Source: a virus (lineage: Duplodnaviria; Heunggongvirae; Uroviricota; Caudoviricetes). Taken from it: a stretch of 36,749 nucleotides of DNA. Made by a program: the position numbers and the translations under genes. Below are positions 1 through 36,749 of this stretch, one piece after another (positions within the stretch are counted from its first letter, which is position 1; each line of letters opens with the position of its first letter). The notes beneath the pieces are model-generated. The model worked only from the letters and a program-made list of their open reading frames with translations, did not search any database and was not told the DNA's origin. The DNA lies in IMG/VR virus record IMGVR_UViG_2579779084_000014, one strand, 5' to 3'.

Positions 1-1698
1 TCAGGCGATAAGGTCACCGTATTTTTCGCGCAGGCTCGTAGCCTGTTGGGCGTCTGCGGCAAGTTCGCTGCTGTTTGTTGGTGCGCCGGTGTTGCTGTGG
101 GTGTGGTTTGCAGTGTGTGTGGCCAGCAACTGAACCAGATCCAGAATATCAATCAACAACGTCAGCAGATTAAGTCCGGATTTTTCCCGTGAGTCACCGC
201 GACCAATAAATACTGTCGGGGCTGTAAACTCCAGGCCACCGTCCGCTCGGCATGTTCTGCGGCCTCCCACGTTTTCAGTAAGGTCGTGTTCAATCGTGGA
301 TGTAGCCCCTTTGAGTTTAGTCAGCAAATCCTGCGCTACCATCTGGATATGCTCACTGGCTGCGATCGCGTAATGGCCGGTAGTAAGGTGCTCTATTTGT
401 CCTGCCATTAGCTTGCTGGTTCCCAGAACGCTGGTTATATCGTTTGCCTGTACTGTGGTTGTTCTGGTTGTTGTTGTGCGTTCCTCCTGATCGCTGTTAA
501 TGGTTCGCCGGGCTGAATGTTCTCTGATTTGCTGGTCGGTTTCTCTGTGCCAGCTTCCGTCAGCCGTGACGCGCTGAAACACTTCTGCGCGCTGTTGCTG
601 CAGCTGTTCGCCGGGCTTTACATCAGGCAGGTTATGGCCAGCGGGTAAGATTTGCCTGATAACGGGTTTGTCCGGACGTCCTTCAATGTTGGATATTTCC
701 ACGATGGTGCCTGCCGGTGGGTAGGCAAAACATCCCGCCTCACTGCCAGCCATGGGGACGGGGAGCGGTACTGCCGGGTAAACGGGCGTGTCGCTTTTAT
801 CGTTGCCGTTCTCATCAAGCAACTGCACATCGACGGCGTAGCGTGGGCGGAAACTGTCGGCCACATCGCCCAGGGTGGTGGGCTCCGTTGGCGCAATGAC
901 GCGCGCCAGCCGGGTATGTAGCGTACCGCTGGCCAGTTCCGGGAACTGTGTTTCCATTTGTCTGCGTAATGGTGATTTGGAAACAGGGTTACCCGTGGCG
1001 GTAAGGCGCTCCCATGTCAGGGTCATTTTCTCGTTGTTGAGGGCTACACGGGTAATGCGCCCGGCCGGTAGGTTCACGCCCGGTCGCACAGTTTCCATAA
1101 ACATGATGTCGATGCTGTTTCCGCCGCTTTGCCCGAGTGTGTACTGTTGCGGAATATCCGGCATTGTAATACTGGCAAATCGTGAATCAGCTGCGCTTCC
1201 CACAAATACAGAACCGTCCGGCATAGGGTGCCAGACGTAATCGCTGATACTGAATGCTCGCCCCAGTTGGCTGAGCAGTTGTGCTCCGCTGCCGCTGTGG
1301 GTGATGTAGGGAGTTGGTATACTGGCATAATCCGCATCCGGAGTGATAAAAACGATACCGCTTTGTCGCCCCAGATTATCGAGTACCCCCCGCAACGTCG
1401 GGTGTTGCATGGAGCAAGGGAAATCAAAATCCAGCACAGCAGCCGCTTCACGAATAAAAAGGCGACGTGAGCCATTTTCAGCAGGTTGATCGCGCTCAAT
1501 GTAGCCGGAGAAATAGCGCCATGCTTCACCGTCACGGCCGAGATCAATTTGTACCATTGCGCCGGCAAGGCTGTGTTCGGGTGACAGATTGTTAACAGAA
1601 ATGAAGCCACGACCGGCAGCATTCAGGGTAAGAACAAGGTTTATATCGGCAATTTCCACCCGTTCGCCATTAATCATACAGCGTTGTATTAATTTCAT
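1..1698 (-). CDS. hypothetical large protein, C-terminally truncated by the window edge (at least 565 aa)
   Basis: Long uninterrupted ORF coupled to the upstream 191-aa ORF; Thr-rich stretch TTTTRTTTV and His-rich ATHTANHTHSNTGAPT near the window edge; no family recognised. Confidence 0.55.
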   Translation of the reverse strand: MKLIQRCMINGERVEIADINLVLTLNAAGRGFISVNNLSPEHSLAGAMVQIDLGRDGEAWRYFSGYIERDQPAENGSRRLFIREAAAVLDFDFPCSMQHPTLRGVLDNLGRQSGIVFITPDADYASIPTPYITHSGSGAQLLSQLGRAFSISDYVWHPMPDGSVFVGSAADSRFASITMPDIPQQYTLGQSGGNSIDIMFMETVRPGVNLPAGRITRVALNNEKMTLTWERLTATGNPVSKSPLRRQMETQFPELASGTLHTRLARVIAPTEPTTLGDVADSFRPRYAVDVQLLDENGNDKSDTPVYPAVPLPVPMAGSEAGCFAYPPAGTIVEISNIEGRPDKPVIRQILPAGHNLPDVKPGEQLQQQRAEVFQRVTADGSWHRETDQQIREHSARRTINSDQEERTTTTRTTTVQANDITSVLGTSKLMAGQIEHLTTGHYAIAASEHIQMVAQDLLTKLKGATSTIEHDLTENVGGRRTCRADGGLEFTAPTVFIGRGDSREKSGLNLLTLLIDILDLVQLLATHTANHTHSNTGAPTNSSELAADAQQATSLREKYGDLIA

Positions 1699-2270
1699 GT
1701 TTTCCCTTCCTTTTTCACGCTCCCGATGCCAATCCAGTCCAGCCCGGAGCCAATACCATCATTGATATTTTTCCAGAAAGTTTCCTGGGTATTCATTCCT
1801 TTATCCGGCGTCAGCTCACTGCCGTTCTGTGTCTGCTGCTTTGCGATTGTTTTCTGTGAGCCACTGCGTGCCGATGCTTTTTCCGGCACGCTTAATTTTT
1901 CCCTGAGAGTAAAGGTGACCTGCCAGTGCATTTTCCCCTGTTGTTCCGTGGCATCAATGCCACCAGAAAATACCCCCTGTCGCATATTGATTGCCTTCGC
2001 GGTAGCGTTGGCAATGCGATACGTTTTTTTAGCTCCGTTACTTTCTGTTGCCTCCGCAAGCTGAAAAATACGGGTCAGAATAGCTTCATCGTTAAAGTCA
2101 ATAACCCCCGACACGCGCAGCTCTTTAGCCTTGTTTCCCTGCTGAGCGCTCGTGGTGCTGGTTGACTGTCCGGACATATCTTTATCCGGTAGTTGCATGG
2201 TGGCGCTGACGGTGATGTTGCGCAGCAGAATGGCTTCCCCGTCAAGTGCAAGGACAATCATCTGGGTCAT
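1695..2270 (-). CDS. hypothetical protein (191 aa)
   Basis: Co-directional ORF; overlaps the next ORF by 4 nt (ATGA-type coupling). Confidence 0.5.
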   Translation of the reverse strand: MTQMIVLALDGEAILLRNITVSATMQLPDKDMSGQSTSTTSAQQGNKAKELRVSGVIDFNDEAILTRIFQLAEATESNGAKKTYRIANATAKAINMRQGVFSGGIDATEQQGKMHWQVTFTLREKLSVPEKASARSGSQKTIAKQQTQNGSELTPDKGMNTQETFWKNINDGIGSGLDWIGIGSVKKEGKT

Positions 2271-2991
2271 GTAGTGCTTCCCTTAGTGATGAGAGATCAT
2301 CGCCGACGAACAGCATCACAGCTGTAAAAACCCACTCGGGGTGTGGGATGTTTTTTTGTATCAGCGCTGCGGCCTGGCTAAGGACTCCCTTGTAGCAAAA
2401 GCGCCACACCGGGCAAAATTTTTGCCGGAGTGCGGCCTGCTGATCAGCGATTTCCTGTAGAGCTTTATCTCTCGCATTCGCGAACTGACGCAGCTCTGAT
2501 GACAATGTTTCCGGTGATGTGGCAGCAGGAGTAGCTGCCTGTGCAATGGTTGCAGCCAGCGACATGCTGCGAGTGGTCTGTGTCGACAGCATTATCGGTT
2601 CCGGAAGTGATGTTACCGGTCTGGCGGGGATTTGCATTCTGCTGATGGTCAGCGAAAGTTGGCTGGAGATCATACGGGACATTCTCCCTATTTCTGGCAA
2701 CGGAAATGCACCTGAAAATTGTCTGGCAAGCGATAAAAACTCAGCAACAGACGGGGCGCAGAATAACATCGCCACGACGTCTTTTTGTGTATTTTCTGTC
2801 AGATACGGTAAAAGTGCAGACACTGCATTATCCGGACTGAGGTAGCGTCCCGATGGTGTGGTATTCCCTGTATTTACTGACCATGGGTGGAAACAAATCA
2901 TTGAACTGGTGATGTTTATGGGGTGCGGGTGCAGAATTGAGACCGCCCAGTCAGGGCGGTTATTTTTATTGTCTTTCAAATGAATATTCAT
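2242..2991 (-). CDS. hypothetical protein (249 aa; start uncertain)
   Basis: Co-directional ORF with a helical-looking C-terminal half; a GC-rich hairpin lies inside the first 20 codons, so the true start may be an internal Met. Confidence 0.4.
   Translation of the reverse strand: MNIHLKDNKNNRPDWAVSILHPHPINITSSMICFHPWSVNTGNTTPSGRYLSPDNAVSALLPYLTENTQKDVVAMLFCAPSVAEFLSLARQFSGAFPLPEIGRMSRMISSQLSLTISRMQIPARPVTSLPEPIMLSTQTTRSMSLAATIAQAATPAATSPETLSSELRQFANARDKALQEIADQQAALRQKFCPVWRFCYKGVLSQAAALIQKNIPHPEWVFTAVMLFVGDDLSSLREALHDPDDCPCT
2942..2970 (+). terminator. terminator-like hairpin ACCGCCC-AGTCA-GGGCGGT followed by TATTTTTATT (plus-strand orientation)
   Basis: 7-bp GC stem plus T-rich tail; lies inside the 5' end of the annotated 249-aa minus-strand ORF. 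Confidence 0.3.
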
Positions 2992-3023
2992 AGGTGTGTG
3001 AGATATTGCTGGTACTTGCGCGG

Positions 3024-4127
3024 TTACTGTCGGGAGGTTGTGGGTTGGTTATATAACTCCGTTGCAAAAATTATCTCTCCTTCAGTAAATGGGATATCTC
3101 CGTCAGGCTGTGTCGTAAAACTCTGTGAGACAGTCGTCCAGCTGTTTGTGTCAGCCTGCACGTCATTCTCTGTAACTGTTTCTCCTTCATGGCTTCCGCT
3201 TTTTACACTCCAGGCCAGGCAGTTATTGGGGGCGTCCGCACTGCGATAAGTGACAGCCGCCATAACTGCGACCAGATCGCCATTGCTGTTATCTACCGCA
3301 CCAAACGTAACCTGTGCCGCCTCCGGGGACGGTGAGAGCATCAGGTATCCGGCATTACTGTCAGAGGTGTTCAGTCCCGTGACGATATCTTTATCCAGCG
3401 AGTTTTTCGCACTCCCCCCGGTAAATGCGGTTACCGGGCTGTATCTGACCTCAATAGCCCCAAGCAGGGCGGGTTCCGCGCTGTTATTTTTTCCGTATGC
3501 CACTGTTCCACAGTACATATCACCCAGCATTAACGTGCCGGATGCACCTGATGAAAAAATATTGTCACCACTACCAATACTCACCTGAATTTTGTCAGTC
3601 CGGTCATCTGATACATAAAACGATGTATTTCCAGCTAATGAGCGGTTGCAGTACAGACTGGCTGAGACATAGCCGTTTTCGTTTCGCGTTGCGAAAATTT
3701 CATAGTAATAACTGGCTGCTTCATCAGGATACGGGGTTGTAAATGAATAGCCATTAATCCTGATGTGGGATGGCGAAGATGAATATTTCTTTCCCGCACT
3801 TAATGTCAGACGAAATCCCAGCTGTACAGCTGAGGCTTTTAAGTCCGGAAGTGTGCTGTACAGTGTGACATATGAGGGTGTCGTGAAAATCAGCCCCGTT
3901 CTTTCTACAGTATTTACGGCCTGAGTGCCACGACAGACGGATGTTACAGAACCGGACATATCATTGATAAGCGTGACACCGTTTTCGTTCAGTGCTGAAA
4001 TAATATTTGTTGAATAATAGTTCTCGCACAATCCCTCATTCGCCGGAATTTGTCGAAAACTTTCGAGTTTTATAATATTCAAGGTCTGCTTTCCTTTTGT
4101 GTCGGTTAATATATTTCTGAATACCAC
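3024..4127 (-). CDS. hypothetical Ser/Thr/Gly/Asn-rich protein (possible receptor-binding or tail-associated protein)
   Basis: 367-aa ORF 12 nt downstream of the Tfa-like gene; beta-rich S/T/G/N/Y composition; visibly AT-richer than the phage core. Confidence 0.5.
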   Translation of the reverse strand: MVFRNILTDTKGKQTLNIIKLESFRQIPANEGLCENYYSTNIISALNENGVTLINDMSGSVTSVCRGTQAVNTVERTGLIFTTPSYVTLYSTLPDLKASAVQLGFRLTLSAGKKYSSSPSHIRINGYSFTTPYPDEAASYYYEIFATRNENGYVSASLYCNRSLAGNTSFYVSDDRTDKIQVSIGSGDNIFSSGASGTLMLGDMYCGTVAYGKNNSAEPALLGAIEVRYSPVTAFTGGSAKNSLDKDIVTGLNTSDSNAGYLMLSPSPEAAQVTFGAVDNSNGDLVAVMAAVTYRSADAPNNCLAWSVKSGSHEGETVTENDVQADTNSWTTVSQSFTTQPDGDIPFTEGEIIFATELYNQPTTSRQ

Positions 4128-4138
4128 AAAAAGTTAGC

Positions 4139-4657
4139 TCATGGTTTTTGTGGCCATTGAATAAAATCAAAAGACTCCTTATCACTCACATGACTTAAAT
4201 TCAGAGCCTTCACCTCTTTGATATACGCCATCCACTGCATCAGGTGGGCCTTGTCGTCATCACTGATGGTGCCCAGCTCCAGCTCGGTTTTCCAGTCAGA
4301 TGTGATGTCCTTTGCTTCAGTCAGCAGATGCTGGCGTTGTTTTTCTGCCAGTTGCGAATAATCAACAGGAACCGGCAGCACTTCGCCGTCTTTGTAATAC
4401 CAACTGGCTTCAATGCCAAAACCTTCCGGCAGTTCATCAACTTCCACAATGGTGAAACCTGTCGGATAAAGACGGGACACGTCTTCCGCCATTGAATAAA
4501 TCACGCCACTTTCAGGGTGAATGCACAATTTGTATCTCTTCGTGAATTTGTCCATGGATTCATAAAAATCCTGTCCGTCTTCACTGCGGAAATACTGAAT
4601 GCCTTCACCATAAGGCATCTCTTTCGGGTAATAACGCGTGACGTTTCTGAGTTCCAT
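4139..4657 (-). CDS. tail fibre assembly protein (Tfa/U-like chaperone)
   Basis: Start at internal ATG with AAGGAG SD (MELRNVTRYYP...); directly follows the tail fibre gene; visibly AT-richer. Confidence 0.65.
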   Translation of the reverse strand: MELRNVTRYYPKEMPYGEGIQYFRSEDGQDFYESMDKFTKRYKLCIHPESGVIYSMAEDVSRLYPTGFTIVEVDELPEGFGIEASWYYKDGEVLPVPVDYSQLAEKQRQHLLTEAKDITSDWKTELELGTISDDDKAHLMQWMAYIKEVKALNLSHVSDKESFDFIQWPQKP

Positions 4658-4671
4658 TATTTTCTCCTTAA

Positions 4672-5475
4672 TTAGCCGGATACCGTGCGCCATCCGCCAT
4701 TGATATAAATCTGAGTTTGTTTGTAATACACGCCGCCGATGTTATCCGCAGAGCTCTTGCCAGTTTCCTGAACGTTAATACCTGACAAAATACAACCTGA
4801 AGGCGCGCGAAATACCCAGGAAATTTCGTTACCACCGGGATTGTGAAACACTTCGCTGGTATACCTGAAATCACGTACTGCACCAGAATCGGTGCTGCTG
4901 ATAGTGATATCGCTACTGCCATCAAACAGCACATTGTTAATCCTGCGGGCCGTCTGAAGCCGGGTTGCCGTTCCGGCGTTGCCGCTGATGTTGTTGATGG
5001 TGATATCCGAAGTCAGGGGCATGTTGTTGACCTTACGCGCTTTTGGCACACCGCTGATGTTATCCAGAAACAATTGTTTATTCGGGATGTCTGCGCCGTT
5101 ACGGTCTTTTGCCAGTCTGGCGTTTGCGTTATCCATCGCAATCCTGACCGCTTTTGGTGTAGCCGCTTCTGTTTCTGATTCACTGTTAACAGCACTGTTA
5201 AGCCGCACTACGCCTTTTTGCGTCAGCGATGCATCCGGGACTTTCTGGCCAATAAACGAGGTCAGCGCCTCAACCAGCTGGTTTTGTTTTTCCGGGTCAG
5301 GGGTGACGCCAGCCTCTTTAAGGACGTTAATCACCTCCTGCTGCAAATCACGTGTTGCTGCCTGATGATTATTCATAAATTCAGCAGTAACGATGGTTCC
5401 CTCAATTCCCTGAGTCGGGTCACCATCATGAAATAACTTATCCGGCGTATTCACCGGGGGCATTAAACTCTGCAT
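4672..5475 (-). CDS. tail fibre protein (short; conserved N-terminal attachment domain)
   Basis: 267 aa; N-terminal MPPVNTPDKLFHDGDPTQG and the SLTQKGVVRLNSAVNSESETEAATPKAV segment resemble the conserved tail-fibre collar motif of P2 H-type fibres; C-terminus ...YINGGWRTV. Confidence 0.75.
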   Translation of the reverse strand: MQSLMPPVNTPDKLFHDGDPTQGIEGTIVTAEFMNNHQAATRDLQQEVINVLKEAGVTPDPEKQNQLVEALTSFIGQKVPDASLTQKGVVRLNSAVNSESETEAATPKAVRIAMDNANARLAKDRNGADIPNKQLFLDNISGVPKARKVNNMPLTSDITINNISGNAGTATRLQTARRINNVLFDGSSDITISSTDSGAVRDFRYTSEVFHNPGGNEISWVFRAPSGCILSGINVQETGKSSADNIGGVYYKQTQIYINGGWRTVSG

Positions 5476-5521
5476 TATTTCTCCTGTAGTTATTACAAAT
5501 AAACAACATCAGACCTTTTGT

Positions 5522-6478
5522 TTAAGGCTCTGTGATAACGGCAAAGTGCAGCCCATTATGGTTAACTACTAATGGGGTACTGCTGTTATTTGCTGTTTGT
5601 AAATGTATTTTGTTAATTGTCATCGGCTCCGTGGTCTGCCTTCCCGACTGCCACTGAACGGTATTAACTGTCAGTGGTTCAATAGTTCGCCGCTCCGACA
5701 ATAGTTGCATTCTGTTAATCAGCAATGGTTCCTGACTCAGGTTTCCCGCCTGAAGCTGCGTATTGTTGATTGTGAGCGGTTTACCTTTCAGTACAGGAAT
5801 AACTGCAAAATGCATTCCGGCATTATTTATCAGCAGAGGCGCATCAGCATGACATACTGACTGAAACTGAATTCTGTTAATTGTCAGTGGTGATACTGGC
5901 TCTGGCTGAGATGTGATTTCATAAGTGAAATAACAGTCTGTAAAAGCCGGTTTAAGGTCTTTAAACGTGTTTTCTAAAATGGATTCACCAAAGGCCGTCA
6001 GCGGTTCGCCGGTTGCCGATGCGCCCGTTCTGAACCGGTAGACAGGTGTTTTTGTCCCGATAACATTGACCTGCCACGCCCAGCGGATTTCTGGTATCAG
6101 CAGGCGGTCGCCGCAGCGGTTTATCCCCACCCGGAATGGTCGCGGCTCCGTAATGGTGATGGTGTAGCCCAGACTGGCGGCAAGGCTTTTGAAGTAAGGG
6201 ATTGACAGCCCCCCCATGGCAGCCATTTTTACCAGAATGTTCTGACGCCGCTCCTGTTGTGTTGCCCCTTCACGAGGAATAACACCGTACACGCGCTCCC
6301 AGTCGGACAGCGTCATCGATGCCTGCAACGGGGTGATTTGTGTCAGAACGCGCGCCGCTGACGCCTTCACGACTTCCATGACGTCAGCCTCGGCTGTCAG
6401 TTCTGCGGAAATATATTTCCCGTTCAGGTCATAACTGACAGGTGGCAGCATGGCGCGAAATAAATCGACCATATTCAT
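5522..6478 (-). CDS. Mu gp48-like tail/baseplate protein with C-terminal peptide-repeat extension
   Basis: Start at internal ATG (MNMVDLF); gp48-like N-terminal part; the C-terminal ~130 aa carries about 7 degenerate repeats (EPLTINRIQFQS, PLLINNAGMHFAVI, PLTINNTQLQ, PLLINRMQLL, PLTVNTVQWQS, PMTINKIHLQ, PLVVNHNGLHFAVI). Confidence 0.65.
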   Translation of the reverse strand: MNMVDLFRAMLPPVSYDLNGKYISAELTAEADVMEVVKASAARVLTQITPLQASMTLSDWERVYGVIPREGATQQERRQNILVKMAAMGGLSIPYFKSLAASLGYTITITEPRPFRVGINRCGDRLLIPEIRWAWQVNVIGTKTPVYRFRTGASATGEPLTAFGESILENTFKDLKPAFTDCYFTYEITSQPEPVSPLTINRIQFQSVCHADAPLLINNAGMHFAVIPVLKGKPLTINNTQLQAGNLSQEPLLINRMQLLSERRTIEPLTVNTVQWQSGRQTTEPMTINKIHLQTANNSSTPLVVNHNGLHFAVITEP

Positions 6479-6482
6479 AAAA

Positions 6483-7562
6483 TCACCCCTCGCGCGGAAA
6501 AGGCTGAATATCAATATTTCCCGGGCGCAACCATTCCCACGTTGACGCGTTAATAATGGCTTTTACGTTGTCCGCTGGCGTAATGATTCGCCGGTCACTG
6601 ACACCGGAAATTAATGAAATCTGGGTTTCCAGTTGTGAAATTATTAATTCCTGCCCCGGCTCCAGCCGGTTCATAAAATCCGTGATAACGTCAGTTATTT
6701 GCGGTTTTATCTGCTCAACGGTCAGGCCGCTGGTTTTTACCCGGACAACGAAATCAACGGCTTTTTTCGTCGGGGCCAGCACCATCGTGTCCTTCGCTGT
6801 GACCGGGCGGACTTCCTCAATATGTGCCAGCACGGCATTAATCAGTTCCTGTGAGGGAAGGTCATTGGCTGACGTAATGGCCACATCAACCGTTCCCAGC
6901 CCACGACGCAATGACTCCACATATGCCGAGGTAACGCCATCCACTTCCAGCGCCCAGCGTTTGTAATCATATTTGTTACCGCCAGCGGGCGGCCTGCGCA
7001 GAATATCCAGATAACGCGCCAGCAGGTCGGCGTCACTTTCCCTGTCCGTTCCGCCGGTCAGGGATTTAATCGTCACCGTGCTGTTGATGCCTTCCGGCGG
7101 ACTGACCAGCGTTGCCGTCTGCGTTGTGGATGCGTTCGTATGTGCGCCCGTGGTGGTGCTTTTTGCCGTCACCTCCGCGCTGCCTTCATCACCGATGGTG
7201 CAGTCTGCGGTGGTGGCCACGCTGACACCTTCACCACGAATTTCCGCACCGGCTGGCAGCATCTTACCGGGTGTACCGGTAATCACTGCCGGGCCGGATG
7301 AGGCCGTTGCTTTTTTACGAAAAACATTGCGCGCGCGGCAGTGCAGCTCCAGATATTCAGGGTCTGCCGTGTCAGGAAACACCTGACGGAGTATCCACCC
7401 CTGATGCATATAAAGCCCGTCAGCCACGCCAGATACGGCATTTGCACGAATGCGGTAATCGCTGTCAGCGCCGGTGTCGATGGTTTCTCCCGGCAGGGCG
7501 TTAGCGATATCACGTAGCTGGCGTTCTGTGTTTTCAGCAACGCCCGGAACTGGAAACGGCAT
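6483..7562 (-). CDS. baseplate J-like protein (Mu gp47-like)
   Basis: 359 aa; baseplate J-like. Confidence 0.75.
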   Translation of the reverse strand: MPFPVPGVAENTERQLRDIANALPGETIDTGADSDYRIRANAVSGVADGLYMHQGWILRQVFPDTADPEYLELHCRARNVFRKKATASSGPAVITGTPGKMLPAGAEIRGEGVSVATTADCTIGDEGSAEVTAKSTTTGAHTNASTTQTATLVSPPEGINSTVTIKSLTGGTDRESDADLLARYLDILRRPPAGGNKYDYKRWALEVDGVTSAYVESLRRGLGTVDVAITSANDLPSQELINAVLAHIEEVRPVTAKDTMVLAPTKKAVDFVVRVKTSGLTVEQIKPQITDVITDFMNRLEPGQELIISQLETQISLISGVSDRRIITPADNVKAIINASTWEWLRPGNIDIQPFPREG

Positions 7563-7912
7563 TACATAATCCTCACAGGGTGTTCAAACGTCTGCGGTGT
7601 GCCCGCGTTATCCGTGACGGTGATTAACAGCAACAACCAGCCGCGCTGGCCCGCTTTCGTGTCAACGGTAATGGATTTTGCCCGCCCGTCATCAAGCAGG
7701 GGCTGAAGCGCCTGACTGGCATACTGCGCCGCCAGCCTGTGAACACGGGAAACGTCTTTTTCCCGCTTCAGTTCGTGCAGGCGTGACCCCAGCGACGCAT
7801 CCGCCCAGTAACTGCCAAGCGGCGTCGCCAGTCGCAGATAAACCGCGTTATGAAGTGTATAAATCCGGCGGCGTTCGTAGTCGCCGGTTGCAGGTGAAAT
7901 CGTCTGGTCCAT
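7562..7912 (-). CDS. baseplate protein (Mu gp46-like, gpW/gp25-like)
   Basis: 116 aa; position and size. Confidence 0.65.
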   Translation of the reverse strand: MDQTISPATGDYERRRIYTLHNAVYLRLATPLGSYWADASLGSRLHELKREKDVSRVHRLAAQYASQALQPLLDDGRAKSITVDTKAGQRGWLLLLITVTDNAGTPQTFEHPVRIM

Positions 7913-7952
7913 GCCGCCAGTCTGGCAGCATGGACAGGTCAGAATCAGGTGA

Positions 7953-7965
7953 GGGTGTTCAGCAC
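7953..7965. promoter_or_regulatory. dyad motif GTGCTGAACACCC (gene-strand sense), copy 1 of 3; upstream of the gp46-48/tail-fibre block
   Basis: In the 54-nt intergenic gap between the gp45-like stop and the gp46-like ATG. Confidence 0.35.
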
Positions 7966-8619
7966 TTAATTAACCGGCGTGTCAGACATGCCGTGTGGGG
8001 TCGGGTGTTTGTGCGTTCCGATTTTAATGCCATTAATGGTGACGTCAACGGAGGTAATCACACCACCCACATGGTTGATGTTGCCTTCAAAGGTGGCGGC
8101 ATATTTCTTGCCCCCACTGATGGCCATGCCACCACTGCCGGTGATTTTACCTTCCACTGTCAGCTTATCGCTGGCCGTCAGTAACGGTGTCGTGAATGCG
8201 GCGTTCTCCTCTGCCTCAACCTCATAGCGTTTGCATTTCACCCGGTAAACGTCACATTCGGTTTCAACAATCCGCCCGCGCTTCAGTACGATTTTCGCGC
8301 CTTCATCGGTATACAGGGCCACCTCGCCGGGTTTCAGTTCCGTCAGGCGATATGCGCCGTGCTCTGTGGCCACGATGACGGTATGGGAGGTATTACCGTT
8401 CAGCGGAACGGCAATACCCATAGAGCCGGGCGGCGGGGATGTGGTGAGGCCGTAATGCTGAAAATACTCCGCACCGTCCAGCTGCTCGCCTGCCAGCCCG
8501 TTCAGCTGGAGAAGCTGTACTTTGGTCGAACTGTCCACCGTACCGGTCACCACCCTGAATGCCTGGCGAACGGTGGCCAGTGCCTGCTGTATGCGCTGAT
8601 TAACCTTGTCCCACATCAT
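7966..8619 (-). CDS. baseplate spike/assembly protein (Mu gp45-like, gpV-like)
   Basis: 217 aa; gpV-like OB-fold plus beta-rich C-terminus pattern. Confidence 0.7.
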   Translation of the reverse strand: MMWDKVNQRIQQALATVRQAFRVVTGTVDSSTKVQLLQLNGLAGEQLDGAEYFQHYGLTTSPPPGSMGIAVPLNGNTSHTVIVATEHGAYRLTELKPGEVALYTDEGAKIVLKRGRIVETECDVYRVKCKRYEVEAEENAAFTTPLLTASDKLTVEGKITGSGGMAISGGKKYAATFEGNINHVGGVITSVDVTINGIKIGTHKHPTPHGMSDTPVN

Positions 8620-9827
8620 TTCTCCCAGACCTTAACAATGGCGACCTCTTTTTTCTGTTTGCCCCTGCGGTGATGGCGTTTCTTCTCACGCGGGAAGGCG
8701 TCAGGTATCCACACGCCGTCCTCCTTAAAGCGAAGCCGGGTTGTCTGCCCGTTCCGGCCTCCGCTGAACTCACGCCCCATCAGGAAAAAGATGGCATCAA
8801 TGCCGTGGAGTTCGCTGACAATCCGCACACGCTGGCCGGGCTGCCACAGGACACCGTCCGCCGTGCGATGGCCTGCAACCAGTGCAACGATATCCAGCCC
8901 CGACAGACGGGCATCACTCATCATTTTTTTTGCGCGCCAGTTCACCTGCTCCATGTTACTGGTGTCGCCCTGGGTGATTATCTGCGGGCGGTAATAATCC
9001 ACGGTGGGGTCGGTGGCCACGGCTTTCATGTTATGAATGCCTGTCTGACCACCACCTGCATTACCGCTGCCCTGCCCGGATAATGTGCGCACGCTGCCGT
9101 CCTCGTTCCAGATGTCCAGTGGCACCACGGCTACCTGTTTCTTGCTGTCTGCGCGGCGGGCGTGGCTCTGAGCCAGTACTGTCAGTTCGGAGAAACAGCC
9201 GTTAATGGACCTGGTATCGTCCAGCTCCATCACGTTGTTCCCGGTACCGTCCAGCTTCAGAATCAGCGTGTCCACCGGCGTGGTGGTGTAGTCAGGGCCA
9301 CCCACAACCAGCGTACCGTCAGGCTCAAACCACGGCCATAAGCCGCGACCGGCGGCAGCTTTAGCCAGTGCATCCCACGCACGCATCCCCGGCTCTATAA
9401 CGACCTTGTCATTACGTGACACACCAGACGCCTGAATACGGATGCGCTGTATCCCCAGTGGTCTGACTATCCTGTCGATGACCTCGTCCAGTGTCAGCTG
9501 ATTGGCGCTGAACACCGGCGCGGCACAGTCCACCAGAATGGCGGCATCATCACGCCCGGACAGGGTCAGCGCGCAGCTCTGACGGGATACACTGCGGCGC
9601 ACGCTGTCCACGCGACCACTAAGGACCGTCTCATCTCCCACCTGCAAACGGACTGGCACACCCCGGACGATATCCGCCGGGAACACCTTTTCAGGCAGTC
9701 CCAGCTGAAGCTGCCACCCGTCGGCTGCTTTCAGGAAATCGCTGTCAATACGATAACTGCTCCAGTCAGAATGCGATCTTCCGGCAATGACCAGGCTGAT
9801 TTTGTCGTCGTTATTTTGCATAGGCAT
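8616..9827 (-). CDS. baseplate hub / tail protein P (late control D-like, Mu gp44-like)
   Basis: 403 aa; Mu P-like, follows the N gene. Confidence 0.75.
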   Translation of the reverse strand: MPMQNNDDKISLVIAGRSHSDWSSYRIDSDFLKAADGWQLQLGLPEKVFPADIVRGVPVRLQVGDETVLSGRVDSVRRSVSRQSCALTLSGRDDAAILVDCAAPVFSANQLTLDEVIDRIVRPLGIQRIRIQASGVSRNDKVVIEPGMRAWDALAKAAAGRGLWPWFEPDGTLVVGGPDYTTTPVDTLILKLDGTGNNVMELDDTRSINGCFSELTVLAQSHARRADSKKQVAVVPLDIWNEDGSVRTLSGQGSGNAGGGQTGIHNMKAVATDPTVDYYRPQIITQGDTSNMEQVNWRAKKMMSDARLSGLDIVALVAGHRTADGVLWQPGQRVRIVSELHGIDAIFFLMGREFSGGRNGQTTRLRFKEDGVWIPDAFPREKKRHHRRGKQKKEVAIVKVWEK

Positions 9828-11160
9828 TAATCACCATCCCGGCGGTTATGTTGTTCGGGTCACGCAGCTGCGGGTTCAGACGTTGCAGCTCTGCCGCACG
9901 GCTGTAATCACCGTACCACTGCCACGCCAGCAACAGCAGGCAACCGTCCGCCTGCACCTGTTTCTGCGTCAGCGGTGGGCGGCGTGACAGAGTCAGCAGG
10001 CCGACATCCTGCACGGATGCCGCCACGTTCTTCATGCTCTGAATGATTTCCGGGTACATCAGCCCCAGCGGTGATGCGGTTTCGGTTATCCGTTCGCGTT
10101 CGCCTTCATAGCGTTCACGGAACAGCGTGATGGCTGCCTGTAAGCGGGTGCGCACATCCCCGACCAGTCGCCCGATATCCGCCGGTATAAGCTGCTCTGA
10201 CTGGGCCTCATCTGACAGTATCGCCGTCGCCACGCTGGCCAGCTCTGAGGCTGCCAGAACCGCATAAGCCGCTTTCACGTCGTGCACGTCTTCCACGGAC
10301 GCATCCGGCGGAAGTGCCACAGACGGCGTTTTATCACCGCTGACCAGTGCGACCGGCAGCGCGACCAGCTCATCCATATCTGCCATCACCTCATTCCAGC
10401 AGGTCATCACTGTCGCAGAACTGGCGACGTTGTCTTCCCCGGTCAGTCCGGTCGTGGTGGCGGAATCACTACGCGCCAGAACCGGCACCGCGTGCCCGAC
10501 ATCTGACGTGTGGATTTCCAGCCCCTCTGCCAGCCCGCCGATAAACTTTCCGGGTTCGCTGGTCAGTGACACAACATTTTCGACTGTGGAGAATGAATCA
10601 CTTTTGAACGTCAGCAGGGTATTTACCAGCGTGGCACGCACTGCCTGGATTTTTTTAATCACGCTGTTAATGGTCTTTAAAGGGGGCGTAACAGCGTCAA
10701 AAAATTCGCTTAACTGTGCCAGTAACTTATCCAGTTCTTCAAATAACTGCTGTGCAAACAGCTCTGGTAACGGGGTGCAGAACAACGCACTGCCGGTGCG
10801 GCTCTCCAGAAAGCTCATGTCGATGGTGCAGCTGTCCGGGCTTTCTGCGTCATGGCGAATGCTGTAGCCGGTCACAATCACCGACGGTACGGAGCCGTAA
10901 ACCGGGTGAATCAGCTCACCATCGCCGCCTTCGTCCAGGGCAGCGATCAGCTTTTCAAGTTTATATTCGTAATACTCCCCCCACAGGAACGCCGTCATGC
11001 GGAACGGTCGCGCCTTGCGTCCGAGGTCGTGCAAATCTGCCCCGTCAACAAACGGGTATTCATAGACCGCATGGTCGCGGCTGATTTGTTCATCCGTGTT
11101 CAGTACATCAAACTGCACGCCACGAAAGGAGGCGTTTTGCAGGTTTTCAGCCCAGCCCAT
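9811..11160 (-). CDS. DNA circularisation protein N (Mu N-like)
   Basis: 449 aa; N-terminal NASFRGVQF hallmark of the Mu N family. Confidence 0.75.
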   Translation of the reverse strand: MGWAENLQNASFRGVQFDVLNTDEQISRDHAVYEYPFVDGADLHDLGRKARPFRMTAFLWGEYYEYKLEKLIAALDEGGDGELIHPVYGSVPSVIVTGYSIRHDAESPDSCTIDMSFLESRTGSALFCTPLPELFAQQLFEELDKLLAQLSEFFDAVTPPLKTINSVIKKIQAVRATLVNTLLTFKSDSFSTVENVVSLTSEPGKFIGGLAEGLEIHTSDVGHAVPVLARSDSATTTGLTGEDNVASSATVMTCWNEVMADMDELVALPVALVSGDKTPSVALPPDASVEDVHDVKAAYAVLAASELASVATAILSDEAQSEQLIPADIGRLVGDVRTRLQAAITLFRERYEGERERITETASPLGLMYPEIIQSMKNVAASVQDVGLLTLSRRPPLTQKQVQADGCLLLLAWQWYGDYSRAAELQRLNPQLRDPNNITAGMVINAYAK

Positions 11161-13433
11161 CAGTAAGTTCCTCCCGTGCCTCTGTTACCGTCCTGAAGGT
11201 TGTATTTGTTCACTGCTTCCGCCACAATCTGACCATCGAGCACCAGTTGTGTGGTGAAATTAATGGGGCTGGCAGGTGGACCCCAGTGCGTGAGGTATCC
11301 CGGCTGGGTGATGCGTCCGGGTTGCGTTGATACTGATTCAGGCGTTGTGTTTCCGGCGGCTTTGTTGACCTGCGCCGGTGATGGCAGGGCATCAGCTGCG
11401 GCTTTTTTCCTGTCTTCCTCCCAGCGCCTCAACCACTCTTCGTTTTCGGTGGAGTAGCCTTCCCCAAACTGCCACCACGGCTGGTATTTTTTGCGGGCAG
11501 CATCGATGATTTCCTGGGGATATCGGGCGCGGATGCGCTTCCAGCGTTCCTCGCTTCCTTCGACGGCGGCGTCTTCTTCCGGGCTGGTTGCGGTGGCCAG
11601 TGCCGTAACGGTGCCACCGAAAGAAAGCAGGCTACCGGCAATGCCGGGGAATTTAAATCCTTTGCCTTTTTTGACCGTGTTTTCAATTACATCACCGACA
11701 ACCTCGCCAGCCTTGCCACCGGTTTTACCCCCGGTCAGGATTTTGATCCCGGCCCATGTCAGAGCCGCTGCGGTCATCGCTTCAATGGCGGTCGTGGCAC
11801 CCACCACTGCCGTGGTCAGTCCCGGAAACTTTTCACCCGCCCAGCTTATGGCATCGGCCACAGTACCGGACGCATCAGCCAGCTTTTTCATGCTGTCCAT
11901 TTGTGAAAATTCAAGCGTGTTTTTGGCCTGTTCGGTTTTAAAGTCATTGAGGCCGGATATGAATTTAAAATCCACATCACCCGCGCGCTGACCTTCCGGC
12001 AGGGTGCGCTGCTGATTAATCGCGTCTTCAACCTTTTTCCGGTATTCAGGGTTGTTACGGTAAGCCAGCAACGCTTTTAACGCCTGTTGGTCTGCAACCA
12101 GTTTCCCGACACCAAAGCCTTCAAGGAGTTTTGCCATCGAATCATAAACAGCTGTCTGCTCGCCTTTATCCCGGGCGGAGGCCAGTTTCTTTTGCAACTC
12201 CTGAAAGCGTTTATCGCTGGCAACGATTTTGTCTATCAGACTGGACAGCGCATCTATCGGATCAAGCCCATGTTCGCGCGCCTGAACCAGCGTGCCGGAA
12301 AAATCAATTCCTTTACCGTTGTAATCAATGCTCTTTGCCGCTGTTTCAATATCGTGGCTGGTCAGTTTAGCCAGCAGGTTAAACACGTTATTTCCGGCCT
12401 CATCACTGCTTCCCGCCGTGATGGCGGCAGCTTCATTCAGCGCCAGAATCTTGACAAAATCATCCTTGCCTCTCATCCCCGCAGCTGACGCTGACCCCAG
12501 TTGCGAAGATAACCAGCGGGCCATGTCGCTCAGTTCAAAGCTACCTTCTTTGCCCGCTGCAATTGCCATATTCAGAACGGTGGAAATATCTTCATCCCTG
12601 AATCCAAAGGTCTTTTTACCCTTAAGCATCACATTAGCCAGGTCTGTCGCTGATGCACCGGAAGCCGTGGCGTATTTCATCAGTTCAGGCAGCCACTTAC
12701 TGGCTGTTTCAAATGAAATACCGCCATCTTTCAGCAGGGCATCCAGCGTTTCGGCGGCGTCTTCTTTCGTGCCGCCACCCCAGGTCACCGCGTTACGGAT
12801 GCTGTTTTTCATCTGCTCAAGACCAGCCCTGCGCCCCTCCAGCCCGCTATCACTGAAGGCGGTATTGGCCATCATTGCCAGCTGGCGTTCGTAGCTCATC
12901 TGCTTTTTGACCGGCTGCGCCATAATGGCAGCACCTGCTGCGATACCAGCGCCTGTTGTCACGGCATTCCCGCCAAATGCAGCCGCACGGGCAAAACGCC
13001 CCGGTTCGGGGATAACAGGCGTTTTCGCCATCTTCATCTGTGCCTGAGTGACGCCATCCAGTTCACGCTTGAGTGCCCGGGCTTTTTCCCGGGTGGCCTG
13101 CATGGCGCGTTCCTGCTCCTGCGCAGATTCAAAACCGGCACGAGCCAGACGGTTATAACTGGCAACCGTCAGATAAATTTCACGCCGGATCTCACGCTCT
13201 GCACGAATACCGAGCGTTTCCCGGGCACGGGCGGCACGCTGTATCTCTTTTGCGGCCTTTTTCGTGCTGTTAACGCTTTCCTGTCCGGTACGCCTCTGCT
13301 CTGCGCCTGCCTTCCGTGTTGCCTTTGTTACATCTTCGGTGGCTTTGATAACCTGTTTTTGTCCCTTTTCCAGAACCTGCGAGGCTTCATCCTTCGCAGT
13401 CAGGGTCATGCCAACTTTGAAATTACCGGCCAT
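11160..13433 (-). CDS. tail tape measure protein
   Basis: 757 aa, Ala/Lys/Glu-rich helical composition, canonical position. Confidence 0.85.
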   Translation of the reverse strand: MAGNFKVGMTLTAKDEASQVLEKGQKQVIKATEDVTKATRKAGAEQRRTGQESVNSTKKAAKEIQRAARARETLGIRAEREIRREIYLTVASYNRLARAGFESAQEQERAMQATREKARALKRELDGVTQAQMKMAKTPVIPEPGRFARAAAFGGNAVTTGAGIAAGAAIMAQPVKKQMSYERQLAMMANTAFSDSGLEGRRAGLEQMKNSIRNAVTWGGGTKEDAAETLDALLKDGGISFETASKWLPELMKYATASGASATDLANVMLKGKKTFGFRDEDISTVLNMAIAAGKEGSFELSDMARWLSSQLGSASAAGMRGKDDFVKILALNEAAAITAGSSDEAGNNVFNLLAKLTSHDIETAAKSIDYNGKGIDFSGTLVQAREHGLDPIDALSSLIDKIVASDKRFQELQKKLASARDKGEQTAVYDSMAKLLEGFGVGKLVADQQALKALLAYRNNPEYRKKVEDAINQQRTLPEGQRAGDVDFKFISGLNDFKTEQAKNTLEFSQMDSMKKLADASGTVADAISWAGEKFPGLTTAVVGATTAIEAMTAAALTWAGIKILTGGKTGGKAGEVVGDVIENTVKKGKGFKFPGIAGSLLSFGGTVTALATATSPEEDAAVEGSEERWKRIRARYPQEIIDAARKKYQPWWQFGEGYSTENEEWLRRWEEDRKKAAADALPSPAQVNKAAGNTTPESVSTQPGRITQPGYLTHWGPPASPINFTTQLVLDGQIVAEAVNKYNLQDGNRGTGGTY

Positions 13434-13595
13434 TTTTCTGCTTACCTTTTCTGCGTTTCTTCCTGAGGGATTTAAATGACTGGCGGGTGGTCTGTGAGGT
13501 GTCCTTCCTTCCTGAGCCGCCGCCGCTCAGCCTGTCAACGGCAGCAAGCCAGCCGTCCAGCTCGGGACGGCTCATGGTCATGATTTGATCTTCGG

Positions 13596-13979
13596 TTATT
13601 CCGTAGCGCCCGAGGATAAGGACTGCGAGCCGGAGTCCGGCGAGCCGGGATTCCCGCCGTTCCGCTTTACCTTCAGGACGTTACGTGATGCCAGCAGAAT
13701 ATTAAAATCGTCCGGCGTCATGTTGTCGTGCAACAAATCCGCCGTCAGTTCTTCCTGCGGGATATCCCCCAGACGGACCAGCGTTGCCGCCATCACTGCA
13801 CAGCGGTAGTAATAATCCGCCGCGAAGCCGTCCACTGTCTGAAAGCGTTCTTCAGTTTCTTCCAGTGCCTGCCCGTTATCACGCATGACCGGCAGACGCA
13901 GCTCAAAGTTTTTATGAACGGTGCCGTTAAACACCACGCCATCAGACAGTTCACCGGTCTGTGTATTAATCAAAGTCAT
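13596..13979 (-). CDS. tail assembly chaperone
   Basis: 127 aa, acidic, directly upstream of the tape measure gene; the -1 frame stays open into the 160-nt stretch before the tape measure start. Confidence 0.55.
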   Translation of the reverse strand: MTLINTQTGELSDGVVFNGTVHKNFELRLPVMRDNGQALEETEERFQTVDGFAADYYYRCAVMAATLVRLGDIPQEELTADLLHDNMTPDDFNILLASRNVLKVKRNGGNPGSPDSGSQSLSSGATE

Positions 13980-14350
13980 CCTGTCACCTTCCTGAGTGCA
14001 GCCAGTTTGATATCAATTTTCGCTTCATTATCGACGGTGTATTTCTCACCCACTTCGGTTGTGAAGCAGTCCAGATAGGAGGTGCGCTTGCCGCTTTTAC
14101 TGAGCGGGTACAACGAGATTTTCACACCTTCAAGGTTTTCCCAGTCCGGCTCGTTGGTATCAGGGATTACCGCCGAAACGGACAATTCGTAGGTGCCAAT
14201 GCCCCGGGCAAAGCCTTTGGCTCTGCCGGTTTTGTTCATGGTCTTGACCAGTTTTCGCCCGGTGTTGATCTGAACATCAAGGTCGGTGATCTCGATTTCC
14301 TGGCTGTCCACCTCCAGCACAATCGAGCCAATGTATTCATGCAGAGACAT
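13976..14350 (-). CDS. tail tube protein (Mu M-like)
   Basis: 124 aa immediately after the sheath gene. Confidence 0.7.
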   Translation of the reverse strand: MSLHEYIGSIVLEVDSQEIEITDLDVQINTGRKLVKTMNKTGRAKGFARGIGTYELSVSAVIPDTNEPDWENLEGVKISLYPLSKSGKRTSYLDCFTTEVGEKYTVDNEAKIDIKLAALRKVTG

Positions 14351-14362
14351 TTATCAGGCTCC

Positions 14363-15784
14363 TTACAAAATCATGTCGATGCGACCGGCAAACACATGCA
14401 GGCCGTTAACCACATCCGCCGGAACCACGCAGTCGAGACGGTTTGCATCTTTCCCGTTTCGCTGAACGCGCAGCTTTGCCTTATTCGCTTCCACGTTCTC
14501 CAGAATCTCCGCTTCCTCCAGCTTGATCAGCACGTCATACAGTTCGCTTTCCACTTTTGCGATAGTGCGTGTGCTGAGTTTTTCGCGCGGGAAGCGAAGG
14601 CTGATGCGTTCGCGGCACGCCTTGCGGGTGTAGTCCAGCGTTCTGATGGACGTGATATCCAGTAACGAGACGTCAGTCACACCCTGTGCGTTAACCGTGT
14701 ATGTACTGACCGCACGCACAATCTGCACCGTGTTACCCGGGCCAACCTCAACCGGCGTCAGGCCGTTATGCAGAGCGTTTTCCTGCTCGTTACGGCTTTC
14801 ACGCTGTGACATGGCGACCACATCCAGCCCGGACAGCGCCAGCGAGTTCAGCGGACGTGCCGGGTCTTCCTCGCCCGCCATCACAGCGCCGTAGATGGCA
14901 GCCAGTACTGCTGGCAGCTTCACGGAGCCGCGATACCAGGGGACGGACATGCGCCCGCTGTTCACACCGGCTGCCAGGGTGATCCCGTTTCCGAGACTGC
15001 CCGTCCAGCCCGCACAGCCAATCGCGCCGCGCTGTTCCATCGCGTTCCCGGTTTTCTCCAGATGCTGCTTCAGGGCGGCGAGGGCTGGCGTGGTACTGAA
15101 CGGACAAATCAGAATGTTGTGACCGGCGGCAAAGACCGCATCCAGTGCGGGCTGAATATCCGGGTCCATTTCGCCGTTCGCCATCGGTGTGGCGCTCACG
15201 GTCAGACCACCTGCCGTGGTGGACGCTGACAGGGTGATGTCATTCCCCCAGGCACCTTTGGTCCGGGTGGTCACCGTCAGCTGAGAGGTTTCTGATTTGT
15301 ATTCCCCCGTCACCAGAAGCGAGGGCGTCTGCGCCATTGCTTCCACCAGTGCCGGAATGATTTTCGACGGTTCATCACCGGTTTCCACATCCACCGTGAC
15401 CTGCTCACCGGCAACCCATACCGACAGTGTGCCGCTGCTGATTGCTGTACCGTTGATGGTAACCGCGCCGGTTGCTGCCTTTCCTGCGCCAGTGTCTGCA
15501 ATACCGATAACATCCAGTTGCAGATAGCTGTTGGCATTAATGGCCGCGCGCGCCATTGCAGCGGCCAGCGAACCGGCCCCGAAATACAAATCCGCTTCGT
15601 CTTCGGAATACACGGAAACGGCATTCAGGGGCGTGGCGGTGCCGCCTGACAGCATTGGACCAATCACCAGAACACGCTGTTCATTACCCGGCAGCGTGTT
15701 AACGGCCAGCCGGGTATTGAATTCAAAATGCACACCGGGCTTACGGATGCCGCCCGAAATGGTGTCAAACTGAATTTCACTCAT
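14363..15784 (-). CDS. contractile tail sheath protein (Mu L-like)
   Basis: 473 aa; sheath-like size and sequence; followed by the tube gene. Confidence 0.8.
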   Translation of the reverse strand: MSEIQFDTISGGIRKPGVHFEFNTRLAVNTLPGNEQRVLVIGPMLSGGTATPLNAVSVYSEDEADLYFGAGSLAAAMARAAINANSYLQLDVIGIADTGAGKAATGAVTINGTAISSGTLSVWVAGEQVTVDVETGDEPSKIIPALVEAMAQTPSLLVTGEYKSETSQLTVTTRTKGAWGNDITLSASTTAGGLTVSATPMANGEMDPDIQPALDAVFAAGHNILICPFSTTPALAALKQHLEKTGNAMEQRGAIGCAGWTGSLGNGITLAAGVNSGRMSVPWYRGSVKLPAVLAAIYGAVMAGEEDPARPLNSLALSGLDVVAMSQRESRNEQENALHNGLTPVEVGPGNTVQIVRAVSTYTVNAQGVTDVSLLDITSIRTLDYTRKACRERISLRFPREKLSTRTIAKVESELYDVLIKLEEAEILENVEANKAKLRVQRNGKDANRLDCVVPADVVNGLHVFAGRIDMIL

Positions 15785-16019
15785 CGGAACCCACCTGTTT
15801 CTCTTTCTTCACCTTCGCTTTTACCTGCACGGCGTCCTGTTCAGCCGTCACGGTGGCTTCAGACTCATCCTTCACCAGAATCAGGTCACCGTCCTGAACG
15901 GCGCGCCGGTAATAAGCGGTGTTCTCAACGGTCACCGCTTCCGTAGTGATGTATTTCCGGGCGTTATCCTCCATCGGGAACTTCATCCCGGGAGCCGCCT
16001 TAACCTTCATTTTGTTCAT
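15777..16019 (-). CDS. small Mu gp38-like protein
   Basis: 80 aa; overlaps the sheath gene start as in Mu-like tail modules. Confidence 0.45.
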   Translation of the reverse strand: MNKMKVKAAPGMKFPMEDNARKYITTEAVTVENTAYYRRAVQDGDLILVKDESEATVTAEQDAVQVKAKVKKEKQVGSDE

Positions 16020-16596
16020 GCTGTTGCTCTCTTAATTCAGTCAGCCCTGATATTTCAGCGTCGCTGTCCTGCACCTGGTACCGGATGCCAAGGTTCAGCA
16101 GTTCCGGGTCAGGGTCTGACAGCCTGCCGTGGTAGCGGTTGAAGAGGCGATCCGCTTCTGCGCCGCGCTCCGGCCATTTGCCGTTCGCCAGCGCGTGCTC
16201 CACCCAGCGGGTATCGAACTCACAGGCAAATACGGACATTGCCCGCTCTGCCACGCCGGTGTTAAACAGCGTTCTGACCCGCCCGGGTTCGAAATAATCA
16301 ATCTCCAGCCCCAAATCCTGACCGGTCAGCAGGCGGCGGACGGATTCAACCAGCTGGTTTGCCCCGACTTCATCCCGGACGGTGCCTCCCTGTCTGGCGC
16401 TCTGTTCGCTGCGGGTGTTGTAATCACCCACCACAACCACAAAGCGTCCGGTGGCAATGTATTTCCGGCGTGACGTGGAATAGCGTTCGGTTTTCACGAT
16501 GCCGCCGAACGTCACCCAGGCTGCCGGAAGGCTGCGAACAATCCGGCCCGGGTCTTCATCCAGTTCACCGGCATAGGTGCGGACCTCCTGCACCAT
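16000..16596 (-). CDS. Mu gp37-like protein
   Basis: 198 aa; position between head and tail sheath genes. Confidence 0.5.
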   Translation of the reverse strand: MVQEVRTYAGELDEDPGRIVRSLPAAWVTFGGIVKTERYSTSRRKYIATGRFVVVVGDYNTRSEQSARQGGTVRDEVGANQLVESVRRLLTGQDLGLEIDYFEPGRVRTLFNTGVAERAMSVFACEFDTRWVEHALANGKWPERGAEADRLFNRYHGRLSDPDPELLNLGIRYQVQDSDAEISGLTELREQQHEQNEG

Positions 16597-16649
16597 ATGC
16601 CCCAGACCACAGCGCAGACGCTCAACCAGCGCCCGTTCAATTTCAGTAA

Positions 16650-17081
16650 TCAGAATGCACCTCCCCGTGTGGACTCACGCCCGAACTGACGGGAGCCGGA
16701 GCGGATACGCACCTGTGACGATGACTGGATCACGCTGCCGGACGTATCCCGTCCGAGGTTGATTTGTCCTGCCGCAACTTTCTCCAGAAAGCGGATGGCA
16801 TCCCGGTAGCGCATCTGAATTTCTTCTGAGCAGATACGGTAATCGGTCGCCAGGTGATAACGGGCGATATCGCAGCAGTAACCCACCAGACTCCCCGGGC
16901 TGTCAGGCCACGGGGTCCGGTAACGCCCCACCAGATAGCCATCAATCTGGGCACTGGCGCGTGCAAGCGCGGAGGCCAGTTTTTCTTCGTCGATGAATCC
17001 CGTCATGTCTTCATCCGTCAGTGTGCGTGCCTCGCGTTCACTGAATGCCCTGATGAACTGTTCCGGTGTGGCGTAAGACAT
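16650..17081 (-). CDS. Mu gp36-like head protein
   Basis: 143 aa; position and Mu gp36-like character. Confidence 0.55.
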   Translation of the reverse strand: MSYATPEQFIRAFSEREARTLTDEDMTGFIDEEKLASALARASAQIDGYLVGRYRTPWPDSPGSLVGYCCDIARYHLATDYRICSEEIQMRYRDAIRFLEKVAAGQINLGRDTSGSVIQSSSQVRIRSGSRQFGRESTRGGAF

Positions 17082-17084
17082 GGG

Positions 17085-17426
17085 TTACTTCTCCTTTTTG
17101 TCCGCTTTTTGTGTTTTCTGTGCGGCGTTCAACTGTGCGGTCAGTTCACTGACTTTCTGGCGTTCTTCTTCCAGCTGCGCTGTCAGTTCGCTGACTTTCT
17201 GACGCTCGGCATCCAGCTGTGCGGCCAGTTCATCCCCCCGGGCCGCGTCGTTCTGGCCGGATGCTTTATCGCGCTCCACCACAATCAGCATGGGGTCAGC
17301 CTTCAGCACCGCCAGCTGTTCCGGGGTGAACGCATCCGCAGGCCATGCCTTCGTGGTTGCGCTGTGTGCCACACCGCAGCGGCGAAAACCCTCACGGCGG
17401 GCGGTAATTTCAATCACCTTTTCCAT
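17085..17426 (-). CDS. hypothetical head-region protein with internal tandem duplication
   Basis: 113 aa; coiled-coil-like C-terminus with repeated ERQKVSELTAQL. Confidence 0.5.
   Translation of the reverse strand: MEKVIEITARREGFRRCGVAHSATTKAWPADAFTPEQLAVLKADPMLIVVERDKASGQNDAARGDELAAQLDAERQKVSELTAQLEEERQKVSELTAQLNAAQKTQKADKKEK
17120..17230. repeat. imperfect in-frame tandem duplication (about 42 bp, 2 copies)
   Basis: cagttcactgactttctggcgttcttcttccag versus cagttcgctgactttctgacgctcggcatccag; encodes the ERQKVSELTAQL repeats. Confidence 0.55.
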
Positions 17427-17429
17427 GCA

Positions 17430-18380
17430 TTACTCCGTCGTACCATCAGAACCAAATGCCATCTGCCAGAAGCCGTAACCGCCGTTACAGCGCGCTTCGG
17501 CACCAAACCGAAACTTCTTACGCATGAATACGTTGTCGCTGTTGTAGTCCGTCTGCTCCACAAAAACCGGTTTCTTACGCTGCTGGAAGATCAGCGGCTT
17601 GACCGAGCGGGAGGTGTCGAACAGGAACCACGCAGAATCCGACGTCAGCTCCGGCATCACCAGCACTTCAGCGGTGTTGCGGTACGGGTTCGGCGTACCG
17701 TCCGGGAACTTCTCGGCGGTCATCAGGTAGTTCGCGTCATCTTCCAGCGCAGGTGGCACAACCAGCAGATTCGGACGGATTCTGAGAGACGCGCCTTCGT
17801 CATCTTTCAGACTGCGCATGGCCGTACGGGCAGCACCGTAGGAGGCTTTTGCTTCAGCAAGCGCCCCCACTTTGAGTTTTTTGGTGCCTTTGTTGGACAC
17901 CGATTTACCGGCGACCAGGTGGTCGGTATCAAAGAACATCTGGCCGTCGTAACAGGGACTGGTAAAACCGTTATTGATAAGGGACGCCACAATATCTGCC
18001 GGGAGTTCTGCCGCTGACTGGCCCGCGTCTCTGGCCTGAAGGGCATAGCCCATAATCTGGTCGTCCTCGATGTCGTTACGATCGACTTCAACCGTGGCTT
18101 CCCAGTCCTTGTTGCGGATGGTGTAGTTGAAGGCTTCCAGAGATTTAACGTTTTTATCACCGACCCACTCGCGCATTTTCGGGAAACGACTCAACCAGCT
18201 GTAGTCGTTCTCCTTGCTGCCTGATGGCACTTCCATTGCCACTTTTTGCCAGTCAGTGGGGGTCTGGTCGAAGGCTTTCTGATAGGTGGTCTTAAGATTG
18301 ATAAAAATCTGGTTGAGGTTTTTAGCGTTAACTAACACGTTTCGCTCCTTAACTGAAATGAACCCAGACGCCATCGTCAC
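17430..18380 (-). CDS. major head subunit (Mu T-like)
   Basis: 316 aa; Mu gpT-like; position in the head module. Confidence 0.8.
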   Translation of the reverse strand: MTMASGFISVKERNVLVNAKNLNQIFINLKTTYQKAFDQTPTDWQKVAMEVPSGSKENDYSWLSRFPKMREWVGDKNVKSLEAFNYTIRNKDWEATVEVDRNDIEDDQIMGYALQARDAGQSAAELPADIVASLINNGFTSPCYDGQMFFDTDHLVAGKSVSNKGTKKLKVGALAEAKASYGAARTAMRSLKDDEGASLRIRPNLLVVPPALEDDANYLMTAEKFPDGTPNPYRNTAEVLVMPELTSDSAWFLFDTSRSVKPLIFQQRKKPVFVEQTDYNSDNVFMRKKFRFGAEARCNGGYGFWQMAFGSDGTTE

Positions 18381-18744
18381 CGATGCCGATCACTTTCCCG
18401 GCGACAGGGCGGGCGCTGCTGTTGTCGGTTTTTGCCACGGTCACGCTGTCTTCCACGTAGCACAGCTTGCCGACCTGCGATTGCGTGACCGGATCTGAGG
18501 TGCTGTTCGCCATCAGAAAGGCTTTGCCGCAACGCACCAGAACGGTGGCGTCGCCATCGCTGCCCTTGCTGTTATCCACCCAGCCATCAGACACGCCCAG
18601 CGTAATCTGTGAGGCCGTGGCACTGGCCGGAACGGCATAACCGGATGCGTTAACGGCCACCATATGACCGCCAAAAATTTCGGTCGCAGCGGCAACCGGC
18701 ACCGGGTTCAGTTCGCCGTCACGATAGGGGGTATTACGATCCAT
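18349..18744 (-). CDS. head-associated small protein (decoration/scaffold-like)
   Basis: 131 aa between the protease and major head genes; Gly/Ala/Val-rich beta-like composition. Confidence 0.45.
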   Translation of the reverse strand: MDRNTPYRDGELNPVPVAAATEIFGGHMVAVNASGYAVPASATASQITLGVSDGWVDNSKGSDGDATVLVRCGKAFLMANSTSDPVTQSQVGKLCYVEDSVTVAKTDNSSARPVAGKVIGIGDDGVWVHFS

Positions 18745-19869
18745 TTACTTTTCTCCTGCGTAACGGGCGATATCTTCTGGATCAACGCCCATCATTGAAC
18801 AAATGGCGATATCGATATCGACGTCATCGCCGGTTTTAATCTGCGCCGGGGCCGGTGACGGCGTTTGGGGTGGTTTGCCGCCCGTCTGGGTCTGACTGAG
18901 CGCAACAAGTTTCGGTGCGTTATCCAGCCAGGACTTAAAGCCGTTGATATCGCGGCTGGCGTAATCTTTCGCCCAGTCTTCCTGTGCCGGAAGCAGTCGC
19001 CCGTCAGACAGCGCCGCCTGAATCAGTGCCCCGGCTTCGGCCTCACCGGACTGTTGCGCCAGTGCGGCATAACGCCCCTGAAGTTCTTCGAAGGCAGCAA
19101 GGGAAATGTGTTTTGACGGGTCATAGGCACTGGCTGACAGGCTGGCGATTTGCTCATCTTTCTGATTCAGCAGGGCCAGCAGGCTGACGGATGCCGCCGC
19201 CGTTCCCTGACCGTTCGAAATCATGTCAACGACCTTTTGCAGCTCGTTTTTGATATCTTCCGCCGTTGAGGTAACCGGGAGGTTAAGCATCCAGCGCAGA
19301 CTGGACAGCAAATCGTTTAACAGTTCTTCATCCACTGTTGTGGTCTCCGTTTCAGTTGACAGACTCGCCAGACGGCTGGCCGCAGCCAGCATGACCGCGT
19401 CCATACCGTCCAGCGCCGGGGTATTGGTCAGTGCGGCGTGTAACAGTTCGATGACTTCGCCGCGCCGGTTGTATCCAAATACCGGGGAAATAAATTTGTA
19501 CTCTCCGGCGGCAATCATGGCCGCCGCGTTCTCCGTCCACTCCACACCGATGGCATACAGGCCCGAACCTTCACGCCATTCCACCTGGCTGAACCAGCCC
19601 GCCGCCGGGGCAGGCTTGCCGTTGTTTACGGCGCGCAGCGTCTGATGTTCGTAATCAATGACAAAAGGCGTGGTACGGGCTGCCACCTGTGCGACAAGCT
19701 GCGCGGCCAGTCCGGCAGTCAGCACCCATTTACCGCTTTCGACTTCATCGGTATACGGGCGACCATCCACCGCGCTGAACTCGCCTGCCGGAAACAGCTG
19801 GATTTCGCTGTGGGTTGCTTTAGTAATTTCGAGGCTTAACGCCGCAATGTTCATCTTCATGCGCGGCAT
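18745..19869 (-). CDS. head maturation protease / scaffold (Mu I-like)
   Basis: Mu I-like sequence; start moved to the first ATG downstream of the dyad motif (MPRMKMNIAAL); exact start uncertain. Confidence 0.75.
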   Translation of the reverse strand: MPRMKMNIAALSLEITKATHSEIQLFPAGEFSAVDGRPYTDEVESGKWVLTAGLAAQLVAQVAARTTPFVIDYEHQTLRAVNNGKPAPAAGWFSQVEWREGSGLYAIGVEWTENAAAMIAAGEYKFISPVFGYNRRGEVIELLHAALTNTPALDGMDAVMLAAASRLASLSTETETTTVDEELLNDLLSSLRWMLNLPVTSTAEDIKNELQKVVDMISNGQGTAAASVSLLALLNQKDEQIASLSASAYDPSKHISLAAFEELQGRYAALAQQSGEAEAGALIQAALSDGRLLPAQEDWAKDYASRDINGFKSWLDNAPKLVALSQTQTGGKPPQTPSPAPAQIKTGDDVDIDIAICSMMGVDPEDIARYAGEK

Positions 19870-19901
19870 GATGACGGAAGGGGAACACGGGGTACTGTGG
19901 A

Positions 19902-19916
19902 GGGTGTTCAGCACCC
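19902..19916. promoter_or_regulatory. dyad motif GGGTGCTGAACACCC (gene-strand sense), copy 2 of 3; candidate late promoter for the head operon
   Basis: Intergenic between the G-like and I-like genes; the track's 'start' of the I ORF is the GTG inside this motif. Confidence 0.4.
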
Positions 19917-19952
19917 TGCCATAACGGGAAAGGATAAAAGGGGAAATAAAAC

Positions 19953-19977
19953 CGTTTTTAAAACCCTTTTAAAAACG
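19953..19977. repeat. AT-rich palindrome CGTTTTTAAAA-CCC-TTTTAAAAACG in the G-I intergenic region
   Basis: 11-bp perfect inverted arms with a 3-bp spacer, read directly from the sequence. Confidence 0.5.
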
Positions 19978-20069
19978 ATTCTGGCGGCATTTATGGGGTG
20001 CGGTGCTGCAATGCCTCATCCGTGAGGCGTTTATGTCGTCAGAAGCGATTACAGCGCGCTTCTGGTCAT

Positions 20070-20621
20070 TCAGTCAATCACACGCGCAAAATAGCGGTTT
20101 GCGGTGTTCTCCAGCTCGTCGATGTCGTCCTGTACAAGCTGAAGGAAGGGGCGCGCGGGCATGTTGACCGTATACGCTCCGACCGTTGCGCTCTGTACAA
20201 AATTACTGTTGCGCTTCTTCACAAAGCGGGTGCTGACGCTGCCGTTCCTGTACTGCTTAAAATACAGGTTCTGCGTCCGTGCCTGATGGCGTATTTCGCC
20301 GCCTTCGTTGTGGATACGGGCATAACGGACGTTTGTCCCGACCGTGGCCTCGTTATTGTTAACCGCAGAGCGGATACTGGCAGCCAGTCGCCCGGACTTC
20401 TGAAGGATTTGCCCGGGGCCGCGCCGTTTCGCATAGGCCGGACTCCAGCCCATCCATTTCGGGCGACCCTGTTGTTCAAAGTTAGTTTCAACCGCATCCA
20501 GCATGGAGCCTGCAAGTGCCGTCATCAGGTCGCGCCGGTCCTTCACGGAACGAATCAGTTTCCCCAGCGTGGTGTTATACGCGCTTAAATCAATCTTAAT
20601 ATCCAGTTTACCGGTGCTCAT
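20070..20621 (-). CDS. virion morphogenesis protein (Mu G-like)
   Basis: 183 aa; Mu G-like late protein; 4-nt overlap with the F-like gene. Confidence 0.7.
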   Translation of the reverse strand: MSTGKLDIKIDLSAYNTTLGKLIRSVKDRRDLMTALAGSMLDAVETNFEQQGRPKWMGWSPAYAKRRGPGQILQKSGRLAASIRSAVNNNEATVGTNVRYARIHNEGGEIRHQARTQNLYFKQYRNGSVSTRFVKKRNSNFVQSATVGAYTVNMPARPFLQLVQDDIDELENTANRYFARVID

Positions 20622-21784
20622 GATGCCTCCGGGGTGTCCTGCATCACCCAGTCTGTCAGCGTGCCATCCTCAACCGTCACCACCGACCAGCGGTCGCCTG
20701 ACTGTAACGCATACCGCCACGCGTTACCGTCCTGCGTGACATGCTCCGCCCGTTCGATGGTCTGCTGCATCAGCGCATAGTCGGCGGCGGTCGGGGGCGT
20801 GTCTGCTGCGCTGAGGCGCTGCATGACGTCAGCCGTAAGGTTTACCGTCTGCCGTGCAGCGCCCGTGGCGGCGACCTGTTCCGGTGAACGGATGGCCAGC
20901 GGATATCGCTGGCGCGCATCCAGTTCGCTGACGTTCGCCAGTCCCCGGGCAAAATCCGGCCCGGTCAGCGTGCCGGTGACATACTGGCGGGCGCTGCGGT
21001 AATCATATTTTTCCAGTTCCGGCTGCCATGCCACCCGACCGGGATTAAATCCAAAGCCCGGGTCGGCGGTATACACGGATCCGTCCGGCATTTTCAGCCC
21101 CATCGTTCTGATGGTCTGGCCCGGCTGGCCATATTCCTGCTCAACCTCAACCAGCCGCCCCTCGCTGCTCTGCACCGTCAGGCCATATTTCTCCACATCC
21201 GACGCCGAACGCGCCCGGATACGGCAGCGGCATCCGTACCCGTCCGGCGCGTAGAGATACTCCCAGACCGGATCATCCGCCCGGGCGGTAAAACCGTTCA
21301 GGGCGGCGTGTTTCGGGCGGGTGTGAAGGTCCATCACCGCCACGCGCTCAAAATAAGGCCGGTCAGCCACGTTCGCCATCTGCTGCTGATAACGTCCGGC
21401 GTTGTAGGACGACTGAATGTTGGTATCAAATATCGTGCGCAACCGGCGCGGCGTCAGCTGTCTGCCGTGCAGTTCGCCGGTGTCCTCGTCCACAATCAGC
21501 TTTTTACCCAGCCAGCCTTTTGATTCCAGCAGTGGTTCCAGTTGTGCTGCAAACTCCCGGAACGTCCCGCCATCAGCCAGTGCCGTCGTCAGGCCATCAC
21601 GGATATCCTTCAGAACATCCAGTTTCAGCACGCCTGCCACCGTGAACGCCCGGGCACTGGCGATGTCCCTCACATCGTGCCAGCGGAAGCCGATAACGTA
21701 TCCCTTGCTTTCGAAATACCTAATCGCTTCTTCCGGTTTCAGGGTGTACGCATAACCCAGGTCAACATCGTCAGCTGTCGGCAT
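20618..21784 (-). CDS. head morphogenesis protein (Mu F / gp30-like)
   Basis: 388 aa following the portal; Mu F-like. Confidence 0.75.
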   Translation of the reverse strand: MPTADDVDLGYAYTLKPEEAIRYFESKGYVIGFRWHDVRDIASARAFTVAGVLKLDVLKDIRDGLTTALADGGTFREFAAQLEPLLESKGWLGKKLIVDEDTGELHGRQLTPRRLRTIFDTNIQSSYNAGRYQQQMANVADRPYFERVAVMDLHTRPKHAALNGFTARADDPVWEYLYAPDGYGCRCRIRARSASDVEKYGLTVQSSEGRLVEVEQEYGQPGQTIRTMGLKMPDGSVYTADPGFGFNPGRVAWQPELEKYDYRSARQYVTGTLTGPDFARGLANVSELDARQRYPLAIRSPEQVAATGAARQTVNLTADVMQRLSAADTPPTAADYALMQQTIERAEHVTQDGNAWRYALQSGDRWSVVTVEDGTLTDWVMQDTPEAS

Positions 21785-23372
21785 TCAGTCTCCCCCAGAT
21801 ATCCGCCACAAAGAACGCCTGTGTCAGCAACTGCCGCAGCGTGTCATCCGGCAGTTCCGGCCAGGCTTCCGCCAGTACGTTCATGGCCTCATCTGCATCA
21901 CGACCTTCCTGTATGGCCTGCACCAGAGGTGCCACCAGTTCGTTCATCCCCTGCGCAATGGCCTCTGCCGGAAGTTCTGCCCGGTCAATGGCGCGCTGTG
22001 CCGGGTCGTCCTCCCCGTTGTCCTGCTGACTGAGCACGGCAATATTCAGCCGTTCACGCAGCTGGCTGAGACCAGTCTGCACAGGGAGACGCTGAGCTAC
22101 CGGCACCAGTACCTCTTCGCCGTCTTTCGGGGTGGGAATACCGGTTTTTTGGCGTACCCACGACACCGGGATATCCTTCATCCCCACATTGTTAACCAGC
22201 ACGCTGACGGCTTCTGCCACACTCTTAATGTCGGCTTCCTGCTGCACATCAAACACCAGACGTGGCAGGCGACGCGGTGGGATATCCTGCCAGCCGTTGA
22301 GACTGGCCATCATCTGTATCAGACTACTGAACATGCCGGACAGCTGGCGAGCATCGGCGGTCAGAATGTCGTGCCGGACCTCGTTATGCACATTACCCAG
22401 CGCGTTGGTGGAGGATTTGCCGTCGGCCTGACTGGTCAGTGTACTGCCCAGGATCACTTTTGAGGTGGTACGCTCCGCCCATTCCACCATCGACATGAAC
22501 GCCTCCGGCCCGCCGGAGGCGGCCTCCTTGAATTCAATCTCGTTACCCTGAGGGAGTGCTGCCACCGCTTCATGGCCCAGATTGACCAGGGCTTCGAGAA
22601 TGTTGTCCCGGTCAGCATCACTGGTGCCCTGTGCATAGTAGGCAATGCGCGCCGGAAGACCGTAAATCTCCAGAAATTCCGCCATATCACGCAGCGCAAA
22701 GTTTTTAAACAGATACGGCCAGACCAGTACGCGGAACAGGCCGGATGAACCCAGGAACCCCGACCGGGCGTTGTAACGATGAACCAGCCAGCCGAACGGC
22801 CACAGCGCGGAACCGTCTTTACCATCTTCCCCACAGTTGCCGTCATCCAGCCGGAGTTCGTCATTGTGTTCCGGCAGGGTAATAAACCAGTTATGCGGTC
22901 GCAGCGTTACCGCATCCGGTAGCCACGTTTTGTCCACGAACGCCCAGCTGATTTCCTGACAGCTGAAACCGTAACCGACACTGCTCATCCCGTTGAGGAT
23001 GATGTCCTCCATATCCGGGATACCGTGCAGCCACTCATCCACGGCGGCGGCCAGCTCCTTTTCAGCCTTCGAGGCATTGCGGGGTGGCTCCACCGACCAG
23101 TCCAGCGTCAGCAACGCTTTTTTGCGCTTTTCCATCTCGGCGAACAGATGGCCGTCACGTTCTTCCATATCCGCAAACAGCATCGCCTGCGCCGGAAGAT
23201 AACCGCGTTCGGCTGCTTCCAGAATGCGCGGCAGTTTTCTGATGTTCAGACCACGCGACGGGTGGTCGGGATAAATGCGCAGCCGTTCCGCCACCCGGAC
23301 CGACTGCGTGGTTTTGAGTGCCTCACGTTTCAGCGGGCGTCCGTAAATATCAACAAGCTGTGCCATTACCAT
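21771..23372 (-). CDS. portal protein (Mu gp29-like)
   Basis: 533 aa, position after terminase, Mu gp29-like sequence character. Confidence 0.8.
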   Translation of the reverse strand: MVMAQLVDIYGRPLKREALKTTQSVRVAERLRIYPDHPSRGLNIRKLPRILEAAERGYLPAQAMLFADMEERDGHLFAEMEKRKKALLTLDWSVEPPRNASKAEKELAAAVDEWLHGIPDMEDIILNGMSSVGYGFSCQEISWAFVDKTWLPDAVTLRPHNWFITLPEHNDELRLDDGNCGEDGKDGSALWPFGWLVHRYNARSGFLGSSGLFRVLVWPYLFKNFALRDMAEFLEIYGLPARIAYYAQGTSDADRDNILEALVNLGHEAVAALPQGNEIEFKEAASGGPEAFMSMVEWAERTTSKVILGSTLTSQADGKSSTNALGNVHNEVRHDILTADARQLSGMFSSLIQMMASLNGWQDIPPRRLPRLVFDVQQEADIKSVAEAVSVLVNNVGMKDIPVSWVRQKTGIPTPKDGEEVLVPVAQRLPVQTGLSQLRERLNIAVLSQQDNGEDDPAQRAIDRAELPAEAIAQGMNELVAPLVQAIQEGRDADEAMNVLAEAWPELPDDTLRQLLTQAFFVADIWGRLNADS

Positions 23373-25006
23373 CCTCCTGAACCAAAACGCCCGCCACGGT
23401 CACGCCCGGTGCTGCGTGGGGTGTGTATCTGAAATTTTGCGCTGCGCGATACCGCCAGCGTCCACAGCATGTGCAGACAGTCCGGGCCATCATCGTGGTC
23501 GGCTTTGGGGTAGTGGCGCAGCTGGTCAATCAGCGTCTGATGTGTGTGGCTGATACGAATCAGGCCGTTGGCCATATGCGGCTGAAGGGATTCGATACGC
23601 AGCGCTTTATCCTCCAGCGGGATGACCGGCAGCGCCGGAACCGGCACACCCAGCGCCGCCGAACGCTCAACCAGCACGGTACGCAGAAACTCCTGAAACT
23701 GAACGGACTCAAACGACCAGCACAGGCAGTGATATTCCCGCTGATACTTAATCACGTCTTCGATAAGTTTATCTGGCAGACGCCGGCGGATATCGGCTTC
23801 AACCACATCCAGTATGCCGGTAAAACGGTTAAAGCCCCCCACGAGAATGGCCGACGGGTCGCGGTTTTTATTCTTCTTCCCGAGACTGGGGTCAACAGCG
23901 CCGTAGAACACCCATTCATCAAGACGGTTAACCCAGAACTTAATGCAGCCCGCAAACAGCGCATCTTCACCGCTGACCGGGTCGTTCTGGTATTCAGAAT
24001 CAAAGGTGTCGTGACCGTCACGGACACGGATTTTCATCAGCGCCAGCAGGGGACGCGCCGCCCATGACACCACCGACCCGGCGAGCATGTCGGCTTCGTT
24101 CTGCCGGTAAAGTGCCTCCGCTGCTTCCGGCTGTTTGTTGCGGATGAGTTCTTCCCACTCGTCCCACAGCTTCATGTTGGCAGGCCACTGAATAACGGCC
24201 TTAAAGCGGGCCGTTTTCCACATCGGATTATTCAGCGTGCGCGACAGTACGGAGTCGTAATGCAGGATGGTTCCGATATAAATAATATCGGTTTTACCGC
24301 CAGCCTCGCCCAGCGGCATCACGGTTTTGGTGAGCCAGTCATGCAGCTTGTCGCGCTGCTCCGGGTTACGCACCATCTCGTCGTTCTCGATATCGTCGAG
24401 GATAACCAGGTCAGGACGGTACGGGCCGTGGCGCAGACCACGCAGTTTTTTACCACTACCGGCAACGGTCACCTTGATATTGTTGGCCGTGACGATGGTC
24501 CCCATACGCCAGACGCGACCCTGCCCGCACACTTCCGGGAAATCGTTTTTTAAACGGGGGTTAAACTCCAGTTCAGCCTTGATGGCTTCCAGCATCGGAT
24601 AAGCCTGGTCGATACTGTCCATAATGATGACCGGGTAATGCTTAATGGCCCGGATAATGGTCCACAGGGTAAACAGCTGAGTCACCAGCGTGGATTTTGC
24701 TTCACCACGGGGCGCGGCGATGGCGTCGTTCTCCGGGTCCGGGCTTGCCACAACCTGTGGCAGACGGCTGAACAGGTATTTATGCAGCTCACTTTTTGCC
24801 GGGTTGCGGACGTAGTGCGGGAAATAATTTTCGACAAAATAATCGTAGCCCGTCACCGGGTCGCAGACTGCCGCCCGGCGGGCCTGTGTGGCCTGCGGGT
24901 TAACATCGAACCCCAGACATTCAGCCTCGATGGTCTGGCGGAGGTTGGCGATGTACTCCTGCAGGCTTCTCTGAAACTCTTTAATGGAAAGTTTACGTTT
25001 TGCCAC
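23366..25006 (-). CDS. terminase large subunit (Mu gp28-like)
   Basis: ATPase plus nuclease-sized protein directly upstream of the portal; start placed at a GTG with AGGTG SD just after the MTase stop (the track TTG start at 25063 would overlap the MTase by 56 nt); start uncertain. Confidence 0.75.
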   Translation of the reverse strand: MAKRKLSIKEFQRSLQEYIANLRQTIEAECLGFDVNPQATQARRAAVCDPVTGYDYFVENYFPHYVRNPAKSELHKYLFSRLPQVVASPDPENDAIAAPRGEAKSTLVTQLFTLWTIIRAIKHYPVIIMDSIDQAYPMLEAIKAELEFNPRLKNDFPEVCGQGRVWRMGTIVTANNIKVTVAGSGKKLRGLRHGPYRPDLVILDDIENDEMVRNPEQRDKLHDWLTKTVMPLGEAGGKTDIIYIGTILHYDSVLSRTLNNPMWKTARFKAVIQWPANMKLWDEWEELIRNKQPEAAEALYRQNEADMLAGSVVSWAARPLLALMKIRVRDGHDTFDSEYQNDPVSGEDALFAGCIKFWVNRLDEWVFYGAVDPSLGKKNKNRDPSAILVGGFNRFTGILDVVEADIRRRLPDKLIEDVIKYQREYHCLCWSFESVQFQEFLRTVLVERSAALGVPVPALPVIPLEDKALRIESLQPHMANGLIRISHTHQTLIDQLRHYPKADHDDGPDCLHMLWTLAVSRSAKFQIHTPRSTGRDRGGRFGSGGW

Positions 25007-25007
25007 G

Positions 25008-25748
25008 TCACACCTGCACTGCTTCTGTCTGGGCTTTTTCGATACGTGCGCAGGCGATATCAAAATACTGGTTAGTCATTTCAATGCCGGTAAACCGTCC
25101 GCCACGGGCAAGTACAGGGATGGCGGTAGTGCCGCTTCCCATAAACGGATCAAGGACGTGCGCATCCGGTGTCAGCGGTTTAACCAGCTCAGCCATCAGC
25201 TGAACCGGCTTTGCGGTCATGTGCAGTTTTTCGGACGGGACGACACGCTGCGTAATCACACCCGGGAACGGGCCACCGTGCGGGCATTTGTCGAGTTTTC
25301 CGTTGCTGCCCCAGACCACATACTCGGCCTGATGCCGAAAATAGCCAGTGTGTGGCGCACGGGAAGCCTGCGTTTTATCCCAGACAACCAGACCACGCCA
25401 CAGCACACCACCGGCCTGAAATGCATCTGTAAGCGCCGGTAGTTGTCGCCAGTCACTGAACACCATGAAATAACCGCCGGAATTCAGCCTGTGCAATGCA
25501 TGAGATATCCACATGGAACACCAGAACGCCCAGCTGCGCTGGTCGCGGTTATCGCCGGTGAACTCGGCATACTGGGTGTGACCGATATACTTGTCCGAAG
25601 GGGCCATGCTGCGGTCTGATTTGTGTGTACCACCACTGCTGTAAGGCGGGTCGGTAATGACGGCATCAAAACGTTCGGATAACGCCGGCAGCACATCAAG
25701 AACATCACCGCAATACAACGTTGCGTTACCAATAATCTGTTTTTGCAT
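25008..25748 (-). CDS. DNA methyltransferase, beta-class amino-MTase (N6-adenine or N4-cytosine)
   Basis: 246 aa; catalytic motif IV DPPY near the N-terminus (ITDPPYSSGG), AdoMet motif I FMGSGTT near the C-terminus. Confidence 0.8.
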   Translation of the reverse strand: MQKQIIGNATLYCGDVLDVLPALSERFDAVITDPPYSSGGTHKSDRSMAPSDKYIGHTQYAEFTGDNRDQRSWAFWCSMWISHALHRLNSGGYFMVFSDWRQLPALTDAFQAGGVLWRGLVVWDKTQASRAPHTGYFRHQAEYVVWGSNGKLDKCPHGGPFPGVITQRVVPSEKLHMTAKPVQLMAELVKPLTPDAHVLDPFMGSGTTAIPVLARGGRFTGIEMTNQYFDIACARIEKAQTEAVQV

Positions 25749-25794
25749 TACAAATCCCGAATATCAGACGACCCGGAAAACCGGGCCGCTGTGG

Positions 25795-26295
25795 TTAACT
25801 GAAATTATCCTCAAGCTCTTTAGCGAAGCCTTCGAGCACCTCAAGAAACGGGGCATACTGCGTCGGGTGACGCTCCTTGATGAACGCGCCGAGCCGCTGC
25901 ACCACTTCCAGTGCCGTGGCGAGCCGGTCGGTTTCCGGCAGGATTTTTTTACTGCTGGCCACCGCCTTACTGAGACTGTCGGACAGACTCGCCAGCAGTT
26001 CGACGGACTCCTGCGGCGGGATGTCCGGGTTCTGGTTCAGCCGTTCAAGCGTCGTCTGACACTTCACCACCAGACTGATAAGCACGGTGCGGGCGACACT
26101 TTCCAGCCCGTCACCGGCGAGCGCGTGCGCGGCCCGCAGCTTGTCCCAGTCGTCGCCGTTCTTCATCGCCTGCGTTTTCCAGCGCCGCGCGGTGTCGTGC
26201 GGCACGGCGTACTTCATGGCGACGATATCCAGCGGAAGCTGGTCAAAGATGTACCCGTTACGGACTTTGTCCCTGATATCCTGTGACCACGCCAT
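25795..26295 (-). CDS. Mu gp27-like protein (proposed small terminase / DNA-binding)
   Basis: 166 aa; position immediately upstream of the large terminase module as in Mu; family similarity by recollection. Confidence 0.55.
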   Translation of the reverse strand: MAWSQDIRDKVRNGYIFDQLPLDIVAMKYAVPHDTARRWKTQAMKNGDDWDKLRAAHALAGDGLESVARTVLISLVVKCQTTLERLNQNPDIPPQESVELLASLSDSLSKAVASSKKILPETDRLATALEVVQRLGAFIKERHPTQYAPFLEVLEGFAKELEDNFS

Positions 26296-26501
26296 TAAGT
26301 GTCCTTCTGAGCCTGTTCAATCCTGCGCTGAACTTCGTCGGGATTTTCAAGAACAAATACGTTTTTCCCGGTATCCAGTTCAATGACCGTGCCATCATGT
26401 GTACCGTACTGACGGTAAAAATGGGTGATTCGTTCAGCGAGCACCATGACAGCGCCAGCACCTCCTGAACCTGTGTATTCTGTAAATCTGATAATGCTCA
26501 C
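26295..26501 (-). CDS. hypothetical small protein (68 aa)
   Basis: Co-directional ORF; its end overlaps the start of the next gene (ATGA-type junction). Confidence 0.35.
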   Translation of the reverse strand: MSIIRFTEYTGSGGAGAVMVLAERITHFYRQYGTHDGTVIELDTGKNVFVLENPDEVQRRIEQAQKDT

Positions 26502-26521
26502 TGTGTCAGACCTTCAAAAAA

Positions 26522-26704
26522 TCAGTTCTGCGAACACTGCCGGATACCGTCAATAATCCGGCAGACCTGCGCCGCCGCGTCAAACAGCTGGCCCGCTCTG
26601 TTAATGTCTGAGCATCCCACCGGAAGCAACATCATCAGAAACAGGGCCAGAACACAGCGCGCGGCTTTACGTGGCGTTCTGTGGGGCCAGCGACTTCTGT
26701 TCAT
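26522..26704 (-). CDS. putative lipoprotein (possible o-spanin)
   Basis: 60 aa; basic N-terminus, hydrophobic LALFLMMLLPVGC with Cys after the hydrophobic core; lies just downstream of the endolysin. Confidence 0.4.
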   Translation of the reverse strand: MNRSRWPHRTPRKAARCVLALFLMMLLPVGCSDINRAGQLFDAAAQVCRIIDGIRQCSQN

Positions 26705-26717
26705 AACCCGTCCCGCA

Positions 26718-27095
26718 TCAGCGTTTTAACTGGAAATGAGGCCCGTCTTTCAGCGTTTTCCAGTCTCCGCCCCATTCGATGGCGACACCCAGCTCTGCGG
26801 CAGCCTGTTTAAAGGCACGGGCGATTTTTTCGTATAACGGCCAGTCCCATGAAATAGTGCTACCAACGTAAGCCACGACATCAACGGCATCGCCAGTAAG
26901 GTGACGGCTGTTCATGGTCTGGCTCTTGCCTTCAGCGACAAGTTGTTTCTGACGTTCTTTCGTGCGTAAACCTTCGGTAATACCAAAATCGACGTCCGAC
27001 AACGCCAGCGCACGGCGTACAACTGCCACCAGTTGTGGCTTTACGTCAGCCAGATTTTTCTCGCTACGTTGACTGAAACGGAATTTTCCCGACAT
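26718..27095 (-). CDS. endolysin, peptidase M15-type (L-alanyl-D-glutamate peptidase-like)
   Basis: 126 aa from internal ATG with GGAGGTG SD; metal-ligand motifs SRHLTGDAVD and DGPHFQL typical of M15 endolysins. Confidence 0.75.
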   Translation of the reverse strand: MSGKFRFSQRSEKNLADVKPQLVAVVRRALALSDVDFGITEGLRTKERQKQLVAEGKSQTMNSRHLTGDAVDVVAYVGSTISWDWPLYEKIARAFKQAAAELGVAIEWGGDWKTLKDGPHFQLKR

Positions 27096-27097
27096 AT

Positions 27098-27376
27098 TCA
27101 CCTCCGCAATAACGAAAGGATTTTTGACAAATTCCCGTGCGCCCACACGATAAGCGCACAGAAAACCAGATTCAGCGCCACAACCAGCCAGCTGGATTGC
27201 GTGTATGTACCGGACAGCCAGCGGAACGGGATGATGACGTAGCCGAGCATCAGCCAGTACGCCAGCCAGGTAATCATCGGTTTGTGCGCCGCACCGTGGC
27301 GGCGATACACAAACAACCCCAGAACAATGGTGAGACACAGCCAGACGTTCACGATACCGGCAAGGCTACTTTCCAT
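27098..27376 (-). CDS. small membrane protein of the lysis cassette (holin/antiholin-like)
   Basis: Start set at ATG with GGAGGGGG SD; three hydrophobic segments; stop 2 nt before the endolysin ATG. Confidence 0.5.
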   Translation of the reverse strand: MESSLAGIVNVWLCLTIVLGLFVYRRHGAAHKPMITWLAYWLMLGYVIIPFRWLSGTYTQSSWLVVALNLVFCALIVWAHGNLSKILSLLRR

Positions 27377-27758
27377 TTCCACCCCCTCCGCCGCGCAGTC
27401 TGGAAAACAGGCCGAACAGCGATGAAATTTCCTGTTGATAAAGAAAGGTCAGTATCTTGATGGATAACGCCGAGACACCGACCGCACACAATGCATCGAG
27501 CGGCTTGTCGTTGTAGTGGGTCAGCCACTGCATCAGTGACGCAGCCACGCCAGCCCCCAGAACGCCAACCACAAATGCGACGAGCAGGTGGATGGCCATT
27601 CGCCAGACCGGGATTTCTTTCTGCTGCGTGACAACAAAAAGCGCCCCGGCAAACGCGCCCACCACGACCCCGAAATCGGTATTGGTGAGAAGACCAAACA
27701 CACTGGCACCACCGATGGTGACTGCCACAGCTCCGCCGCCTGATAAGGGTTCAGACAT
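27366..27758 (-). CDS. holin-like membrane protein (lysis cassette)
   Basis: Start set at the internal ATG with AGGAGA SD; several hydrophobic segments (VAVTIGGASVFGLL, FGVVVGAFAGALFVV, IHLLVAFVVGVLGAGVAASL). Confidence 0.5.
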   Translation of the reverse strand: MSEPLSGGGAVAVTIGGASVFGLLTNTDFGVVVGAFAGALFVVTQQKEIPVWRMAIHLLVAFVVGVLGAGVAASLMQWLTHYNDKPLDALCAVGVSALSIKILTFLYQQEISSLFGLFSRLRGGGGGNGK

Positions 27759-27903
27759 GAGTTTCTCCTGTAAATCTGAGCCACTGACGGCCCGTAAATA
27801 ACACCCTGTCAAAGGCACAGAAGCCTTTTGCAGGGCGCTATCCCTTAAGGTGCCTTGTGGTCTGAGTGGACAGGGTAAACGGTCTGGTGTGGTGGGTACT
27901 GCT

Positions 27904-27922
27904 GGGGGTGTTCAGCACCCCC
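27904..27922. promoter_or_regulatory. dyad motif GGGGGTGCTGAACACCCCC (gene-strand sense), copy 3 of 3; candidate late-promoter activator site upstream of the lysis cassette
   Basis: Intergenic; shares GGGTGCTGAACACCC plus flanking CAGTACCC with the copy at 19902-19916. Confidence 0.4.
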
Positions 27923-27945
27923 GGCAGGTTGATTATCTGGATGGG

Positions 27946-28233
27946 TTAAAGGGAAGCGAGTTTTAATGGTGGCTTATAACATGCCCGCGCCAGCAGGTTA
28001 GCTCTTTCCACGGCATTACGCATTTCCCGTTCTGCGTCAATCATTCTGTTTACGGCTGACAGCACTTCATCATGATTCGTTACTGATTCCGGGCTTTGGG
28101 CCTGTTTCGCCAGGTAACTGGATAAATTGCACATTTCAGCATGTCGGCGACGGGCTGCATCCCGGGCCTTGTCTGAAAATGCGGTATATTCACCGAGTAC
28201 TGCATAGTCGATATCGGTGTCAGAACGCATCAT
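27946..28233 (-). CDS. hypothetical protein (95 aa)
   Basis: Co-directional ORF; no motif recognised. Confidence 0.4.
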   Translation of the reverse strand: MMRSDTDIDYAVLGEYTAFSDKARDAARRRHAEMCNLSSYLAKQAQSPESVTNHDEVLSAVNRMIDAEREMRNAVERANLLARACYKPPLKLASL

Positions 28234-28260
28234 TTCGTGTCTCCTTTTTTCTGAGGCCCA

Positions 28261-28728
28261 TTAATCAAAAAGCCCCACCTGGGTGGGGCTTTTCAGCGAA
28301 GTCTGTTTTTGTCGTCGGTGTATCAGCTGCCATGCGTACCGGTCTGAAATCCCGTAGCGGGGACAGAGCAGTGCCAGCGCCTGCCGGTGTGAGCATCCGT
28401 CTTTTACATGCTGCTGTAAATCAGCCATAAAACGGGTGTTACGCAGGGCACGTAACGCATGATCACAACGGGGAATGTAAAACGGTGCACCGCCAAGAAA
28501 GCGGATCAGTTTGTTGATTTCGTCTTCGGTCAGCACATCATGTAACAGGGCATGGACACCGCCGGTGCGTCCGGCGTGTGCGCCGGTTTTACCGCTTAAC
28601 GTCACGCCACCAAAAGAACGGATTAACCGGGTCAGGGCGGGGAAGCCAATCACGCTAATCAGTTGCTGTACGGAATCGGGCAGCAGTGCCTGCGCATCGC
28701 GAAGATCTGTTTCACTGAAGGTCTGCAT
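28261..28728 (-). CDS. Mor/C-family transcriptional activator (middle/late gene activator)
   Basis: 155 aa; C-terminal HTH-like CPRYGISDRYAWQLIHRR resembling the Mor/C family; position between gemA and lysis genes. Confidence 0.65.
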   Translation of the reverse strand: MQTFSETDLRDAQALLPDSVQQLISVIGFPALTRLIRSFGGVTLSGKTGAHAGRTGGVHALLHDVLTEDEINKLIRFLGGAPFYIPRCDHALRALRNTRFMADLQQHVKDGCSHRQALALLCPRYGISDRYAWQLIHRRQKQTSLKSPTQVGLFD

Positions 28729-28757
28729 GATGGCGTCTCCGGTAGTAACTTACTGTT

Positions 28758-28763
28758 ATTATA
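28758..28763 (-). promoter_or_regulatory. candidate -10 hexamer (TATAAT) for the Mor/C-like gene
   Basis: Exact TATAAT on the minus strand about 30 nt upstream of the ATG at 28728, downstream of the terminator; GGAGA SD follows. Confidence 0.3.
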
Positions 28764-28786
28764 GCCATACATGATCGCCTGTACAG

Positions 28787-28817
28787 ACCACAAAAAAGCC
28801 CCTGCAAGGCAGGGGCT
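28787..28817 (-). terminator. rho-independent terminator between gemA-like and Mor/C-like genes
   Basis: Perfect 9-bp GC-rich stem AGCCCCTGC/GCAGGGGCT with a 3-nt loop, followed on the minus strand by TTTTTTG. Confidence 0.55.
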
Positions 28818-28823
28818 GATTCT

Positions 28824-29237
28824 TTATTGTTTACGTGCTGCTCTGGCTCGTTTTCTGGCGTCTTTTGTCAGCGCCACCATCACCCCGAACAGCTGATCAT
28901 CTGTCAGCCATTCGATCACATGTTGCTTATACATGTGAGATGCCAGTCCTTCCGCATACGCCCAGGAACGACCGGCATCAGCCAGCAACGCCTCAATTTT
29001 GGATAATACCGATTTTCTGCTCATTGCAACACGGGGGCGGCGACCTTTACCGGCGGGCGCTTTGCGCGGAAATCCCTGTTCGTGCATGTATTCCCGGATG
29101 ATGCGCAGTTCATCGAGATTGCAGCGTGTGGTGCTGGTTTTACCGGTCAGGCGGGCCAGCGTCTGACGATAAAGGGCATCATCCCACCCCAGATACGCCT
29201 GACCGGCTTTAATGGCTCCGATCATCTTTTTCAGCAT
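28824..29237 (-). CDS. gemA: GemA-like regulatory protein
   Basis: 137 aa from the internal ATG at 29237; MLKKMIGAIKAGQAYLGWDDALYRQ...RKAPAGKGRRP pattern matches the GemA family (by recollection); lies immediately upstream of a Mor/C-family gene as in Mu. Confidence 0.65.
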   Translation of the reverse strand: MLKKMIGAIKAGQAYLGWDDALYRQTLARLTGKTSTTRCNLDELRIIREYMHEQGFPRKAPAGKGRRPRVAMSRKSVLSKIEALLADAGRSWAYAEGLASHMYKQHVIEWLTDDQLFGVMVALTKDARKRARAARKQ

Positions 29238-29487
29238 GTTTGTTATCCTCAAAACGCACGGTAAAACGTGAAACACCAATCCCCGACAGGAACGCGGCGG
29301 CACGGTCAAGAGACAGCCACGTCTTGTAATCGCCACGGCGTTCCTGTAGAAAATAGGACACCCCGGCGCGGCGATTCACAGCGAAGAGGTGATACACACC
29401 ATCGAACCGCTGCACGACGAACTCATCCACGCCACCGCTTTCAGCCTGCTGCCGGAAGGCTGCCATTCCGATTTGTTCAATTTTCAT
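29209..29487 (-). CDS. hypothetical early protein (92 aa from MKIEQIG)
   Basis: Track ORF trimmed to the internal ATG; the track's N-terminal 12 codons are a translation of an operator-like palindrome. Confidence 0.45.
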   Translation of the reverse strand: MKIEQIGMAAFRQQAESGGVDEFVVQRFDGVYHLFAVNRRAGVSYFLQERRGDYKTWLSLDRAAAFLSGIGVSRFTVRFEDNKHAEKDDRSH

Positions 29488-29490
29488 AAT

Positions 29491-29537
29491 GACCAAAACA
29501 TTACTTTTGGCAGACCAAAACACATGTTTTGGTCTGC
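29491..29537. promoter_or_regulatory. operator-like array: 13-bp-arm palindrome GCAGACCAAAACA-CA-TGTTTTGGTCTGC plus a third direct GACCAAAACA copy
   Basis: Read directly from the sequence; ends 3 nt upstream of the ATG of the 92-aa gene (29487). Confidence 0.4.
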
Positions 29538-29641
29538 ATTTGATTACCGTTTAAACAACTCGCGAAATCAGGAACGTCGAGTTACGGTGATGGCTTTCAT
29601 CGTGTTGTTGCTCCGTGATTCAGAAAATTCCATATCAAGCC

Positions 29642-30052
29642 TCAGTATGTGAAATAGACAGTTGCCACGCCGTTATAGTGATCAAACGACACGGCGTTTA
29701 CCTCATAACTGGCCGGGAGCTTCGAGCCAAGAACGTATCCGGGCCACGTTTTCCATGGAATTTCTCTGCGCTCACTATCGCCATATACCGTACATCCCAG
29801 TGAGCCTACAGCTTCATTAGAACGCGTGCCGCACGTTATAAATCCCAGATTTTGCTTACTGCTCTTAATGGTGATTGGGTGAACGCTGGCTGATGCATTA
29901 GCAGCACGCTGTGCCTGTTGGTTTGCGATATTCGCAGAGTTCGCAGCAGCTACAGCAGCCGTAGTCGCGGCGGTAGAGGCTACAATAGCTGCTGAAGCAT
30001 GCACTTGTTGGGTAATTGTCAGCAATGCCGCCACAAAAACCATTTTCTTCAC
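29642..30052 (-). CDS. secreted/periplasmic protein with N-terminal signal peptide (moron candidate)
   Basis: MKKMVFVAALLTITQQVHA|SAA: basic N-region, hydrophobic core, AxA-type cleavage site; strong SD AAGGAGGTG upstream; alanine-rich mature part. Confidence 0.6.
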   Translation of the reverse strand: MKKMVFVAALLTITQQVHASAAIVASTAATTAAVAAANSANIANQQAQRAANASASVHPITIKSSKQNLGFITCGTRSNEAVGSLGCTVYGDSERREIPWKTWPGYVLGSKLPASYEVNAVSFDHYNGVATVYFTY

Positions 30053-30064
30053 CTGGCACCTCCT

Positions 30065-30244
30065 TTACATACCGTGATTTTTCCAGCGGTTTTGGGCTGC
30101 GCTTCTGTTTCGCCAGACACCGTAAAAACGAATAGAGGACCACTCCCTAAAACCAAGATATCTATAGCGAACAACAAGCCGATTTGAGATACGGATAAGC
30201 TGTCCGGGTTTTGCTATCAGCAGTCTTGCTTTACGGTTTTTCAT
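30065..30244 (-). CDS. possible unannotated 59-aa highly basic small protein (MKNRKARLLIAKPGQLIRISNRLVVRYRYLGFREWSSIRFYGVWRNRSAAQNRWKNHGM)
   Basis: Below the 60-aa track cutoff; ATG 5 nt after the upstream stop, preceded by GGAGA; its stop directly precedes the AGGAGGTG of the next gene. Confidence 0.3.
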   Translation of the reverse strand: MKNRKARLLIAKPGQLIRISNRLVVRYRYLGFREWSSIRFYGVWRNRSAAQNRWKNHGM

Positions 30245-30248
30245 CGTT

Positions 30249-30437
30249 TCATTCTCCTGTATTTACCACTGACTCTGCACTATCAGCCCTGCGGCGCGCC
30301 TGAAGTTCCAGCATTGCGGCCCGGAAATCCTGCCACCATACCTCATCGGCAACGGGGGTGTTCCGATCCAGCACCTTGTCCGCATCGGCAATCAGTCTGG
30401 CCAGGCTCTTATCGCTTATTCTGGTTTGCTGGTTCAC
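30249..30437 (-). CDS. hypothetical small protein (62 aa)
   Basis: Co-directional ORF, 4-nt overlap with the upstream gene. Confidence 0.35.
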   Translation of the reverse strand: MNQQTRISDKSLARLIADADKVLDRNTPVADEVWWQDFRAAMLELQARRRADSAESVVNTGE

Positions 30438-30658
30438 TGCGCCGCCTCCTGTTTTGCCACTTTAAACGCCCGTAACATCGGGACCCTCTTACCGTAGATG
30501 ACGGTTCTCATTAAAAGGCCTCCATCACTCTTATGGTGCACTTCAGGGGCCACAAACAGCGCCGCATCCACAACCCGGCAATAGTGACGGAACTCCCAGA
30601 ACCAGCAGGAAATAGTGATAACTGCGGTACCATTGTGTTCATAAAATTCAATATTCAT
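30434..30658 (-). CDS. hypothetical small protein (74 aa)
   Basis: Co-directional ORF, 4-nt overlap with the upstream gene. Confidence 0.4.
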   Translation of the reverse strand: MNIEFYEHNGTAVITISCWFWEFRHYCRVVDAALFVAPEVHHKSDGGLLMRTVIYGKRVPMLRAFKVAKQEAAQ

Positions 30659-30882
30659 TTGCAGTTAAACCTCCTTTTATGGCGTTCTACGGCGGCTTTC
30701 ATGGCGTTGTGCACGGTTCTTTTAATAATCCGGCGTCCCGCACTGTCATAGAACCGCCACCGGGAAGCCCCCGGATATCCGGGGAACTCAACCGCTGCGC
30801 TACCGTCATCCATCCTGTATTCGTGGCGTTCTCCGGGCGGCTGGTATATTGCTTCGGTAACACTGAGAAGTTTAAAAGCCAT
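30655..30882 (-). CDS. hypothetical small protein (75 aa)
   Basis: Co-directional ORF abutting neighbours. Confidence 0.4.
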   Translation of the reverse strand: MAFKLLSVTEAIYQPPGERHEYRMDDGSAAVEFPGYPGASRWRFYDSAGRRIIKRTVHNAMKAAVERHKRRFNCK

Positions 30883-30884
30883 CG

Positions 30885-31595
30885 TTACACCCTCCCCAGT
30901 GCCAGCGTTTTGTTGCTCTGACCATTAACCCCCTGATGCAGTCTGGCGTTTTTCCCGGCGATAAAACCGGCTGTAGCGGCAGACTCTGCACCCCGGCACG
31001 CTTTAGCGGTGCGCATATCCCCGTCGCGCAGTCCCTTGGTGCTGTGCAGGTTCTTTCTGTAAAGCTCAAGGCGGCTTTTTTCTTCCGGGGAGACGTCATA
31101 CACCGCAATGACATCACGGGCACCAAAGACCCAGCCTTCGCAGAACTGGTCGCCACGGGCCACCCGCGTGGACGGGCCGCAACGTTTGCAGTGTTTATCC
31201 TGATATTTCTTGCGCTCTGCCATCATCTGACGGGAAAGCACATCAAACGCGTAGGCCGCGATTTCCGGGCGGCTGTCAGGACCATAAAAACGAACGTAAC
31301 GTTTGAGTGAACCAGAAGCCCGGTATTCGCCGGAGATGTAACACTCGACACCGAAGGCTTTACAGACCAGGTCACACAGGATGTGCATATAACGCGGCGG
31401 TGTACTGGCATCACTCGGCGCACCCGCGCTGGCAGCGTCCTGAATGTCGAACAATTCCGCGTCGTTTTCGCTGATACCATGCTGGCGCATATAAGCCTGG
31501 GCTTTTGCAATAGCGTTAGCGGCTTCTTCCGGGCTTGATGTCCCTCTTGCAAGGCGTAACAGCTTTTTAATTTTGGCGATGTATTTATTTTTCAT
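30885..31595 (-). CDS. DUF2786-like prophage protein
   Basis: 236 aa; N-terminus KIKKLLRLARGTSSPEEAANAIAKAQAYM is the characteristic DUF2786 helix pattern (from memory); cysteine-rich C-terminal part. Confidence 0.6.
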   Translation of the reverse strand: MKNKYIAKIKKLLRLARGTSSPEEAANAIAKAQAYMRQHGISENDAELFDIQDAASAGAPSDASTPPRYMHILCDLVCKAFGVECYISGEYRASGSLKRYVRFYGPDSRPEIAAYAFDVLSRQMMAERKKYQDKHCKRCGPSTRVARGDQFCEGWVFGARDVIAVYDVSPEEKSRLELYRKNLHSTKGLRDGDMRTAKACRGAESAATAGFIAGKNARLHQGVNGQSNKTLALGRV

Positions 31596-31811
31596 GGTCG
31601 TCTGAACCTCAGCATCCTGAATTCTGAATTACGCAACTTCCGGCACGGCCTTCAGGAACGTGGGGAGTTCGTTCTGGCTGCGGTACTGAATGAGCATCTG
31701 CTGTCGATTGAGAACTGGTCGCAAGACGATTAAAACAAACGATTGTCAGATTAATTTCGCGGGCGAACTTTTTTTGCTTTGCGATATTCATAAATAAACT
31801 CTCTCTGACTC

Positions 31812-31843
31812 AGGCGTAAGCCAGCCCCGGCGGGTTTACGCCT
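31812..31843. other. GC-rich hairpin AGGCGTAA-(16 nt)-TTACGCCT within a 280-bp AT-rich intergenic region
   Basis: 8-bp perfect stem, followed on the plus strand by GTTTTAAAT; lies between the 63-aa gene and the DUF2786-like gene. Confidence 0.4.
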
Positions 31844-31873
31844 GTTTTAAATAACAATTAAAAACAAATTAAA

Positions 31874-32065
31874 TTAATGCGGTGCTTTCAGTGTTTCGAT
31901 TTTAACGAAATAAGGCTCGACATTAATTTCAACCACACAACCACATTTAAAATCTCTGGCAGGTGAAACGGTTTTCACCACACGGCCACCACGCAACGCC
32001 GGATGTGCAGTGTGCATGAAGCGAGTCCCTACCGGATACTGCTTATTAAAGTTCTTCGCATTCAT
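31874..32065 (-). CDS. hypothetical small protein (63 aa)
   Basis: Co-directional ORF overlapping the previous gene end; no motif. Confidence 0.35.
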   Translation of the reverse strand: MNAKNFNKQYPVGTRFMHTAHPALRGGRVVKTVSPARDFKCGCVVEINVEPYFVKIETLKAPH

Positions 32066-32279
32066 GGCGTGGCCTCCAGCCCTTCAGGTGAGCGTTAGCG
32101 CAGAACTCCGCACGATGTTCAGCCCAGATGCGGCGCAGGGTGCTACACGGGCTTTGCGCTGCCTTGCGCCACAGTTTTTCTGCCTCATCATAATCGCCGC
32201 GTTGTTCTGCTCTGGATGCACCCAGCGAATACGCCGCGCAACGATTTCCGGCTCTGTACTCTTTGATATCCTGATGCAT
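32046..32279 (-). CDS. hypothetical small protein (77 aa from internal ATG)
   Basis: ATG 1 nt after the upstream gene's stop (coupled); track ORF start would overlap the upstream gene by 89 nt. Confidence 0.4.
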   Translation of the reverse strand: MHQDIKEYRAGNRCAAYSLGASRAEQRGDYDEAEKLWRKAAQSPCSTLRRIWAEHRAEFCANAHLKGWRPRHECEEL

Positions 32280-32280
32280 G

Positions 32281-32925
32281 TTAAACCCCTGCAATATCAA
32301 GCGGGATTGCGCGGTATTCATCAGAATCACCAACGCGCTCATACACACGAATATAGCTCTTGCTGCCAATCACCTGGACGGCTTCACCAATCAGCATCAT
32401 GGCGTTATTCCAGCGTTCGTCCTCAATTTCGAGGCGACGCAGGGCCAGAACGCGCCCTGTGTTAATGTTGCCTTCCTTGTCCGTGCTGAATGCCTCGCTA
32501 ATGATGGCTTTAATTTCAGGGCGCGCACCTTCCGTCCAGTCAGCCAGGCAATCATCAATCAGCGACTTCGCGGTCTGAATGCGTTCATCAAACGCGATAC
32601 GGTCCTGCATGGCGCGCTGAATCTTGTATCGCCCGTCAAAGCTGTAAAGCGTGATATTGCCTTTTTTGCCGCCTTTCACAGCGCCGTATTTCTCCGCCGA
32701 CAGGTCAATAAATGCCTGGATATCACCAAACGCACGCAGTTTCAGTTCCCGCAGCGAGGCGGAGGCAGCAATCACCATCTCCACAAGCTCACCGACCAGC
32801 TGCTCGCGGTCGCGGTCAATATCTTTGATAAGGCTTTCAGGTGTCATTACGCCACGGGCATCCACCCAGTAACCTTCAGGCGCTTGAGTTTTCGTGTATT
32901 GCTTAACTTTATTTTCAGTCGTCAT
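32281..32925 (-). CDS. conserved Mu-like early-region protein (DUF3164-like by recollection)
   Basis: 214-aa ORF, protein-like composition, position between B and gemA typical of the Mu semi-essential region; family assignment is from memory, not searched. Confidence 0.55.
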   Translation of the reverse strand: MTTENKVKQYTKTQAPEGYWVDARGVMTPESLIKDIDRDREQLVGELVEMVIAASASLRELKLRAFGDIQAFIDLSAEKYGAVKGGKKGNITLYSFDGRYKIQRAMQDRIAFDERIQTAKSLIDDCLADWTEGARPEIKAIISEAFSTDKEGNINTGRVLALRRLEIEDERWNNAMMLIGEAVQVIGSKSYIRVYERVGDSDEYRAIPLDIAGV

Positions 32926-32954
32926 AATTAAATTACCTCAGTGATATTTACAGA

Positions 32955-33170
32955 TTAATGTGTGTTATGTGCGCGAGGCGCAACGTTTTCAGAAAAAAGA
33001 TTCACGCCGTTATAGTCATTTCTAAGCGTTTCCTTGATAACATCATGTAATCCTGTTGCCACCTGAAGCTCCCTTTTGGAAGTGCCATCCTTCGAATAAC
33101 TCCCTGTAATCCGGGTAAGAGTCGCGCCTTTTTCATTGGTATAGATAATTACTTCTAATTTAACCGCCAT
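32955..33170 (-). CDS. hypothetical small protein (71 aa)
   Basis: Co-directional ORF in a visibly AT-richer stretch; no motif recognised. Confidence 0.35.
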   Translation of the reverse strand: MAVKLEVIIYTNEKGATLTRITGSYSKDGTSKRELQVATGLHDVIKETLRNDYNGVNLFSENVAPRAHNTH

Positions 33171-33182
33171 TCTGATTTCCTC

Positions 33183-33421
33183 TCATTGCCATACGACGGT
33201 ACAGCCGTCGATACAGGACGTTTTAACCACGCGGCGCAGGCCGCTGAATGTCTGAACGATTTCCGTTACCGGCCATACAGGACCACCCACAGGCGGGCAG
33301 GCATAAACCACAGGTAAACGGTGATGCTGCCCCGTTACGCGACCGCCAGTGGTATGGATAGCCACACGGGCACGGGAACGGACGGCATTAATGGCCTGCT
33401 TTTCCATCATTTTGTTCTCCA
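33183..33421 (-). CDS. hypothetical small early protein (about 79 aa from MENKMMEK)
   Basis: Track ORF trimmed to the internal ATG, which sits immediately after the second copy of a 19-bp repeat; start uncertain. Confidence 0.4.
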
Positions 33422-33448
33422 TCAGTGAATTAACATTTCTCTGCTGTA

Positions 33449-33781
33449 TTATCTGAGCGTAAACGCCAGTCGGGGCTGATACCGGGGCAGGTGGGCACAC
33501 ATGCGTGCAAGGCGGTAAGCCCGACGAAACCCCTGCAAAGTCTGCTCAAAAGGAATAATCATTAATCGCGCACAGCATTCATCAACATCCCAGTCGTCGC
33601 TGGTATTTCCGGTTCCATTGATTTCCCGTTCACGGGAATATAAATCAATACGCAGTTCACCCGGCACGAAGCAATCAACAAACGGAATAATTTCACCGGG
33701 GGTTCCATTAAAATAAATACAACCATTACGACCGATATTCCGTAGTGCTTTAATTTCTTTTTTTACGGCAATCTGTTCCAT
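33449..33781 (-). CDS. hypothetical early-region protein (kil position)
   Basis: 110-aa ORF with ATG 14 nt after the B stop; co-directional dense packing; no recognisable motif. Confidence 0.45.
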   Translation of the reverse strand: MEQIAVKKEIKALRNIGRNGCIYFNGTPGEIIPFVDCFVPGELRIDLYSREREINGTGNTSDDWDVDECCARLMIIPFEQTLQGFRRAYRLARMCAHLPRYQPRLAFTLR

Positions 33782-33794
33782 ACCTGACCTTTAC

Positions 33795-34688
33795 TCAGTG
33801 AATTAACATTTCTGCGAATTTATCTATGGCCTGCACACTGACCGGCGCATCGCTGATATCGCAAATCCGGTACACACCGCGCGCCAGTTTGAACAGGCGG
33901 CGGGCATTACCCAGCGAGCGCGCGTAAAGCGCCTCGCTGATTTCCGGTTCTGCTGCTTCCGGCATCAGCCCGGTGGCTATCTGGTTAAAATCTTCCTGCG
34001 CCAGCGTGTCGCCCAGGTTAAGCGCCAGCGCCACGCGGCTGTATAACTGCGCAAATTCACCACGACGCCCCTTGAGATTAATCAGAAGACGAGGCATACC
34101 CGCCAGGACAACCCCGATACCCGCTTTATCATGCAGACGGCGCAGAACCTCCAGTGCGCGATAGGGGAGCAGTTCAGCTTCGTCCACCATCAGCAGACGA
34201 CCGGAATCACGCAGTTCGCGCACACAGGCATCAATCAGTTCGTGAATGTTGCCGCGAACCTTTACCCCCAGCTGGCGGCACAACTCCTCAAGCAGTGTCC
34301 TGGCTGTATAGCCCGGGTCAGCCTCAATCAGGACCGCATCCCGGTTTCTGGCGGCGTATTCACGCAGAATCATTGTTTTGCCAAGGCCAGCTGCGCCATA
34401 CAGCACACAGATTTCACATTCCAGGTGAGCGTAGGCCAGCACCTCCAGTCCTTTGGCAGCCATACCGGTGGTCACAAACTTTGCTTTAATACGGCGGCTG
34501 TTTTCCTTTTCCCGCTCACGGGTCACAAAGGCAGAAATGCGTTCTTCAATATCAGCCATATCGCCCTGATATTTACCCTGCAAATACTGGTTGATAACGG
34601 CGCTGCTACGGCCAATTGCACGGGCGACGTGGGTCTGCGTATAGCCGCGACGGGCCATTACGTCATTTAATTGCGTAATTAAACTCAT
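33795..34688 (-). CDS. B: Mu B-like transposition ATPase / target DNA activator
   Basis: 297 aa; Walker A motif GAAGLGKT; N-terminal HTH-like segment; adjacent to the transposase. Confidence 0.85.
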   Translation of the reverse strand: MSLITQLNDVMARRGYTQTHVARAIGRSSAVINQYLQGKYQGDMADIEERISAFVTREREKENSRRIKAKFVTTGMAAKGLEVLAYAHLECEICVLYGAAGLGKTMILREYAARNRDAVLIEADPGYTARTLLEELCRQLGVKVRGNIHELIDACVRELRDSGRLLMVDEAELLPYRALEVLRRLHDKAGIGVVLAGMPRLLINLKGRRGEFAQLYSRVALALNLGDTLAQEDFNQIATGLMPEAAEPEISEALYARSLGNARRLFKLARGVYRICDISDAPVSVQAIDKFAEMLIH

Positions 34689-34706
34689 AATTAAATACCT
34701 TTTAAA

Positions 34707-36749
34707 TTAACGGTTGTTTGTGCCGTTTTTCTTTAAATTGCGCTCGCGTTCAGATGCGAATAAATAAAGTTCTTCTTTTTCCTTTTTCTCCGGGCGCTCC
34801 AGACCAAATCCAAAATTAAACTCAGATTTCTGCGTAATAGCCGGGGTAAGCTCGCGTTTAGCCTCTTCGATTTTCTGCGTGGCCCGTGCAATGCGGCCTC
34901 TGACGCGTTTCTCCAGTTTTTGCTCGATAACTGGTTTAGCGAAGGCATCAACCTTATTGCCGTTCCAGATGGCATCGCAGATATAAGAGCCATCAGCCCG
35001 ACGGACAATGACACTGTTTGCGTCATGAATATCGTAACTGACCCTGACTTCATTCCCGTGCTCTGCGGCCAGTTCATACGAGTAATAAATATTGTTGAAT
35101 AACTGAATTTCCCCGCGAAATGTTTTGCGCGTCACTTCCGGCCTGAACATTTCATGCAGTTCTTCCTGCGACAGAAAATCAATTTCAACATTCTGCTCTT
35201 TTATCAGTTTCCGGCGATACGCTGCCGGGCTGTAATATTCGCCATCCTCTTTGCGGGGAAGGCTGCTGTGTGGCCGGTTGTTATAGCGTCTGACCTCCAG
35301 CTCTATGGCGGCCATCAGTTGCTCAAAGGTGGGGATTTCATCCCTCGCCTTAACCTGCCGTTTTGTCAGTTCTTTCCCTTTGTGGGTGGCCTTAATGGCC
35401 GACTGCATAATCCGTTGCTGCATCATTACGGTTTCCTTGTCTGCATCCTTTGCGCAGTACGTCTGGAAACTCAGTGCCACGTCTTTGGGTATTCCTTTGT
35501 TTGCCCGTTCTATTACCCCGCGCCCCTGCGGGTTACCCGGTATCCCCGTGTGATGCTCCACACCCAGCCGGGGCAGAATCCCGGTAATATCGGCATCAAG
35601 CACCCGGTTTTTTTCGCCGCCCCCGTTATCGGAATAATAAATCAGCGGTATCCCGTGCTGTGCCATGCCGTAACGCAACGCATCAGCAACGGCTATCACG
35701 TTTTCCGACAGGGACAGTGACCAGCCCACAACAAAGCGCTGCCCCGCATCCATAACCAGCGTCACTTCTGGCCGGAAAATATTGCCGGTCAGGGGGTTAA
35801 ACGCGGTCATTTTCATACAGTGACCATCCCCGACCCATACCGCATTAACCGGTAATGATGTCCACTCGCGCCGCACAAAGGGATTGAGCGAACGCCAGGC
35901 TGAACCTGTGGAGCGGAAACGCTCCTTAACAATCACCGGGACGCTGCTTAACACTCGTCTTACTGCGTGAACTGAAGGCAGTGCCGCCAGCATTCCCGCA
36001 TCATTCGCGTGTTTCTCATGCCACCAGGCTGAAAACTCGCGATAAGCGTATTCAACGGTCGGGCGCTTCCATGAGCGATAGAACATAAAGAAATCGCTCA
36101 GCCACCAGACCTGCTCCCACGGAGTTCCCTTATGATGACCGGGAGCCAGTAACGCCAGTAACTGATTGGCATCACCGCGCGCCATCACCCAGCTGGAGTA
36201 CCAGCTATCCAGGCTGCCGGTGCTGACACCGGTTCGCTTTCCCTGACGTGCATTTGCAGTATTCGCTGCTTCGATAATGCGGTCAGGTAACGCCCCCATG
36301 CGCACACCATCAACGATGTGCTTTAACGCGGCCTTCCTGGTCATTCCGGCGTATTCACGCAGTTTATGCACTTCAGTAGCCAGCAATATCCGCGCATCAG
36401 CAATGGCCTTTTGCTTGTCGGTCAGTGCCTGGACTTCGCGTAATGCCAGTTCCGGGCATTTGACCATCACTTCCAGTTCATCGCGAACGGCGACGTTTTT
36501 AACTGCCTTCTGCTCAACCACGGCGGGCAGTTGTGCATCTTCCAGGACCTGATGAGTCAGGCGCTTACGTAAAACTTTCTGCGCTTCAGCGGGCAGGCTG
36601 TCGATGTGATACTCGAATGCTTTTGTGCCTTCACGCTTGCGCTTCCATTCCGGGTGCGTCTCTGTGATCCGATTGAGCGTCCATCGCACCCCCTGAACTG
36701 TACCGGGCAAACGAGGAAGACCGGCCAGCTCATTGGCTGAATAAAACAT
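34707..36749 (-). CDS. A: Mu-type DDE transposase (MuA-like); ORF reaches the window edge so the true start may lie beyond 36749
   Basis: 680 aa. N-terminus (ANELAGLPRLPGT...) resembles the MuA N-terminus; catalytic-core-like motifs VWVGDGH and YYSDNGGG; sits directly upstream of a MuB-like gene as in Mu. Confidence 0.85.
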   Translation of the reverse strand: MFYSANELAGLPRLPGTVQGVRWTLNRITETHPEWKRKREGTKAFEYHIDSLPAEAQKVLRKRLTHQVLEDAQLPAVVEQKAVKNVAVRDELEVMVKCPELALREVQALTDKQKAIADARILLATEVHKLREYAGMTRKAALKHIVDGVRMGALPDRIIEAANTANARQGKRTGVSTGSLDSWYSSWVMARGDANQLLALLAPGHHKGTPWEQVWWLSDFFMFYRSWKRPTVEYAYREFSAWWHEKHANDAGMLAALPSVHAVRRVLSSVPVIVKERFRSTGSAWRSLNPFVRREWTSLPVNAVWVGDGHCMKMTAFNPLTGNIFRPEVTLVMDAGQRFVVGWSLSLSENVIAVADALRYGMAQHGIPLIYYSDNGGGEKNRVLDADITGILPRLGVEHHTGIPGNPQGRGVIERANKGIPKDVALSFQTYCAKDADKETVMMQQRIMQSAIKATHKGKELTKRQVKARDEIPTFEQLMAAIELEVRRYNNRPHSSLPRKEDGEYYSPAAYRRKLIKEQNVEIDFLSQEELHEMFRPEVTRKTFRGEIQLFNNIYYSYELAAEHGNEVRVSYDIHDANSVIVRRADGSYICDAIWNGNKVDAFAKPVIEQKLEKRVRGRIARATQKIEEAKRELTPAITQKSEFNFGFGLERPEKKEKEELYLFASERERNLKKNGTNNR

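Follow-up and report, generated by a model that had tools for sequence, protein, structure and literature searches.

In Haemophilus phages HP1 and HP2 (Peduoviridae, Hpunavirus), three genes with overlapping junctions, orf33, orf34 and orf35, come last in the tail operon, following the fibre and tail-fibre assembly (Tfa) genes. Further counterparts of the trio occur in Cronobacter phage ESSI-2, Salmonella phages SI7 and SW5, Yersinia phage vB_YenM_324 and Aeromonas phage phiO18P, and the three genes belong to the conserved core of the HP1-type phages, which have genomes of about 30 kb. Separate gpD and gpV genes are absent from these phages, and the baseplate hub and spike would form one protein. 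Vibrio phage XM1, whose hub and spike are separate proteins, was found not to be of the HP1 type. A literature search on HP1 orf33-35 yielded nothing useful. Described proteins to which such a hub-spike can be likened are VgrG, T4 gp27-gp5, the Pvc8 (PVC) and Afp8 fusions, and the Mu pair gp44 and gp45.

The second system that is relevant here is the right arm of phage Mu, with its S/U and S'/U' fibre genes, the invertase gene gin and the com/mom genes. The locus that we describe shares with it a slot located after the fibre and Tfa genes that is variable among relatives and affects host range.

The locus occupies the first 4127 positions of a 36,749-nucleotide stretch of caudovirus DNA, referred to below as the window, which carries a Mu-like phage and for which a nucleotide search of isolated phages gave no match. 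We conclude, with a probability of about 0.8, that it represents the junction of two different Escherichia coli myovirus prophages rather than cargo carried by the Mu-like one. Its four genes are already known phage tail parts belonging to catalogued families.

An HP1-type gene trio

The initial annotation described four co-directional ORFs, and their coordinates on the minus strand (1-1698, 1695-2270, 2242-2991 and 3024-4127) bear this out, as they do the 4-nt overlap between the ORFs of 191 and 565 aa. The largest ORF had been thought to continue beyond the window, but the plus strand begins with tca, a TGA stop at positions 3 to 1, and in over 100 blocks of the collection gene calls give the identical 565-aa protein as complete. 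Nor does the view hold that none of the proteins can be placed in a known family: phage families are catalogued for all four in PHROGs and, for the 191-aa protein, also in Pfam.

The 565-aa protein (1..1698) matches phrog_2258, 'baseplate protein', over its full length (1-565; E 6e-234), and tblastn aligns it with HP2 orf35 at 42.5% identity and with 100% of the ESSI-2 and SI7 counterparts at 45-47%. The 191-aa protein (1695..2270), a homolog of HP1 orf34 ('baseplate complex protein'), matches Pfam PF25759 HP1_ORF34 with 179.8 bits against a cutoff of 27 (E 5e-53) and HP2 orf34 with 39% identity (E 9e-39), and the domain is present in 75 of 75 clusters of its homologs. Similarity is lower for the 249-aa protein (2242..2991), which is 23% identical to HP2 orf33 over the full length (E 1e-17) and matches phrog_1677 (E 7e-40) and phrog_31292 (E 1e-74); its family comprises 72 representatives, its gene position is that of its counterpart in HP2 and ESSI-2, and the orf33 and orf34 homologs overlap by 29 nt in the window and likewise in ESSI-2. 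On sequence comparison, the three genes are thus syntenic homologs of HP1/HP2 orf33, orf34 and orf35, with matching order, size and overlapping junctions. The E. coli version differs from HP1/HP2 in that an extra fibre-like gene and a 352-aa gene are inserted upstream.

The 565-aa protein is predicted to be a fused baseplate hub and membrane-piercing spike of the VgrG-like kind, with a hub, an OB-fold spike domain, a beta-helix and an HxH apex. Residues 1 to about 250 have the gp27/gp44-type hub fold, resembling T4 gp27 and Mu gp44. A putative OB-fold domain follows at about 263-350 and then a putative beta-helix, both assigned from sub-threshold sequence matches, among them a profile match to the T4 gp5 beta-helix (E 0.005), and from a low-confidence part of the monomer model (pLDDT below 50 for residues 353-451), such that the beta-helix part is not reliably modelled. 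Both histidines of H532-x-H534 are invariant in 28 sequences. Searched as a single sequence against solved structures, the protein yielded Pvc8 only (E 0.94). It differs from VgrG-type hub-spikes in sequence similarity, which falls below the family thresholds, in carrying no lysozyme or effector domain, in about 30 predicted-helical residues that follow the HxH motif, and in its trimeric part, which is not confidently modelled.

For the two smaller proteins, conservation and gene position suggest that orf34 may be a co-translated baseplate partner and that orf33 is a putative conserved tail-module protein of the HP1 type. The 191-aa protein, alone or as a profile, matched no solved structure by sequence, and the 249-aa profile matched no PDB sequence. 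A correspondence of orf34 to the N-terminus of Mu gp43, the tube initiator, was rejected, hhalign finding no relation.

At all the other loci examined, the trio is part of an HP1-like prophage; around the exact 565-aa protein the genes run TMP, DUF2590, J, I, fibres, 352, 249, 191 and 565 aa, followed by Hok and a host tRNA or serS site. At those of the other loci where an intact prophage lies upstream of the identical protein, the preceding genes are an HP1-type tail operon (DUF2586 sheath, DUF2590, J, I, fibre and Tfa). In the window this operon is absent; the trio comes instead after a Mu-like tail operon, with Mu-type gp43 to gp48, and this difference in upstream genes supports a foreign origin of the trio. 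The Mu-like phage already encodes gp43, the hub gp44 (8616-9827, minus strand; GpP-like, Gp44-like and NMB1110 domains) and the central spike gp45 (7966-8619, minus strand; Pfam Phage_Mu_Gp45), and a further hub-spike of the HP1 type at 1-1698 is therefore redundant for it.

The lectin-like gene and the Mu-like right end

The fourth ORF does exist at 367 aa, as first reported, when read from a GTG at 4127, but the likeliest start is a TTG at 4082, which yields a 352-aa protein (3024..4082, minus strand). This start is preceded by an AAGGA Shine-Dalgarno sequence, and 352 aa is the length called in all relatives. The product of the longer ORF matches phrog_8291 (E 3e-223), while Pfam and NCBIfam family searches with the 352-aa protein gave no match. 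Its structural model is confident and shows a two-domain ConA-like lectin/CBM-type beta-sandwich with a jelly-roll fold. The fold relatives are lectins and glucanases of the ConA-like type, CBM4/CBM22 domains and uncharacterised 'virion structural proteins' of phages AchV4, JS26, Kokobel1 and JC01, from all of which it differs in sharing only 8-16% sequence identity; neither catalytic residues nor a ligand could be assigned.

The gene occurs in Mu-like and HP1-like prophages and in others besides; members of its family fill the fibre-distal slot of lambdoid and Raoultella prophages. From the modelled fold, the protein is probably a virion-borne accessory receptor-binding protein. The earlier idea of a host-range or adsorption module is accordingly plausible for this one gene, with its lectin/CBM-like all-beta fold and its variable slot after the fibres, but the four-gene block is not one undescribed system. 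The family itself is small, fast-diverging and E. coli-restricted, and it is a candidate host-range determinant.

Directly upstream of the 352-aa gene, on the same strand, lies the Tfa gene of the Mu-like phage (4139..4657; 172 aa, Pfam Caudo_TAP, E 5.5e-19), preceded by the gene for its short tail fibre (4672..5475; 267 aa, Pfam Phage_fiber_2). A 184-aa Tfa ORF from an upstream ATG was discarded, since it is not on record and the called gene is the 172-aa form. The last 72 aa of the short fibre are 65% identical to the tip of the 566-aa fibre of the HP1-like prophage. The exact 172-aa Tfa occurs in 620 blocks, and the ten places shown are all Mu-like, with a 351- or 366-aa gene and then host DNA.

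The gene order of related Mu-like prophages closes with a 351-aa homolog of the 352-aa gene, and the right end of the transposon lies about 105 bp beyond it. That end reads '...CGCGAAGTTACA' and is followed by varied host DNA; 12 Mu-like relatives stop just after the 351-aa gene, at different host sites, and the terminal '...CAGAAAAAAWCGCGAAGTTACA' with host DNA was found about 105 bp after the gene in 10 of 10 relatives. Allowing up to three mismatches, the right-end motif has zero matches in the window and at the end of the source contig. The block had been assigned as a whole to the Mu right arm; given where these relatives end, only the 352-aa gene belongs there. Homology to standard baseplate parts, or a Mu end lying before these genes, had been named at the outset as outcomes that would tell against an undescribed module, and for three of the four genes this is largely what emerged.

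The reported lack of a G-segment, gin or mom equivalent was confirmed, with no Pfam match to a recombinase, reverse transcriptase or mom in the four proteins. An inversion resembling that of the G-segment was rejected in the absence of inverted repeats, none longer than about 25 nt being present in 1-8000. The locus thus differs from the Mu right arm in having no invertase, inverted repeats, alternative fibre set or mom; the slot of the G-segment holds one co-directional lectin-like gene, and in strain C5 a Stf-N fibre with DUF4376.

Crossover within the lectin-like gene

Per-site comparison with an HP1-like (L001) and a Mu-like (L002) locus, together with SNP tables of nine HP1-like loci, demonstrated that the window changes from Mu-like to HP1-like sequence within the 352-aa gene, between 3634 and 3849. 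The crossover interval (3635..3848) is identical to the Mu-like and HP1-like gene copies alike; above it the SNPs are of the Mu type and below it the sequence is of the HP1 type, and the gene is consequently chimeric here. The window is identical to the Mu-like copy over 3635-4200 and about 83% identical over 3106-3500, and it is 99.7% identical to the HP1-like copy over 1-4082, with a SNP cluster at 4056-4071. A near-identical copy of the 352-aa gene is present in the HP1-like prophage, and Mu-like and HP1-like sequence may have been joined through it.

The window matches the end of contig JJMB01000049 at 100% identity. This contig stops 297 bp beyond window position 1 and has an overlap of 4.1 kb with its neighbour JJMB01000048 of the same assembly; the latter starts at window position 3835 and runs on as far as hok and pgsA. 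JJMB01000049 is the only contig with a record of the chimeric 352-aa protein, and a search of 5,426 complete E. coli genomes gave no instance of the junction. Two SNPs in the last 297 bp of this contig fit a natural allele (L011-type) and not JJMB01000048, and a distinct second copy of the flank of the block may therefore exist in the strain. Placement of the contig break, at +297, on a hok repeat boundary was rejected, since the multi-copy part of hok begins no earlier than +671.

A junction present in a single contig, which ends so soon and overlaps its neighbour so extensively, argues for an assembly chimera or a strain-specific recombination and not for Mu cargo. Of these, we lean, at little better than even odds, towards an assembly chimera formed through the repeat of the 352-aa gene. 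A real junction, to which we accord somewhat less than an even chance, would have arisen by RecA-type recombination between the two copies of about 1 kb, for example as an inversion between oppositely oriented prophages, and the two gene copies in strain 47258 are in fact oppositely oriented and 1.9 Mb apart. The Mu-like prophage would then have lost its right end and abut the tail end of the HP1-like one, both being crippled, with the identities of the genes unchanged. An identity tract of 214 bp exact and about 450 bp near-exact sequence across the crossover would suit such an event, and the two contigs have the private SNPs 3356 and 3549 in common and show no difference over 3,835 bp, which is what one locus would give. 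However, one locus should give one contig and not two overlapping ones that differ at +102 and +184, and no other genome carries the junction.

It is very improbable that the window records a functional hybrid Mu-like phage which captured HP1 orf33-35 and the 352-aa gene as late-operon cargo, with a Mu right end beyond the contig end and, possibly, a changed host range or a second choice of hub and spike. The four ORFs are intact and run in the direction of the late operon, and the far boundary is out of view because the contig ends first; yet the block is followed by 297 bp of flank from the HP1 prophage and not by a Mu end, the Mu-like phage has its own gp44 and gp45, about 3 kb of extra DNA is without precedent in the 12 relatives or the complete genomes, and the sequence switches by homologous crossover within a gene and not by insertion. 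Still harder to credit is anti-phage defence or DNA-modification cargo in place of mom. Only the placement at a prophage end, a frequent site of morons, speaks for it, but homologs or folds of structural proteins were found for all the genes, and the trio belongs to the core of the HP1-type phages. PADLOC gave no real match for the four proteins, the only two matches being chance-level ones to Cas6 (E 0.04) on the 249-aa protein, and Pfam and NCBIfam revealed no enzyme domains in them; the suggestion of accessory defence or modification cargo was not substantiated.

A repeat module and the meaning of the junction

Within the Mu-like tail operon, the gp48-type baseplate wedge protein (5522..6514, minus strand; Pfam Phage_Mu_Gp48, residues 21-199) carries C-terminal 'PLTINxxQLQ' repeats, and DNA repeats D2, D5 and D10 lie within its gene at 5593-5891. 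Aligned with the C-terminus of a 285-aa protein encoded ahead of the 352-aa gene in the HP1-like prophage, this extension shows 39% identity (E 4e-14), while in a Mu-like prophage lacking the 351-aa gene gp48 has 190 aa and no extension. The 257-aa anchor of the lambdoid context was compared with the 285-aa protein of the HP1-like one for a common repeat module, and none is shared. Two positive contexts and one negative connect the 352-aa protein with the repeat; the lambdoid context lacks the repeat. The 352-aa protein might dock on this module, namely on gp48 in Mu-like phages and on the 285-aa collar-fibre protein in HP1-like phages. Very tentatively, and we consider it rather unlikely, the two could constitute a portable auxiliary receptor-binding device exchanged among Mu-like, HP1-like and lambdoid E. 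coli prophages and acting as a recombination hot spot. If so, the window may record one recombination event between prophages at the shared sequence of the device.

The main value of these results is corrective, in that a block taken for possibly undescribed cargo proves to consist of a second prophage's ordinary genes for hub, spike and partner, lying beside a Mu-like prophage where a draft contig ends. When prophage windows are taken from draft assemblies, two elements that share a host-range gene can become fused through it. For the HP1-type phages, the hub and spike would be a single VgrG-like protein encoded after the fibre genes, which annotation pipelines still record as 'hypothetical'.

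Normal contexts of the four genes

Four co-directional ORFs occur on the minus strand at the low-coordinate end of the window, as described in the initial annotation, and they encode proteins of 565 aa (1-1698), 191 aa (1695-2270), 249 aa (2242-2991) and, when read from a GTG codon, 367 aa (3024-4127). The described overlap of the 191-aa ORF with the 565-aa ORF, 4 nt in length, was confirmed. The 565-aa ORF, earlier considered to run past the window, is complete, the opening 'tca' of the window being a TGA stop codon at 3..1, and the identical protein is called at full length in more than 100 blocks of the collection. For the fourth ORF, the most likely start is not the GTG but a TTG codon at 4082, located behind an AAGGA ribosome-binding site, which yields a protein of 352 aa, and this is the version called in all relatives.

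Although the proteins had originally been left without a family, all four match catalogued ones. The 565-aa protein matches phrog_2258, 'baseplate protein', end to end (E 6e-234), the 191-aa protein matches phrog_1398 and Pfam PF25759, 'HP1 ORF34 baseplate complex protein' (179.8 bits for PF25759; cutoff 27), the 249-aa protein falls into phrog_1677 and phrog_31292, and the 367-aa form matches phrog_8291 (E 3e-223). Searching with tblastn yielded 75 isolated-phage records matching the 565-aa protein, every one at less than 60% identity, including Haemophilus HP2 (orf35), Cronobacter ESSI-2, Salmonella SI7/SW5, Yersinia vB_YenM_324, Aeromonas phiO18P and phages of Pasteurella and Vibrio. The tail operons of HP2 and ESSI-2 end with fibre, Tfa, orf33, orf34 and orf35, with sizes and overlaps as in the window trio, and pairwise comparisons revealed homology of the 249-aa protein to orf33 over its full length (E 1e-17) and of the 191-aa protein to orf34 (E 9e-39). 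On the basis of the family matches, the shared gene order and the pairwise homologies, therefore, the trio is the terminal module conserved among Peduoviridae of the HP1 type.

A megablast search of 5,426 complete E. coli genomes matched window 1-4082 with identities reaching 99.7%, and in those matches the block constitutes the end of an HP1-like prophage. The gene order is DUF2586 sheath, TMP, DUF2590, J, I, a 566-aa fibre, Tfa and a 285-aa collar-fibre protein, followed by the 352-, 249-, 191- and 565-aa genes and then by Hok/Gef and a tRNA-Leu/Cys/Gly-pgsA site. The exact 565-aa protein occurs in this kind of context every time, at several integration sites. A deletion remnant of an HP1-like prophage (GCA_017738915.1, 7100-11698) has lost all its remaining tail genes and carries an intact 565-aa gene, separated from the integrase gene by four small genes, together with hok.

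Elsewhere, the window belongs to a transposable, Mu-like prophage encoding MuA, a MuB-like AAA protein, gp43, gp44, gp45, gp46, gp47 and gp48, and the phage already encodes its own hub and spike. Among the complete E. coli genomes, closely related Mu-like prophages align with the window only down to 3106. In 12 of these relatives the final gene is homologous to the fourth ORF and encodes 351/366 aa, and about 105 bp past it lies a conserved terminus, '...CGCGAAGTTACA', beyond which there is unrelated host DNA from another site in each genome. This terminus is missing from the window and from its source contig. In strain JNE21-009 (NZ_AP041814.1, 4404-5922) the Mu-like right end abuts the end of a DNA-circularization gene belonging to a second Mu-type tail cluster that is oriented differently, an arrangement that looks like insertion of the Mu-like prophage within another myovirus prophage or immediately next to one.

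A proposed hub-spike module

Two mutually consistent profile matches, both sub-threshold, were obtained for the 565-aa protein, to the VgrG/gp5 OB fold (residues 312-345) and to the T4 gp5 C-terminal beta-helix (residues 416-502), and its H532-x-H534 motif is invariant among 28 homologs. HxH motifs coordinate iron at the spike apex in P2 gpV, phi92 gp138 and Mu gp45, and the gp45 encoded in the window contains 'HKH'. Separate gpD and gpV genes are absent between the tape-measure gene and DUF2590/J/I in HP1-type prophages, and we take orf35 to be, in all likelihood, the protein in which these phages combine hub and spike. The translationally coupled orf34 product is a 'baseplate complex protein' according to Pfam; the 191-aa protein gave no sequence match in the PDB and no relation to Mu gp43 was found. 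Conservation of orf33 extends over 72 representative clusters, and searches with it gave no informative match.

Domain searches of the block revealed neither a recombinase nor a reverse transcriptase, in agreement with the initial annotation, and no Mom domain, and no notable inverted repeat, such as S'/U' copies, occurs within 1-8000. The suggestion of a defence or modification cargo gained no support, as no signal for either was found. Terminator-like hairpins are in excess in 1-5600 (20 versus 6.1 +/- 2.2 in shuffles), the majority lying within coding sequence, and one, on the plus strand at 2941-2961, runs antisense to the 249-aa gene at its start.

A lectin-like gene at the end of the Mu-like tail module

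The 352-aa gene is the single gene of the block that belongs on the Mu-like right arm. Its family is small, with 25 clusters at 90% identity, almost all from E. coli, and divergence extends down to 40% identity. The structure model is confident and all-beta (pLDDT 88.5). Members in other prophages likewise occupy the distal position in the tail module: in a lambdoid prophage the gene follows one for a 257-aa Stf-N-terminal protein, and in a Raoultella myovirus prophage one for a 280-aa anchor.

The gp48-type wedge protein (5522-6514) is extended at its C-terminus by about 125 aa of 'PLTINxxQLQ'-like repeats (about 5593-5891), and this extension resembles the C-terminus of the HP1-like 285-aa protein whose gene precedes the 352-aa gene (39% identity, E 4e-14). 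The Mu-like prophage of strain C5 lacks the 351-aa gene and has a plain gp48 of 190 aa, with an Stf-N fibre and DUF4376 in the same slot. Fold and co-occurrence suggest that the 352-aa protein may be an accessory carbohydrate-binding receptor-binding protein that would dock on the 'PLTINxxQLQ' repeat module. In several relatives RefSeq lists the gp48 gene as a truncated YmfQ pseudogene.

The Mu-like fibre (4672-5475) is just 267 aa long, and its 72 C-terminal residues share 65% identity with the tip of the 566-aa HP1-like fibre (4474-6174 in its prophage locus), while the Tfa proteins of the two prophages are 28% identical; host-range modules common to both prophage types therefore extend beyond the 352-aa gene.

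The junction at the contig end

Site-by-site comparison with both types of copy located the junction. The window is identical to the Mu-like copy over 3635-4200 and about 83% identical over 3106-3500, whereas it is nearly identical to the HP1-like copies over 1-3848, differs from them at 3849, 3885 and 4056-4071, and is unrelated above 4083. The parent thus switches between 3634 and 3849, within the shared 352-aa gene.

The final 14 kb of JJMB01000049, a contig of draft assembly GCA_000627885.1 that terminates 297 bp past window position 1, match the window at 100% identity. A second contig of this assembly, JJMB01000048, starts at window position 3835, just inside the crossover interval, and is 100% identical to 1-3835 before continuing into hok, tRNAs and pgsA. 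The two have 4,132 bp of overlapping sequence, with private SNPs at 3356 and 3549 in common. They differ at +102 and +184 past the stop codon, where JJMB01000049 (14083-14379 in our extracted locus) carries the allele of an HP1-like prophage type with a different integration site (GCA_000168095.1), and it ends exactly where that type and the JJMB01000048 type diverge further. The source strain may carry a second copy of the HP1-like prophage end; the flank of the block is not a general repeat.

We favour the reading that the junction arose from an assembler walking through a repeat, with a probability of about 0.55; the chimeric 352-aa protein is recorded in JJMB01000049 only and the junction in none of the 5,426 complete E. 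coli genomes. Real recombination between two oppositely oriented copies of the shared gene is a serious possibility, if short of an even chance. Under either reading, assembly or recombination, the three downstream genes (249, 191 and 565 aa) are not Mu cargo. The window opens, at position 1, precisely with the stop codon that ends the 565-aa gene and closes, at position 36749, precisely with the start codon (ATG) of the gene for the 680-aa MuA protein, and therefore the repressor, ner and the left end lie outside; evidently the window boundaries follow gene coordinates and not those of the element.

The apparent four-gene unit is a product of a junction lying where a single draft contig ends, and the earlier view of a single unit of the Mu right arm gives way to one in which the 249-, 191- and 565-aa genes come from another prophage and are known baseplate genes of HP1 type. 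The remaining gene encodes a lectin-like tail accessory, catalogued and uncharacterised. The finding is an ordinary one.

Follow-up and report, generated by a model that had tools for sequence, protein, structure and literature searches.

A C-terminal repeat tail on a phage gp48 wedge protein: a candidate docking module for a lectin-like accessory protein

Each baseplate wedge of phage Mu is a heterotetramer in which two copies of gp47 are joined by single copies of gp46 and gp48, the latter being designated BW3 in the cryo-EM structure; the trimeric tail fibre is anchored by its N-terminus to a fibre docking loop of gp48, formed by residues 133–155 (PMC11915804). In the T2/PP01-type gp37–gp38 system the fibre tip is associated with a separately encoded adhesin (PMC12892980), and the pairs gp49–gp50 of Mu and Stf–Tfa of lambda, each made of a fibre and a separately encoded chaperone or adhesin, are cited in PMC11915804. 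In phage CBA120 the anchor domains TSP4-N and TSP2-N build branched receptor-binding complexes (PMC8825819).

The window analysed here, i.e., the entire stretch of 36,749 nucleotides, is by its gene content a Mu-like transposable prophage that encodes a MuA-type transposase, a MuB-like ATPase, a sheath protein, a DNA-circularisation protein and the baseplate proteins gp44–gp48. Its gp48 gene is located between those of Baseplate_J/gp47 and of a tail fibre, an order kept in E. coli C5 and in E. coli RIVM_C036569, and the product carries a C-terminal repeat tail. On the minus strand the genes follow each other in the order Baseplate_J/gp47, gp48-with-tail, 267-aa fibre, Tfa and a 352-aa protein, so that the fibre and Tfa genes sit between the repeat tail and the last gene; the latter (ORF 4082..3027) belongs to PHROG 8291, annotated as “unknown function”, and is hereafter called the partner. 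The suggestion of the initial annotation that the tail may be involved in host recognition is supported by its position within this host-recognition gene cluster, the members of which are:

6483..7562, minus strand: Baseplate J/gp47 wedge protein, directly upstream of gp48-with-tail (Pfam, 227.5 bits)
5525..6478, minus strand: complete coding sequence of gp48/YmfQ-with-tail, 318 aa (ORF list and translation; stop codon 5522–5524)
4672..5475, minus strand: ordinary tail fibre protein, 267 aa, with a Phage_fiber_2 repeat (Pfam)
4139..4693, minus strand: tail fibre assembly protein (Tfa), Caudo_TAP (Pfam)
3027..4082, minus strand: partner of the phrog_8291 family, 352 aa, TTG start, predicted ConA-like lectin jelly-roll

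The gp48 ORF (5522..6514, minus strand) is open over 330 codons and its probable start is the ATG at 6478, which yields a protein of 318 aa and agrees with the annotated start of a relative of 190 aa. The match to PF10076 (102.3 bits, with a cut-off of 37.4) extends over residues 21–199 of the 330-codon ORF and over positions 5–150 of the 150 in the profile, the end of which is reached; the first 186 residues of the protein represent a full-length Phage_Mu_Gp48/YmfQ domain and are 97% identical, up to ...FTYE, to the YmfQ of E. coli C5. With its 318 aa the protein exceeds both its relatives (190, 208 and 211 aa) and the size of the single-domain proteins (~170–210 aa). The tail is absent from all 39 gp48 matches obtained by tblastn among GenBank phages, every one of which ends at or before query residue 202, and the statement of the initial annotation that gp48 proteins are shorter and tail-less is thereby upheld. 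The break between the two parts of the protein is given by:

5919..6478, minus strand: canonical baseplate wedge domain, Phage_Mu_Gp48, PF10076 (Pfam)
5485..5918, no strand assigned: insertion of 434 bp with respect to the closest prophage (BLAST break points against L001, and composition)

The closest relative without the tail, the prophage of E. coli C5, has 3 bp in place of the 434 bp of the window and is collinear with it on either side of the insertion (96.5% and 90.7% identity). Its YmfQ, of 190 aa, terminates with ...FTYEVEE and a stop codon that overlaps the start codon of the fibre, the same 267-aa fibre gene following the short gp48 in this prophage. The insertion comprises linker, array and stop codon, adds a new spacer of 37 nt ahead of the fibre gene and replaces just the last three residues of canonical gp48; its GC content is 42.6% (GC3 0.42), compared to 53% (GC3 0.60) in the gp48 domain and 54% in the window. 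Among 5426 complete E. coli genomes it is present in 7, 100% identical in each, and absent from all others. With all 39 phage homologues ending by residue 202, the extension is a derived and horizontally acquired addition, and the tail a recent acquisition of 434 bp.

Beyond the wedge domain the reading frame continues through a linker of nine residues (ITSQPEPVS) into seven repeat units which account for ~130 residues (window 5890..5525, followed by the stop at 5524..5522). The units open with P-[LM]-[TLV]-[IV]-N, their first residues being 209, 226, 246, 263, 280, 297 and 314 (330-codon ORF numbering), and their spacing of 17, 20, 17, 17, 17 and 17 corresponds to a period of 17 residues (51 nt) with one unit of 20. 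Self-comparison of the tail (BLOSUM62, 2000 shuffles) yielded z-scores of 8.0 for lag 17 and 4.8 for lag 34, well above what chance would produce, the remaining lags between 10 and 39 giving z ≤ 2.6. Thus, the initial annotation correctly recognized an in-frame gp48 repeat array and two repeats ending with GxHFAVI, which are units 2 (GMHFAVI) and 7 (GLHFAVI), but the period of 12–14 residues that it proposed must be replaced by one of 17. The units, numbered from the linker, are:

Unit 1: PLTINRIQFQSVCHADA
Unit 2: PLLINNAGMHFAVIPVLKGK
Unit 3: PLTINNTQLQAGNLSQE
Unit 4: PLLINRMQLLSERRTIE
Unit 5: PLTVNTVQWQSGRQTTE
Unit 6: PMTINKIHLQTANNSST
Unit 7, terminal: PLVVNHNGLHFAVITEP
5780..5890, minus strand: units 1–2, a two-unit mini-module with one internal-type and one HFAV-type unit (codon-level repeat table)
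5525..5779, minus strand: units 3–7, four internal-type units plus the terminal PLVVNHNGLHFAVITEP, the five-unit form that ends truncated tail fibres

Unit 2, the one of 20 residues, is of the HFAV type and ends ...HFAVIPVLKGK, while units 3–7 match the C-termini of fibres in phmmer searches with E values from 2e-19 to 6e-7. The resulting 2+5 architecture, encountered also in L008-type gp48 proteins, resembles a mini-module placed ahead of the five-unit form typical of fibres. AlphaFold2, run on the single 318-aa sequence, returned a pLDDT of 37.7 for the whole protein and of 25–35 for the tail.

That the array is kept as protein follows from the fact that the gp48 frame is the sole open one and from the synonymous codons found at the P, L, I and N positions. 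Indeed, over the tail it alone of the six frames is stop-free, the other five carrying 5–13 internal stops; conserved prolines are encoded by CCA, CCT or CCG, leucines by CTG, CTC, TTG or TTA, isoleucines by ATT, ATA or ATC and asparagines by AAC or AAT, and 105 pairwise codon comparisons at five core positions comprise 43 synonymous changes, 32 identities and 30 non-synonymous changes. A wrong-frame artefact, the possibility left open by the initial annotation, is excluded by these data and by the continuity of the frame with the gp48 domain. At the DNA level, the mean identity between units is ~47%, the closest repeat pairs extend over 24–42 nt at 67–80% identity only, and Tandem Repeats Finder reported nothing on the DNA of the array; the low identity and the latter result make slipped-strand variation unlikely. 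The anticipated variation in repeat number does exist among related prophages (7 vs 6, 5 vs 4 and 5 vs 3 units), but variation by slippage is not supported, all seven E. coli alleles being, in addition, 100% identical. Two candidate interpretations were rejected: a contingency locus with slippage-prone repeats, which calls for near-identical DNA units, and a non-coding regulatory array or invertase site, since conservation is at the protein level and in one frame.

The same seven-unit architecture is found, in many genomes, in a second lineage in which it follows a very different gp48 N-terminal domain; the tail is here 47% identical to that of the window and retains the second unit of 20 residues, ending HFA[VL]VPALTGK. 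Allele groups within this second gp48 lineage differ by a dN of ~0.075 and a dS of ~0.23, corresponding to a dN/dS of ~0.3. In light of these properties there is little doubt that the tail constitutes a genuine protein domain under selection. In E. coli RIVM_C036569 the gene for gp48-with-tail is labelled by PGAP as a pseudogene, “incomplete; missing C-terminus”; because the tail is kept as protein, this label most likely reflects the unexpected extension and not decay.

To describe the tail and its relatives in common terms, we define as “module” a series of at least three units of 16–20 residues, each starting with P-[LVM]-x-[IV]-N, closed by a unit in which G-L-[HSQN]-F-A-[VF] lies 3–7 residues from the C-terminus. 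The window tail, with its seven units and the terminal PLVVNHNGLHFAVITEP, corresponds to this definition and is recognized by the module HMM with an E value of 1.9e-50. In shorthand the module can be written (PLxINxxQLQSGxxxxE)n, ending PLxxNxxGLHFAVxxx-COOH, the consensus of 44 distinct internal units being P-L-[TV]-[IV]-N-[RSK]-[AVM]-Q-L-Q-[ST]-G-x-x-T-x-E and that of 15 distinct closing units P-L-x-[IV]-N-[RH]-x-G-L-H-F-A-V-[VI]-x-x-x.

The tail matches no family of Pfam, PHROG or NCBIfam, and the only match of the module profile among all PDB chains, with E values up to 10, is an irrelevant one to PEX14 (E 0.38). No match to the tail was obtained by tblastn in 50,697 GenBank phage records at E values up to 1, and a word-indexed search with the tail alone gave none among 5.8 billion proteins. 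When 1.84 billion cluster representatives were searched exhaustively with HMMER, seven true relatives were retrieved (E 4e-28 to 1e-6), in all of which the module is the extreme C-terminus. Its carriers are:

gp48 proteins: P0001; P0003 (with an Ig-like middle domain)
Fibres with a lambda Stf-type phage_tail_N anchor: P0004, P0005, P0011
Fibre with a P2 gpH-type Phage_tail_fib anchor: P0006
Phage_fiber_2 fragment: P0002
Chimeric remnant: P0009

The module thus terminates three kinds of gp48 as well as fibres with phage_tail_N, Phage_tail_fib or Phage_fiber_2 N-terminal parts, so that the extension is not specific to one lineage, as had been supposed, but also ends truncated tail fibres. In fibres the module begins shortly after a motif, ...APLDSPxFTGxPT(T)PTP..., common to several carriers, and takes the place of the distal receptor-binding part. 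The units number 7 or 6 in one gp48 lineage, 5 or 4 in the gp48-Ig proteins and 5 or 3 in the Stf-type fibres. The module is rare and, so far, confined to prophages of Escherichia and Raoultella.

The main argument concerning its function comes from the gene that accompanies it. In a prophage remnant carrying an LT-II toxin (L003) the gene immediately after the module ORF encodes a protein 50% identical to the partner of the window (E 1e-109), and the order carrier-then-partner recurs in a further locus (L004) and in Escherichia albertii, where the partner is 99% identical. A reciprocal, partner-first set of loci was assembled from 25 protein clusters and their contigs, 28 viral-contig loci and 11 metagenome loci, the 25 clusters being all “hypothetical” and originating from E. 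coli and Raoultella, and was scanned for co-occurrence with HMMs of the module and of the partner on six-frame ORFs. The module was found upstream of the partner and on the same strand in 49 of 49 assessable loci with a partner of at least 49% identity (38 from genomes or viral contigs and 11 from metagenomes), a number that includes many near-identical loci while covering Mu-like, P2/HP1-like and lambdoid tails with no fewer than eight carrier architectures; one locus (L029) was left out of the count as its contig begins inside the partner gene. Module-first scans, in turn, recovered just the same contigs as the partner-first collection.

In most of these loci the module ORF ends 20–30 nt before the TTG or GTG start of the partner. 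In the window lineage (window, L002, L020, L025 and L056) the fibre and Tfa genes intervene, leaving a gap of 1392 nt, and both tail and partner are retained, whereas the E. coli C5 relative lacks both tail and partner and carries instead a Stf-type fibre and a DUF4376 protein. Of 5426 complete E. coli genomes 63 (~1%) have the phrog_8291 gene, which was not found by tblastn in the 50,697 GenBank phage records. The module was not detected in two loci with distant partners, L009 (40% identity) and L006 (30%), in which an ORF of 64 or 84 aa, with Pro-initiated repeats of similar length, lies between fibre and partner; the similarity of the 64-aa ORF of L009 to the module is weak (8.5 bits in a two-sequence search), and the 84-aa ORF of L006 gave no match in it. 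The two-way linkage across unrelated carriers is what suggests that tail and partner work together, and a functional coupling of the tail with phrog_8291 is accordingly considered likely on genomic grounds. The adjacency could also reflect the inheritance of a two-gene cassette, though this cassette is split in the window lineage.

As to the nature of the partner, AlphaFold2 with a 23-sequence alignment yielded an all-β model of phrog_8291 (pLDDT 88.5, pTM 0.88) that Foldseek relates to legume lectins, tandem CBMs and the receptor-binding domain of botulinum toxin. The model is a jelly-roll, i.e., a ConA-like β-sandwich superposable on lectins, CBMs or PL7-type lyases, the sequence identity to the structural matches being 4–15%. 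Over its full length it superposes best on equally long, uncharacterised phage proteins (TM 0.62–0.68), one of which, from Achromobacter phage AchV4, is deposited as “virion structural protein” (TM 0.65); structural proteins of the AchV4 tail module have been detected by LC-MS/MS (PMC7996906). Searches of phrog_8291 against Pfam, NCBIfam and PDB sequences returned no match and indicated no homology to Caudo_TAP or gp38, and the protein is conserved over its whole length, unlike the many receptor-binding proteins with a conserved N-terminal and a variable C-terminal part. In view of the lectin-like fold and of structural matches of the AchV4 type, the partner is best described as a ConA-like tail accessory protein. 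Judging from the model, it is probably glycan-binding and possibly glycan-cleaving; that it has a sugar specificity and is present in the virion is what we infer.

Since the module is borne also by truncated fibres and is always accompanied by phrog_8291, the likeliest role of the tail would be to serve as the site at which an additional host-recognition protein is mounted. Our preferred reading, which may well be correct, is that the tail is a portable docking module by which the glycan-binding phrog_8291 accessory protein is mounted on the baseplate wedge. Of its component parts, a physical docking of tail and partner is somewhat favoured, and a glycan-binding role of phrog_8291 in host recognition could equally be true or not. 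Fused to gp48, of which each wedge has one copy and each baseplate six, the module would place a lectin-like protein on the baseplate rim, each of the six wedges gaining a second attachment point beside that for the ordinary 267-aa fibre and its Tfa; the mounted phrog_8291 would then act as a second, short, baseplate-proximal device for host recognition. In the other prophages the module would hold phrog_8291 at the fibre tip, in place of the distal receptor-binding part. The presence of the module both on a single-copy wedge protein and on trimeric fibres leads us to prefer docking by a chain-autonomous element to a trimeric shaft, and the element might take the form of a small solenoid or of an extended peptide adding strands to the sandwich of the partner. 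A point that counts against docking is that one and the same module would have to serve a trimeric fibre and a single-copy wedge protein alike. Further points against it are the conservation of phrog_8291 from end to end, the failure to detect the module in the loci with distant partners (30–40% identity) and the pseudogene label given by PGAP.

A more specific version, which is speculative and rather unlikely, is that each unit, or the closing HFAV strand, adds a strand to the β-sandwich of the lectin-like protein and so binds it, one tail thereby carrying one or several monomeric glycan binders. Strand addition would amount to a plug-and-socket system allowing Mu-like, P2/HP1-like and lambdoid tails to share a single accessory receptor-binding protein, and the 2+5 units on gp48 would represent two sockets per wedge.

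The premise of the initial annotation was that the repeat tail is itself an adhesin or a thin fibre touching the host surface, in which case phrog_8291 would be independent of it. Although the fibre-borne module occupies the usual C-terminal place of receptor-binding domains and the number of repeats differs between lineages, this is improbable in view of the complete linkage with phrog_8291 over several carriers and three tail types; furthermore, the motif positions are conserved instead of hypervariable, a partner with a lectin fold is the more plausible ligand binder, and the tail of gp48 is a single chain, as opposed to the trimer typical of fibres. Given its strict linkage to a separate lectin-like protein, the tail is more likely the adaptor of an adhesin than the adhesin.

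Just as improbable, in our opinion, is that phrog_8291 acts as an assembly chaperone comparable to Tfa or T4 gp57A/gp38, which would fold or cap the module without binding a receptor and would perhaps be absent from the virion. The conservation of the protein along its entire length and the location of its gene, placed 20–30 nt after the module-bearing gene as fibre chaperone genes are, would suit this role. On the other hand, phrog_8291 is similar neither to Caudo_TAP nor to any Pfam or NCBIfam family, its ConA-like lectin fold of 350 aa is unlike that of known fibre chaperones, its structural relatives of equal size in phages include the deposited “virion structural protein”, and the locus already has a Tfa for its fibre.

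Triple β-spirals, such as those of the adenovirus fibre shaft and of reovirus σ1, are built of short repeats of 15–17 residues with a conserved proline and alternating hydrophobic residues. That the repeats of the module form a trimeric β-spiral or β-helix shaft of the adenovirus/reovirus type, the tail being a spacer or stalk, was considered because the low-confidence AlphaFold2 model (pLDDT 37.7) puts two short strands in each unit and because length and alternating hydrophobic residues recall the adenovirus shaft repeats (..PLTV..L.L..), a resemblance to be taken as a lead. The prospects of this explanation are poor: among PDB chains the module profile matches no fibre, be it of adenovirus, reovirus or another source, with E values up to 10, a homotrimeric carrier exists for the fibre-borne copies only and not for gp48, and unit numbers of 3, 4, 5, 6 and 7 argue against an intrachain pseudo-trimer. 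Indeed, with one copy per wedge, as in Mu (PMC11915804), gp48 would have no local three-fold partner.

Finally, it is very hard to maintain that the tail is a non-functional by-product of an insertion that disrupted the 3′ end of gp48 and let the frame run on, as the PGAP flag, the foreign composition of the 434 bp and the rarity of the allele (7/5426 genomes) might suggest, when a single frame is open with synonymous variation at the motif positions, the seven-unit tail persists, at 47% identity, behind a different gp48 backbone in many genomes, dN/dS is ~0.3 and just three canonical residues were replaced.

The host range of phages is a matter of modular receptor-binding parts, and its engineering requires knowing which pieces plug together. 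If the module is a docking site, it would represent a compact, transferable adaptor of ~50–120 residues with which a phage or a tailocin could be given a second specificity, and the portable docking module, if true, would also explain “hypothetical” genes of ~1% of the complete E. coli genomes. As far as annotation is concerned, what PGAP lists as a pseudogene looks like an intact and selected fusion.

With respect to the known systems, the protein of the window shares its N-terminal 186 residues with Mu gp48, P2 gpI and E. coli YmfQ (PF10076), as well as the gene order gp47–gp48–fibre with Mu, and differs from PF10076 proteins by ~130 additional C-terminal residues comprising the seven 17-residue repeats. 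The adenovirus and reovirus shafts resemble the module in unit length, in the conserved proline, in the hydrophobic residues and in being attached to a vertex or tail, but the gp48 carrier is not trimeric. As in the gp37–gp38 and Stf–Tfa systems, there is a carrier with a conserved C-terminal element at which the product of the next gene is thought to sit and to meet the host surface; unlike in these systems, the partner is ConA-like and bears no similarity to gp38 or Caudo_TAP, the carrier in the window is a wedge protein and the partner gene lies 1.4 kb away. The gp66–gp63.1 pair of phage G7C is a branched receptor-binding complex with an anchor domain and, as proposed here for gp48, in both CBA120 and G7C one structural protein offers an extra docking site for a second host-recognition protein. 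The anchors of CBA120 and G7C are globular T4-gp10-like or XD domains located on trimeric tailspikes, whereas the candidate anchor of the window is a short linear repeat array, and sequence and profile searches detect no relation of the module to them; nor, within the fold comparisons made, does the arrangement have a fold in common with these anchors or with the gp37–gp38 type of system. Therefore, within the families of Pfam, PHROG, NCBIfam and PDB that were searched, the module is to all appearances an undescribed one, while its putative design, that of a modular adaptor for receptor-binding proteins, is a known one.

The partner gene of the window (phrog_8291 family, predicted lectin fold) is, judging from its sequence, a hybrid of two sources. 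Over positions 1-4082 the window matches L007, a P2/HP1-like prophage of Escherichia albertii, at 99.5%, and to the left of ~3640 it sides with this prophage and differs from L002, an E. coli Mu-like prophage of the window's own lineage, at 97 sites in 3053-3634; on the right side it sides with L002, from which it departs at only 2 positions in 4083-6600. The crossover is located between about 3640 and 4056, and the junction of an L007-like left side with an L002-like right side suggests that two different prophages have recombined between their copies of phrog_8291. An E. coli genome often contains 2-5 copies of the gene.

In the six loci inspected, the start codon of phrog_8291 is TTG (the window, at 4080-4082, L003, L007, L008 and L014) or GTG (L015) and is preceded at 7-10 nt by a GGAG-like site; in most loci it lies 20-30 nt past the stop of the gene bearing the module, i.e., the C-terminal array of 17-residue units found on gp48 proteins and tail fibres. 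This arrangement hints that phrog_8291 translation is low or coupled.

Module-bearing genes are not always recognized in existing annotations. The tail-bearing gp48 gene of L002 (6516-7079; NZ_CP086627.1 332049-332612) carries the pseudogene label of RefSeq/PGAP ("incomplete; missing C-terminus"), with no annotation on its repeat region; contrary to this label, the evidence says that the gene is intact. The collection's called genes omit a module-bearing Stf-type fibre ORF of about 314 aa located upstream of the partner gene in two Raoultella contigs (L011 and L012, 4036-4980), which leaves about 1 kb unannotated.

L003 (4367-5512 and 8001-8609) is a degraded prophage with LT-II-type enterotoxin genes (Enterotoxin_a, LT-IIB), in which a chimeric 202-aa ORF (P0009) joins an N-terminus unrelated to fibres to a fibre C-terminus with the five-unit module. 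In a single genome (L013, 3861-4978), the gene encoding gp48 with an Ig-like domain and module is split into ORFs of 138 and 257 aa by an apparent frameshift, the gene being intact (372 aa) in the near-identical contig L014 (3860-4978).

In two lambdoid prophages whose partner homologues are distant (30-40% identity), a complete Stf-type fibre is separated from the partner gene by a small ORF (L006, 5718-5972, 84 aa; L009, 4794-4988, 64 aa). Both ORFs begin MF(A/M)LLL(N/S)GK and contain Pro-initiated repeats of about 17-18 residues. They may be free-standing counterparts of the module; the module HMM matched the L009 ORF weakly (8.5 bits) and no match to that of L006 was reported.

Beyond the partner gene the window carries three ORFs of another tail type:

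within 4-2991, minus strand: 249-aa protein, no family
within 4-2991, minus strand: 191-aa HP1_ORF34 baseplate protein (PF25759, E 5e-53)
within 4-2991, minus strand: 565-aa protein, weak VgrG-like stretch

The host gene dtpB takes the place of these three ORFs after the partner gene in E. coli RIVM_C036569.

Follow-up and report, generated by a model that had tools for sequence, protein, structure and literature searches.

Candidate Mor/C-type activator sites at three late promoters of an E. coli Mu-like prophage and a covarying hairpin over the gp46 start codon

The window, which is the whole 36,749-nucleotide stretch of DNA analyzed here, comes from an E. coli Mu-like prophage, and gene coordinates were taken from the RefSeq prophage that is 100% identical to it. 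A short element recurs in three intergenic gaps. Site 1 lies in a 187-nt gap that separates a 95-aa ORF from the holin gene (ATG 27758), site 2 in one of 209 nt that separates G from the protease I gene (ATG 19860, with the motif 41 nt before it), and site 3 in one of 53 nt that separates gp45 from gp46 (ATG 7912, with the motif 40 nt before it), where it overlaps the gp45 stop codon TAA (7966-7968). The sites head the lysis, protease/head, and gp46/baseplate blocks, respectively, and this placement in the gaps ahead of holin, protease I, and gp46, at the start of late operons, is that of a Mor/C-dependent promoter.

The sequence GGGTGCTGAACACCC is found exactly at 19902-19916 and 27906-27920, both on the minus (gene) strand. 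The third copy, AAGTGCTGAACACCC (7953-7967, also on the minus, gene strand), matches GGGTGCTGAACACCC at 13 of 15 positions. The site 1 copy extends to GGGGGTGCTGAACACCCCC over 27904-27922, the span assigned to it in a first-pass annotation of the sequence, and the downstream sequence described as common to the first two copies is present as CAGTACCC, 4 nt past the 15-mer at site 1 (27894-27901) and site 2 (19890-19897). Seven matches to GGGTGCTGAACACCC with three or fewer mismatches were counted, and the two exact sites, scored on both strands, account for four of them; dinucleotide shuffles gave a mean of 1.4 and reached seven in 0 of 100. A weight matrix built solely from relatives with a Mor identity of 65% or less scored 29.9, 29.0, and 29.8 at sites 1, 2, and 3, compared to 8.0 at the next best position on either strand of the window and a maximum of 17.1 over 20 shuffles. 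This whole-window, two-strand count, which the first-pass annotation had called for, returned exactly three matrix sites, all intergenic, and the same three in the whole prophage with its host flanks. The early control region of the prophage and the other late-region gaps of at least 40 nt (46, 53, 56, and 439 nt) contain no matrix site. Related loci totaling 2.18 Mb gave 144 gene-strand matches and none on the opposite strand. The motif search and the matrix scan confirm that one element occurs three times in intergenic positions that head late gene blocks.

The predicted promoter features are as follows.

27894..27918, minus strand: predicted activator site of late promoter 1 (Plys-like); C of CTGAA at 27915; 16-bp dyad GCTGAACACCCCCAGC at 27916-27901
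27872..27877, minus strand: predicted -10 of promoter 1, TACCCT, 32 nt past CTGAAC
19890..19914, minus strand: predicted activator site of late promoter 2 (PI-like); C of CTGAA at 19911; 16-bp element GCTGAACACCCTCCAC at 19912-19897
19868..19873, minus strand: predicted -10 of promoter 2, CATCAT, followed after 7 nt by the protease ATG 19860; start site predicted
7941..7965, minus strand: predicted activator site of late promoter 3 (before gp46); C of CTGAA at 7962; 16-bp element GCTGAACACCCTCACC at 7963-7948
7919..7924, minus strand: predicted -10 of promoter 3, CAGACT, 32 nt past CTGAAC as in promoters 1 and 2, followed after 6 nt by the gp46 ATG 7912

The conserved block, about 25 bp long, runs from -3 to +21 when counted from the C of CTGAA. 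Relatives retain nGCTGA-N6(C-rich)-TCAnC together with approximately seven downstream bases, and the family consensus of the dyad is GCTGA-ACCCCC-TCAGC. The downstream flank reads CAGTACC in the clade of the window, and CAGTACCC is this clade's version of the conserved downstream flank of the operator. Complementarity between the two halves was found in 40/42 cases at pair 1:12, 42/42 at pair 2:11, and 34/42 at pair 3:10, where positions 10 and 11 were part of the site selection. When sites were chosen only by the anchor [GA]CTGAA[CG] and a -10-like hexamer, the unselected TCA occupied +10 to +12 in 61 of 118 (expected, 1.6%). The right half-sites of the window (CCAGC, TCCAC, and TCACC) match at three to four of the five positions, and this degeneracy makes the dyad weaker here than in relatives. 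The arrangement is an imperfect 16-bp dyad with 5-bp inverted repeats separated by a G/C-rich hexanucleotide. Its center lies 4.5 bp downstream of the center of the GGGTG/CACCC dyad around CTGAA that was originally proposed. That symmetry is not the conserved one; its left arm is unconserved and its right arm is broken in close relatives (CTGAACTCCCC) without compensation. GGGTG/CACCC is a by-product of the clade's spacer (ACACCC) and left flank and is not the recognized symmetry.

A -10-like hexamer begins 23 bp from the end of the dyad at all three sites and in all relatives. With all non-redundant gene-strand occurrences of GCTGAAC as the anchor and no other selection, nAnnnT is found at +38 (32 nt past CTGAAC) in 28%, versus approximately 5% at other offsets or on the opposite strand. 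Candidate -10 sequences in relatives are TACACT, TATGCT, and CACAAT; most of the hexamers match TATAAT poorly, and a sigma-70 consensus scan detected a full promoter at none of the three sites. The -35 position is filled by the conserved flank CAGTAC, leaving a -10 hexamer and no -35 element. A dyad center at -43.5 presupposes that the hexamer spans -12 to -7 relative to a predicted, standard start site. By this placement, promoter 1 would start at approximately 27865 ± 2 and give a leader of approximately 107 nt to the holin ATG.

The candidate activator is encoded by the prophage itself, just ahead of the lysis genes.

28261..28728, minus strand: mor-like gene (155 aa), proposed activator and the sole Mor/C-family gene in the prophage

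The protein matches the Pfam Mor family (PF08765) with 28.3 bits against a cut-off of 24.9, and RefSeq names it a 'Mor transcription activator family protein'. A family profile matches the Mu C structure 9l0x (E = 9e-4) over the β-strand, the helix-turn-helix, and the C-terminal LF motif. Alignment with Mu C and Mu Mor shows that the LGG..YIPR β-strand and the helix-turn-helix are kept in the mor-like protein, which is only distantly related to both (19-24% identity).

Mor and C sites are 16-bp elements with 5-bp inverted repeats and a G/C-rich hexanucleotide spacer (PMC4390567, PMC2582627). They are centered at -43.5 in promoters that have a -10 and lack a -35, and the adjacent downstream bases are also required (PMC4390567, PMC2582627). 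A 26-bp footprint is cited in a 2025 preprint, and the conserved block of the prophage is close to this size. The prophage resembles Mu in its Mor/C-family gene just upstream of the lysis genes, its imperfect dyad and spacer, a dyad position that would correspond to -43.5 when counted from the -10 hexamer, the -10 without a -35, the conserved bases directly downstream of the dyad, and the separate promoters before the lysis block and before gene I, past the G-I gap. In contrast to Mu, the site sequence is unrelated: Mu C sites are TTAT...ATAA-like, and the matrix finds no site in Mu. The prophage has one Mor/C protein and Mu has two, which implies a two-step cascade instead of the three-step cascade of Mu. 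The third promoter precedes gp46 in the prophage and P (gp44) in Mu, where gp45 and gp46 overlap and leave no counterpart to the 53-nt gap. No equivalent of Pmom was seen in the prophage. The ATG located 6 to 7 nt past the -10 at two promoters and the hairpin across the third also set the prophage apart from Mu.

Conservation of the element at these three syntenic positions extends across genera to relatives of only approximately 35 to 45% protein identity, while the flanking intergenic sequence diverges; this is the comparison of homologous intergenic regions that had been suggested as a check. A syntenic site 1 match is present downstream of mor in every relative with a Mor identity of at least approximately 41% whose sequence extends far enough. 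Twenty non-redundant relatives retain site 2 ahead of the protease I gene, and site 3 is found at an identical position, approximately 400 nt upstream of gp47, once per tail region (gp47 identity, 46-100%). The site 1 and site 2 loci were gathered by anchoring on Mor, so the constant presence of Mor at them is partly circular. The operator sequence tracks Mor divergence, and in diverged lineages the half-sites change together at the same three positions. Both are altered in relative L068 (GCTGA/TCAGC to GACGA/TCGTC), and in Haemophilus phage SuMu (NC_019455) TGAA-N4-TTCA becomes GGAA-N4-TTCC with the 25-nt distance to the -10 unchanged. A close relative (L038) has a perfect palindrome with 10-bp arms, GGTACTGCTG-N8-CAGCAGTACC, about the same center. 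SuMu and Klebsiella phage ST405-OXA48phi1.1 (MK388859), both sequenced Mu-like phages of this lineage, share the three-promoter layout (before lysis, I, and gp46) and the -10 spacing; the Klebsiella phage has its sites at 9270, 18063, and 29750 and uses CCCACTGAAGCCCnTCAAC. Neither record carries annotated regulatory features, the mor ORF of MK388859 is unannotated, and a literature search found no paper describing the motif.

The three copies are most probably the activator-binding sites of three late promoters, recognized by the prophage's own Mor/C-family protein, and a probability of about 0.8 is assigned to this reading. The first-pass annotation had put the element forward as a candidate operator that replaces the -35 element and is bound by the product of 28261-28728, and this proposal draws support from synteny, strand bias, the fixed -10 spacing, the tracking of the Mor lineage, and the published geometry. 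A Mor/C-type late promoter site is the kind of element expected for a Mu-like prophage. The single Mor/C-family protein would bind the dyad centered at -43.5 and bring in the sigma-70 RNA polymerase of the host, in the manner of Mu Mor at Pm and of Mu C at Plys, PI, PP, and Pmom. The lysis-to-G and protease-head-tail operons would thereby be switched on, together with the gp46/baseplate-wedge and fiber genes.

A promoter-linked site for a protein other than Mor, such as the 95-aa ORF, a host factor, or another phage protein, is an unlikely alternative. The 95-aa ORF (27946-28233) has no family assignment, and its position next to mor is conserved in the 83% and 65% relatives. In Xenorhabdus, Photorhabdus, and Morganella relatives, however, the mor match ends 58 to 72 nt before the start of site 1, too short an interval to accommodate this ORF. 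A host factor would leave the lineage-specific half-site changes within the Enterobacterales unexplained, and the covariation of operator sequence with Mor and the exact match of site size, symmetry, spacer composition, and position to the Mor/C paradigm also count against another binder. The TGAAC of the motif resembles the GGAAC core of ECF -35 elements, which would make CTGAAC the -35 of an alternative ('GAAC'-type) sigma factor. This explanation is very improbable: no sigma factor gene is annotated anywhere in the prophage, the conserved -10-like hexamer lies 32 nt past CTGAAC and not 16 to 17 nt, and the two-fold symmetric element changes in both halves together in L068 and SuMu, which a -35 would not do. 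A chance repeat or a non-functional remnant, for example duplicated intergenic DNA, is scarcely credible. The small copy number is all that favors it, and it is opposed by the 0 of 100 shuffles that reach the observed count, matrix scores of 29 to 30 against a shuffle maximum of 17, and conservation at three syntenic positions across genera within diverging flanks.

The first-pass annotation had also offered an RNA-level role, in which a GGGUG-CUGAA-CACCC stem-loop in a 5' leader or polycistronic RNA would act as a processing, stability, or antitermination signal. Site 1 does fold at -21.0 kcal/mol (z = -3.9) and site 2 at -12.5 kcal/mol (z = -2.3), but site 3 has no fold (-1.3 kcal/mol, z = +1.0). 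The stem pairs in 19% of cells among site 3 relatives, with one double-change pair, which is no better than shuffled and slid controls; at sites 1 and 2, pairs -2:6, -4:8, and -5:9 are mostly non-complementary. The left arm is unconserved, and close relatives alter the right arm (CTGAACTCCCC, CTGAACCCCCC) without compensation. RNAalifold places no structure over the motif, and Rfam gives no match. Pairing maintained by compensatory changes, the mark of a cis-acting RNA stem-loop, was not found for the motif across relatives, and transcripts beginning at the predicted start sites would not include the motif, which precedes them. Since the stem of the motif is unconserved, an RNA role for the motif is rejected as highly improbable.

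The short distances between the -10 and the start codon predict leaderless mRNAs at the protease and gp46 promoters, which is a new feature. The protease ATG 19860 lies 7 nt past the -10 and has no Shine-Dalgarno sequence, so its mRNA is predicted to be leaderless or near-leaderless; the spacing is 6 to 7 nt in 20/20 non-redundant relatives. At gp46, where 6 nt separate the -10 from the ATG, transcription is predicted to begin at the A of the start codon. A second element overlaps this promoter.

7909..7933, minus strand: covarying hairpin CCAUGCUGCC-AGACU-GGCGGCAUGG; the right arm holds the gp46 AUG (7912-7910)

The hairpin has a folding energy of -26.2 kcal/mol (z = -5.8); its left arm precedes the predicted start site, and the -10 hexamer forms its loop. 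Across 25 relatives, 92.8% of cells are paired (slid controls, 28-48%) and 5 of the 10 pairs have double changes. Nine of these 10 pairs are also predicted by RNAalifold, which finds no further structure in the alignment. Non-Watson-Crick cells comprise 21 G-T versus 5 A-C. The hairpin is also present in Klebsiella phage ST405-OXA48phi1.1, where the start codon is GTG and the left arm carries the matching CCAC; no obvious hairpin was seen by eye at the SuMu gp46 site. A compensated stem that includes the start codon is consistent with a start-codon-sequestering hairpin on read-through RNA, the placement of the 5' arm upstream of the transcript following from the predicted start. This covarying RNA hairpin is new and unexpected, and by the same start site it would hide the ATG in read-through transcripts only.

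Davis, Simons, and Kleckner reportedly described 'fold-back inhibition' of read-through transcripts for IS10/IS50 in 1985. In these elements the upstream arm of the inverted repeat precedes the element's own start site, and the hairpin that conceals the start codon can arise only in RNA initiated outside the element. The gp46 hairpin may work by a similar fold-back on read-through RNA, a functional analogy that implies no homology. Unlike the IS10/IS50 transposase gene, gp46 is served by an internal promoter of a phage late operon; the -10 hexamer makes up the hairpin loop, and the transcript that escapes the hairpin is predicted to have no leader. A transcript-dependent translation gate at the gp46 promoter is put forward tentatively, at somewhat less than even odds. 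The Mor-dependent internal promoter would yield a leaderless gp46 mRNA beginning at the AUG, as the protease I promoter may also do for its gene, and read-through from the upstream head-tail operon would carry a hairpin that locks the same AUG, its arms being the bases that flank the promoter's own -10 hexamer. If this is true, the gp46 element would be the phage equivalent of fold-back inhibition in IS10, conserved across the enterobacterial-type relatives sampled (25 non-redundant sequences, gp47 identity 46-100%), with SuMu apparently lacking it, and the internal promoter alone would set the expression of the translationally coupled baseplate-wedge and fiber genes.

The 15-mer GGGTGCTGAACACCC recurs in the window as the first-pass annotation had noticed, with exact copies at 27906-27920 and 19902-19916 and a 13/15 match at 7953-7967, all three in gene sense. 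The copies are intergenic, located in gaps of 187, 209, and 53 nt before the holin (site 1), protease I (site 2), and gp46 (site 3) genes, respectively. Their number in a whole-window count was reached by 0 of 100 shuffles and is thus not a product of chance. A literature search returned no description of the motif or of leaderless Mu-type late mRNAs. Bases 3112-36749 are 99.4 to 99.7% identical to the Mu-like prophage inserted between uspA and dtpB in E. coli RIVM_C036569 (NZ_CP086627), and the minus strand carries all of its phage genes.

Gene order of the prophage
Early part, minus strand: transposase A and B; early genes; GemA; the Mor-family gene mor at 28261-28728; a 95-aa ORF; then the late genes
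Late genes, first part, minus strand: holins, endolysin, DUF1804, methyltransferase, terminase, portal, F, G
Late genes after G, minus strand: protease I, head genes, sheath, tube, tape measure, N, P, gp45, gp46, gp47, gp48, fibres

Window positions 1-3111 do not align to the NZ_CP086627 prophage locus, where dtpB stands. Additional phage-like ORFs, one of them for an HP1 ORF34-like baseplate protein, are encoded there on the minus strand, so the source strain either differs in its right-hand junction or has a phage remnant next to the prophage. The gp48/YmfQ-like gene (5476-5914 and 5522-6514, minus strand) is called a truncated pseudogene in the RefSeq annotation of the 99.7%-identical locus, with the result that a gap of 439 nt in front of the tail-fibre gene is unannotated.

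Of 5,426 complete E. coli genomes, at least 55 carry the prophage, EPEC E2348/69 and STEC strains among them. Relatives in E. coli are either at least 95% identical or have only the lysis genes in common and are therefore too close for covariation analysis. Megablast of 10 kb of the window against the phage collection gave no match and hence no close DNA relative, so protein anchors were used instead. Relatives were gathered through Mor homologues of 37 to 83% identity from species-representative genomes, Logan/NCBI assemblies, and IMG/VR contigs, and the tail region was sampled through gp47-anchored loci. Prophages with the same Mor subfamily were found in Salmonella, Klebsiella, Morganella, Xenorhabdus, Photorhabdus, and Pasteurellaceae.

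Alignment with these relatives separates what is conserved from what is local to the clade. The exact 15-mer hardly occurs in distant Mor loci and as such is not conserved, whereas the block nGCTGAAC-CCnnTCAnC-nGC is present in the same gaps of distant relatives. The symmetry within this block is GCTGA-N6-TCAGC, which differs from the GGGTG/CACCC dyad around CTGAA initially proposed as the recognized element; several viral contigs as well as Trabulsiella and Buttiauxella have it in perfect form. The right half-site is degenerate in the window (CCAGC, TCCAC, and TCACC at sites 1, 2, and 3), and the dyad spacer is C-rich, reading ACCCCC or ACCCTC and, in the window, ACACCC. The GGGTG arm of the originally proposed dyad is replaced by GATGC, CACCT, TACC, TAAGT, and others in relatives, and its right arm varies even in the E. 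coli clade (CTGAACTCCCC, CTGAACCCCCC) without the left arm changing to compensate. Folding of this dyad into an RNA stem-loop, suggested as an alternative role for the motif, is rejected: only 19% of cells are paired at site-3 relatives, no better than shuffled or slid controls, most sequences at sites 1 and 2 lack complementarity at three of the five pairs, RNAalifold predicts no structure over it, and an Rfam search of the window matched no known RNA family. The CAGTACCC sequence reported downstream of the first two copies is present at offsets +14 to +21 from the C of CTGAA and is the clade's version of a conserved flank with the family consensus C-c-G-C-t-c-C. The 7/8 inverted repeat GGGTGCTG-N11-CAGTACCC at sites 1 and 2 is centered 1.5 bp off the family dyad, is missing from site 3, and is not general; it is treated as flank sequence of the clade.

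A weight matrix trained exclusively on relatives whose Mor is at most 65% identical detects exactly three sites in the window with scores of 29.9, 29.0, and 29.8, compared to 8.0 for the next best position and a shuffle maximum of 17.1. The same three sites, and no others, are found when the complete prophage is scanned with ~14 kb of host flanks, and the early control region is free of sites. Across 2.18 Mb of related loci, 144 hits above a score of 20 lie on the gene strand and 0 on the other strand; the scan of phage Mu returned no site. Mor-anchored loci that are long enough and have matrix-detected sites contain one downstream of mor and another in front of the protease gene, and gp47-anchored loci contain one directly before gp46, ~400 nt upstream of gp47, at the same position over gp47 identities of 46 to 100%. 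Loci with the most diverged Mor proteins have sites below the matrix threshold, as expected if their operators diverged. In Klebsiella phage ST405-OXA48phi1.1 (MK388859, locus L153) the gene-strand sites, CCCACTGAAGCCCnTCAAC, number exactly three and precede the lysozyme, I, and gp46 genes. This phage also encodes a mor homologue at 8343-8738 that lacks annotation in GenBank and whose tblastn identity to the Mor of the window is 41%.

A -10-like hexamer lies exactly 32 nt past CTGAAC in every case.

Elements of the proposed late promoters
-10-like hexamers, window: TACCCT, CATCAT, CAGACT
-10-like hexamers, relatives: TACACT, TATGCT, TACGCT, CACAAT, CATCAT
19860-19873, minus strand: CATCAT, 7 nt, ATG (19860) of protease I
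7910-7924, minus strand: CAGACT, 6 nt, ATG (7912) of gp46
7933-7909, minus strand: hairpin CCAUGCUGCC-AGACU-GGCGGCAUGG formed by the bases flanking the gp46 -10 hexamer; the hexamer is the loop, and the right (3') arm holds the gp46 AUG

Two checks of this spacing were designed without selection on the feature under test. With GCTGAAC alone as the anchor, 28% of the 160 non-redundant occurrences on the gene strand have nAnnnT at offset +38; for every other offset, and for the opposite strand, the figure is ~5%. With [GA]CTGAA[CG] plus that nAnnnT hexamer as the anchor, 61 of 118 cases have TCA at +10 to +12. Assigning the hexamer to -12 to -7 would place the 16-bp dyad at -51 to -36, centered at -43.5. 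None of the three promoters has a -35 hexamer, and CTGAAC as a sigma-70 or ECF -35 element is rejected because of its spacing and symmetry. The Mu promoters activated by Mor and C likewise have a -10 and lack a -35 element and also require the adjacent downstream bases, an architecture that the predicted geometry of the window's promoters would share (PMC4390567, PMC2582627). Counting the spacing by hand on Mu Plys leaves the -10 assignment ambiguous, and the -43.5 value for Mu is taken from the published statement. At ~25 bp, the conserved block is near the footprint of 26 bp given in a 2025 preprint, which describes binding as tetrameric. A sigma-70-like TTGACG-16-TAAAAT match (10/12) inside gp45 at 8021-8048 (minus strand), ~60 nt upstream of site 3, is probably due to chance because the region has fewer such matches than its shuffles.

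The operator and its candidate activator change together. The Mor-like protein scores over the Pfam cut-off, the Mor family profile matches the Mu C structure (E = 9e-4), and the protein has in common with Mu C and Mor the β-strand LGG..YIPR, the HTH, and the C-terminal Q..LF, features that identify it by sequence as a distant member of the Mor/C family. A related locus (L068) with a Mor 36 to 38% identical to the window's has GACGA-N6-TCGTC, a mirror-image change in both half-sites. The Mu-like Haemophilus phage SuMu, whose Mor is 33 to 35% identical, has GGAA-N4-TTCC at the same three positions where the window's family has TGAA-N4-TTCA, and its dyad-to--10 distance is the same 25 nt. In a close relative (L038) the palindrome GGTACTGCTG-N8-CAGCAGTACC, whose 10-bp arms match perfectly, has the same center. 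Mirror-image changes on a fixed center are what a symmetric oligomeric DNA-binding protein would predict. The earlier proposal of a Mor/C-type operator at the late promoters is supported by every computational test available; binding, start sites, and activator dependence are predictions from sequence.

Only one Mor/C gene is annotated in the prophage, and the neighboring 95-aa ORF (27946-28233, minus strand) matched no family in a Pfam search. From these observations we infer a one-activator cascade, which suggests a simpler arrangement than the Mor-then-C succession of Mu. The ORF lies between mor and promoter 1, is kept in the 83% and 65% relatives, and is missing at that position in more distant ones; site 1 starts 58 to 72 nt past the end of the mor match in several relatives, showing that the ORF is not required for the motif.

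Two intrinsic terminators bracket mor.

Terminators around mor
28758-28817, minus strand: after gemA, AGCCCCTGC-CTT-GCAGGGGCT followed by T6
28262-28291, minus strand: overlapping the last codons of mor, AGCCCCACC..GGTGGGGCT followed by T5

The gene has its own near-consensus promoter, TGTACA-16-TATAAT with a GATC inside, which is kept in the 83%, 65%, and 54% Mor relatives. In relatives from Xenorhabdus, Photorhabdus, and Morganella (L004:9912, L006, L009, L011, and related loci), mor itself is preceded at a distance of ~90 nt by an additional, weaker Mor-type site, CCACTGAACCCCTTCAAC followed after 32 nt by AATACT, and a terminator-like hairpin comes after this site in the mor leader. These sequences hint at positive autoregulation with attenuation in those phages; nothing like the extra site is found upstream of mor in the window. 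The G-I gap contains an A/T-tract element, CGTTTTTAAAAGGGTTTTAAAAACGGTTTTATTTCC, ~40 to 65 nt upstream of promoter 2 (19941-19980, core palindrome 19953-19977, minus strand), and this element is conserved as far as Pasteurellaceae. The central strong gyrase site of Mu is annotated in the same gap (PMC10052514), and the element may be its equivalent or a promoter UP or bending element.

The predicted leader of the lysis promoter is an ordinary one of ~107 nt with AGGAGA at its end. All 20 non-redundant relatives have the protease ATG 6 to 7 nt past the -10 hexamer, which leaves no room for a Shine-Dalgarno sequence, and the gp46 promoter is arranged likewise. The protease I and gp46 mRNAs would consequently begin at the AUG or within 1 nt of it and are predicted to be leaderless.

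The hairpin around the gp46 -10 hexamer has a folding energy of -26.2 kcal/mol (z = -5.8). In 25 non-redundant relatives 92.8% of its cells are paired, compared to 28 to 48% in slid controls, with double changes in 5 of 10 pairs, and compensatory changes maintain it even where gp47 identity falls to 46%. In the 76-column alignment, the sole structure that RNAalifold finds includes 9 of the 10 pairs. In Klebsiella phage ST405-OXA48phi1.1 the gp46 start is GTG and the left arm has CCAC in place of CCAU. The non-Watson-Crick cells comprise 21 G-T and 5 A-C, a bias that favors an RNA read in gene sense over a palindrome in DNA. At the protease promoter nothing beyond a short TCATGC/GCATGA stem was seen, with -12.5 kcal/mol (z = -2.6), and this in the CATCAT subclade; 20 non-redundant protease-gene sites read by eye have no consistent stem comparable to the gp46 hairpin.

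The left arm of the gp46 hairpin is upstream of the predicted start site, meaning that folding should be possible only in RNA arriving from upstream, and promoter 3 is the only one of the three without a terminator-like hairpin upstream. Read-through transcripts from the head-tail operon would have the gp46 AUG locked in the hairpin, and transcripts from promoter 3 would be unlocked and leaderless. The coupled genes downstream would also be held down because gp47 overlaps the gp46 stop. The proposed action of the gp46 hairpin would resemble the fold-back inhibition of IS10. It may alternatively be an RNase III processing site or a DNA palindrome bound by a protein.

The new element is a candidate late-promoter operator of this Mor subfamily that belongs to the known class of Mor/C-type sites; the leaderless geometry and the hairpin are more unusual. 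The analysis supplies, all from sequence, an operator and a promoter map for an uncharacterized Mor subfamily, and the operator element is directly usable for annotating Mu-like prophages. Structures of Mor/C activators were recently solved, and Mor variants with their natural half-sites (GCTGA, GACGA, GGAA) are a ready set to study DNA recognition by these activators. Should the leaderless geometry and the gp46 hairpin be confirmed, they would reveal how a phage uses translation to set its ratio of baseplate to head-tail proteins.

Follow-up and report, generated by a model that had tools for sequence, protein, structure and literature searches.

The window analysed in this work, which is the whole stretch of 36,749 nucleotides, is an Escherichia coli Mu-like prophage that is read on the minus strand. 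The first part of the gene order consists of transposase, MuB-like ATPase, GemA, Mor-family activator, holins, M15 endolysin, and DUF1804. These are followed by a DNA methyltransferase (MTase), the large terminase (terL), a Mu-type portal, F, protease, major head protein, and tail genes. E. coli RIVM_C036569 and other genomes share the 3-kb stretch around MTase with 100% identity. A megablast search of the locus against deposited phage genomes gave no match, and this type of prophage is without a close sequenced phage in that collection. The features of the locus and the evidence for each of them are listed below.

25008..25748, minus strand: coding sequence of an orphan beta-class DNA methyltransferase, probably N6-adenine, of 246 aa with an ATG start (mechanical ORF list, profiles, RefSeq identity, fold)
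25641..25652, minus strand: codons of catalytic motif IV, D33-P-P-Y36 (translation; invariant in 118 homologues)
25125..25145, minus strand: codons of SAM-binding motif I, F202-M-G-S-G-T-T208 (translation; F202, G204, and S205 invariant)
25422..25526, minus strand: mosaic patch inside MTase, residues ~75-109 (block identities against the E2348/69 allele)
25017..25759, minus strand: cassette-specific DNA of 743 nt, replaced by the 7 nt TGTATAC in MTase-less sisters (alignment of filled and empty junctions)
25004..25016, minus strand: shared backbone junction CAGGTGTGACGTG (sequence; identical in filled and empty junctions)
23366..25006, minus strand: large terminase terL with a GTG start (identical RefSeq locus, PHROG 38 at 4.5e-144, TIGR01630)
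25765..25791, minus strand: GC-rich hairpin GGCCCGG-UUUU-CCGGGUC just past the DUF1804 stop (fold; kept in MTase-less prophages)
25795..26295, minus strand: DUF1804 DNA-binding protein of the D3112 orf24 type in the gp27 (small terminase) position (PF08822 at 2.4e-52, PHROG 756)
28261..28728, minus strand: Mor-family transcription activator, upstream of the co-directional late gene string with MTase (PF08765)

The DUF1804 gene lies upstream of MTase and terL lies downstream, with its GTG at 25006 as in the RefSeq record that is 100% identical. The sequence from the MTase stop to the terL start reads CAG GTG TGA C GTG. The spacer is 1 nt, in agreement with the 1-2 nt given in a preliminary description of this DNA that was made from the sequence. 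MTase ends within the junction CAGGTGTGACGTG with its final two sense codons and TGA; the junction also contains the ribosome-binding site of terL (AGGTG) and the terL GTG, and the MTase stop codon overlaps that ribosome-binding site. The same stop-N-GTG layout is also present in the Serratia and Intestinirhabdus loci. The ribosome-binding site before the MTase ATG is weak (GGGA). An MTase-TerL fusion by read-through or frameshift at TGA-C-GTG was considered and rejected, as a TAA lies five codons past the TGA and no slippery site was seen in the junction.

One uninterrupted string of co-directional genes, from the holins to the head genes, lies downstream of the Mor gene and contains MTase. 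Just upstream of the Mor gene are a terminator-like hairpin (28797-28817) and a promoter-like site (28758-28785), which is the only one on that strand. A scan of the MTase strand between 24500 and 28750 identified no sigma-70-like promoter. We infer late expression of MTase from its place in this co-directional string downstream of the Mor gene and from the result of the promoter scan.

The preliminary description placed MTase between a gp27-like gene and the large terminase gene. The position stands, but the likeness to gp27 does not hold at the sequence level, where BLASTP of the DUF1804 protein against Mu gp27 showed no similarity (E=0.47). BLASTP of the window terL against Mu gp28 also showed no similarity. 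The DUF1804 protein is 50% identical to D3112/DMS3 orf24, and the flanking genes are of the D3112/DMS3/B3 type with ~50% identity. On these sequence comparisons, Mu is not supported as the phage with which to compare the flanking genes. The statement that Mu acquires no such gene at the analogous junction is correct, since the gap between gp27 and gp28 in Mu is only 7 nt.

Family, fold, and solitary status of the methyltransferase

The DPPY motif (residues 33-36) is N-terminal of the FMGSGTT motif (residues 202-208), which is the order of the beta class. D33-P-P-Y36 as well as F202, G204, and S205 are unchanged across the alignment of MTase with 118 homologues. The PF01555 N6_N4_Mtase profile matched MTase with an E-value of 1.7e-24 and 87.5 bits against a cut-off of 26.7, which makes it a member of that family. 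PHROG 67 'DNA methyltransferase' matched at 1.4e-53, and the PADLOC model MTase_II PDLC03321 (a Type II methyltransferase model) covers the whole protein with 218 bits. More than 7,500 homologues with E<=1e-10 are present in protein databases. The AlphaFold model that was built on the homologue alignment acquired a pLDDT of 89.8 and a pTM of 0.89. The nearest solved structures identified by Foldseek (probability 1.00) are M1.HpyAVI, CcrM, M.BceJIV, M.MboIIA, M.RsrI, and M.PvuII. All of them are beta-class DNA amino-methyltransferases, with TM scores of ~0.65-0.8 and identity of ~20%. The enzyme family, the motif order, and the fold are established by these results, which bear out the earlier reading of a 246-aa beta-class amino-methyltransferase with DPPY ahead of FMGSGTT.

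The dN/dS of MTase is ~0.09 with the Serratia gene as the comparison and ~0.22 with the E2348/69 allele. Judged by these ratios, purifying selection acts on MTase. The observation of MTase is real and far beyond chance, given the profiles, the motifs, the fold, and the purifying selection. The alleles of E. coli differ sharply at the mosaic patch. Against the E2348/69 allele, identity is 69% in the 100-nt block from 25408, 91% in the block after it, and 92-100% in the other blocks; 17 of the 22 amino-acid differences are located at residues 75-109.

The best NCBIfam model is PRK13699 (NF010253), which we take, going by its description, to be a model of M.EcoGIX-type plasmid single-strand methyltransferases. 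This model aligns to MTase almost end to end, but the score of 76.7 bits is below the cut-off of 244 and MTase is not a member. The equivalog models of CcrM (NF050803; 51.6 bits against a cut-off of 830) and YhdJ (NF008572; 41.3 bits against a cut-off of 292) align only at the motif I region. The target base of MTase is most probably N6-adenine, since motif IV is DPPY, and enzymes with Asp in this motif provide the adenine analogy (PMC3299994, PMC7544214).

MTase is identical to RefSeq WP_001171799.1, which PGAP has named 'DNA-methyltransferase'. RefSeq thus already annotates MTase, also in the reference EPEC strain E2348/69, and the protein belongs to a very large family of phage methyltransferases. 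Literature searches with the accession, with Mu-like prophages that have methyltransferase and terminase, with transposable-phage morons, and with the methylome of E2348 found no study of this gene. These searches also gave no experimental activity, target, or timing for MTase or any close homologue.

The PADLOC models of restriction endonucleases gave no match among the 51 ORFs of the window. The PADLOC families that matched in the window number 42, where 40 are MTase itself and one is the MuB-like ATPase. No nuclease is annotated in the complete identical prophage of RIVM_C036569. These findings are consistent with the claim of the preliminary description that no restriction endonuclease is adjacent to MTase. 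That description had also named a cognate endonuclease or specificity subunit beside MTase in related elements as one finding that would overturn its reading. Among the neighbour families of 29 clusters of MTase homologues, the 25 commonest include no endonuclease, and the neighbours are phage structural and packaging genes. The neighbours of MTase in its relatives are the same as in the window (DUF1804 and terL). MTase is an orphan, with no cognate endonuclease or specificity subunit next to it, and is not paired with an adjacent endonuclease as in a Type II restriction-modification system.

An optional cassette between DUF1804 and terL

The alignment of filled and empty junctions shows that the cassette (25017-25759) consists of the ORF and 11 nt upstream and that it replaces TGTATAC. 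The end of the MTase reading frame, two sense codons and the TGA, falls within the sequence common to the empty site, which is the ribosome-binding region of terL (AGGTG). The empty junctions are annotated as DUF1804 and terL with a spacer of 52 nt. The junction family was surveyed in 5,426 complete E. coli genomes and was identified in 55 of them, with MTase present in 36 and the junction empty in 20. The flanks of the 36 filled and 20 empty junctions are 97-100% identical, and those of the MTase-less E. coli prophages are ~97-98% identical to the window. Prophages that lack exactly the MTase gene support the reading of MTase as an insertion-type cassette between its flanking genes, as had been proposed. 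The GC3 of MTase (58%) is below that of DUF1804 (77%) and terL (67%), and this is consistent with a separate origin of MTase from the flanking genes.

MTase is an optional one-gene cassette in an accessory slot between DUF1804 and terL. It is present or absent at a fixed junction between near-identical phages, as expected of a moron or accessory gene. It does not acquire the promoter and terminator of its own that are found in a classical moron: no promoter-like site is predicted nearby on its strand, and the hairpin upstream belongs to the backbone. The MTase-less sister prophages were searched for an annotated mom, com, or other methyltransferase and none was identified. MTase is therefore dispensable and its benefit conditional, since the sisters carry no annotated substitute.

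The order of DUF1804, MTase, and terL is kept in Mu-like prophages of other genera, where the identity of MTase to the window protein is as follows.

Intestinirhabdus: 77%
Buttiauxella: 78%
Serratia: 76%
Limnobaculum: 67%

The divergence of MTase is in step with that of DUF1804, portal, and F in Intestinirhabdus, Buttiauxella, and one IMG/VR locus with a 67%-identical MTase, and the cassette has therefore long been resident in this enterobacterial lineage. The empty-site remnant TGTATACC, TGTATAC(C), is also present upstream of MTase in the Serratia locus. This remnant and the deep conservation of the position hint that the empty junctions of E. coli may be secondary losses. The boundaries of the cassette, its presence/absence polymorphism, and the conservation of its position are established.

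The slot between DUF1804 and terL holds other genes in other phages: an opposite-strand ORF in Pseudomonas phage D3112 and three small ORFs in Klebsiella phage ST405-OXA48phi1.1. Other late-operon junctions hold members of the MTase family with 50-65% identity. In other Mu-like contigs, a family member follows Mor or F, or occupies the terL-portal or portal-F junction; one is located just upstream of HNH-terS-terL in an E. coli lambdoid prophage, and others follow terL and portal in Acidovorax prophages. In P2-like elements the family is located by the tail sheath/tube genes or a resolvase, and in the P2-like Escherichia phage Chuche the gene is located behind a Com-like regulator and next to the integrase. 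This work adds that MTase is a cassette, where exactly the cassette begins and ends, how often it occurs, and that its slot takes variable cargo.

The preliminary description noted a small hairpin, CCCGG-AAAA-CCGGG, before the MTase ATG. It is located at 25772-25785, within a full stem that reaches from 25765 to 25791 on the mRNA strand. The hairpin is real, with a fold of -24.2 kcal/mol over 76 nt (z=-3.1), but it has no special tie to MTase since the MTase-less prophages also have it with a perfect stem. The Intestinirhabdus and Buttiauxella loci also have this stem past the stop codon of DUF1804, with different loops. The hairpin gave no Rfam match and is not followed by a canonical U-tract. 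It belongs to the backbone spacer between DUF1804 and terL, outside the cassette, and could be a stabiliser of an mRNA 3' end or a weak attenuator. A role as a translational operator of the Com type, or as an MTase-specific terminator, was rejected because of the hairpin in MTase-less prophages, the absence of com, and the lack of a U-tract and an Rfam match.

Proposed function and alternative explanations

The explanation that we favour, and regard as probable, is that MTase is a solitary beta-class SAM-dependent methyltransferase, carried as an optional cassette and made late, that pre-protects phage DNA against restriction. The preliminary description proposed the same role, which is a reasonable proposal. 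The enzyme is presumably active, and by analogy with known systems an anti-restriction role is the most likely one. The cassette, which brings no predicted promoter or terminator, would be read within the late transcript of the lysis, packaging, and head genes, and the Mor-family activator probably switches on this transcript. The location of the MTase stop inside the ribosome-binding region of terL would preserve the translation of terL, which is probably coupled to that of MTase. MTase would be made alongside the terminase during lytic growth only and would be silent in the lysogen. It would then methylate a short target sequence on replicating phage DNA ahead of headful packaging, and the progeny DNA would reach the next host pre-protected against restriction systems that cut overlapping sites. 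Methylation restricted to induction was reportedly described in Burkholderia phages by Smith and Jeddeloh in 2005. The host DNA would unavoidably be methylated too, because Mu-type replication leaves phage copies integrated; such a lack of phage-specific targeting does not contradict the explanation. The weak GGGA ribosome-binding site and the MTase-less sisters without a substitute count against it.

MTase may be an adenine methyltransferase of relaxed specificity, or one that is active on single strands, that acts as a broad stand-in for Mom (cf. M.EcoGII, M.EcoGIX, and Hia5). This reading is rather unlikely, and it is a variant of the favoured explanation that does not exclude it. It is in line with the small size of MTase (246 aa) and the lack of a visible separate recognition domain, with the minimal enzyme M1.HpyAVI as the closest solved fold, with PRK13699 as the best NCBIfam model that aligns nearly end to end, and with the absence of mom and com in complete sister prophages. 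However, beta-class enzymes of about this size are mostly site-specific, the score for PRK13699 (76.7 bits against 244) places MTase outside that family, and the specificity is not readable from the MTase sequence. Non-specific methyltransferases of prophages and plasmids have been documented in E. coli (PMC5778455, PMC7736820, PMC3299994), where M.EcoGIX acts on SAY in single-stranded DNA (PMC7736820). Enzymes of the Hia5 type are alpha-class (PMC3299994), and M.EcoGII has 349 aa. A role in lysogenic conversion, where MTase expressed from the prophage would alter the host methylome for epigenetic regulation or pre-protect the host against incoming restriction-modification, is quite improbable. 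MTase persists in diverse lineages of E. coli, E2348/69 among them, and regulatory roles are known for orphan enzymes such as Dam and CcrM (PMC7544214, PMC4659465). However, the promoter scan gives no site for MTase, the gene is translationally tight inside the late packaging operon, which shares its strand, and comparable prophage methyltransferases are silent in lysogens (PMC5778455, PMC4659465).

Across several types of phage, family members recur beside genes for terminase, portal, and head, which would also fit a role in phage development or packaging control, such as methylation-dependent recognition or cleavage by the terminase. The cleavage of P1 pac needs Dam methylation and is the model for this role. 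Such a role for MTase is very unlikely, since ~97-98% identical prophages with the same terL and DUF1804 are without MTase, and the encoded packaging machinery therefore does not need it. Moreover, the P2-like elements have the family by tail genes, and 'moron' slots of the late operon explain the adjacency as well. It is extremely improbable that MTase is the methyltransferase partner in a restriction-modification pair or a non-functional remnant in decay. PADLOC places the MTase family under Type II methyltransferase models, but no endonuclease was identified by the models in the window, in the annotation of the relatives, or among the commonest neighbour families. The catalytic motifs are all invariant and the dN/dS is well below 1, which argues against decay.

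If the favoured reading of MTase is right, little changes, since orphan methyltransferases borne by phages have long been known to evade restriction. The 36 filled and 20 empty junctions with their near-identical flanks are a natural test pair for the benefit of a late-operon methyltransferase to a transposable phage. In Mu/D3112-like phages the junction between DUF1804 and terL takes variable cargo and may merit mining for counter-defence genes. It is conceivable, albeit unlikely, that late-head-operon junctions including this one are dedicated counter-defence slots in transposable phages, and that MTase with relaxed specificity is made there with the terminase and provides Mom-like broad protection in mom-less lineages. 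The allele patch at residues 75-109 would then be a diversified specificity or dimer interface.

Comparison with known systems

The preliminary description reported that mom is absent at the right end. This is not readable from the window, which stops short of the right end of the prophage: the right-end repeat motif GCCCAGAAT is present at both ends of the RIVM_C036569 prophage and is absent from the window. The absence of mom is correct for the complete relatives RIVM_C036569 (with MTase) and STEC346 (without MTase), where no mom, com, or other methyltransferase beyond MTase is annotated. Upstream of MTase, two small ORFs (26295-26501 and 26522-26704) were inspected and no Cys-rich Com-like ORF was identified; the ORF at 26522-26704 looks like a lipoprotein.

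It has been reported that mom-less Mu-like prophages carry methyltransferases instead (PMC3299994). Hin1523, Nma1821, and Hia5, which replace mom in FluMu and Pnm1, are alpha-class and are located downstream of com (PMC3299994). These enzymes and Mu Mom likewise modify the DNA of transposable phages, with an assumed anti-restriction role (PMC3299994). However, Mu Mom is not a methyltransferase and is located at the right end downstream of com. The Hia5-type enzymes exhibit the alpha-class (Dam-like) order and are also located at the right end after com, whereas MTase is beta-class with the opposite motif order and is located in the packaging module without com. MTase is therefore not of the Hia5/Hin1523 type.

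The Bpm of Bordetella phage BPP-1 and the methyltransferase of Chuche are 52-53% identical to MTase over ~94% of the length. Both share with MTase the PHROG 67/PDLC03321 family, the size, the motifs, and the solitary, phage-borne status. They differ in phage type and position, where the Chuche enzyme follows a Com-like translational regulator and MTase is without com. The literature searches gave no published target for Bpm, the Chuche enzyme, or others of this family.

M1.HpyAVI (PDB 5HFJ/5HEK) from Helicobacter pylori, a minimal N6-adenine enzyme, is the best PDB sequence match to MTase (E=5.6e-14) and also the best fold match, with a TM of 0.68 when normalised by the query and 0.81 when normalised by the target. 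It is similar to MTase in length, in the order of DPPY to FxGxG, and in having no large recognition domain. Unlike MTase, it is chromosomal, and with ~22% identity its specificity is not transferable. M.EcoGIX and M.BceJIII are, like MTase, small beta-class orphans on mobile elements, but they are located in the leading region of plasmids, are specific to single strands, and act against restriction at transfer, whereas MTase is in a phage context (PMC7736820).

M.EcoGI and M.EcoGII of E. coli O104:H4 are similar to MTase as beta-class orphans that are cargo of E. coli prophages (PMC5778455). They have 349 aa and belong to another subfamily, compared to the 246 aa of MTase, and are likened to it by description. 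Both are non-specific adenine methyltransferases that are silent in the lysogen and have been proposed to act on induction against restriction (PMC5778455). Such silence in the lysogen has been reported for M.EcoGI, M.EcoGII, and M.EcoMIV/V, all encoded by E. coli prophages (PMC5778455, PMC4659465). Among these systems, MTase is an ordinary orphan phage methyltransferase.

Tail-fibre module and prophage ends

E. coli strain 47258 has an HP1-like prophage, located at the tRNA-Leu locus, whose terminal tail-fibre/baseplate module is 99.7% identical to four genes at the left end of the window. This strain also carries the Mu-like prophage, at a different site. The four leftmost genes of the window are as follows.

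1-4082: 565-aa ORF; HP1_ORF34 baseplate protein; 249-aa ORF; 351-367-aa ORF

The complete Mu-like prophage of E. coli RIVM_C036569, which is 100% identical to the window around the methyltransferase, has sequence in common with the window only from 3106 onwards and then stops. Based on these two sequence comparisons, the tail-fibre end of the window is mosaic and the true right end of the prophage lies outside the window.

Both ends of the RIVM_C036569 prophage exhibit repeated motifs that are probably transposase-binding sites; the window contains no copy of the end-repeat motif. The repeats are located as follows.

L002 (locus holding one prophage end), ~34600-34820, and L003 (locus holding the other), ~13060-13130: end repeats with motifs GCCCAGAAT / ATTCTGGGC

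The sister prophage of E. coli STEC346, which does not have the methyltransferase, has a truncated PAAR-domain gene on one side and, on the other, a gene for a zincin-like metallopeptidase toxin domain that is also truncated. These two truncated genes suggest insertion into a single toxin gene, which fits the random transposition expected of a Mu-type element. Two copies of the prophage family are found on records of ~249 kb that were counted as plasmids.

Intergenic hairpins

The interval between gemA and the Mor-family gene contains a strong terminator-like hairpin followed by a promoter-like site, which is the only one on the minus strand. This layout looks like a predicted early-transcript terminator followed by a predicted middle promoter.

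28758-28817: terminator-like hairpin AGCCCCTGC...GCAGGGGCT, then T6; promoter-like site

Another hairpin, which is GC-rich, is located immediately past the DUF1804 stop (25765-25791) and is kept both with and without the methyltransferase. Its stem is conserved in other genera and its loop is variable. The hairpin has no U-tract and matched no Rfam family.

Methyltransferase and its junction

The methyltransferase alleles of the window and of E. coli E2348/69 exhibit ~69% nucleotide identity at 25422-25526 (residues ~75-109), and most of the gene outside this patch, together with its flanks, is 92-100% identical. Of the 22 amino-acid differences between the two alleles, 17 fall in the patch, which corresponds to the long helix and strand that follow the motif IV loop. 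Gene conversion may have produced this patch, which may affect the dimer or DNA interface.

The DUF1804/terL junction, which holds the methyltransferase in the window, is occupied in other transposable phages by unrelated genes that are uncharacterised. D3112 has a 178-aa ORF there on the opposite strand, and Klebsiella phage ST405-OXA48phi1.1 has three small ORFs. This differing cargo suggests that the junction is a general slot for accessory genes.

The P2-like Escherichia phage Chuche carries a 53%-identical methyltransferase directly downstream of a gene annotated as 'gpCom control of modification'. In this arrangement, the partner of a Mu-style Com regulator is a beta-class methyltransferase and not Mom.

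Follow-up and report, generated by a model that had tools for sequence, protein, structure and literature searches.

Bacteriophage Mu provides the textbook three-phase transcriptional cascade, which relies on two paralogous activators. In the Mor/C family to which these activators belong, a beta-strand linker (GGxQxYIP) joins an N-terminal helical dimerization domain to a C-terminal helix-turn-helix DNA-binding domain, and members work with sigma-70 RNA polymerase as dimers or tetramers. The middle operon of Mu comprises the terminator t9.2, the promoter Pm, and the genes E18, E19, gp20, and C, and is followed by the promoter Plys; at its upstream end the mor stop codon gives way to AAAGCCGGTTAATCCGGCTTTTTTT, a hairpin with a T-run, and then to Pm. 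Mor acts at Pm through a 16-bp element centered at -43.5, which occupies the place of a -35 hexamer (PMC4390567). The activity of both Mu C and Mor requires the beta sliding clamp, and clamp motifs are found across the family, either as an N-terminal Qx[D/E][L/M]F, as a C-terminal QPDLF, or as both (PMC12867686). A shorter arrangement is known from SuMu, 3927AP2, and phiMhaMu2, in which lys lies straight after mor and C is absent (PMC4553209). The annotated gene order in both SuMu and MP22 runs from gemA to a single "late transcriptional activator" and on to the lysis genes.

The window, by which we mean the whole stretch of 36,749 nucleotides that we analyzed (IMG/VR record IMGVR_UViG_2579779084_000014), is a Mu-like prophage of E. 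coli. All of its long ORFs lie on the minus strand and follow the order of a Mu-like phage: transposase A and the early genes lead to gemA, after which come a Mor-family gene, a holin, an M15 endolysin, DUF1804, a DNA methyltransferase, the terminase, the head and tail genes, and the tail fibers (Table 1). Several complete E. coli genomes hold prophages that are 100% identical to the activator region, the products of which PGAP names "regulatory protein GemA," "Mor transcription activator family protein," a hypothetical protein, and a holin; between the nearest complete record, NZ_CP086627.1, and the window there is an early-region indel of ~624 bp. We placed the start of gemA at the ATG onto which the PGAP start in a near-identical record (L001) maps. 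The small gene after the activator, orf95, gave no match in a Pfam search and no similarity to Mu E18, E19, or gp20, and its homologues lie 3' of the activator gene in four related loci (L004, L034, L036, and L037), a placement kept throughout the clade.

Table 1. Coordinates of the genes, predicted signals, and predicted late promoters of the window prophage, in gene order.
Feature	Position	Strand	Details
Transposase A gene	36749..34707	(-)	Followed by B, small early genes, gemA
gemA-like gene	29237..28824	(-)	Pfam GemA PF06252, 3e-18; last early-operon gene in the window prophage
T1, intrinsic terminator	28817..28791	(-)	AGCCCCTGC-CTT-GCAGGGGCT + TTTTTT
P(mor), predicted sigma-70-type promoter	28785..28758	(-)	TGTACA-16 bp-TATAAT; from scan, 10/12 matches; predicted start near 28751
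Near-palindrome TGTAC-N4-GATCA, putative operator	28785..28772	(-)	Over -35 hexamer and spacer; contains a GATC (Dam) site
Shine-Dalgarno GGAGA	28740..28736	(-)	Read from the sequence; 7 nt before ATG
Mor/C-family late transcriptional activator gene	28728..28261	(-)	155 aa; single copy; assigned by Pfam and PHROG
T2, intrinsic terminator	28294..28261	(-)	GAAAAGCCCCAC-CCAG-GUGGGGCUUUUU; in the last ten codons (KSPTQVGLFD, stop)
orf95, small gene after activator	28233..27946	(-)	phrog_7152 at 1.8e-56
W1, predicted late promoter, lysis genes	27915..27872	(-)	CTGAACACC box 27915..27907, upstream of holin; -10 TACCCT
W2, predicted late promoter, head protease/scaffold	19911..19868	(-)	CTGAACACC box 19911..19903; -10 CATCAT; ATG 19860, 7 nt after -10
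W3, predicted late promoter, gp46-like baseplate genes	7962..7919	(-)	CTGAACACC box 7962..7954; -10 CAGACT; ATG 7912, 6 nt after -10

The gene that follows gemA is, by sequence criteria (Pfam, PHROG, the detection of Mu Mor and Mu C, and the linker), a Mor/C-family activator. Its product scores 28.3 bits against the Pfam Mor family (PF08765), for which the gathering score is 24.9, and matches PHROG 836, "late transcriptional activator," at 1.2e-42 over residues 6 to 154. From a library search that returned 422 clusters we took 135 homologues of the window protein; a profile built from them, with the Mu proteins left out, gives 28.9 bits (1.5e-10) for Mu C and 20.7 bits (5e-8) for Mu Mor, so that its sensitivity suffices to pick up a paralogue of the Mu type. 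The best solved-structure match for the profile of alignment A1 in the PDB was Mu C in its transcription complex (9l0x; E = 0.004); a predicted structure model of the activator yielded generic helix-turn-helix matches only. The window protein shares its linker motif, GGAPFYIPRC, with both Mu activators (window, FLGGAPFYIPRC; Mu Mor, HLGGGQVYIPRG; Mu C, FLGGRQFYIPCG), and among 19 relatives Y84, I85, and C88 are invariant and P86 and R87 are at least 90% conserved.

In sequence comparisons the window activator resembles Mu C more closely than Mu Mor, both by identity (26% versus 18%) and by phmmer score (14.0 versus 7.8 bits). It shares with Mu C the protein family, the GGxxFYIP linker, probably the C-terminal helix-turn-helix region, and a position just upstream of the lysis genes, and its C terminus, QVGLFD, fits the beta-clamp-binding motif QxxLF and thus resembles the QPDLF clamp motif of Mu C; such a C terminus is present in 72 of the 135 family members examined. 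The differences from Mu C are the low identity and the N-terminal clamp motif (Qx[D/E][L/M]F), which we looked for in the window activator and did not find.

The first-pass annotation reported only one Mor/C-like gene and took it as a sign of a simplified or rewired early-to-late switch. We searched all six-frame ORFs of at least 20 aa in the window and in three related sequences, of which L001 contributes the repressor, ner, and a further 10 kb of host DNA and L040 and L041 cover the region past the end of the tail fibers; the flanks in this search are thus the DNA of related genomes, and they cover both prophage ends and the adjoining host sequence. Single-sequence queries (Mu Mor, Mu C, and the window protein) and the 135-homologue profile recovered one ORF only, whereas the Mu genome, used as a control, gave two Mor/C matches. 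The gene is therefore single in the window and in the flanks of its relatives, and the window differs from Mu in having no Mor paralogue. By gene content, the two-step cascade of Mu (Mor to Pm to C) is not present as such in this prophage.

A single activator is, however, what Mu-like phages usually have, as has been published before. Relatives of the window activator were found by tblastn in 136 phage records with one match apiece, and these records include the Pseudomonas D3112/MP22/JBD group, SuMu, Mannheimia 3927AP2, Klebsiella ST405-OXA48phi1.1, and VW-6B. The D3112/MP22/JBD group, SuMu, 3927AP2, and ST405-OXA48phi1.1 resemble the window in having a single gene of the Mor/C family between gemA and the lysis genes, and differ from it in sequence, their activators being 31 to 41% identical to that of the window. 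The idea of a simplified switch thus survives in outline, as a single activator in its own unit, and fails as a claim of something unusual, given the one copy in 136 of 136 phage records and the earlier description of the same state (PMC4553209).

Both arrangements occur in the clade of the window prophage. Across 30 related loci in bacterial genomes there is mostly one copy within ~2.5 kb, and two copies in series stand at four of them, in Xenorhabdus, in Photorhabdus, and in two Morganella prophages (L006, L008, L011, and L013). In a neighbor-joining tree the window protein clusters with the second copies of these four loci, together with some gemA-coupled single copies, and it is 49 to 54% identical to the second copies versus 34 to 36% identical to the first. 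The two-activator prophages carry the same CTGAAC box (described below) at their late promoters; they differ from the window in having kept a gemA-coupled first copy, and in that their second copy follows a CTGAAC-box promoter and then a hairpin, whereas the single copy of the window follows a predicted sigma-70-type promoter. A comparison of the accessory proteins of two-copy and one-copy prophages found no homology between them.

The box in question, CTGAACACC (= CTGAACNCC), occurs 6 times in the window versus 0.93 expected, and of its four gene-strand copies three are intergenic, at W1, W2, and W3 (Table 1). The full pattern, box-N30-A-N3-T, is found three times versus 0.08 expected; all three matches share the strand of the genes, and they precede the lysis, head, and baseplate blocks. 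Here the box, CTGAACNCC, stands at about -50 to -42, with a -10 hexamer 30 nt further on. Relatives from many genera carry the box upstream of their lysis genes in the form (cca/gtg)CTGAAC(C/A)CC(t)TCA(a)C. In an alignment of 24 sites from many Enterobacterales genera, anchored on the box, two bases besides the box itself are nearly invariant and stand at a fixed distance: an A 40 nt and a T 44 nt from the first C, which form positions 2 and 6 of hexamers such as TATACT, TACACT, and AATACT (nAnnnT). If this hexamer is read as the -10 element, the box therefore spans about -50 to -36, with its center near -43, and there is no -35 hexamer.

The predicted spacing of box and -10 element is that of a Mor/C promoter. 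Like the late promoters of Mu, those predicted in the window have an upstream element centered near -43 and no -35 hexamer, and W1, W2, and W3 parallel Plys, PI, and PP of Mu in lying upstream of the lysis, head, and baseplate genes. The box itself is unrelated in sequence to the Mu sites, shows no clear dyad in most relatives, and gave no result in a literature search. We infer from its position and conservation that the activator binds it, and W1 to W3 are probably the targets. The start codons of the head and baseplate blocks follow closely upon the predicted -10 elements (Table 1), and both transcripts are likely leaderless.

The 95-nt gap between gemA and the activator holds, in order, T1, a predicted promoter, and GGAGA. 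T1 has a 9-bp GC-rich stem with 7 GC pairs, a 3-nt loop, and a U6 tract; its hairpin has a centroid energy of -17.7 kcal/mol, and the surrounding 41-nt stretch folds at -18.2 kcal/mol (z = -3.0 versus shuffles). An Rfam scan of the region returned weak, terminator-driven matches only, all below gathering scores. The TATAAT at 28763..28758 is an exact match and ends 29 nt before the ATG. With T2 inside the end of the coding sequence, the activator gene thus sits, as read from the sequence, in a transcription unit of its own (terminator, promoter, gene, terminator). The strong rho-independent terminator, the exact -10 element ~30 nt ahead of the ATG, the GGAGA Shine-Dalgarno sequence, and the separate unit had all been proposed at first pass, and all of them bear scrutiny; the further proposal, that termination or antitermination gates the activator, fares less well, for reasons given below.

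T1 lies at about -66 to -40, counted from the start site predicted for the activator promoter, and positions -50 to -36 of P(mor), which correspond to the 3' arm and T-run of T1, differ in sequence among lineages. In relatives, at least five unrelated stem sequences, each with a T-run, adjoin the same conserved promoter, whatever gene precedes. In 18 IMG/VR contigs that carry the promoter pattern, the terminator is preceded either by gemA or by a gene for one of several unrelated signal-peptide proteins, the start of which overlaps the gemA stop, and the hairpin varies with the preceding gene while the T-run always abuts the same promoter. Because unrelated hairpins stand beside an unchanged promoter, T1 is best read as an RNA terminator kept for its structure and not as a protein-binding dyad. 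The layout of Mu Pm had suggested that T1 might be a dyad bound by the activator; we reject this, since the stem differs among lineages that share the promoter and bears no resemblance to the CTGAAC box.

A promoter scan of the 2.3-kb region returned P(mor) as its one site versus 1.8 expected, which is not above chance alone, and the support for this promoter therefore comes from its conservation in relatives and not from its score. The 28-nt pattern TGTACA-N3-GATCA-N5-GG-N-TATAAT is kept across lineages whose activators are only 54 to 83% identical to that of the window, namely an E. coli-like lineage (L036, 83%), L034 (65%), and Edwardsiella (L004, 54%). The source of L034 names its protein cluster Salmonella enterica. 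In this block neither the -35 and -10 hexamers nor GATCA vary; the intervening bases and the leader do. A scan of IMG/VR found the exact pattern in 18 contigs, and in 18 of 18 it lies just upstream of the activator gene.

Relatives show three layouts for the activator gene: in most, it abuts or overlaps gemA without signals of its own; in the four two-copy prophages the second copy follows a CTGAAC-box promoter and a hairpin; and in the sub-lineage of the window a terminator is followed by TGTACA-16-TATAAT, by the gene with its internal terminator, and then by orf95. The first layout sets MP22 and most enterobacterial relatives apart from the window, their activator gene overlapping gemA without a terminator or promoter of its own. 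The activator gene of SuMu, like that of the window, has terminator-like hairpins on both sides and a promoter-like site. The unit also resembles the middle operon of Mu, in that both begin directly after the early-operon terminator and T1 abuts P(mor) as the Mu hairpin abuts Pm. It differs in being monocistronic, in having a terminator inside the coding sequence, and in its promoter, since P(mor) has a -35-like hexamer (TGTACA, at 16 bp) and no activator dyad, unlike Pm. Given the pattern of T1 and the gene order of Mu, the cassette is best read as a Mu-type middle unit, the promoter of which would need no Mor.

A perfect -10 hexamer and a -35 hexamer matching at four of six positions should give P(mor) basal activity, which would be harmful for a late activator in a lysogen. 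As P(mor) should be active in lysogens, some unseen control would therefore be required. A putative operator overlies the -35 hexamer and spacer (Table 1): its half-sites, TGTAC and GATCA, are invariant around a 4-nt center that varies (AGGC, ACCC, AGGT, and AGCC), and it occurs once in the window and once in L001. Several candidate regulators were considered and set aside. The phage repressor and Ner both vary while P(mor) stays constant: among prophages that share an identical P(mor), the repressors are 43 to 93% identical where alignable (the N-terminal part is unalignable in two contigs) and the Ner proteins are 42 to 100% identical, and nothing similar to TGTAC-N4-GATCA is present in the early operator region. 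By inspection, a LexA box (CTGT-N8-(T)CAG) is spoiled by CAT in the window and CAC in the closest relative in place of CAG, and a CRP-like site (TGTnn-N6-TCAnn) would be centered near -26 with poor half-sites. Autoregulation through an upstream CTGAAC box was likewise rejected, as no such box precedes the activator gene in the window; relatives have one in just two settings, at a long distance upstream in Edwardsiella and in the two-copy prophages.

The explanation that we prefer as a whole, and which we hold to be rather likely though far from assured, is that the gene is the sole, C-like activator of the prophage, expressed from an insulated cassette and acting at CTGAAC-box late promoters. 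It would do the job of Mu C, binding (g)tgCTGAAC(A/C)CCnTCAnC centered near -43 at three late promoters, which serve the lysis genes, the head protease and scaffold, and the baseplate. These promoters would have no -35 hexamer and a -10 element of the form nAnnnT, and the activator would recruit sigma-70 RNA polymerase to them, probably with the assistance of the beta sliding clamp through the C-terminal QVGLF. T1 would end the early operon after gemA, or after the accessory gene in relatives, as the counterpart of Mu t9.2, and T2 would end the activator transcript and shield orf95 and the lysis genes from read-through. P(mor) would replace the Mor-dependent Pm: it has a -35-like hexamer and no activator box and may therefore substitute for Pm with no need of a Mor equivalent. 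The timing of the activator would most likely come from control of P(mor), through TGTAC-N4-GATCA or through the gene dosage that rises in replicative transposition, rather than from the terminator.

A bolder reading, in which the Mor step has been replaced in this sub-lineage by another switch at P(mor), with TGTAC-N4-GATCA and its Dam site as the operator of some regulator or as a sensor of replication or methylation, strikes us as unlikely. If it is true, that switch would set the timing of the sole late activator, a role that would belong neither to a Mor/C paralogue nor to the phage repressor, and the activator would go on to drive two or more leaderless late operons.

We consider it doubtful that T1 instead gates the activator, as the first-pass annotation proposed. 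On that account P(mor) is weak or incidental, the activator is expressed mainly by read-through of T1, whether by leakage or by phage antitermination, and T1 sets the delay between early and late expression. T1 does lie exactly between gemA and the activator gene, the match to P(mor) is by itself within chance expectation, and expression with the early operon is the common state, since in most relatives the activator gene abuts or overlaps gemA and closes the early operon as its last gene. T1 is, however, a strong hairpin with a U6 tract, a Pfam search of the early ORFs turned up nothing relevant by way of an antiterminator homologue, and Rfam gave no RNA element at gathering score. The invariance of the -35 hexamer, the -10 hexamer, and GATCA despite differing leaders and upstream genes is hard to explain if the promoter is idle. 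A conserved sigma-70-type promoter stands beside the terminator, and T1 therefore looks like the end of the early operon, as t9.2 does in Mu, rather than a gate.

Just as doubtful, in our estimate, is a two-step cascade with a hidden first regulator, in which an early protein outside the Mor/C family turns on P(mor), either as an activator or as an anti-repressor at TGTAC-N4-GATCA. Such a regulator would account for the conserved half-sites around a variable center over the -35 hexamer and spacer and for the silence that P(mor) must keep in lysogens, and candidates could be sought among the many early ORFs without known function, one of which PGAP calls an ANR-family regulator. No candidate protein is tied to the site, however; the prophage contains it only once; and it stays the same among prophages whose repressor and Ner differ.

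Least probable of all is a timer coupled to replication with no dedicated regulator, in which P(mor) is weakly constitutive and late onset awaits both the rise in copy number and the DNA-loaded clamps on which an oligomeric, clamp-dependent activator would rely, an account to which the spacer GATC might add hemimethylation sensitivity and which draws on the clamp requirement of Mu C and Mor and the spread of clamp motifs across the family (PMC12867686), on the QVGLF of the window activator, and on the conservation of the spacer GATC in all four lineages. Against it, basal expression of the activator risks expression of the lysis genes in lysogens, and the comparable promoter-like site of SuMu has no GATC. 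The effects of promoter methylation are, moreover, documented mainly for GATC within hexamers, and the window has a single GATC, in the spacer.

As sequence-based predictions, three things are new under our preferred reading of a sole activator in an insulated cassette: the cassette itself, in which two terminators and a conserved promoter of the sigma-70 type follow upon a variable slot of the early operon; the CTGAAC-box late promoters; and the head and baseplate transcripts that are likely leaderless. The gain is incremental, as the single-activator layout was already known. The window prophage nonetheless shows how Mor/C-family control may be wired with one activator, versus the two of Mu, and it offers a testable map of the end of the early operon, the activator cassette, and three boxed late promoters for a widespread group of enterobacterial Mu-like prophages. 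Such a map could aid the annotation of late promoters and the prediction of prophage inducibility, and the prophage could serve as a simpler system for the study of clamp-dependent activation by Mor/C proteins.

The second terminator of the cassette, T2, lies inside the 3' end of the activator gene and was missed at first pass. It has a 12-bp stem and a U5 tract and folds at -20.6 kcal/mol (z = -4.0), and the G-L-F codons of the QVGLF motif form its 3' arm and U tract. T1 and T2 are both kept in related lineages with altered stems, T2 in the same four lineages as P(mor) (the window, L036, L034, and Edwardsiella L004). In Edwardsiella the T2 stem carries a compensatory change from A-U to G-C, at the cost of two amino acid changes in the activator, Thr to Ala and Val to Ala.

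Two Mor-family genes lie in series in the Xenorhabdus, Photorhabdus, and Morganella relatives (L006, L008, L011, and L013; about 1400-3100). The first of these overlaps gemA and is followed by the gene for a secreted protein of 172 to 174 aa, after which the second copy stands behind a CTGAAC-box promoter (the box being the putative activator site) and a hairpin. The two copies share only 36 to 38% identity. Judged from gene order and sequence, this arrangement is a predicted Mor-to-C-like cascade inside the window's own clade.

As in the window, terminator-like hairpins (L038 2491-2507 and 3085-3117) flank the one activator gene that Haemophilus phage SuMu carries, and a promoter-like site, TTCACA-18-GACAAT, lies upstream of that gene. 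Because the SuMu gene has both flanking hairpins and a promoter-like site, the insulated layout, by these sequence features, recurs beyond the Enterobacterales. The terminator within the 3' end of the window's activator gene, T2, draws its 3' arm and U tract from the codons for Gly, Leu, and Phe in the putative clamp-binding motif. In Edwardsiella, a compensatory change preserves the T2 hairpin, with two residues of the protein altered as a result.

The genes on either side of the activator gene were also compared. In all clade relatives examined, including those in which the activator gene abuts or overlaps gemA without signals of its own, orf95 follows the activator gene; it is not similar to Mu E18, E19, or gp20. 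Between gemA and the early-operon terminator, a slot that is empty in the window, other relatives (L034, L036, L043 to L046, L049, L050, and L059) carry differing small signal-peptide or membrane proteins of 93 to 175 aa that belong to several unrelated families, and in the contigs checked the start of the slot-protein gene overlaps the gemA stop.

Features of the window considered in this part
Feature	Position	Strand	Remarks
orf95	27946-28233	-	phrog_7152; no Pfam match
Second intrinsic terminator (T2)	28261-28294	-	within final ten codons of activator gene (KSPTQVGLFD)
Palindrome GCAGACCAAAACA-TG-TGTTTTGGTCTGC plus third TGTTTTGGTC copy	29490-29537	-	in 155-nt early-region gap
77-aa early gene	about 32046-32279	-	PGAP in near-identical record: 'ANR family transcriptional regulator'
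Fourth gene-strand CTGAACACC box	3366-3374	-	within tail-region gene 4127..3024

At the predicted head protease/scaffold promoter (19860-19911, minus strand) and the predicted gp46-like baseplate promoter (7912-7962, minus strand), only 7 and 6 nt, respectively, separate the end of the -10 hexamer from the annotated ATG, and neither ATG has a Shine-Dalgarno sequence; on this basis, both promoters are predicted to give leaderless transcripts. The lysis-promoter box is enclosed by an inverted repeat with 13-bp arms (27899-27927, minus strand; -21 kcal/mol as RNA) that lacks a U tract, and symmetry is much weaker at the head and baseplate boxes. The fourth CTGAACACC box has no -10-like hexamer at the conserved spacing.

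In the early region, the palindrome and third TGTTTTGGTC copy, which lie just upstream of a 92-aa ORF (29487..29209) that itself precedes gemA, look like an operator or internal control site. The 77-aa early gene, whose Pfam matches are weak and TPR-like, is a possible early regulator. At the tail-fibre end, positions 1-4082 share >99% identity with other E. coli genomes at another prophage location, and the remainder of the window corresponds to the Mu-like prophage next to uspA; since the two parts match different locations, the tail-fibre module is, by sequence comparison, evidently mosaic.

Follow-up and report, generated by a model that had tools for sequence, protein, structure and literature searches.

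A conserved tandem-dyad array upstream of the gemA-linked 92-aa gene of Mu-like Escherichia coli prophages: a possible structured mRNA leader

A palindromic repeat array lies directly in front of a small early gene in the window, by which we mean the whole 36,749-nucleotide stretch of viral DNA that was analyzed, and the question it raises is what such an element does there. The window is a Mu-like (transposable) Escherichia coli prophage with all of its genes on one (minus) strand, and ∼1.3 kb around the array was 100% identical to several E. coli chromosomes. The gene order was taken from the PGAP annotation of one such identical chromosome. It runs from the repressor, a ner-like gene, MuA, MuB, several small early genes, DUF3164, and DUF2786 through a 136-aa protein (29642-30052), a 92-aa hypothetical protein (29209-29487; phrog_7844, no Pfam), GemA (28824-29237), and Mor (28261-28728) to the holins, endolysin, terminase, and structural genes. 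The gemA homologue, named “regulatory protein GemA” by PGAP, matched Pfam GemA at 1.7e-18. The array sits in the 154-nt gap between the genes for the 136-aa and 92-aa proteins. As gemA begins within the 92-aa gene, with a 29-nt overlap at the 3' end of the latter, the two genes are probably co-expressed, and an intrinsic terminator-like hairpin on the minus strand at 28797-28817 (AGCCCCTGC-ctt-GCAGGGGCT followed by TTTTTT) closes the 92-aa/gemA unit. GemA and its neighbors belong to a semi-essential early region of Mu-like phages that is molecularly uncharacterized (PMC12407980). The gem operon of Mu was reported to be constitutively expressed in lysogens (Paolozzi & Ghelardini 1992, as cited in PMC3820752), and work cited in the same source reported that it alters the host phenotype even in lysogens. 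A conserved control element found in every case with the gene preceding gemA offers a handle on how and when this module is expressed.

Read directly from the sequence, the gene (minus) strand at 29537-29491 is GCAGACCAAAACA-TG-TGTTTTGGTCTGC-CAAAAGTAA-TGTTTTGGTC, followed by att-ATG. The first-pass annotation had described perfect 13-bp inverted arms around TG and a third repeat 9 nt further on that ends 3 nt before the start codon, and its sequence and coordinates proved exact on both counts. An inverted-repeat search returned arms at 29525-29537 and 29510-29522, each of 13 nt, 100% complementary and separated by 2 nt. They form a 28-nt palindrome (dyad 1, or hairpin 1; GCAGACCAAAACA-TG-TGTTTTGGTCTGC; 29510-29537) with a core of CCAAAA (29527-29532), N6, and TTTTGG (29515-29520). 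The third TGTTTTGGTC (29491-29500) lies 9 nt (CAAAAGTAA) after the second arm and is followed by ATT and then by the ATG at 29487-29485. With a fourth, partial segment, CCAAAA at 29505-29510, the array becomes two tandem 22-nt units, and a 22-nt direct repeat was detected across it in a repeat search. The array is more fully and better described as a pair of CCAAAA-N6-TTTTGG dyads with an offset of exactly 22 nt, the first having arms extended to 13 bp. Dyad 2 (29493-29510; CCAAAA-GTAATG-TTTTGG) stands exactly 22 nt 3' of dyad 1, and its right arm, which is part of the third TGTTTTGGTC, takes the usual Shine-Dalgarno position. The two units are joined by a 4-nt linker, TCTG (29511-29514), which is also the would-be loop of an alternative hairpin (TTTTGG-tctg-CCAAAA). 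Designated A, B, A', and C, the segments alternate such that the pairings A:B, B:A', A':C, and A:C are all possible. A semi-conserved flank, TAATCAAAT, AATCAAGC, or AACCAATA, adjoins the array on its 5' side (29538-29547), and just 5' of it is the mosaic joint to the variable upstream gene slot.

The array was found at this one locus. All three copies of the exact 10-mer TGTTTTGGTC in the 36.7-kb window lie within it, and its two dyads were the only matches to CCAAAA-N6-TTTTGG with fewer than 2 mismatches; weaker matches occurred at the level of chance (18 found versus 20 expected). A search for further half-sites elsewhere in the element, especially near the left end and the repressor region, had been suggested, and it was negative in the whole window and in those regions of two relatives: no other exact or 1-mismatch dyad was found in the window, L001, or L287, with the repressor, ner, and left-end regions included. 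Of 2.9 million IMG/VR contigs, 19 had the exact 24-base tandem-dyad pattern, and in 18 cases the match was this element. Degenerate scans of IMG/VR with 14 to 15 specified bases returned mostly chance matches, and the 24-base pattern was the informative one.

The same tandem dyad was also observed in an unrelated lambdoid prophage fragment, L045, where it lies in the nin region by a phd/doc-like module. L171, an E. coli relative of L045, has a single 22-bp unit; the unit is thus variable in copy number. In both fragments, the dyad borders the inserted toxin-antitoxin module. A GGAGG and GTG preceding the L045 dyad were considered as the start of a conserved peptide, which was rejected, as the open reading frame (ORF) spans 19 codons in L045 and 4 codons in L171. 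A trans-acting factor shared by the array and the L045 dyad is conceivable.

To place the array relative to the gene, the start codon has to be settled. The ORF listing gives a 104-aa ORF (29209-29523) that begins at a GTG in the loop of hairpin 1. This in-frame codon (29521-29523, minus strand) is ATG in most relatives and is the source of the spurious 104-aa calls. PGAP starts the gene at the ATG at 29487, and the divergent homologues, from Erwinia, Intestinirhabdus, Leminorella, and metagenomes, all begin with MK(I/T)E; both agree with the earlier suspicion that the longer ORF translates artificially through the palindrome. Judged from these comparisons, the gene truly begins at the ATG at 29487, and many gene callers reproduce the 104-aa ORF as an artifact. 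The correction applies to widespread 104-aa calls through the hairpin, including protein cluster P0001, which consists of the 104-aa version and has 337 members. From this start, the 3' end of the array is 3 nt from the AUG, in place of a Shine-Dalgarno sequence. The first-pass annotation had seen no such sequence, and the best anti-Shine-Dalgarno duplex of the 92-aa gene, at -2.2 kcal/mol, was indeed the weakest of 29 prophage genes, against a range of -3.9 to -12.9 kcal/mol among prophage genes. The product is an eL38-like alpha/beta protein, not HTH or RHH, and no DNA-binding fold was found in it. Its family is small, with 20 clusters at 90% identity, no Pfam entry, and PHROG families of unknown function. 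A tblastn search of the protein against 50,697 phage genomes gave no match, leaving it without a cultured phage model, and a second profile search returned no lineages beyond those of the first.

The gene was present in 58 of 5426 complete E. coli genomes, and the array was present in the same 58 and nowhere else. It was likewise present at all 20 IMG/VR loci, at 7 metagenome loci, and in E2348/69, which has a natural copy at NC_011601 2725042-2725320. Loss of the palindrome from relatives that keep the gene had been named beforehand as an observation that would speak against a regulatory role; the array accompanied the gene in 58/58 genomes and at 27/27 loci. The upstream flanks were of at least four unrelated kinds, with the mosaic joint falling within ∼10 nt of the 5' edge of the palindrome. 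Among 20 distinct sequences of the E. coli clade, 49/93 third codon positions of the gene varied (53%). The 47-nt array had 11 variable columns, and outside the two N6 centers about 5/37 columns varied in this clade. The variable columns were those of the loop and N6 centers, the outermost pair, two transitions that give G.U, and a change of TC to CA in one sequence. In dyad 2, the arms were invariant in the E. coli clade and the N6 center was free to vary, and the third repeat was invariant across the clade. The E2348/69 copy carried a compensated C-G to A-T change in dyad 1. Arms that are almost invariant next to a gene with 53% of its third codon positions varying indicate an element under purifying selection. 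Together with the 58/58 linkage and the unrelated flanks, the conserved arms uphold the earlier view of a selected cis-element tied to the 92-aa gene, and on this comparative evidence the array is real and, in the evolutionary sense, functional.

More distant relatives indicate which part of the array is general. The upstream regions of all reachable lineages aligned gap-free on two 22-nt units, and both units were kept in the Erwinia, Intestinirhabdus, and Leminorella relatives, the element persisting in lineages whose proteins are only 55 to 70% identical. The Erwinia locus L155 reads CCAAAA TAATCA TTTTGG TAAA CCAGAA TAACCG GAATGG cgtt ATG, and L289 reads CCAAAT TGAACA ATTTGG TAAA CCAAAA TAACCG GAATGG. 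The outer CCA and TGG, and mostly CCAAA/TTTGG, were conserved as sequence across lineages, with uncompensated departures in L153 (CCAGAC/TTATGG) and L152 (CCAAAA/TTATGG). The stem extensions were lineage specific: E. coli has GCAGA/TCTGC, Erwinia L155 has TTA/TAA, and L289 has the inner TG/CA pairs of ACCAAATTG/CAATTTGGT. In L020, L021, and L150, the ORF upstream continues across unit 1 and has its stop codon within the N6 of unit 2.

Pairing was then scored over 21 sequences. For dyad 1, 79.8% of the cells were paired, with a covariation of 0.194 compared with 0.105 for shuffles, none of which reached the observed value (0/500), and no more than 0.087 in slid registers. When three further lineages were added, pair 15-20 occurred as C-G, T-A, G-C, A-T, and T-G, and pair 14-21 was A-T or T-A. 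The compensatory changes in the dyad 1 stem exceed the controls, yet the independent events are few and quasipalindrome mutation is an alternative source. Symmetric double changes are a known signature of quasipalindrome (template-switch) mutation, and because a single template switch can make them, the covariation overstates selection for pairing. The B:A' pairing was 90.5% paired with weak covariation in the same 21 sequences. Dyad 2 (A':C) gave no covariation, and its pairing was lost outside the E. coli clade. The last segment in the distant relatives is GAATGG or GATTGG, with a GGA Shine-Dalgarno-like triplet. The A':C dyad is thus limited to the E. coli clade and the “third repeat” with it, so that the triple-repeat layout first described is a feature of this clade and not of the family. 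The family-wide conserved part is dyad 1, and its pattern of change points to a nucleic-acid stem over fixed protein half-sites. G.U and A.C mismatches in the stem showed no strand asymmetry (8 versus 7 internal cells), and nothing in them therefore specifically favors gene-strand RNA over double-stranded or cruciform DNA.

As RNA, hairpin 1 was predicted to form a 12-bp stem with 6 G-C pairs and a tetraloop at -18.4 kcal/mol and was present in both the minimum free energy (MFE) and the centroid structure of a 191-nt context. The 56-nt leader of the E. coli clade had two predicted folds within ∼3 kcal/mol. Fold I consists of hairpin 1 plus a weak hairpin 2, and fold II is a long hairpin (A:C, with B:A' as its inner part) in which positions -13 to -4 are buried. 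The MFE structure of the isolated 56-nt segment was the long alternative hairpin, at -21.8 kcal/mol. Bistability is built into the tandem palindromes and was missing in the distant lineages, where hairpin 1 was weak as RNA (-1 to -9 kcal/mol) and the ribosome-binding region is sequestered in neither fold. The predicted stem was strong (-15 to -18 kcal/mol) in the clade that has the variable upstream slot. In a 171-nt context, the ribosome-binding region was predicted to be unpaired with an ordinary mean probability of 0.3 to 0.6.

A number of known element classes were compared with the array. Its best matches in Rfam 15 scored 17.7 to 18.7 bits (E of 2 to 4), against gathering scores of about 55. 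A promoter scan gave no sigma-70-like promoter within 700 nt on either strand, the nearest being at 28758-28785. Sense and antisense sigma-70 promoters inside the array were looked for by scan and manual inspection, and none was acceptable; close relatives differ at the possible -10 positions, which lie in the dyad 2 N6. An intrinsic terminator on the gene strand was rejected, as the stem is followed by CAAAAGUAAUG without a U-tract. A Mor/C-dependent promoter was also set aside, as none of the lysis, head, and tail operons of the window is preceded by a similar dyad. For the MuA transposase end site, the repeats at the window-type left end are ATTCTGGGCG, and no TGTTTTGGTC-like site with up to 1 mismatch occurs there; a transposase pseudo-end, TGTTTTGATC at L001:1095, was within chance expectation, and the MuA of L001 differs from that of the window. 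The right end of NZ_AP041814 belongs to another prophage. A leader-peptide attenuator was discarded, since the frames of the loop-start ORF differ among close variants (ATG idx 13-15 versus 15-17) and no U-run follows 3:4. An N-terminal extension or upstream ORF from the loop ATG/GTG fared no better, with frames that differ in close variants and distant homologues that begin MK(I/T)E, and a remnant of an upstream ORF C terminus, suggested by the read-through in L020, L021, and L150, was dismissed with the TAA register off by 1 nt. The motifs of TyrR, the PdhR/FadR/ExuR type (TTGGT-N-ACCAA), CRP, Fis, IHF, and CsrA presumably resemble the array in layout only.

The explanation that we tentatively place first makes the array a structured leader of the mRNA, or a translational operator, for the 92-aa/gemA pair. 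It would act at the RNA level, in the early polycistronic mRNA, on translation initiation of the 92-aa gene, and the 29-nt overlap would probably extend the control to gemA. The ancestral, family-wide part would be a stem-loop of the form CCAAAA N / loop / N' UUUUGG ending ∼20 to 30 nt upstream of the AUG, with the second 22-nt unit carrying the ribosome-binding region. The stem would have grown to 12 to 13 bp in the E. coli clade, where the right arm of unit 2 would also have turned into a second UGUUUUGGUC, ending 3 nt before the AUG, and as a result the leader could take the two near-isoenergetic folds. Fold I, with hairpin 1 formed, would leave the A/U-rich ribosome-binding region largely open, and fold II, in which segment A pairs with the third repeat, would bury positions -13 to -4; the fold present would set the translation rate. 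The choice between them might be made by co-transcriptional folding, which would favor fold I, or by a factor on the sequence-conserved lower stem, for which the product of the gene itself is the sole candidate to accompany the array in every case. We infer that RNA rather than DNA is the active form and that the alternative folds may control translation; any protein that binds the array is a putative one.

The evidence on RNA versus DNA is divided. An RNA leader is favored by the transcribed 5' position of the array 3 nt before the start codon, with the weakest anti-Shine-Dalgarno pairing of 29 genes, and by the one-to-one linkage to the gene with selection on the arms but not on the loop and N6 positions. 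It is further favored by the dyad 1 covariation, with its several pair types and lineage-specific stem extensions, by the occurrence of hairpin 1 in both the predicted MFE and centroid structures with folds I and II within ∼3 kcal/mol, and by the lack of a sigma-70 promoter at the array and of other half-site or dyad copies in the phage. Against it stand the conservation in sequence of the CCAAA/TTTGG core and its uncompensated departures, which fit sequence-specific recognition, possibly of DNA; the 22-bp spacing (two helical turns) and 6-N6-6 layout, which resemble tandem operators; and the weakness of hairpin 1 in distant lineages together with the ordinary unpaired probability in the 171-nt context.

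One rival is a DNA operator, in which tandem 18-bp dyads, 22 bp center to center, would be bound cooperatively by a dimeric phage or host protein that represses or blocks transcription into the 92-aa/gemA unit or controls an unrecognized “gem operon” promoter. Such an operator would have the observed 6-N6-6 layout, with invariant arms, a free center, and exactly 22 bp in every lineage; its core sequence is conserved across lineages with 55 to 100% identical proteins, and the uncompensated departures in distant lineages fit it as well. The tandem dyad in L045 and the single unit in L171 hint at a shared trans-acting factor, and constitutive expression of Mu gem in lysogens, as the account in PMC3820752 has it, would imply a control region of its own. 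We nevertheless consider a DNA operator unlikely: neither strand has a sigma-70-like promoter near the array, the sole -10-like spot (in the dyad 2 N6) is not conserved, no further sites occur in the phage, repressor and left-end regions included, and dyad 2 is no dyad outside the E. coli clade. Moreover, many pair types are seen at the covarying stem positions outside the core, which fixed protein contacts leave unexplained, and the only protein that always co-occurs is without a DNA-binding fold. Of the operator claim made in the first-pass annotation, the cis-regulatory character and the link to translation remain plausible, and the dimeric regulator is at most putative; the gene product that always accompanies the array is neither HTH nor RHH. 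Another rival is a passive hairpin that needs no regulator, an insulating, stabilizing, or processing stem-loop that separates the conserved 92-aa/gemA module from a variable “moron” slot. Its possible functions are to shield upstream transcripts at their 3' end, to shield a processed mRNA downstream at its 5' end, or to stop the A/U-rich ribosome-binding region from pairing with upstream inserts. The mosaic joint within ∼10 nt of the 5' edge, with at least four unrelated upstream genes, suits this role, as does a stem that is strong beside the variable slot but weak in L020, L021, and L150, whose upstream gene is fixed or runs into it; the dyads of L045 and L171 also border an inserted toxin-antitoxin module. 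However, the conserved CCAAA/TTTGG core, the second unit, the 22-nt register, and the invariance of the third repeat in the E. coli clade are left unexplained, and a canonical RNase III site would need a longer stem. We regard a purely passive role as somewhat unlikely.

The symmetry of the array might also have arisen without selection for a function, as a neutral or recombinogenic quasipalindrome in which a 22-bp tandem duplication is kept symmetric by template-switch repair and serves at most as a recombination joint. The coincidence of module boundaries with the palindrome, the varying copy number of the 22-bp unit (one in L171, two in L045), and the symmetric double changes typical of such mutation are all accounted for in this way. 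It is nonetheless very unlikely given that the arms are far more conserved than the synonymous sites of the adjacent gene (about 5/37 columns versus 53%), that the element persists where proteins are only 55 to 70% identical, and that it is kept in 58/58 genomes. Still further from probable is a terminator for an antisense RNA, by which hairpin 1 on the plus strand, followed by ATTTGATTA, would end an ∼55-nt two-hairpin RNA complementary to the leader and starting near a CATAAT that overlaps the start codon. The scan did call the plus-strand hairpin at 29510-29537, with its tail ATTTGATTAC, terminator-like, and the T-rich tail NNTTGRTTA is semi-conserved across flank types, but the U-tract is interrupted and Rfam gave no match. 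Similarly, conservation of CATAAT (ATTATG in reverse complement) extends over the E. coli clade but not to distant lineages, no acceptable -35 lies 16 to 19 bp from it, and the scan found no promoter.

Within the structured-leader explanation, a specific and decidedly doubtful possibility is autoregulation. The 92-aa eL38-like protein would bind the CCAAA/UUUGG lower stem of its own mRNA and shift the balance of the open and closed folds, thereby setting the level of the 92-aa protein and GemA, lysogeny included. If this is true, transposable phages would have a new family of small RNA-binding proteins, together with the operator that it recognizes.

The array is uncatalogued but falls within the familiar class of phage leader hairpins and operators. 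Its general impact is modest, as the family is small (20 protein clusters; 58/5426 E. coli genomes) and a structured 5' leader or operator is a familiar kind of element. Like the phage translational operators (MS2/R17 coat protein-replicase; Mu Com-mom), it is a conserved stem-loop at the initiation region of one gene, single copy per genome, linked to the regulated gene, and partly sequence-conserved in its stem. Unlike in them, the AUG is not inside the hairpin, which stops 22 nt short of it, and the array has two tandem units and no sequence or Rfam similarity; Mu Com is a zinc-finger protein, and no such gene adjoins the array. With the MS2 maturation leader, hok mRNA, and attenuators it shares four alternating segments and two near-isoenergetic folds, of which one buries the region before the AUG and the open one is favored by co-transcriptional order. 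It differs from attenuator-type leaders in having neither a leader peptide with regulatory codons nor a 3:4 terminator U-run, and its switch is confined to the E. coli clade. The lambda OR/OL, P22, and 434 operators are, like the array, dyads of 14 to 18 bp with conserved arms, a variable center, and a spacing of about two turns, but they overlap promoters and recur at two or more control regions, whereas the array has no promoter, occupies one locus, and has stem positions that covary. Intrinsic terminators are also stable intergenic stem-loops, but the canonical terminator of this operon lies 690 nt downstream of the array, after gemA (28797-28817).

The gap between gemA and mor (28758-28817, - strand) was found to contain a canonical intrinsic terminator, in which AGCCCCTGC-ctt-GCAGGGGCT runs into TTTTTT, and directly after it a sigma-70-like promoter, TGTACA-16-TATAAT, with 10/12 matches. 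This was the sole good promoter of that type in the 3 kb scanned (28000-31000). With a terminator and then a promoter placed between the two genes, mor therefore looks like a transcription unit of its own in the window, whereas in Mu it is the final gene of the early transcript.

Gene content differed among the relatives in the slot directly 5' of the operator-like array (29642-30052, - strand), which was compared at the equivalent position in loci L004-L019, L143-L149, and L286. In the window, the slot is occupied by a gene that has a strong Shine-Dalgarno sequence and encodes a 136-aa protein (phrog_8805) whose N-terminus is hydrophobic; occupants in the relatives included an ead/Ea22-like protein, among others. 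Since the slot genes differ and the palindrome is no more than about 10 nt away from the mosaic joint, the region upstream of the array behaves like a "moron" slot. In the left arm of the prophage, the N-terminus of MuA reads MFYSANELAG... in the window (36749) but MWITAKECAG... in the related locus L001 (2352), despite 100% identity of the 92-aa gene/gemA region between the two. The left arm is therefore mosaic relative to the gem region. A left end of the window type, with uspA adjoining, was present in strain RIVM_C036569 (L287), where three spaced ATTCTGGGCG repeats at 1600-1770 probably correspond to L1-L3, the end sites bound by MuA.

The tandem array itself, CCAAAA-N6-TTTTGG twice with a period of 22 bp, was also observed in a lambdoid prophage fragment (L045, 5942-5981), located in the nin region with a DUF551 gene on one side and a phd/doc-like toxin-antitoxin pair on the other. 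At the matching position, a related prophage of E. coli carried a single 22-bp unit (L171, 2700-2722). In front of the dyad at this lambdoid site were GGAGGAA and two terminator-like hairpins.

Within the 92-aa gene, codons 6-8 (ATC GGA ATG, I-G-M; 29465-29473, - strand) contain CGGAATGG, which also forms the Shine-Dalgarno-like segment 5' of the start in the Erwinia, Intestinirhabdus, and metagenome relatives. Gene callers sometimes begin at the internal Met of I-G-M, as in the 72-aa calls in L154, L158, and L290. Two frameshifted E. coli copies of the gene (protein clusters P0009 and P0012) diverged in the alignment past residue ∼45 to 55, and one is joined to reading frames of gemA; both are copies in decaying prophages in which the N-terminal part is still kept.

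In strain JNE21-009 (NZ_AP041814.1, 1134000-1142000 and 1178770-1179807; L001 1-945 and L159), the Mu-like prophage appears to sit within another prophage. One flank carried tail tape-measure genes, and on the other a baseplate assembly gene directly adjoined the Mu-like repressor. Leminorella grimontii CP146357.1 contained two copies of a related Mu-like early region (L150 and L151; 47967-54209 and 3524903-3531145), with identical sequences in the upstream portions examined and nearly identical gene order, as expected for transposition. An HNH_3 gene separates the homologue of the 92-aa gene from gemA.

Follow-up and report, generated by a model that had tools for sequence, protein, structure and literature searches.

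The window analysed here, a stretch of 36,749 nucleotides, is a Mu-like transposable prophage of Escherichia coli with every gene on the minus strand. Pfam searches of the window matched Mu-transpos_C, HTH_Tnp_Mu_1, AAA_22, DUF3164, GemA, Mor, Phage_holin_8, Peptidase_M15_4, Portal_Mu, and Phage_Mu_F; besides the genes listed in Table 1, these matches identified a DUF3164 gene, a holin, an M15 endolysin, and the Mu portal and Mu F genes. The order is of the Mu type, with co-oriented genes for the transposase, the MuB-like ATPase, GemA, and Mor, followed by lysis genes and Mu-type head genes, and these four genes confirm the Mu early-region setting that the original prediction, made from the sequence alone, had assigned to the locus. 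Two small genes, encoding products of 136 and 59 amino acids (aa), sit between the DUF2786 gene and GemA, in a part of the early operon that corresponds to the variable "semi-essential" region of Mu. Both ORFs lie on the minus strand with 12 nt between them, and each is preceded by its own Shine-Dalgarno (SD) sequence. Positions 29400-30500, which hold both genes, share 100% identity with several E. coli chromosomes and with two plasmids of 249 kb.

Table 1. Positions of the two small genes, their parts, and neighboring features in the 36,749-nt window
Feature	Position	Strand	Basis or detail
Mu transposase	34707-36749	minus	Pfam
MuB-like AAA ATPase	33795-34688	minus	Pfam
DUF2786/DUF7168 gene	30885-31595	minus	Pfam
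AGGAG Shine-Dalgarno of the 59-aa gene	30254..30258	minus	9 nt upstream of ATG 30244, within the 3' end of a 62-aa ORF
59-aa basic protein gene, PHROG 1380, RefSeq WP_029392801.1	30065..30244	minus	ORF list, PHROG, RefSeq
Shine-Dalgarno AGGAGGTG of the 136-aa gene	30057..30064	minus	Sequence; AGGAGG ends 6 nt before GTG
136-aa gene, PHROG 8805, RefSeq WP_032300908.1 "hypothetical protein"	29642..30052	minus	ORF list, PHROG, RefSeq
Predicted Sec signal peptide, residues 1-19, MKK / MVFVAALLTIT / QQVHA, putative site VHA↓S	29996..30052	minus	Rule-based prediction
Ala-rich linker, residues 20-56	29885..29995	minus	Composition, hydropathy, structure model
Conserved C-terminal domain, residues 57-136, invariant C74 and C87	29645..29884	minus	
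Indel cassette: SD, 136-aa gene, and ~90-nt scar	approx. 29555..30073 (~520 bp)	minus	Alignment with E2348/69, M8, and 08-00022
Noncoding gap 3' of the 136-aa gene: deletion scar, 10-codon remnant ORF (29568-29600), conserved palindrome	29488..29641	minus	
GemA and Mor	28261-28728	minus	Pfam

Judged by their conservation and substitution patterns, both small ORFs are real genes under purifying selection. The 136-aa protein matched PHROG 8805 over positions 1-136 of 136 (E = 7.4e-87); a word-indexed search recovered 55 homologous clusters and a profile 109, and HMM and profile searches stretched the family to about 35-50% identity. Pairwise dN/dS values (Nei-Gojobori) ranged from 0.16 to 0.51 for this gene. 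The 59-aa protein matched PHROG 1380 (E = 8.2e-10, positions 1-58 of a 62-position profile), and its homologues fall into 20 clusters in which length and frame are intact down to about 56-59% identity. Its dN/dS values, again by Nei-Gojobori, were 0-0.50, and the comparison with relative L008 gave 5 synonymous and 0 nonsynonymous changes. Conservation and dN/dS together rule out a chance ORF in either case. The earlier view that the 59-aa ORF is genuinely coding therefore held up, and its reading frame was found to be intact in relatives; the accompanying claim that it is unannotated did not, as WP_029392801.1 is present in a genome 100% identical over 29400-30500. Both proteins are in fact already catalogued, in PHROG and as "hypothetical protein" in RefSeq. 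Membership in these PHROG families gives no function, because neither family has a characterized member, and literature searches by accession and PHROG number returned nothing on either protein, while searches by topic returned general precedents alone.

The 136-aa ORF opens with a GTG at 30052-30050. An in-frame ATG is present as codon 4; however, it lies 15 nt from the SD sequence, which is too far, and the GTG is thus the likelier start. The arrangement AAGGAG-N6/7-GTG is kept in the Mu-like, lambdoid, and Av-05 copies of the gene, that is, in every context examined, and AGGAGGTG, the strong SD noted originally, travels with the gene.

At its N terminus, the 136-aa product has an MKK n-region, an uncharged 11-residue h-region, and a V-H-A↓S cleavage-type site. 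We aligned 34 diverse family members with 33-89% identity to the window's protein, and all 34 have an n-region charge of +1 or +2, 9-18 uncharged residues in the h-region, and a site of the small-x-small type, including VHA↓S, AQA↓S, SHA↓S, ANA↓V, and GKA↓A. The residues of the signal peptide differ completely between subfamilies, while the layout is kept. The call was made by rule-based inspection, using the n/h/c rule and the conservation of layout across the family. A layout kept without sequence conservation is good indirect evidence for a working Sec signal peptide, and the 136-aa protein looks to be exported by this predicted route. A lipobox (L-[AS]-[GA]-C) was not found, and residues 1-73 of the window's protein contain no Cys.

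Past the predicted cleavage site, 17 of the first 36 residues are Ala, and the AlphaFold model has a helix at mature residues 2-33. Thus, both the signal peptide, as a prediction, and the Ala-rich mature part that had been described for this product were borne out. A V/I-rich triplet is conserved just after the predicted cleavage site in most subfamilies. As a caution on export, the Ala-rich segment is nearly hydrophobic enough for a membrane helix, its Kyte-Doolittle maximum over 19 residues being 1.53 against 1.51 for the first hydrophobic segment. In P0081, P0084, and related distant homologues, a short Pro/Thr/Asp-rich linker takes the place of the Ala-rich one, and the latter is therefore no conserved functional element; a conserved membrane or SAR helix was likewise rejected as a family feature, since distant members are without it. 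An "alanine zipper" coiled coil of the Lpp/OprI type was also considered and set aside, with a match in one member alone (E = 0.29).

The C-terminal domain carries the motif GFxTCG...SLGC...PW..WPGY.LG...SY.V..VSFD.YN.VATVYF.Y, and G70, T73, C74, G75, C87, P104, Y116, D124, T131, Y133, F134, and Y136 are invariant across the alignment. The VATVYF-x-Y ending raised the possibility of an outer membrane protein beta-signal or a DegS-activating C terminus; this reading was rejected because several members extend past the final Tyr (TEKK, TERRQ, R, and W). An AlphaFold model of the full precursor, built with 16 close homologues, reached a pLDDT of 51 and was discarded, while the mature protein with 34 diverse sequences gave a mean pLDDT of 83 and, by block, means of 88-96 within the domain. 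In the predicted topology, four strands are followed by one short helix and then by two more strands. Foldseek returned no significant match to this model in the PDB (best E = 0.1), and the predicted fold appears to be without a solved relative there; the sole significant match in BFVD was a 117-aa protein with 35% identity, most likely a member of the same family. Sequence searches of the 136-aa protein gave no match in Pfam, NCBIfam, PADLOC, or the PDB, and none of the 34 family members matched Pfam. One source labels a homologue "prophage exported protein." DUF1471 (YdgH/BhsA/McbA-like, PF07338), a group of small enterobacterial periplasmic proteins, was tested as an identity and found no support from sequence: in addition to the missing Pfam match, hhalign of a profile of eight verified DUF1471 proteins against the 136-aa family gave a probability of 2.3% over 19 columns, and DUF1471 is without the Cys pair that the 136-aa family has in C74 and C87.

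In the window's own lineage, the gene is present or absent as a unit. Strains E2348/69, M8, and 08-00022 lack the cassette, with conserved flanks. Homology to these relatives ends at 30074 (...AAT CAC, codons ...K N H) and resumes near 29555, just before the conserved palindrome; in all three, the small basic ORF lies directly upstream of a 92-aa gene, and insertion of the cassette alters the end of the small basic protein from TNAK to GM. Two other relatives, L006 and L007, have one or two extra ORFs in the gap 3' of the 136-aa gene. When the Mu-like lineage was defined as E. coli genomes with the GemA and 92-aa genes at ≥95% identity (n = 58), the 136-aa gene was found in about 31 of the 58 genomes and not in 27, by a cross-tabulation from which six low-scoring records are omitted. 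By its distribution, the 136-aa gene is accessory DNA in the moron sense.

The gene is not confined to this lineage. It is carried by 64 of 5426 complete E. coli genomes, and of its 19 plasmid places, 17 are on P1-like phage-plasmids (85-108 kb) and 2 on the 249-kb plasmids with Mu-like prophages. P1-like phage-plasmids hold a close subfamily with 88-95% DNA identity as well as a second, with ~50% protein identity, beside hot/humD/phd-doc. A copy in Av-05 (Vequintavirinae) shows 80.6% DNA identity, and its match covers window positions 29623-30065, just the SD and the ORF. Elsewhere, a lambdoid early-left operon has the gene close to kil, cIII, and an anti-RecBCD gene, and in another Mu-like prophage it follows an ead/Ea22-like gene, whose stop it overlaps. 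In ~45-kb phages, among them KW1E_UTAR, Klebsiella KLB16/22, and metagenomic contigs, its place ahead of the terminase gene is fixed, and the regions examined show no lysogeny genes. We found no neighbor gene conserved across these contexts. In every temperate context, the 136-aa gene is on the same strand as its neighbors and always within early operons. Together, these comparisons show a mobile cassette of SD and ORF that unrelated enterobacterial phages have swapped between their early or accessory strings of genes.

The early operon of Mu is repressed in lysogens. To locate transcription signals, we scanned positions 29000-31000: a simple consensus scan, which would miss weak or non-sigma-70 promoters, found no sigma-70-like promoter, and there was no minus-strand terminator, all five terminator-like hairpins being on the plus strand. 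These results, the 12 nt to the upstream gene, and the presence of the gene in Av-05 and the ~45-kb phages favor an early-operon, lytic-cycle role, and the lytic phase, not the lysogen, is probably where the 136-aa gene is expressed. In a Mu-like Pseudomonas phage, RNA-seq showed that the lytic operon is transcribed only once repression is lifted, and an early gene of this phage confers superinfection exclusion (PMC9936078).

The reading we prefer, at a probability of roughly 45%, is that of an early-operon, Sec-exported, periplasmic protein with a role in exclusion or entry block. Induction or infection would bring transcription of the 136-aa gene as part of the early operon, and ribosomes would start at its own strong SD and GTG. 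The Sec pathway would then export the precursor, and cleavage behind VHA (residue 19) would yield a ~12-kDa periplasmic protein composed of an Ala-rich helical linker and a compact alpha/beta domain, the latter presumably stabilized by a C74-C87 disulfide. With no partner gene conserved across contexts, the protein probably acts alone; its target may be an envelope or periplasmic component of the host that is common to Enterobacteriaceae, and the outcome would be to shield the infected or induced cell at the envelope, by superinfection exclusion or a block of entry. Taken by itself, envelope-level exclusion is a guess by analogy, for which we would give slightly less than an even chance; it is the commonest documented role for small exported phage proteins of this kind, with examples such as T4 imm/sp, Cor, and SieA reviewed previously (PMC11436027). 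Sequence and fold searches gave no homology between the 136-aa protein and characterized exclusion proteins or defense systems (T4 Sp/Imm, P1 Sim, and PADLOC systems).

T4 Sp and Imm are made early and have signal sequences, and P1 Sim and T5 Llp are envelope-level exclusion proteins. Like the 136-aa protein, T4 Sp (spackle), T4 Imm, and P1 Sim are small, have an N-terminal export or membrane signal (predicted for the 136-aa protein), are encoded in early or accessory parts of the genome, work alone at the envelope (as proposed for the 136-aa protein), and are dispensable for growth. They show no similarity to it in sequence or fold, and the 136-aa gene occurs in several unrelated phage types rather than being lineage specific. 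Cor (phi80 and N15) and Llp (T5), outer membrane lipoproteins that block FhuA, are likewise small exported accessory proteins (export being predicted for the 136-aa protein) from temperate and virulent coliphages. In contrast to them, the 136-aa protein has neither a lipobox nor a Cys near the cleavage site, its only Cys residues being C74 and C87, and neither homology nor a fold match connects it with them. No common receptor is expected for the phages in which the 136-aa gene occurs, a distribution that a block of one specific receptor would hardly explain.

Among the alternatives to exclusion, the strongest, nearly as probable as exclusion itself although well short of an even chance, is that the protein manipulates the envelope during the lytic cycle for reasons unrelated to exclusion. 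In the periplasm, it would inhibit or redirect a host enzyme, a stress pathway, or a cell wall process, for example, by affecting lysis timing, remodeling peptidoglycan or the outer membrane, or silencing envelope stress, with a better phage yield as the result. The same export prediction and the same early, lytic-type contexts would apply, and a general host target fits better with phage types for which no common receptor is expected. Furthermore, the endolysin that accompanies the 136-aa gene in Mu-like relatives can be of the M15 or the GH108 type, so the gene has no fixed lysis enzyme as its companion. Nonetheless, the protein resembled no known lysozyme inhibitor, antiholin, or spanin in sequence and fold searches, the gene is not adjacent to the lysis cassette, and about half of the lineage is without it, which indicates that it is dispensable.

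A broader proposal, which we regard as unlikely, is that the 136-aa protein is a structurally new periplasmic effector, bound to no one phage type, that neutralizes one conserved enterobacterial envelope component and that has entered Mu-like, lambdoid, and P1-like temperate phages, Av-05, and the ~45-kb phages by repeated capture. If this were true, it would mean either a broad exclusion of rivals or a general lytic take-over of the envelope, and the target, once known, would define a new weak point of the host that many phages exploit. Superinfection exclusion and envelope modification are functions that recur among exported accessory proteins of phages. What is unusual in the 136-aa family is a confidently predicted fold without a solved relative, a signal-peptide architecture kept across very divergent members, and recent transfer (80-95% DNA identity) between phage types of differing lifestyle. 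Should a phenotype be found, one gene would explain it in Mu-like and lambdoid prophages, in P1-like plasmids, and in one or more phages that do not belong to the temperate groups. As an annotation-level finding on two already catalogued hypothetical phage genes, its immediate significance is modest.

The original prediction had named the 136-aa gene a candidate moron. This stands insofar as the gene is part of ~520 bp of extra DNA between conserved flanks in about 31 of 58 genomes; the own promoter and terminator of such a gene were, however, not found in 29000-31000. In its classical form, the proposal implies lysogenic conversion: the gene would be active while the prophage is repressed, and its product would change the host surface so as to give the lysogen an advantage in fitness, virulence, or phage resistance. 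We think this improbable. As in lambdoid and Mu-like morons, the extra gene is horizontally exchanged. A slightly lower GC content may point the same way, but the dip is small: 0.45-0.50 over 29450-30350 against 0.52-0.58 in the flanks. The exchange among temperate elements includes P1-like plasmids, where the gene lies near phd/doc, and the label "prophage exported protein" also agrees with conversion. P1 expresses phd/doc and similar plasmid genes while in the carrier state, so lysogenic expression of the 136-aa gene is possible in P1-like plasmids. Autonomously expressed morons, on the other hand, have a flanking promoter and terminator, while the 136-aa gene carries its own SD only and, within early operons, lies 12 nt from the upstream gene or overlaps it. 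Its presence in Av-05, and in syntenic form in the ~45-kb phages without lysogeny genes in the regions examined, speaks further against a conversion gene expressed from the prophage.

A further alternative is that the 136-aa protein would not be released, with an uncleaved signal anchor or an SAR-like second helix in the Ala-rich segment tethering the C-terminal domain to the inner membrane. The hydropathy of that segment, close to that of the first one, and the V/I-rich triplet past the cleavage site in most subfamilies are compatible with such a topology, which nevertheless strikes us as very unlikely: AXA-type sites are present in 34 of 34 members, and the polar Pro/Thr/Asp-rich linkers of distant members indicate that a second membrane helix is no family feature.

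The 59-aa product is strongly basic, with 15 Lys plus Arg against 1 Asp plus Glu and a pI of 12.0, and gave nothing significant in Pfam, NCBIfam, PADLOC, or the PDB. It is probably cytoplasmic and, to judge purely from its basicity, may bind nucleic acid or the ribosome. Its ATG (30244) lies 4 nt past the TGA (30251-30249) of the upstream 62-aa ORF, and there is no nucleotide between its TAA stop (30067-30065) and the SD of the 136-aa gene. The tight coupling noted in the original prediction was thus correct for the packed spacing on both sides but not for a functional link to the 136-aa gene, as each gene occurs alone. Relatives L009, L013, L014, and L015 have the 59-aa gene without the 136-aa gene, and in phage HEMP4 the 59-aa gene precedes unrelated genes; conversely, the 136-aa gene has no 59-aa gene upstream in L010, L011, Av-05, and the P1-like plasmids. 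The spacing is therefore incidental. An RNA hairpin masking the ribosome-binding site of the 136-aa gene was considered as a coupling device and rejected, since the region folded no better than shuffled sequences (z = 0.01); without a special RNA structure there, the spacing amounts to ordinary operon packing. That the 59-aa ORF is a mere leader loading ribosomes onto the 136-aa gene, for which the abutting stop and the joint retention of the pair in several Mu-like relatives might speak, is extremely improbable in view of the purifying selection on its protein, its retention immediately before the 92-aa gene in genomes without the 136-aa gene, its unrelated neighbors in HEMP4, the 136-aa contexts without it, and the unremarkable folding of the ribosome-binding region. 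The 59-aa gene is an independent module, kept where the 136-aa gene is absent, and adjoins it only by an accident of mosaic assembly. As a practical point, its annotation is inconsistent across RefSeq genomes; in E2348/69, an intact 62-aa copy of the small basic ORF is left unannotated.

The region directly upstream of the 92-aa gene (PHROG 7844) contains a repeat element with one copy of AGACCAAAACA and two copies of its complement, one of which carries a mismatch. Pairing of AGACCAAAACA with either complement produces two mutually exclusive hairpins, and the second hairpin covers the ribosome-binding region of the 92-aa gene. The predicted RNA fold of this region had a z score of −4.1, with none of 200 shuffled sequences being equally stable, and the AGACCAAAACA motif had 4 matches across the window against 0.8 expected. 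Moreover, the palindrome is kept among Mu-like relatives, both with and without the cassette encoding the predicted exported 136-aa protein. Possible roles for the element include switching of translation, attenuation, and service as a palindromic site for protein binding.

The interval between the 92-aa and 136-aa genes is a deletion scar with a short remnant ORF (see the table). At the same spot, relatives carry one or two additional genes (L006:1666-1917; L007:1666-2107). The 83-aa product of one of these, as read from the alignment by eye, has a hydrophobic N-terminal segment and several cysteines (MRWADLFIIALIVTGIALCV...), and on the basis of these sequence features, the site may gather envelope-directed accessory genes.

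Coordinates of the sequence features compared between the prophage and related loci
Feature	Coordinates	Strand	Position or remark
Repeat/palindrome element	29490-29537	minus	directly upstream of the ATG (29487) of the 92-aa gene
Deletion scar, 154 bp	29488-29641	minus	3' of the 136-aa gene
Remnant ORF, 10 codons	29568-29600		inside the scar
Small basic ORF family variants	L007:2572-2748; L014:3205-3387; L015:3187-3369; L009:2480-2898		L009, phage HEMP4; others, Mu-like relatives
Endolysin comparison	window 26718-27338 vs L010:1588-2133 and L013:1-280		L010, Mu-like relative; L013, E. coli E2348/69

The small basic ORF (30065-30244) belongs to a family with variants that retain the N terminus MKNRKAK.LL and the C terminus SAAQNRWKNH, while the middle is replaced; phage HEMP4 has two copies in tandem. 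The conserved ends may act as recombination linkers joining mosaic modules. In many RefSeq genomes, this 59- to 62-aa ORF is intact yet lacks annotation, and in E. coli E2348/69 (L013:3187-3375), a neighboring 56-aa ORF is annotated in its place.

The 92-aa protein (29209-29487) gave a weak, subthreshold match to the ParC-family partition-associated model NCBIfam NF041544 (E = 0.0016; bit score 18, model cutoff 95). For the adjacent gemA, the mechanically called ORF (28824-29336) starts at GTG 29336 and encodes 170 aa, whereas RefSeq places the start at 29237, giving 137 aa and a 29-nt overlap with the 92-aa gene. The Pfam GemA match begins at residue 51 of the longer form, a position consistent with the shorter start.

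Close Mu-like prophages differ in their endolysin, which is an M15 peptidase in some and a GH108 glycosidase in others, preceded in both cases by the same two holin genes; judged from these comparisons, the alternation is a module swap within the lysis cassette. Finally, two E. coli plasmids of 249 kb (NZ_OZ547097.1 and NZ_OZ547049.1) carry sequences 100% identical to both 29400-30500 and the GemA/92-aa segment (28824-29487), suggesting that the Mu-like element has integrated into a plasmid.
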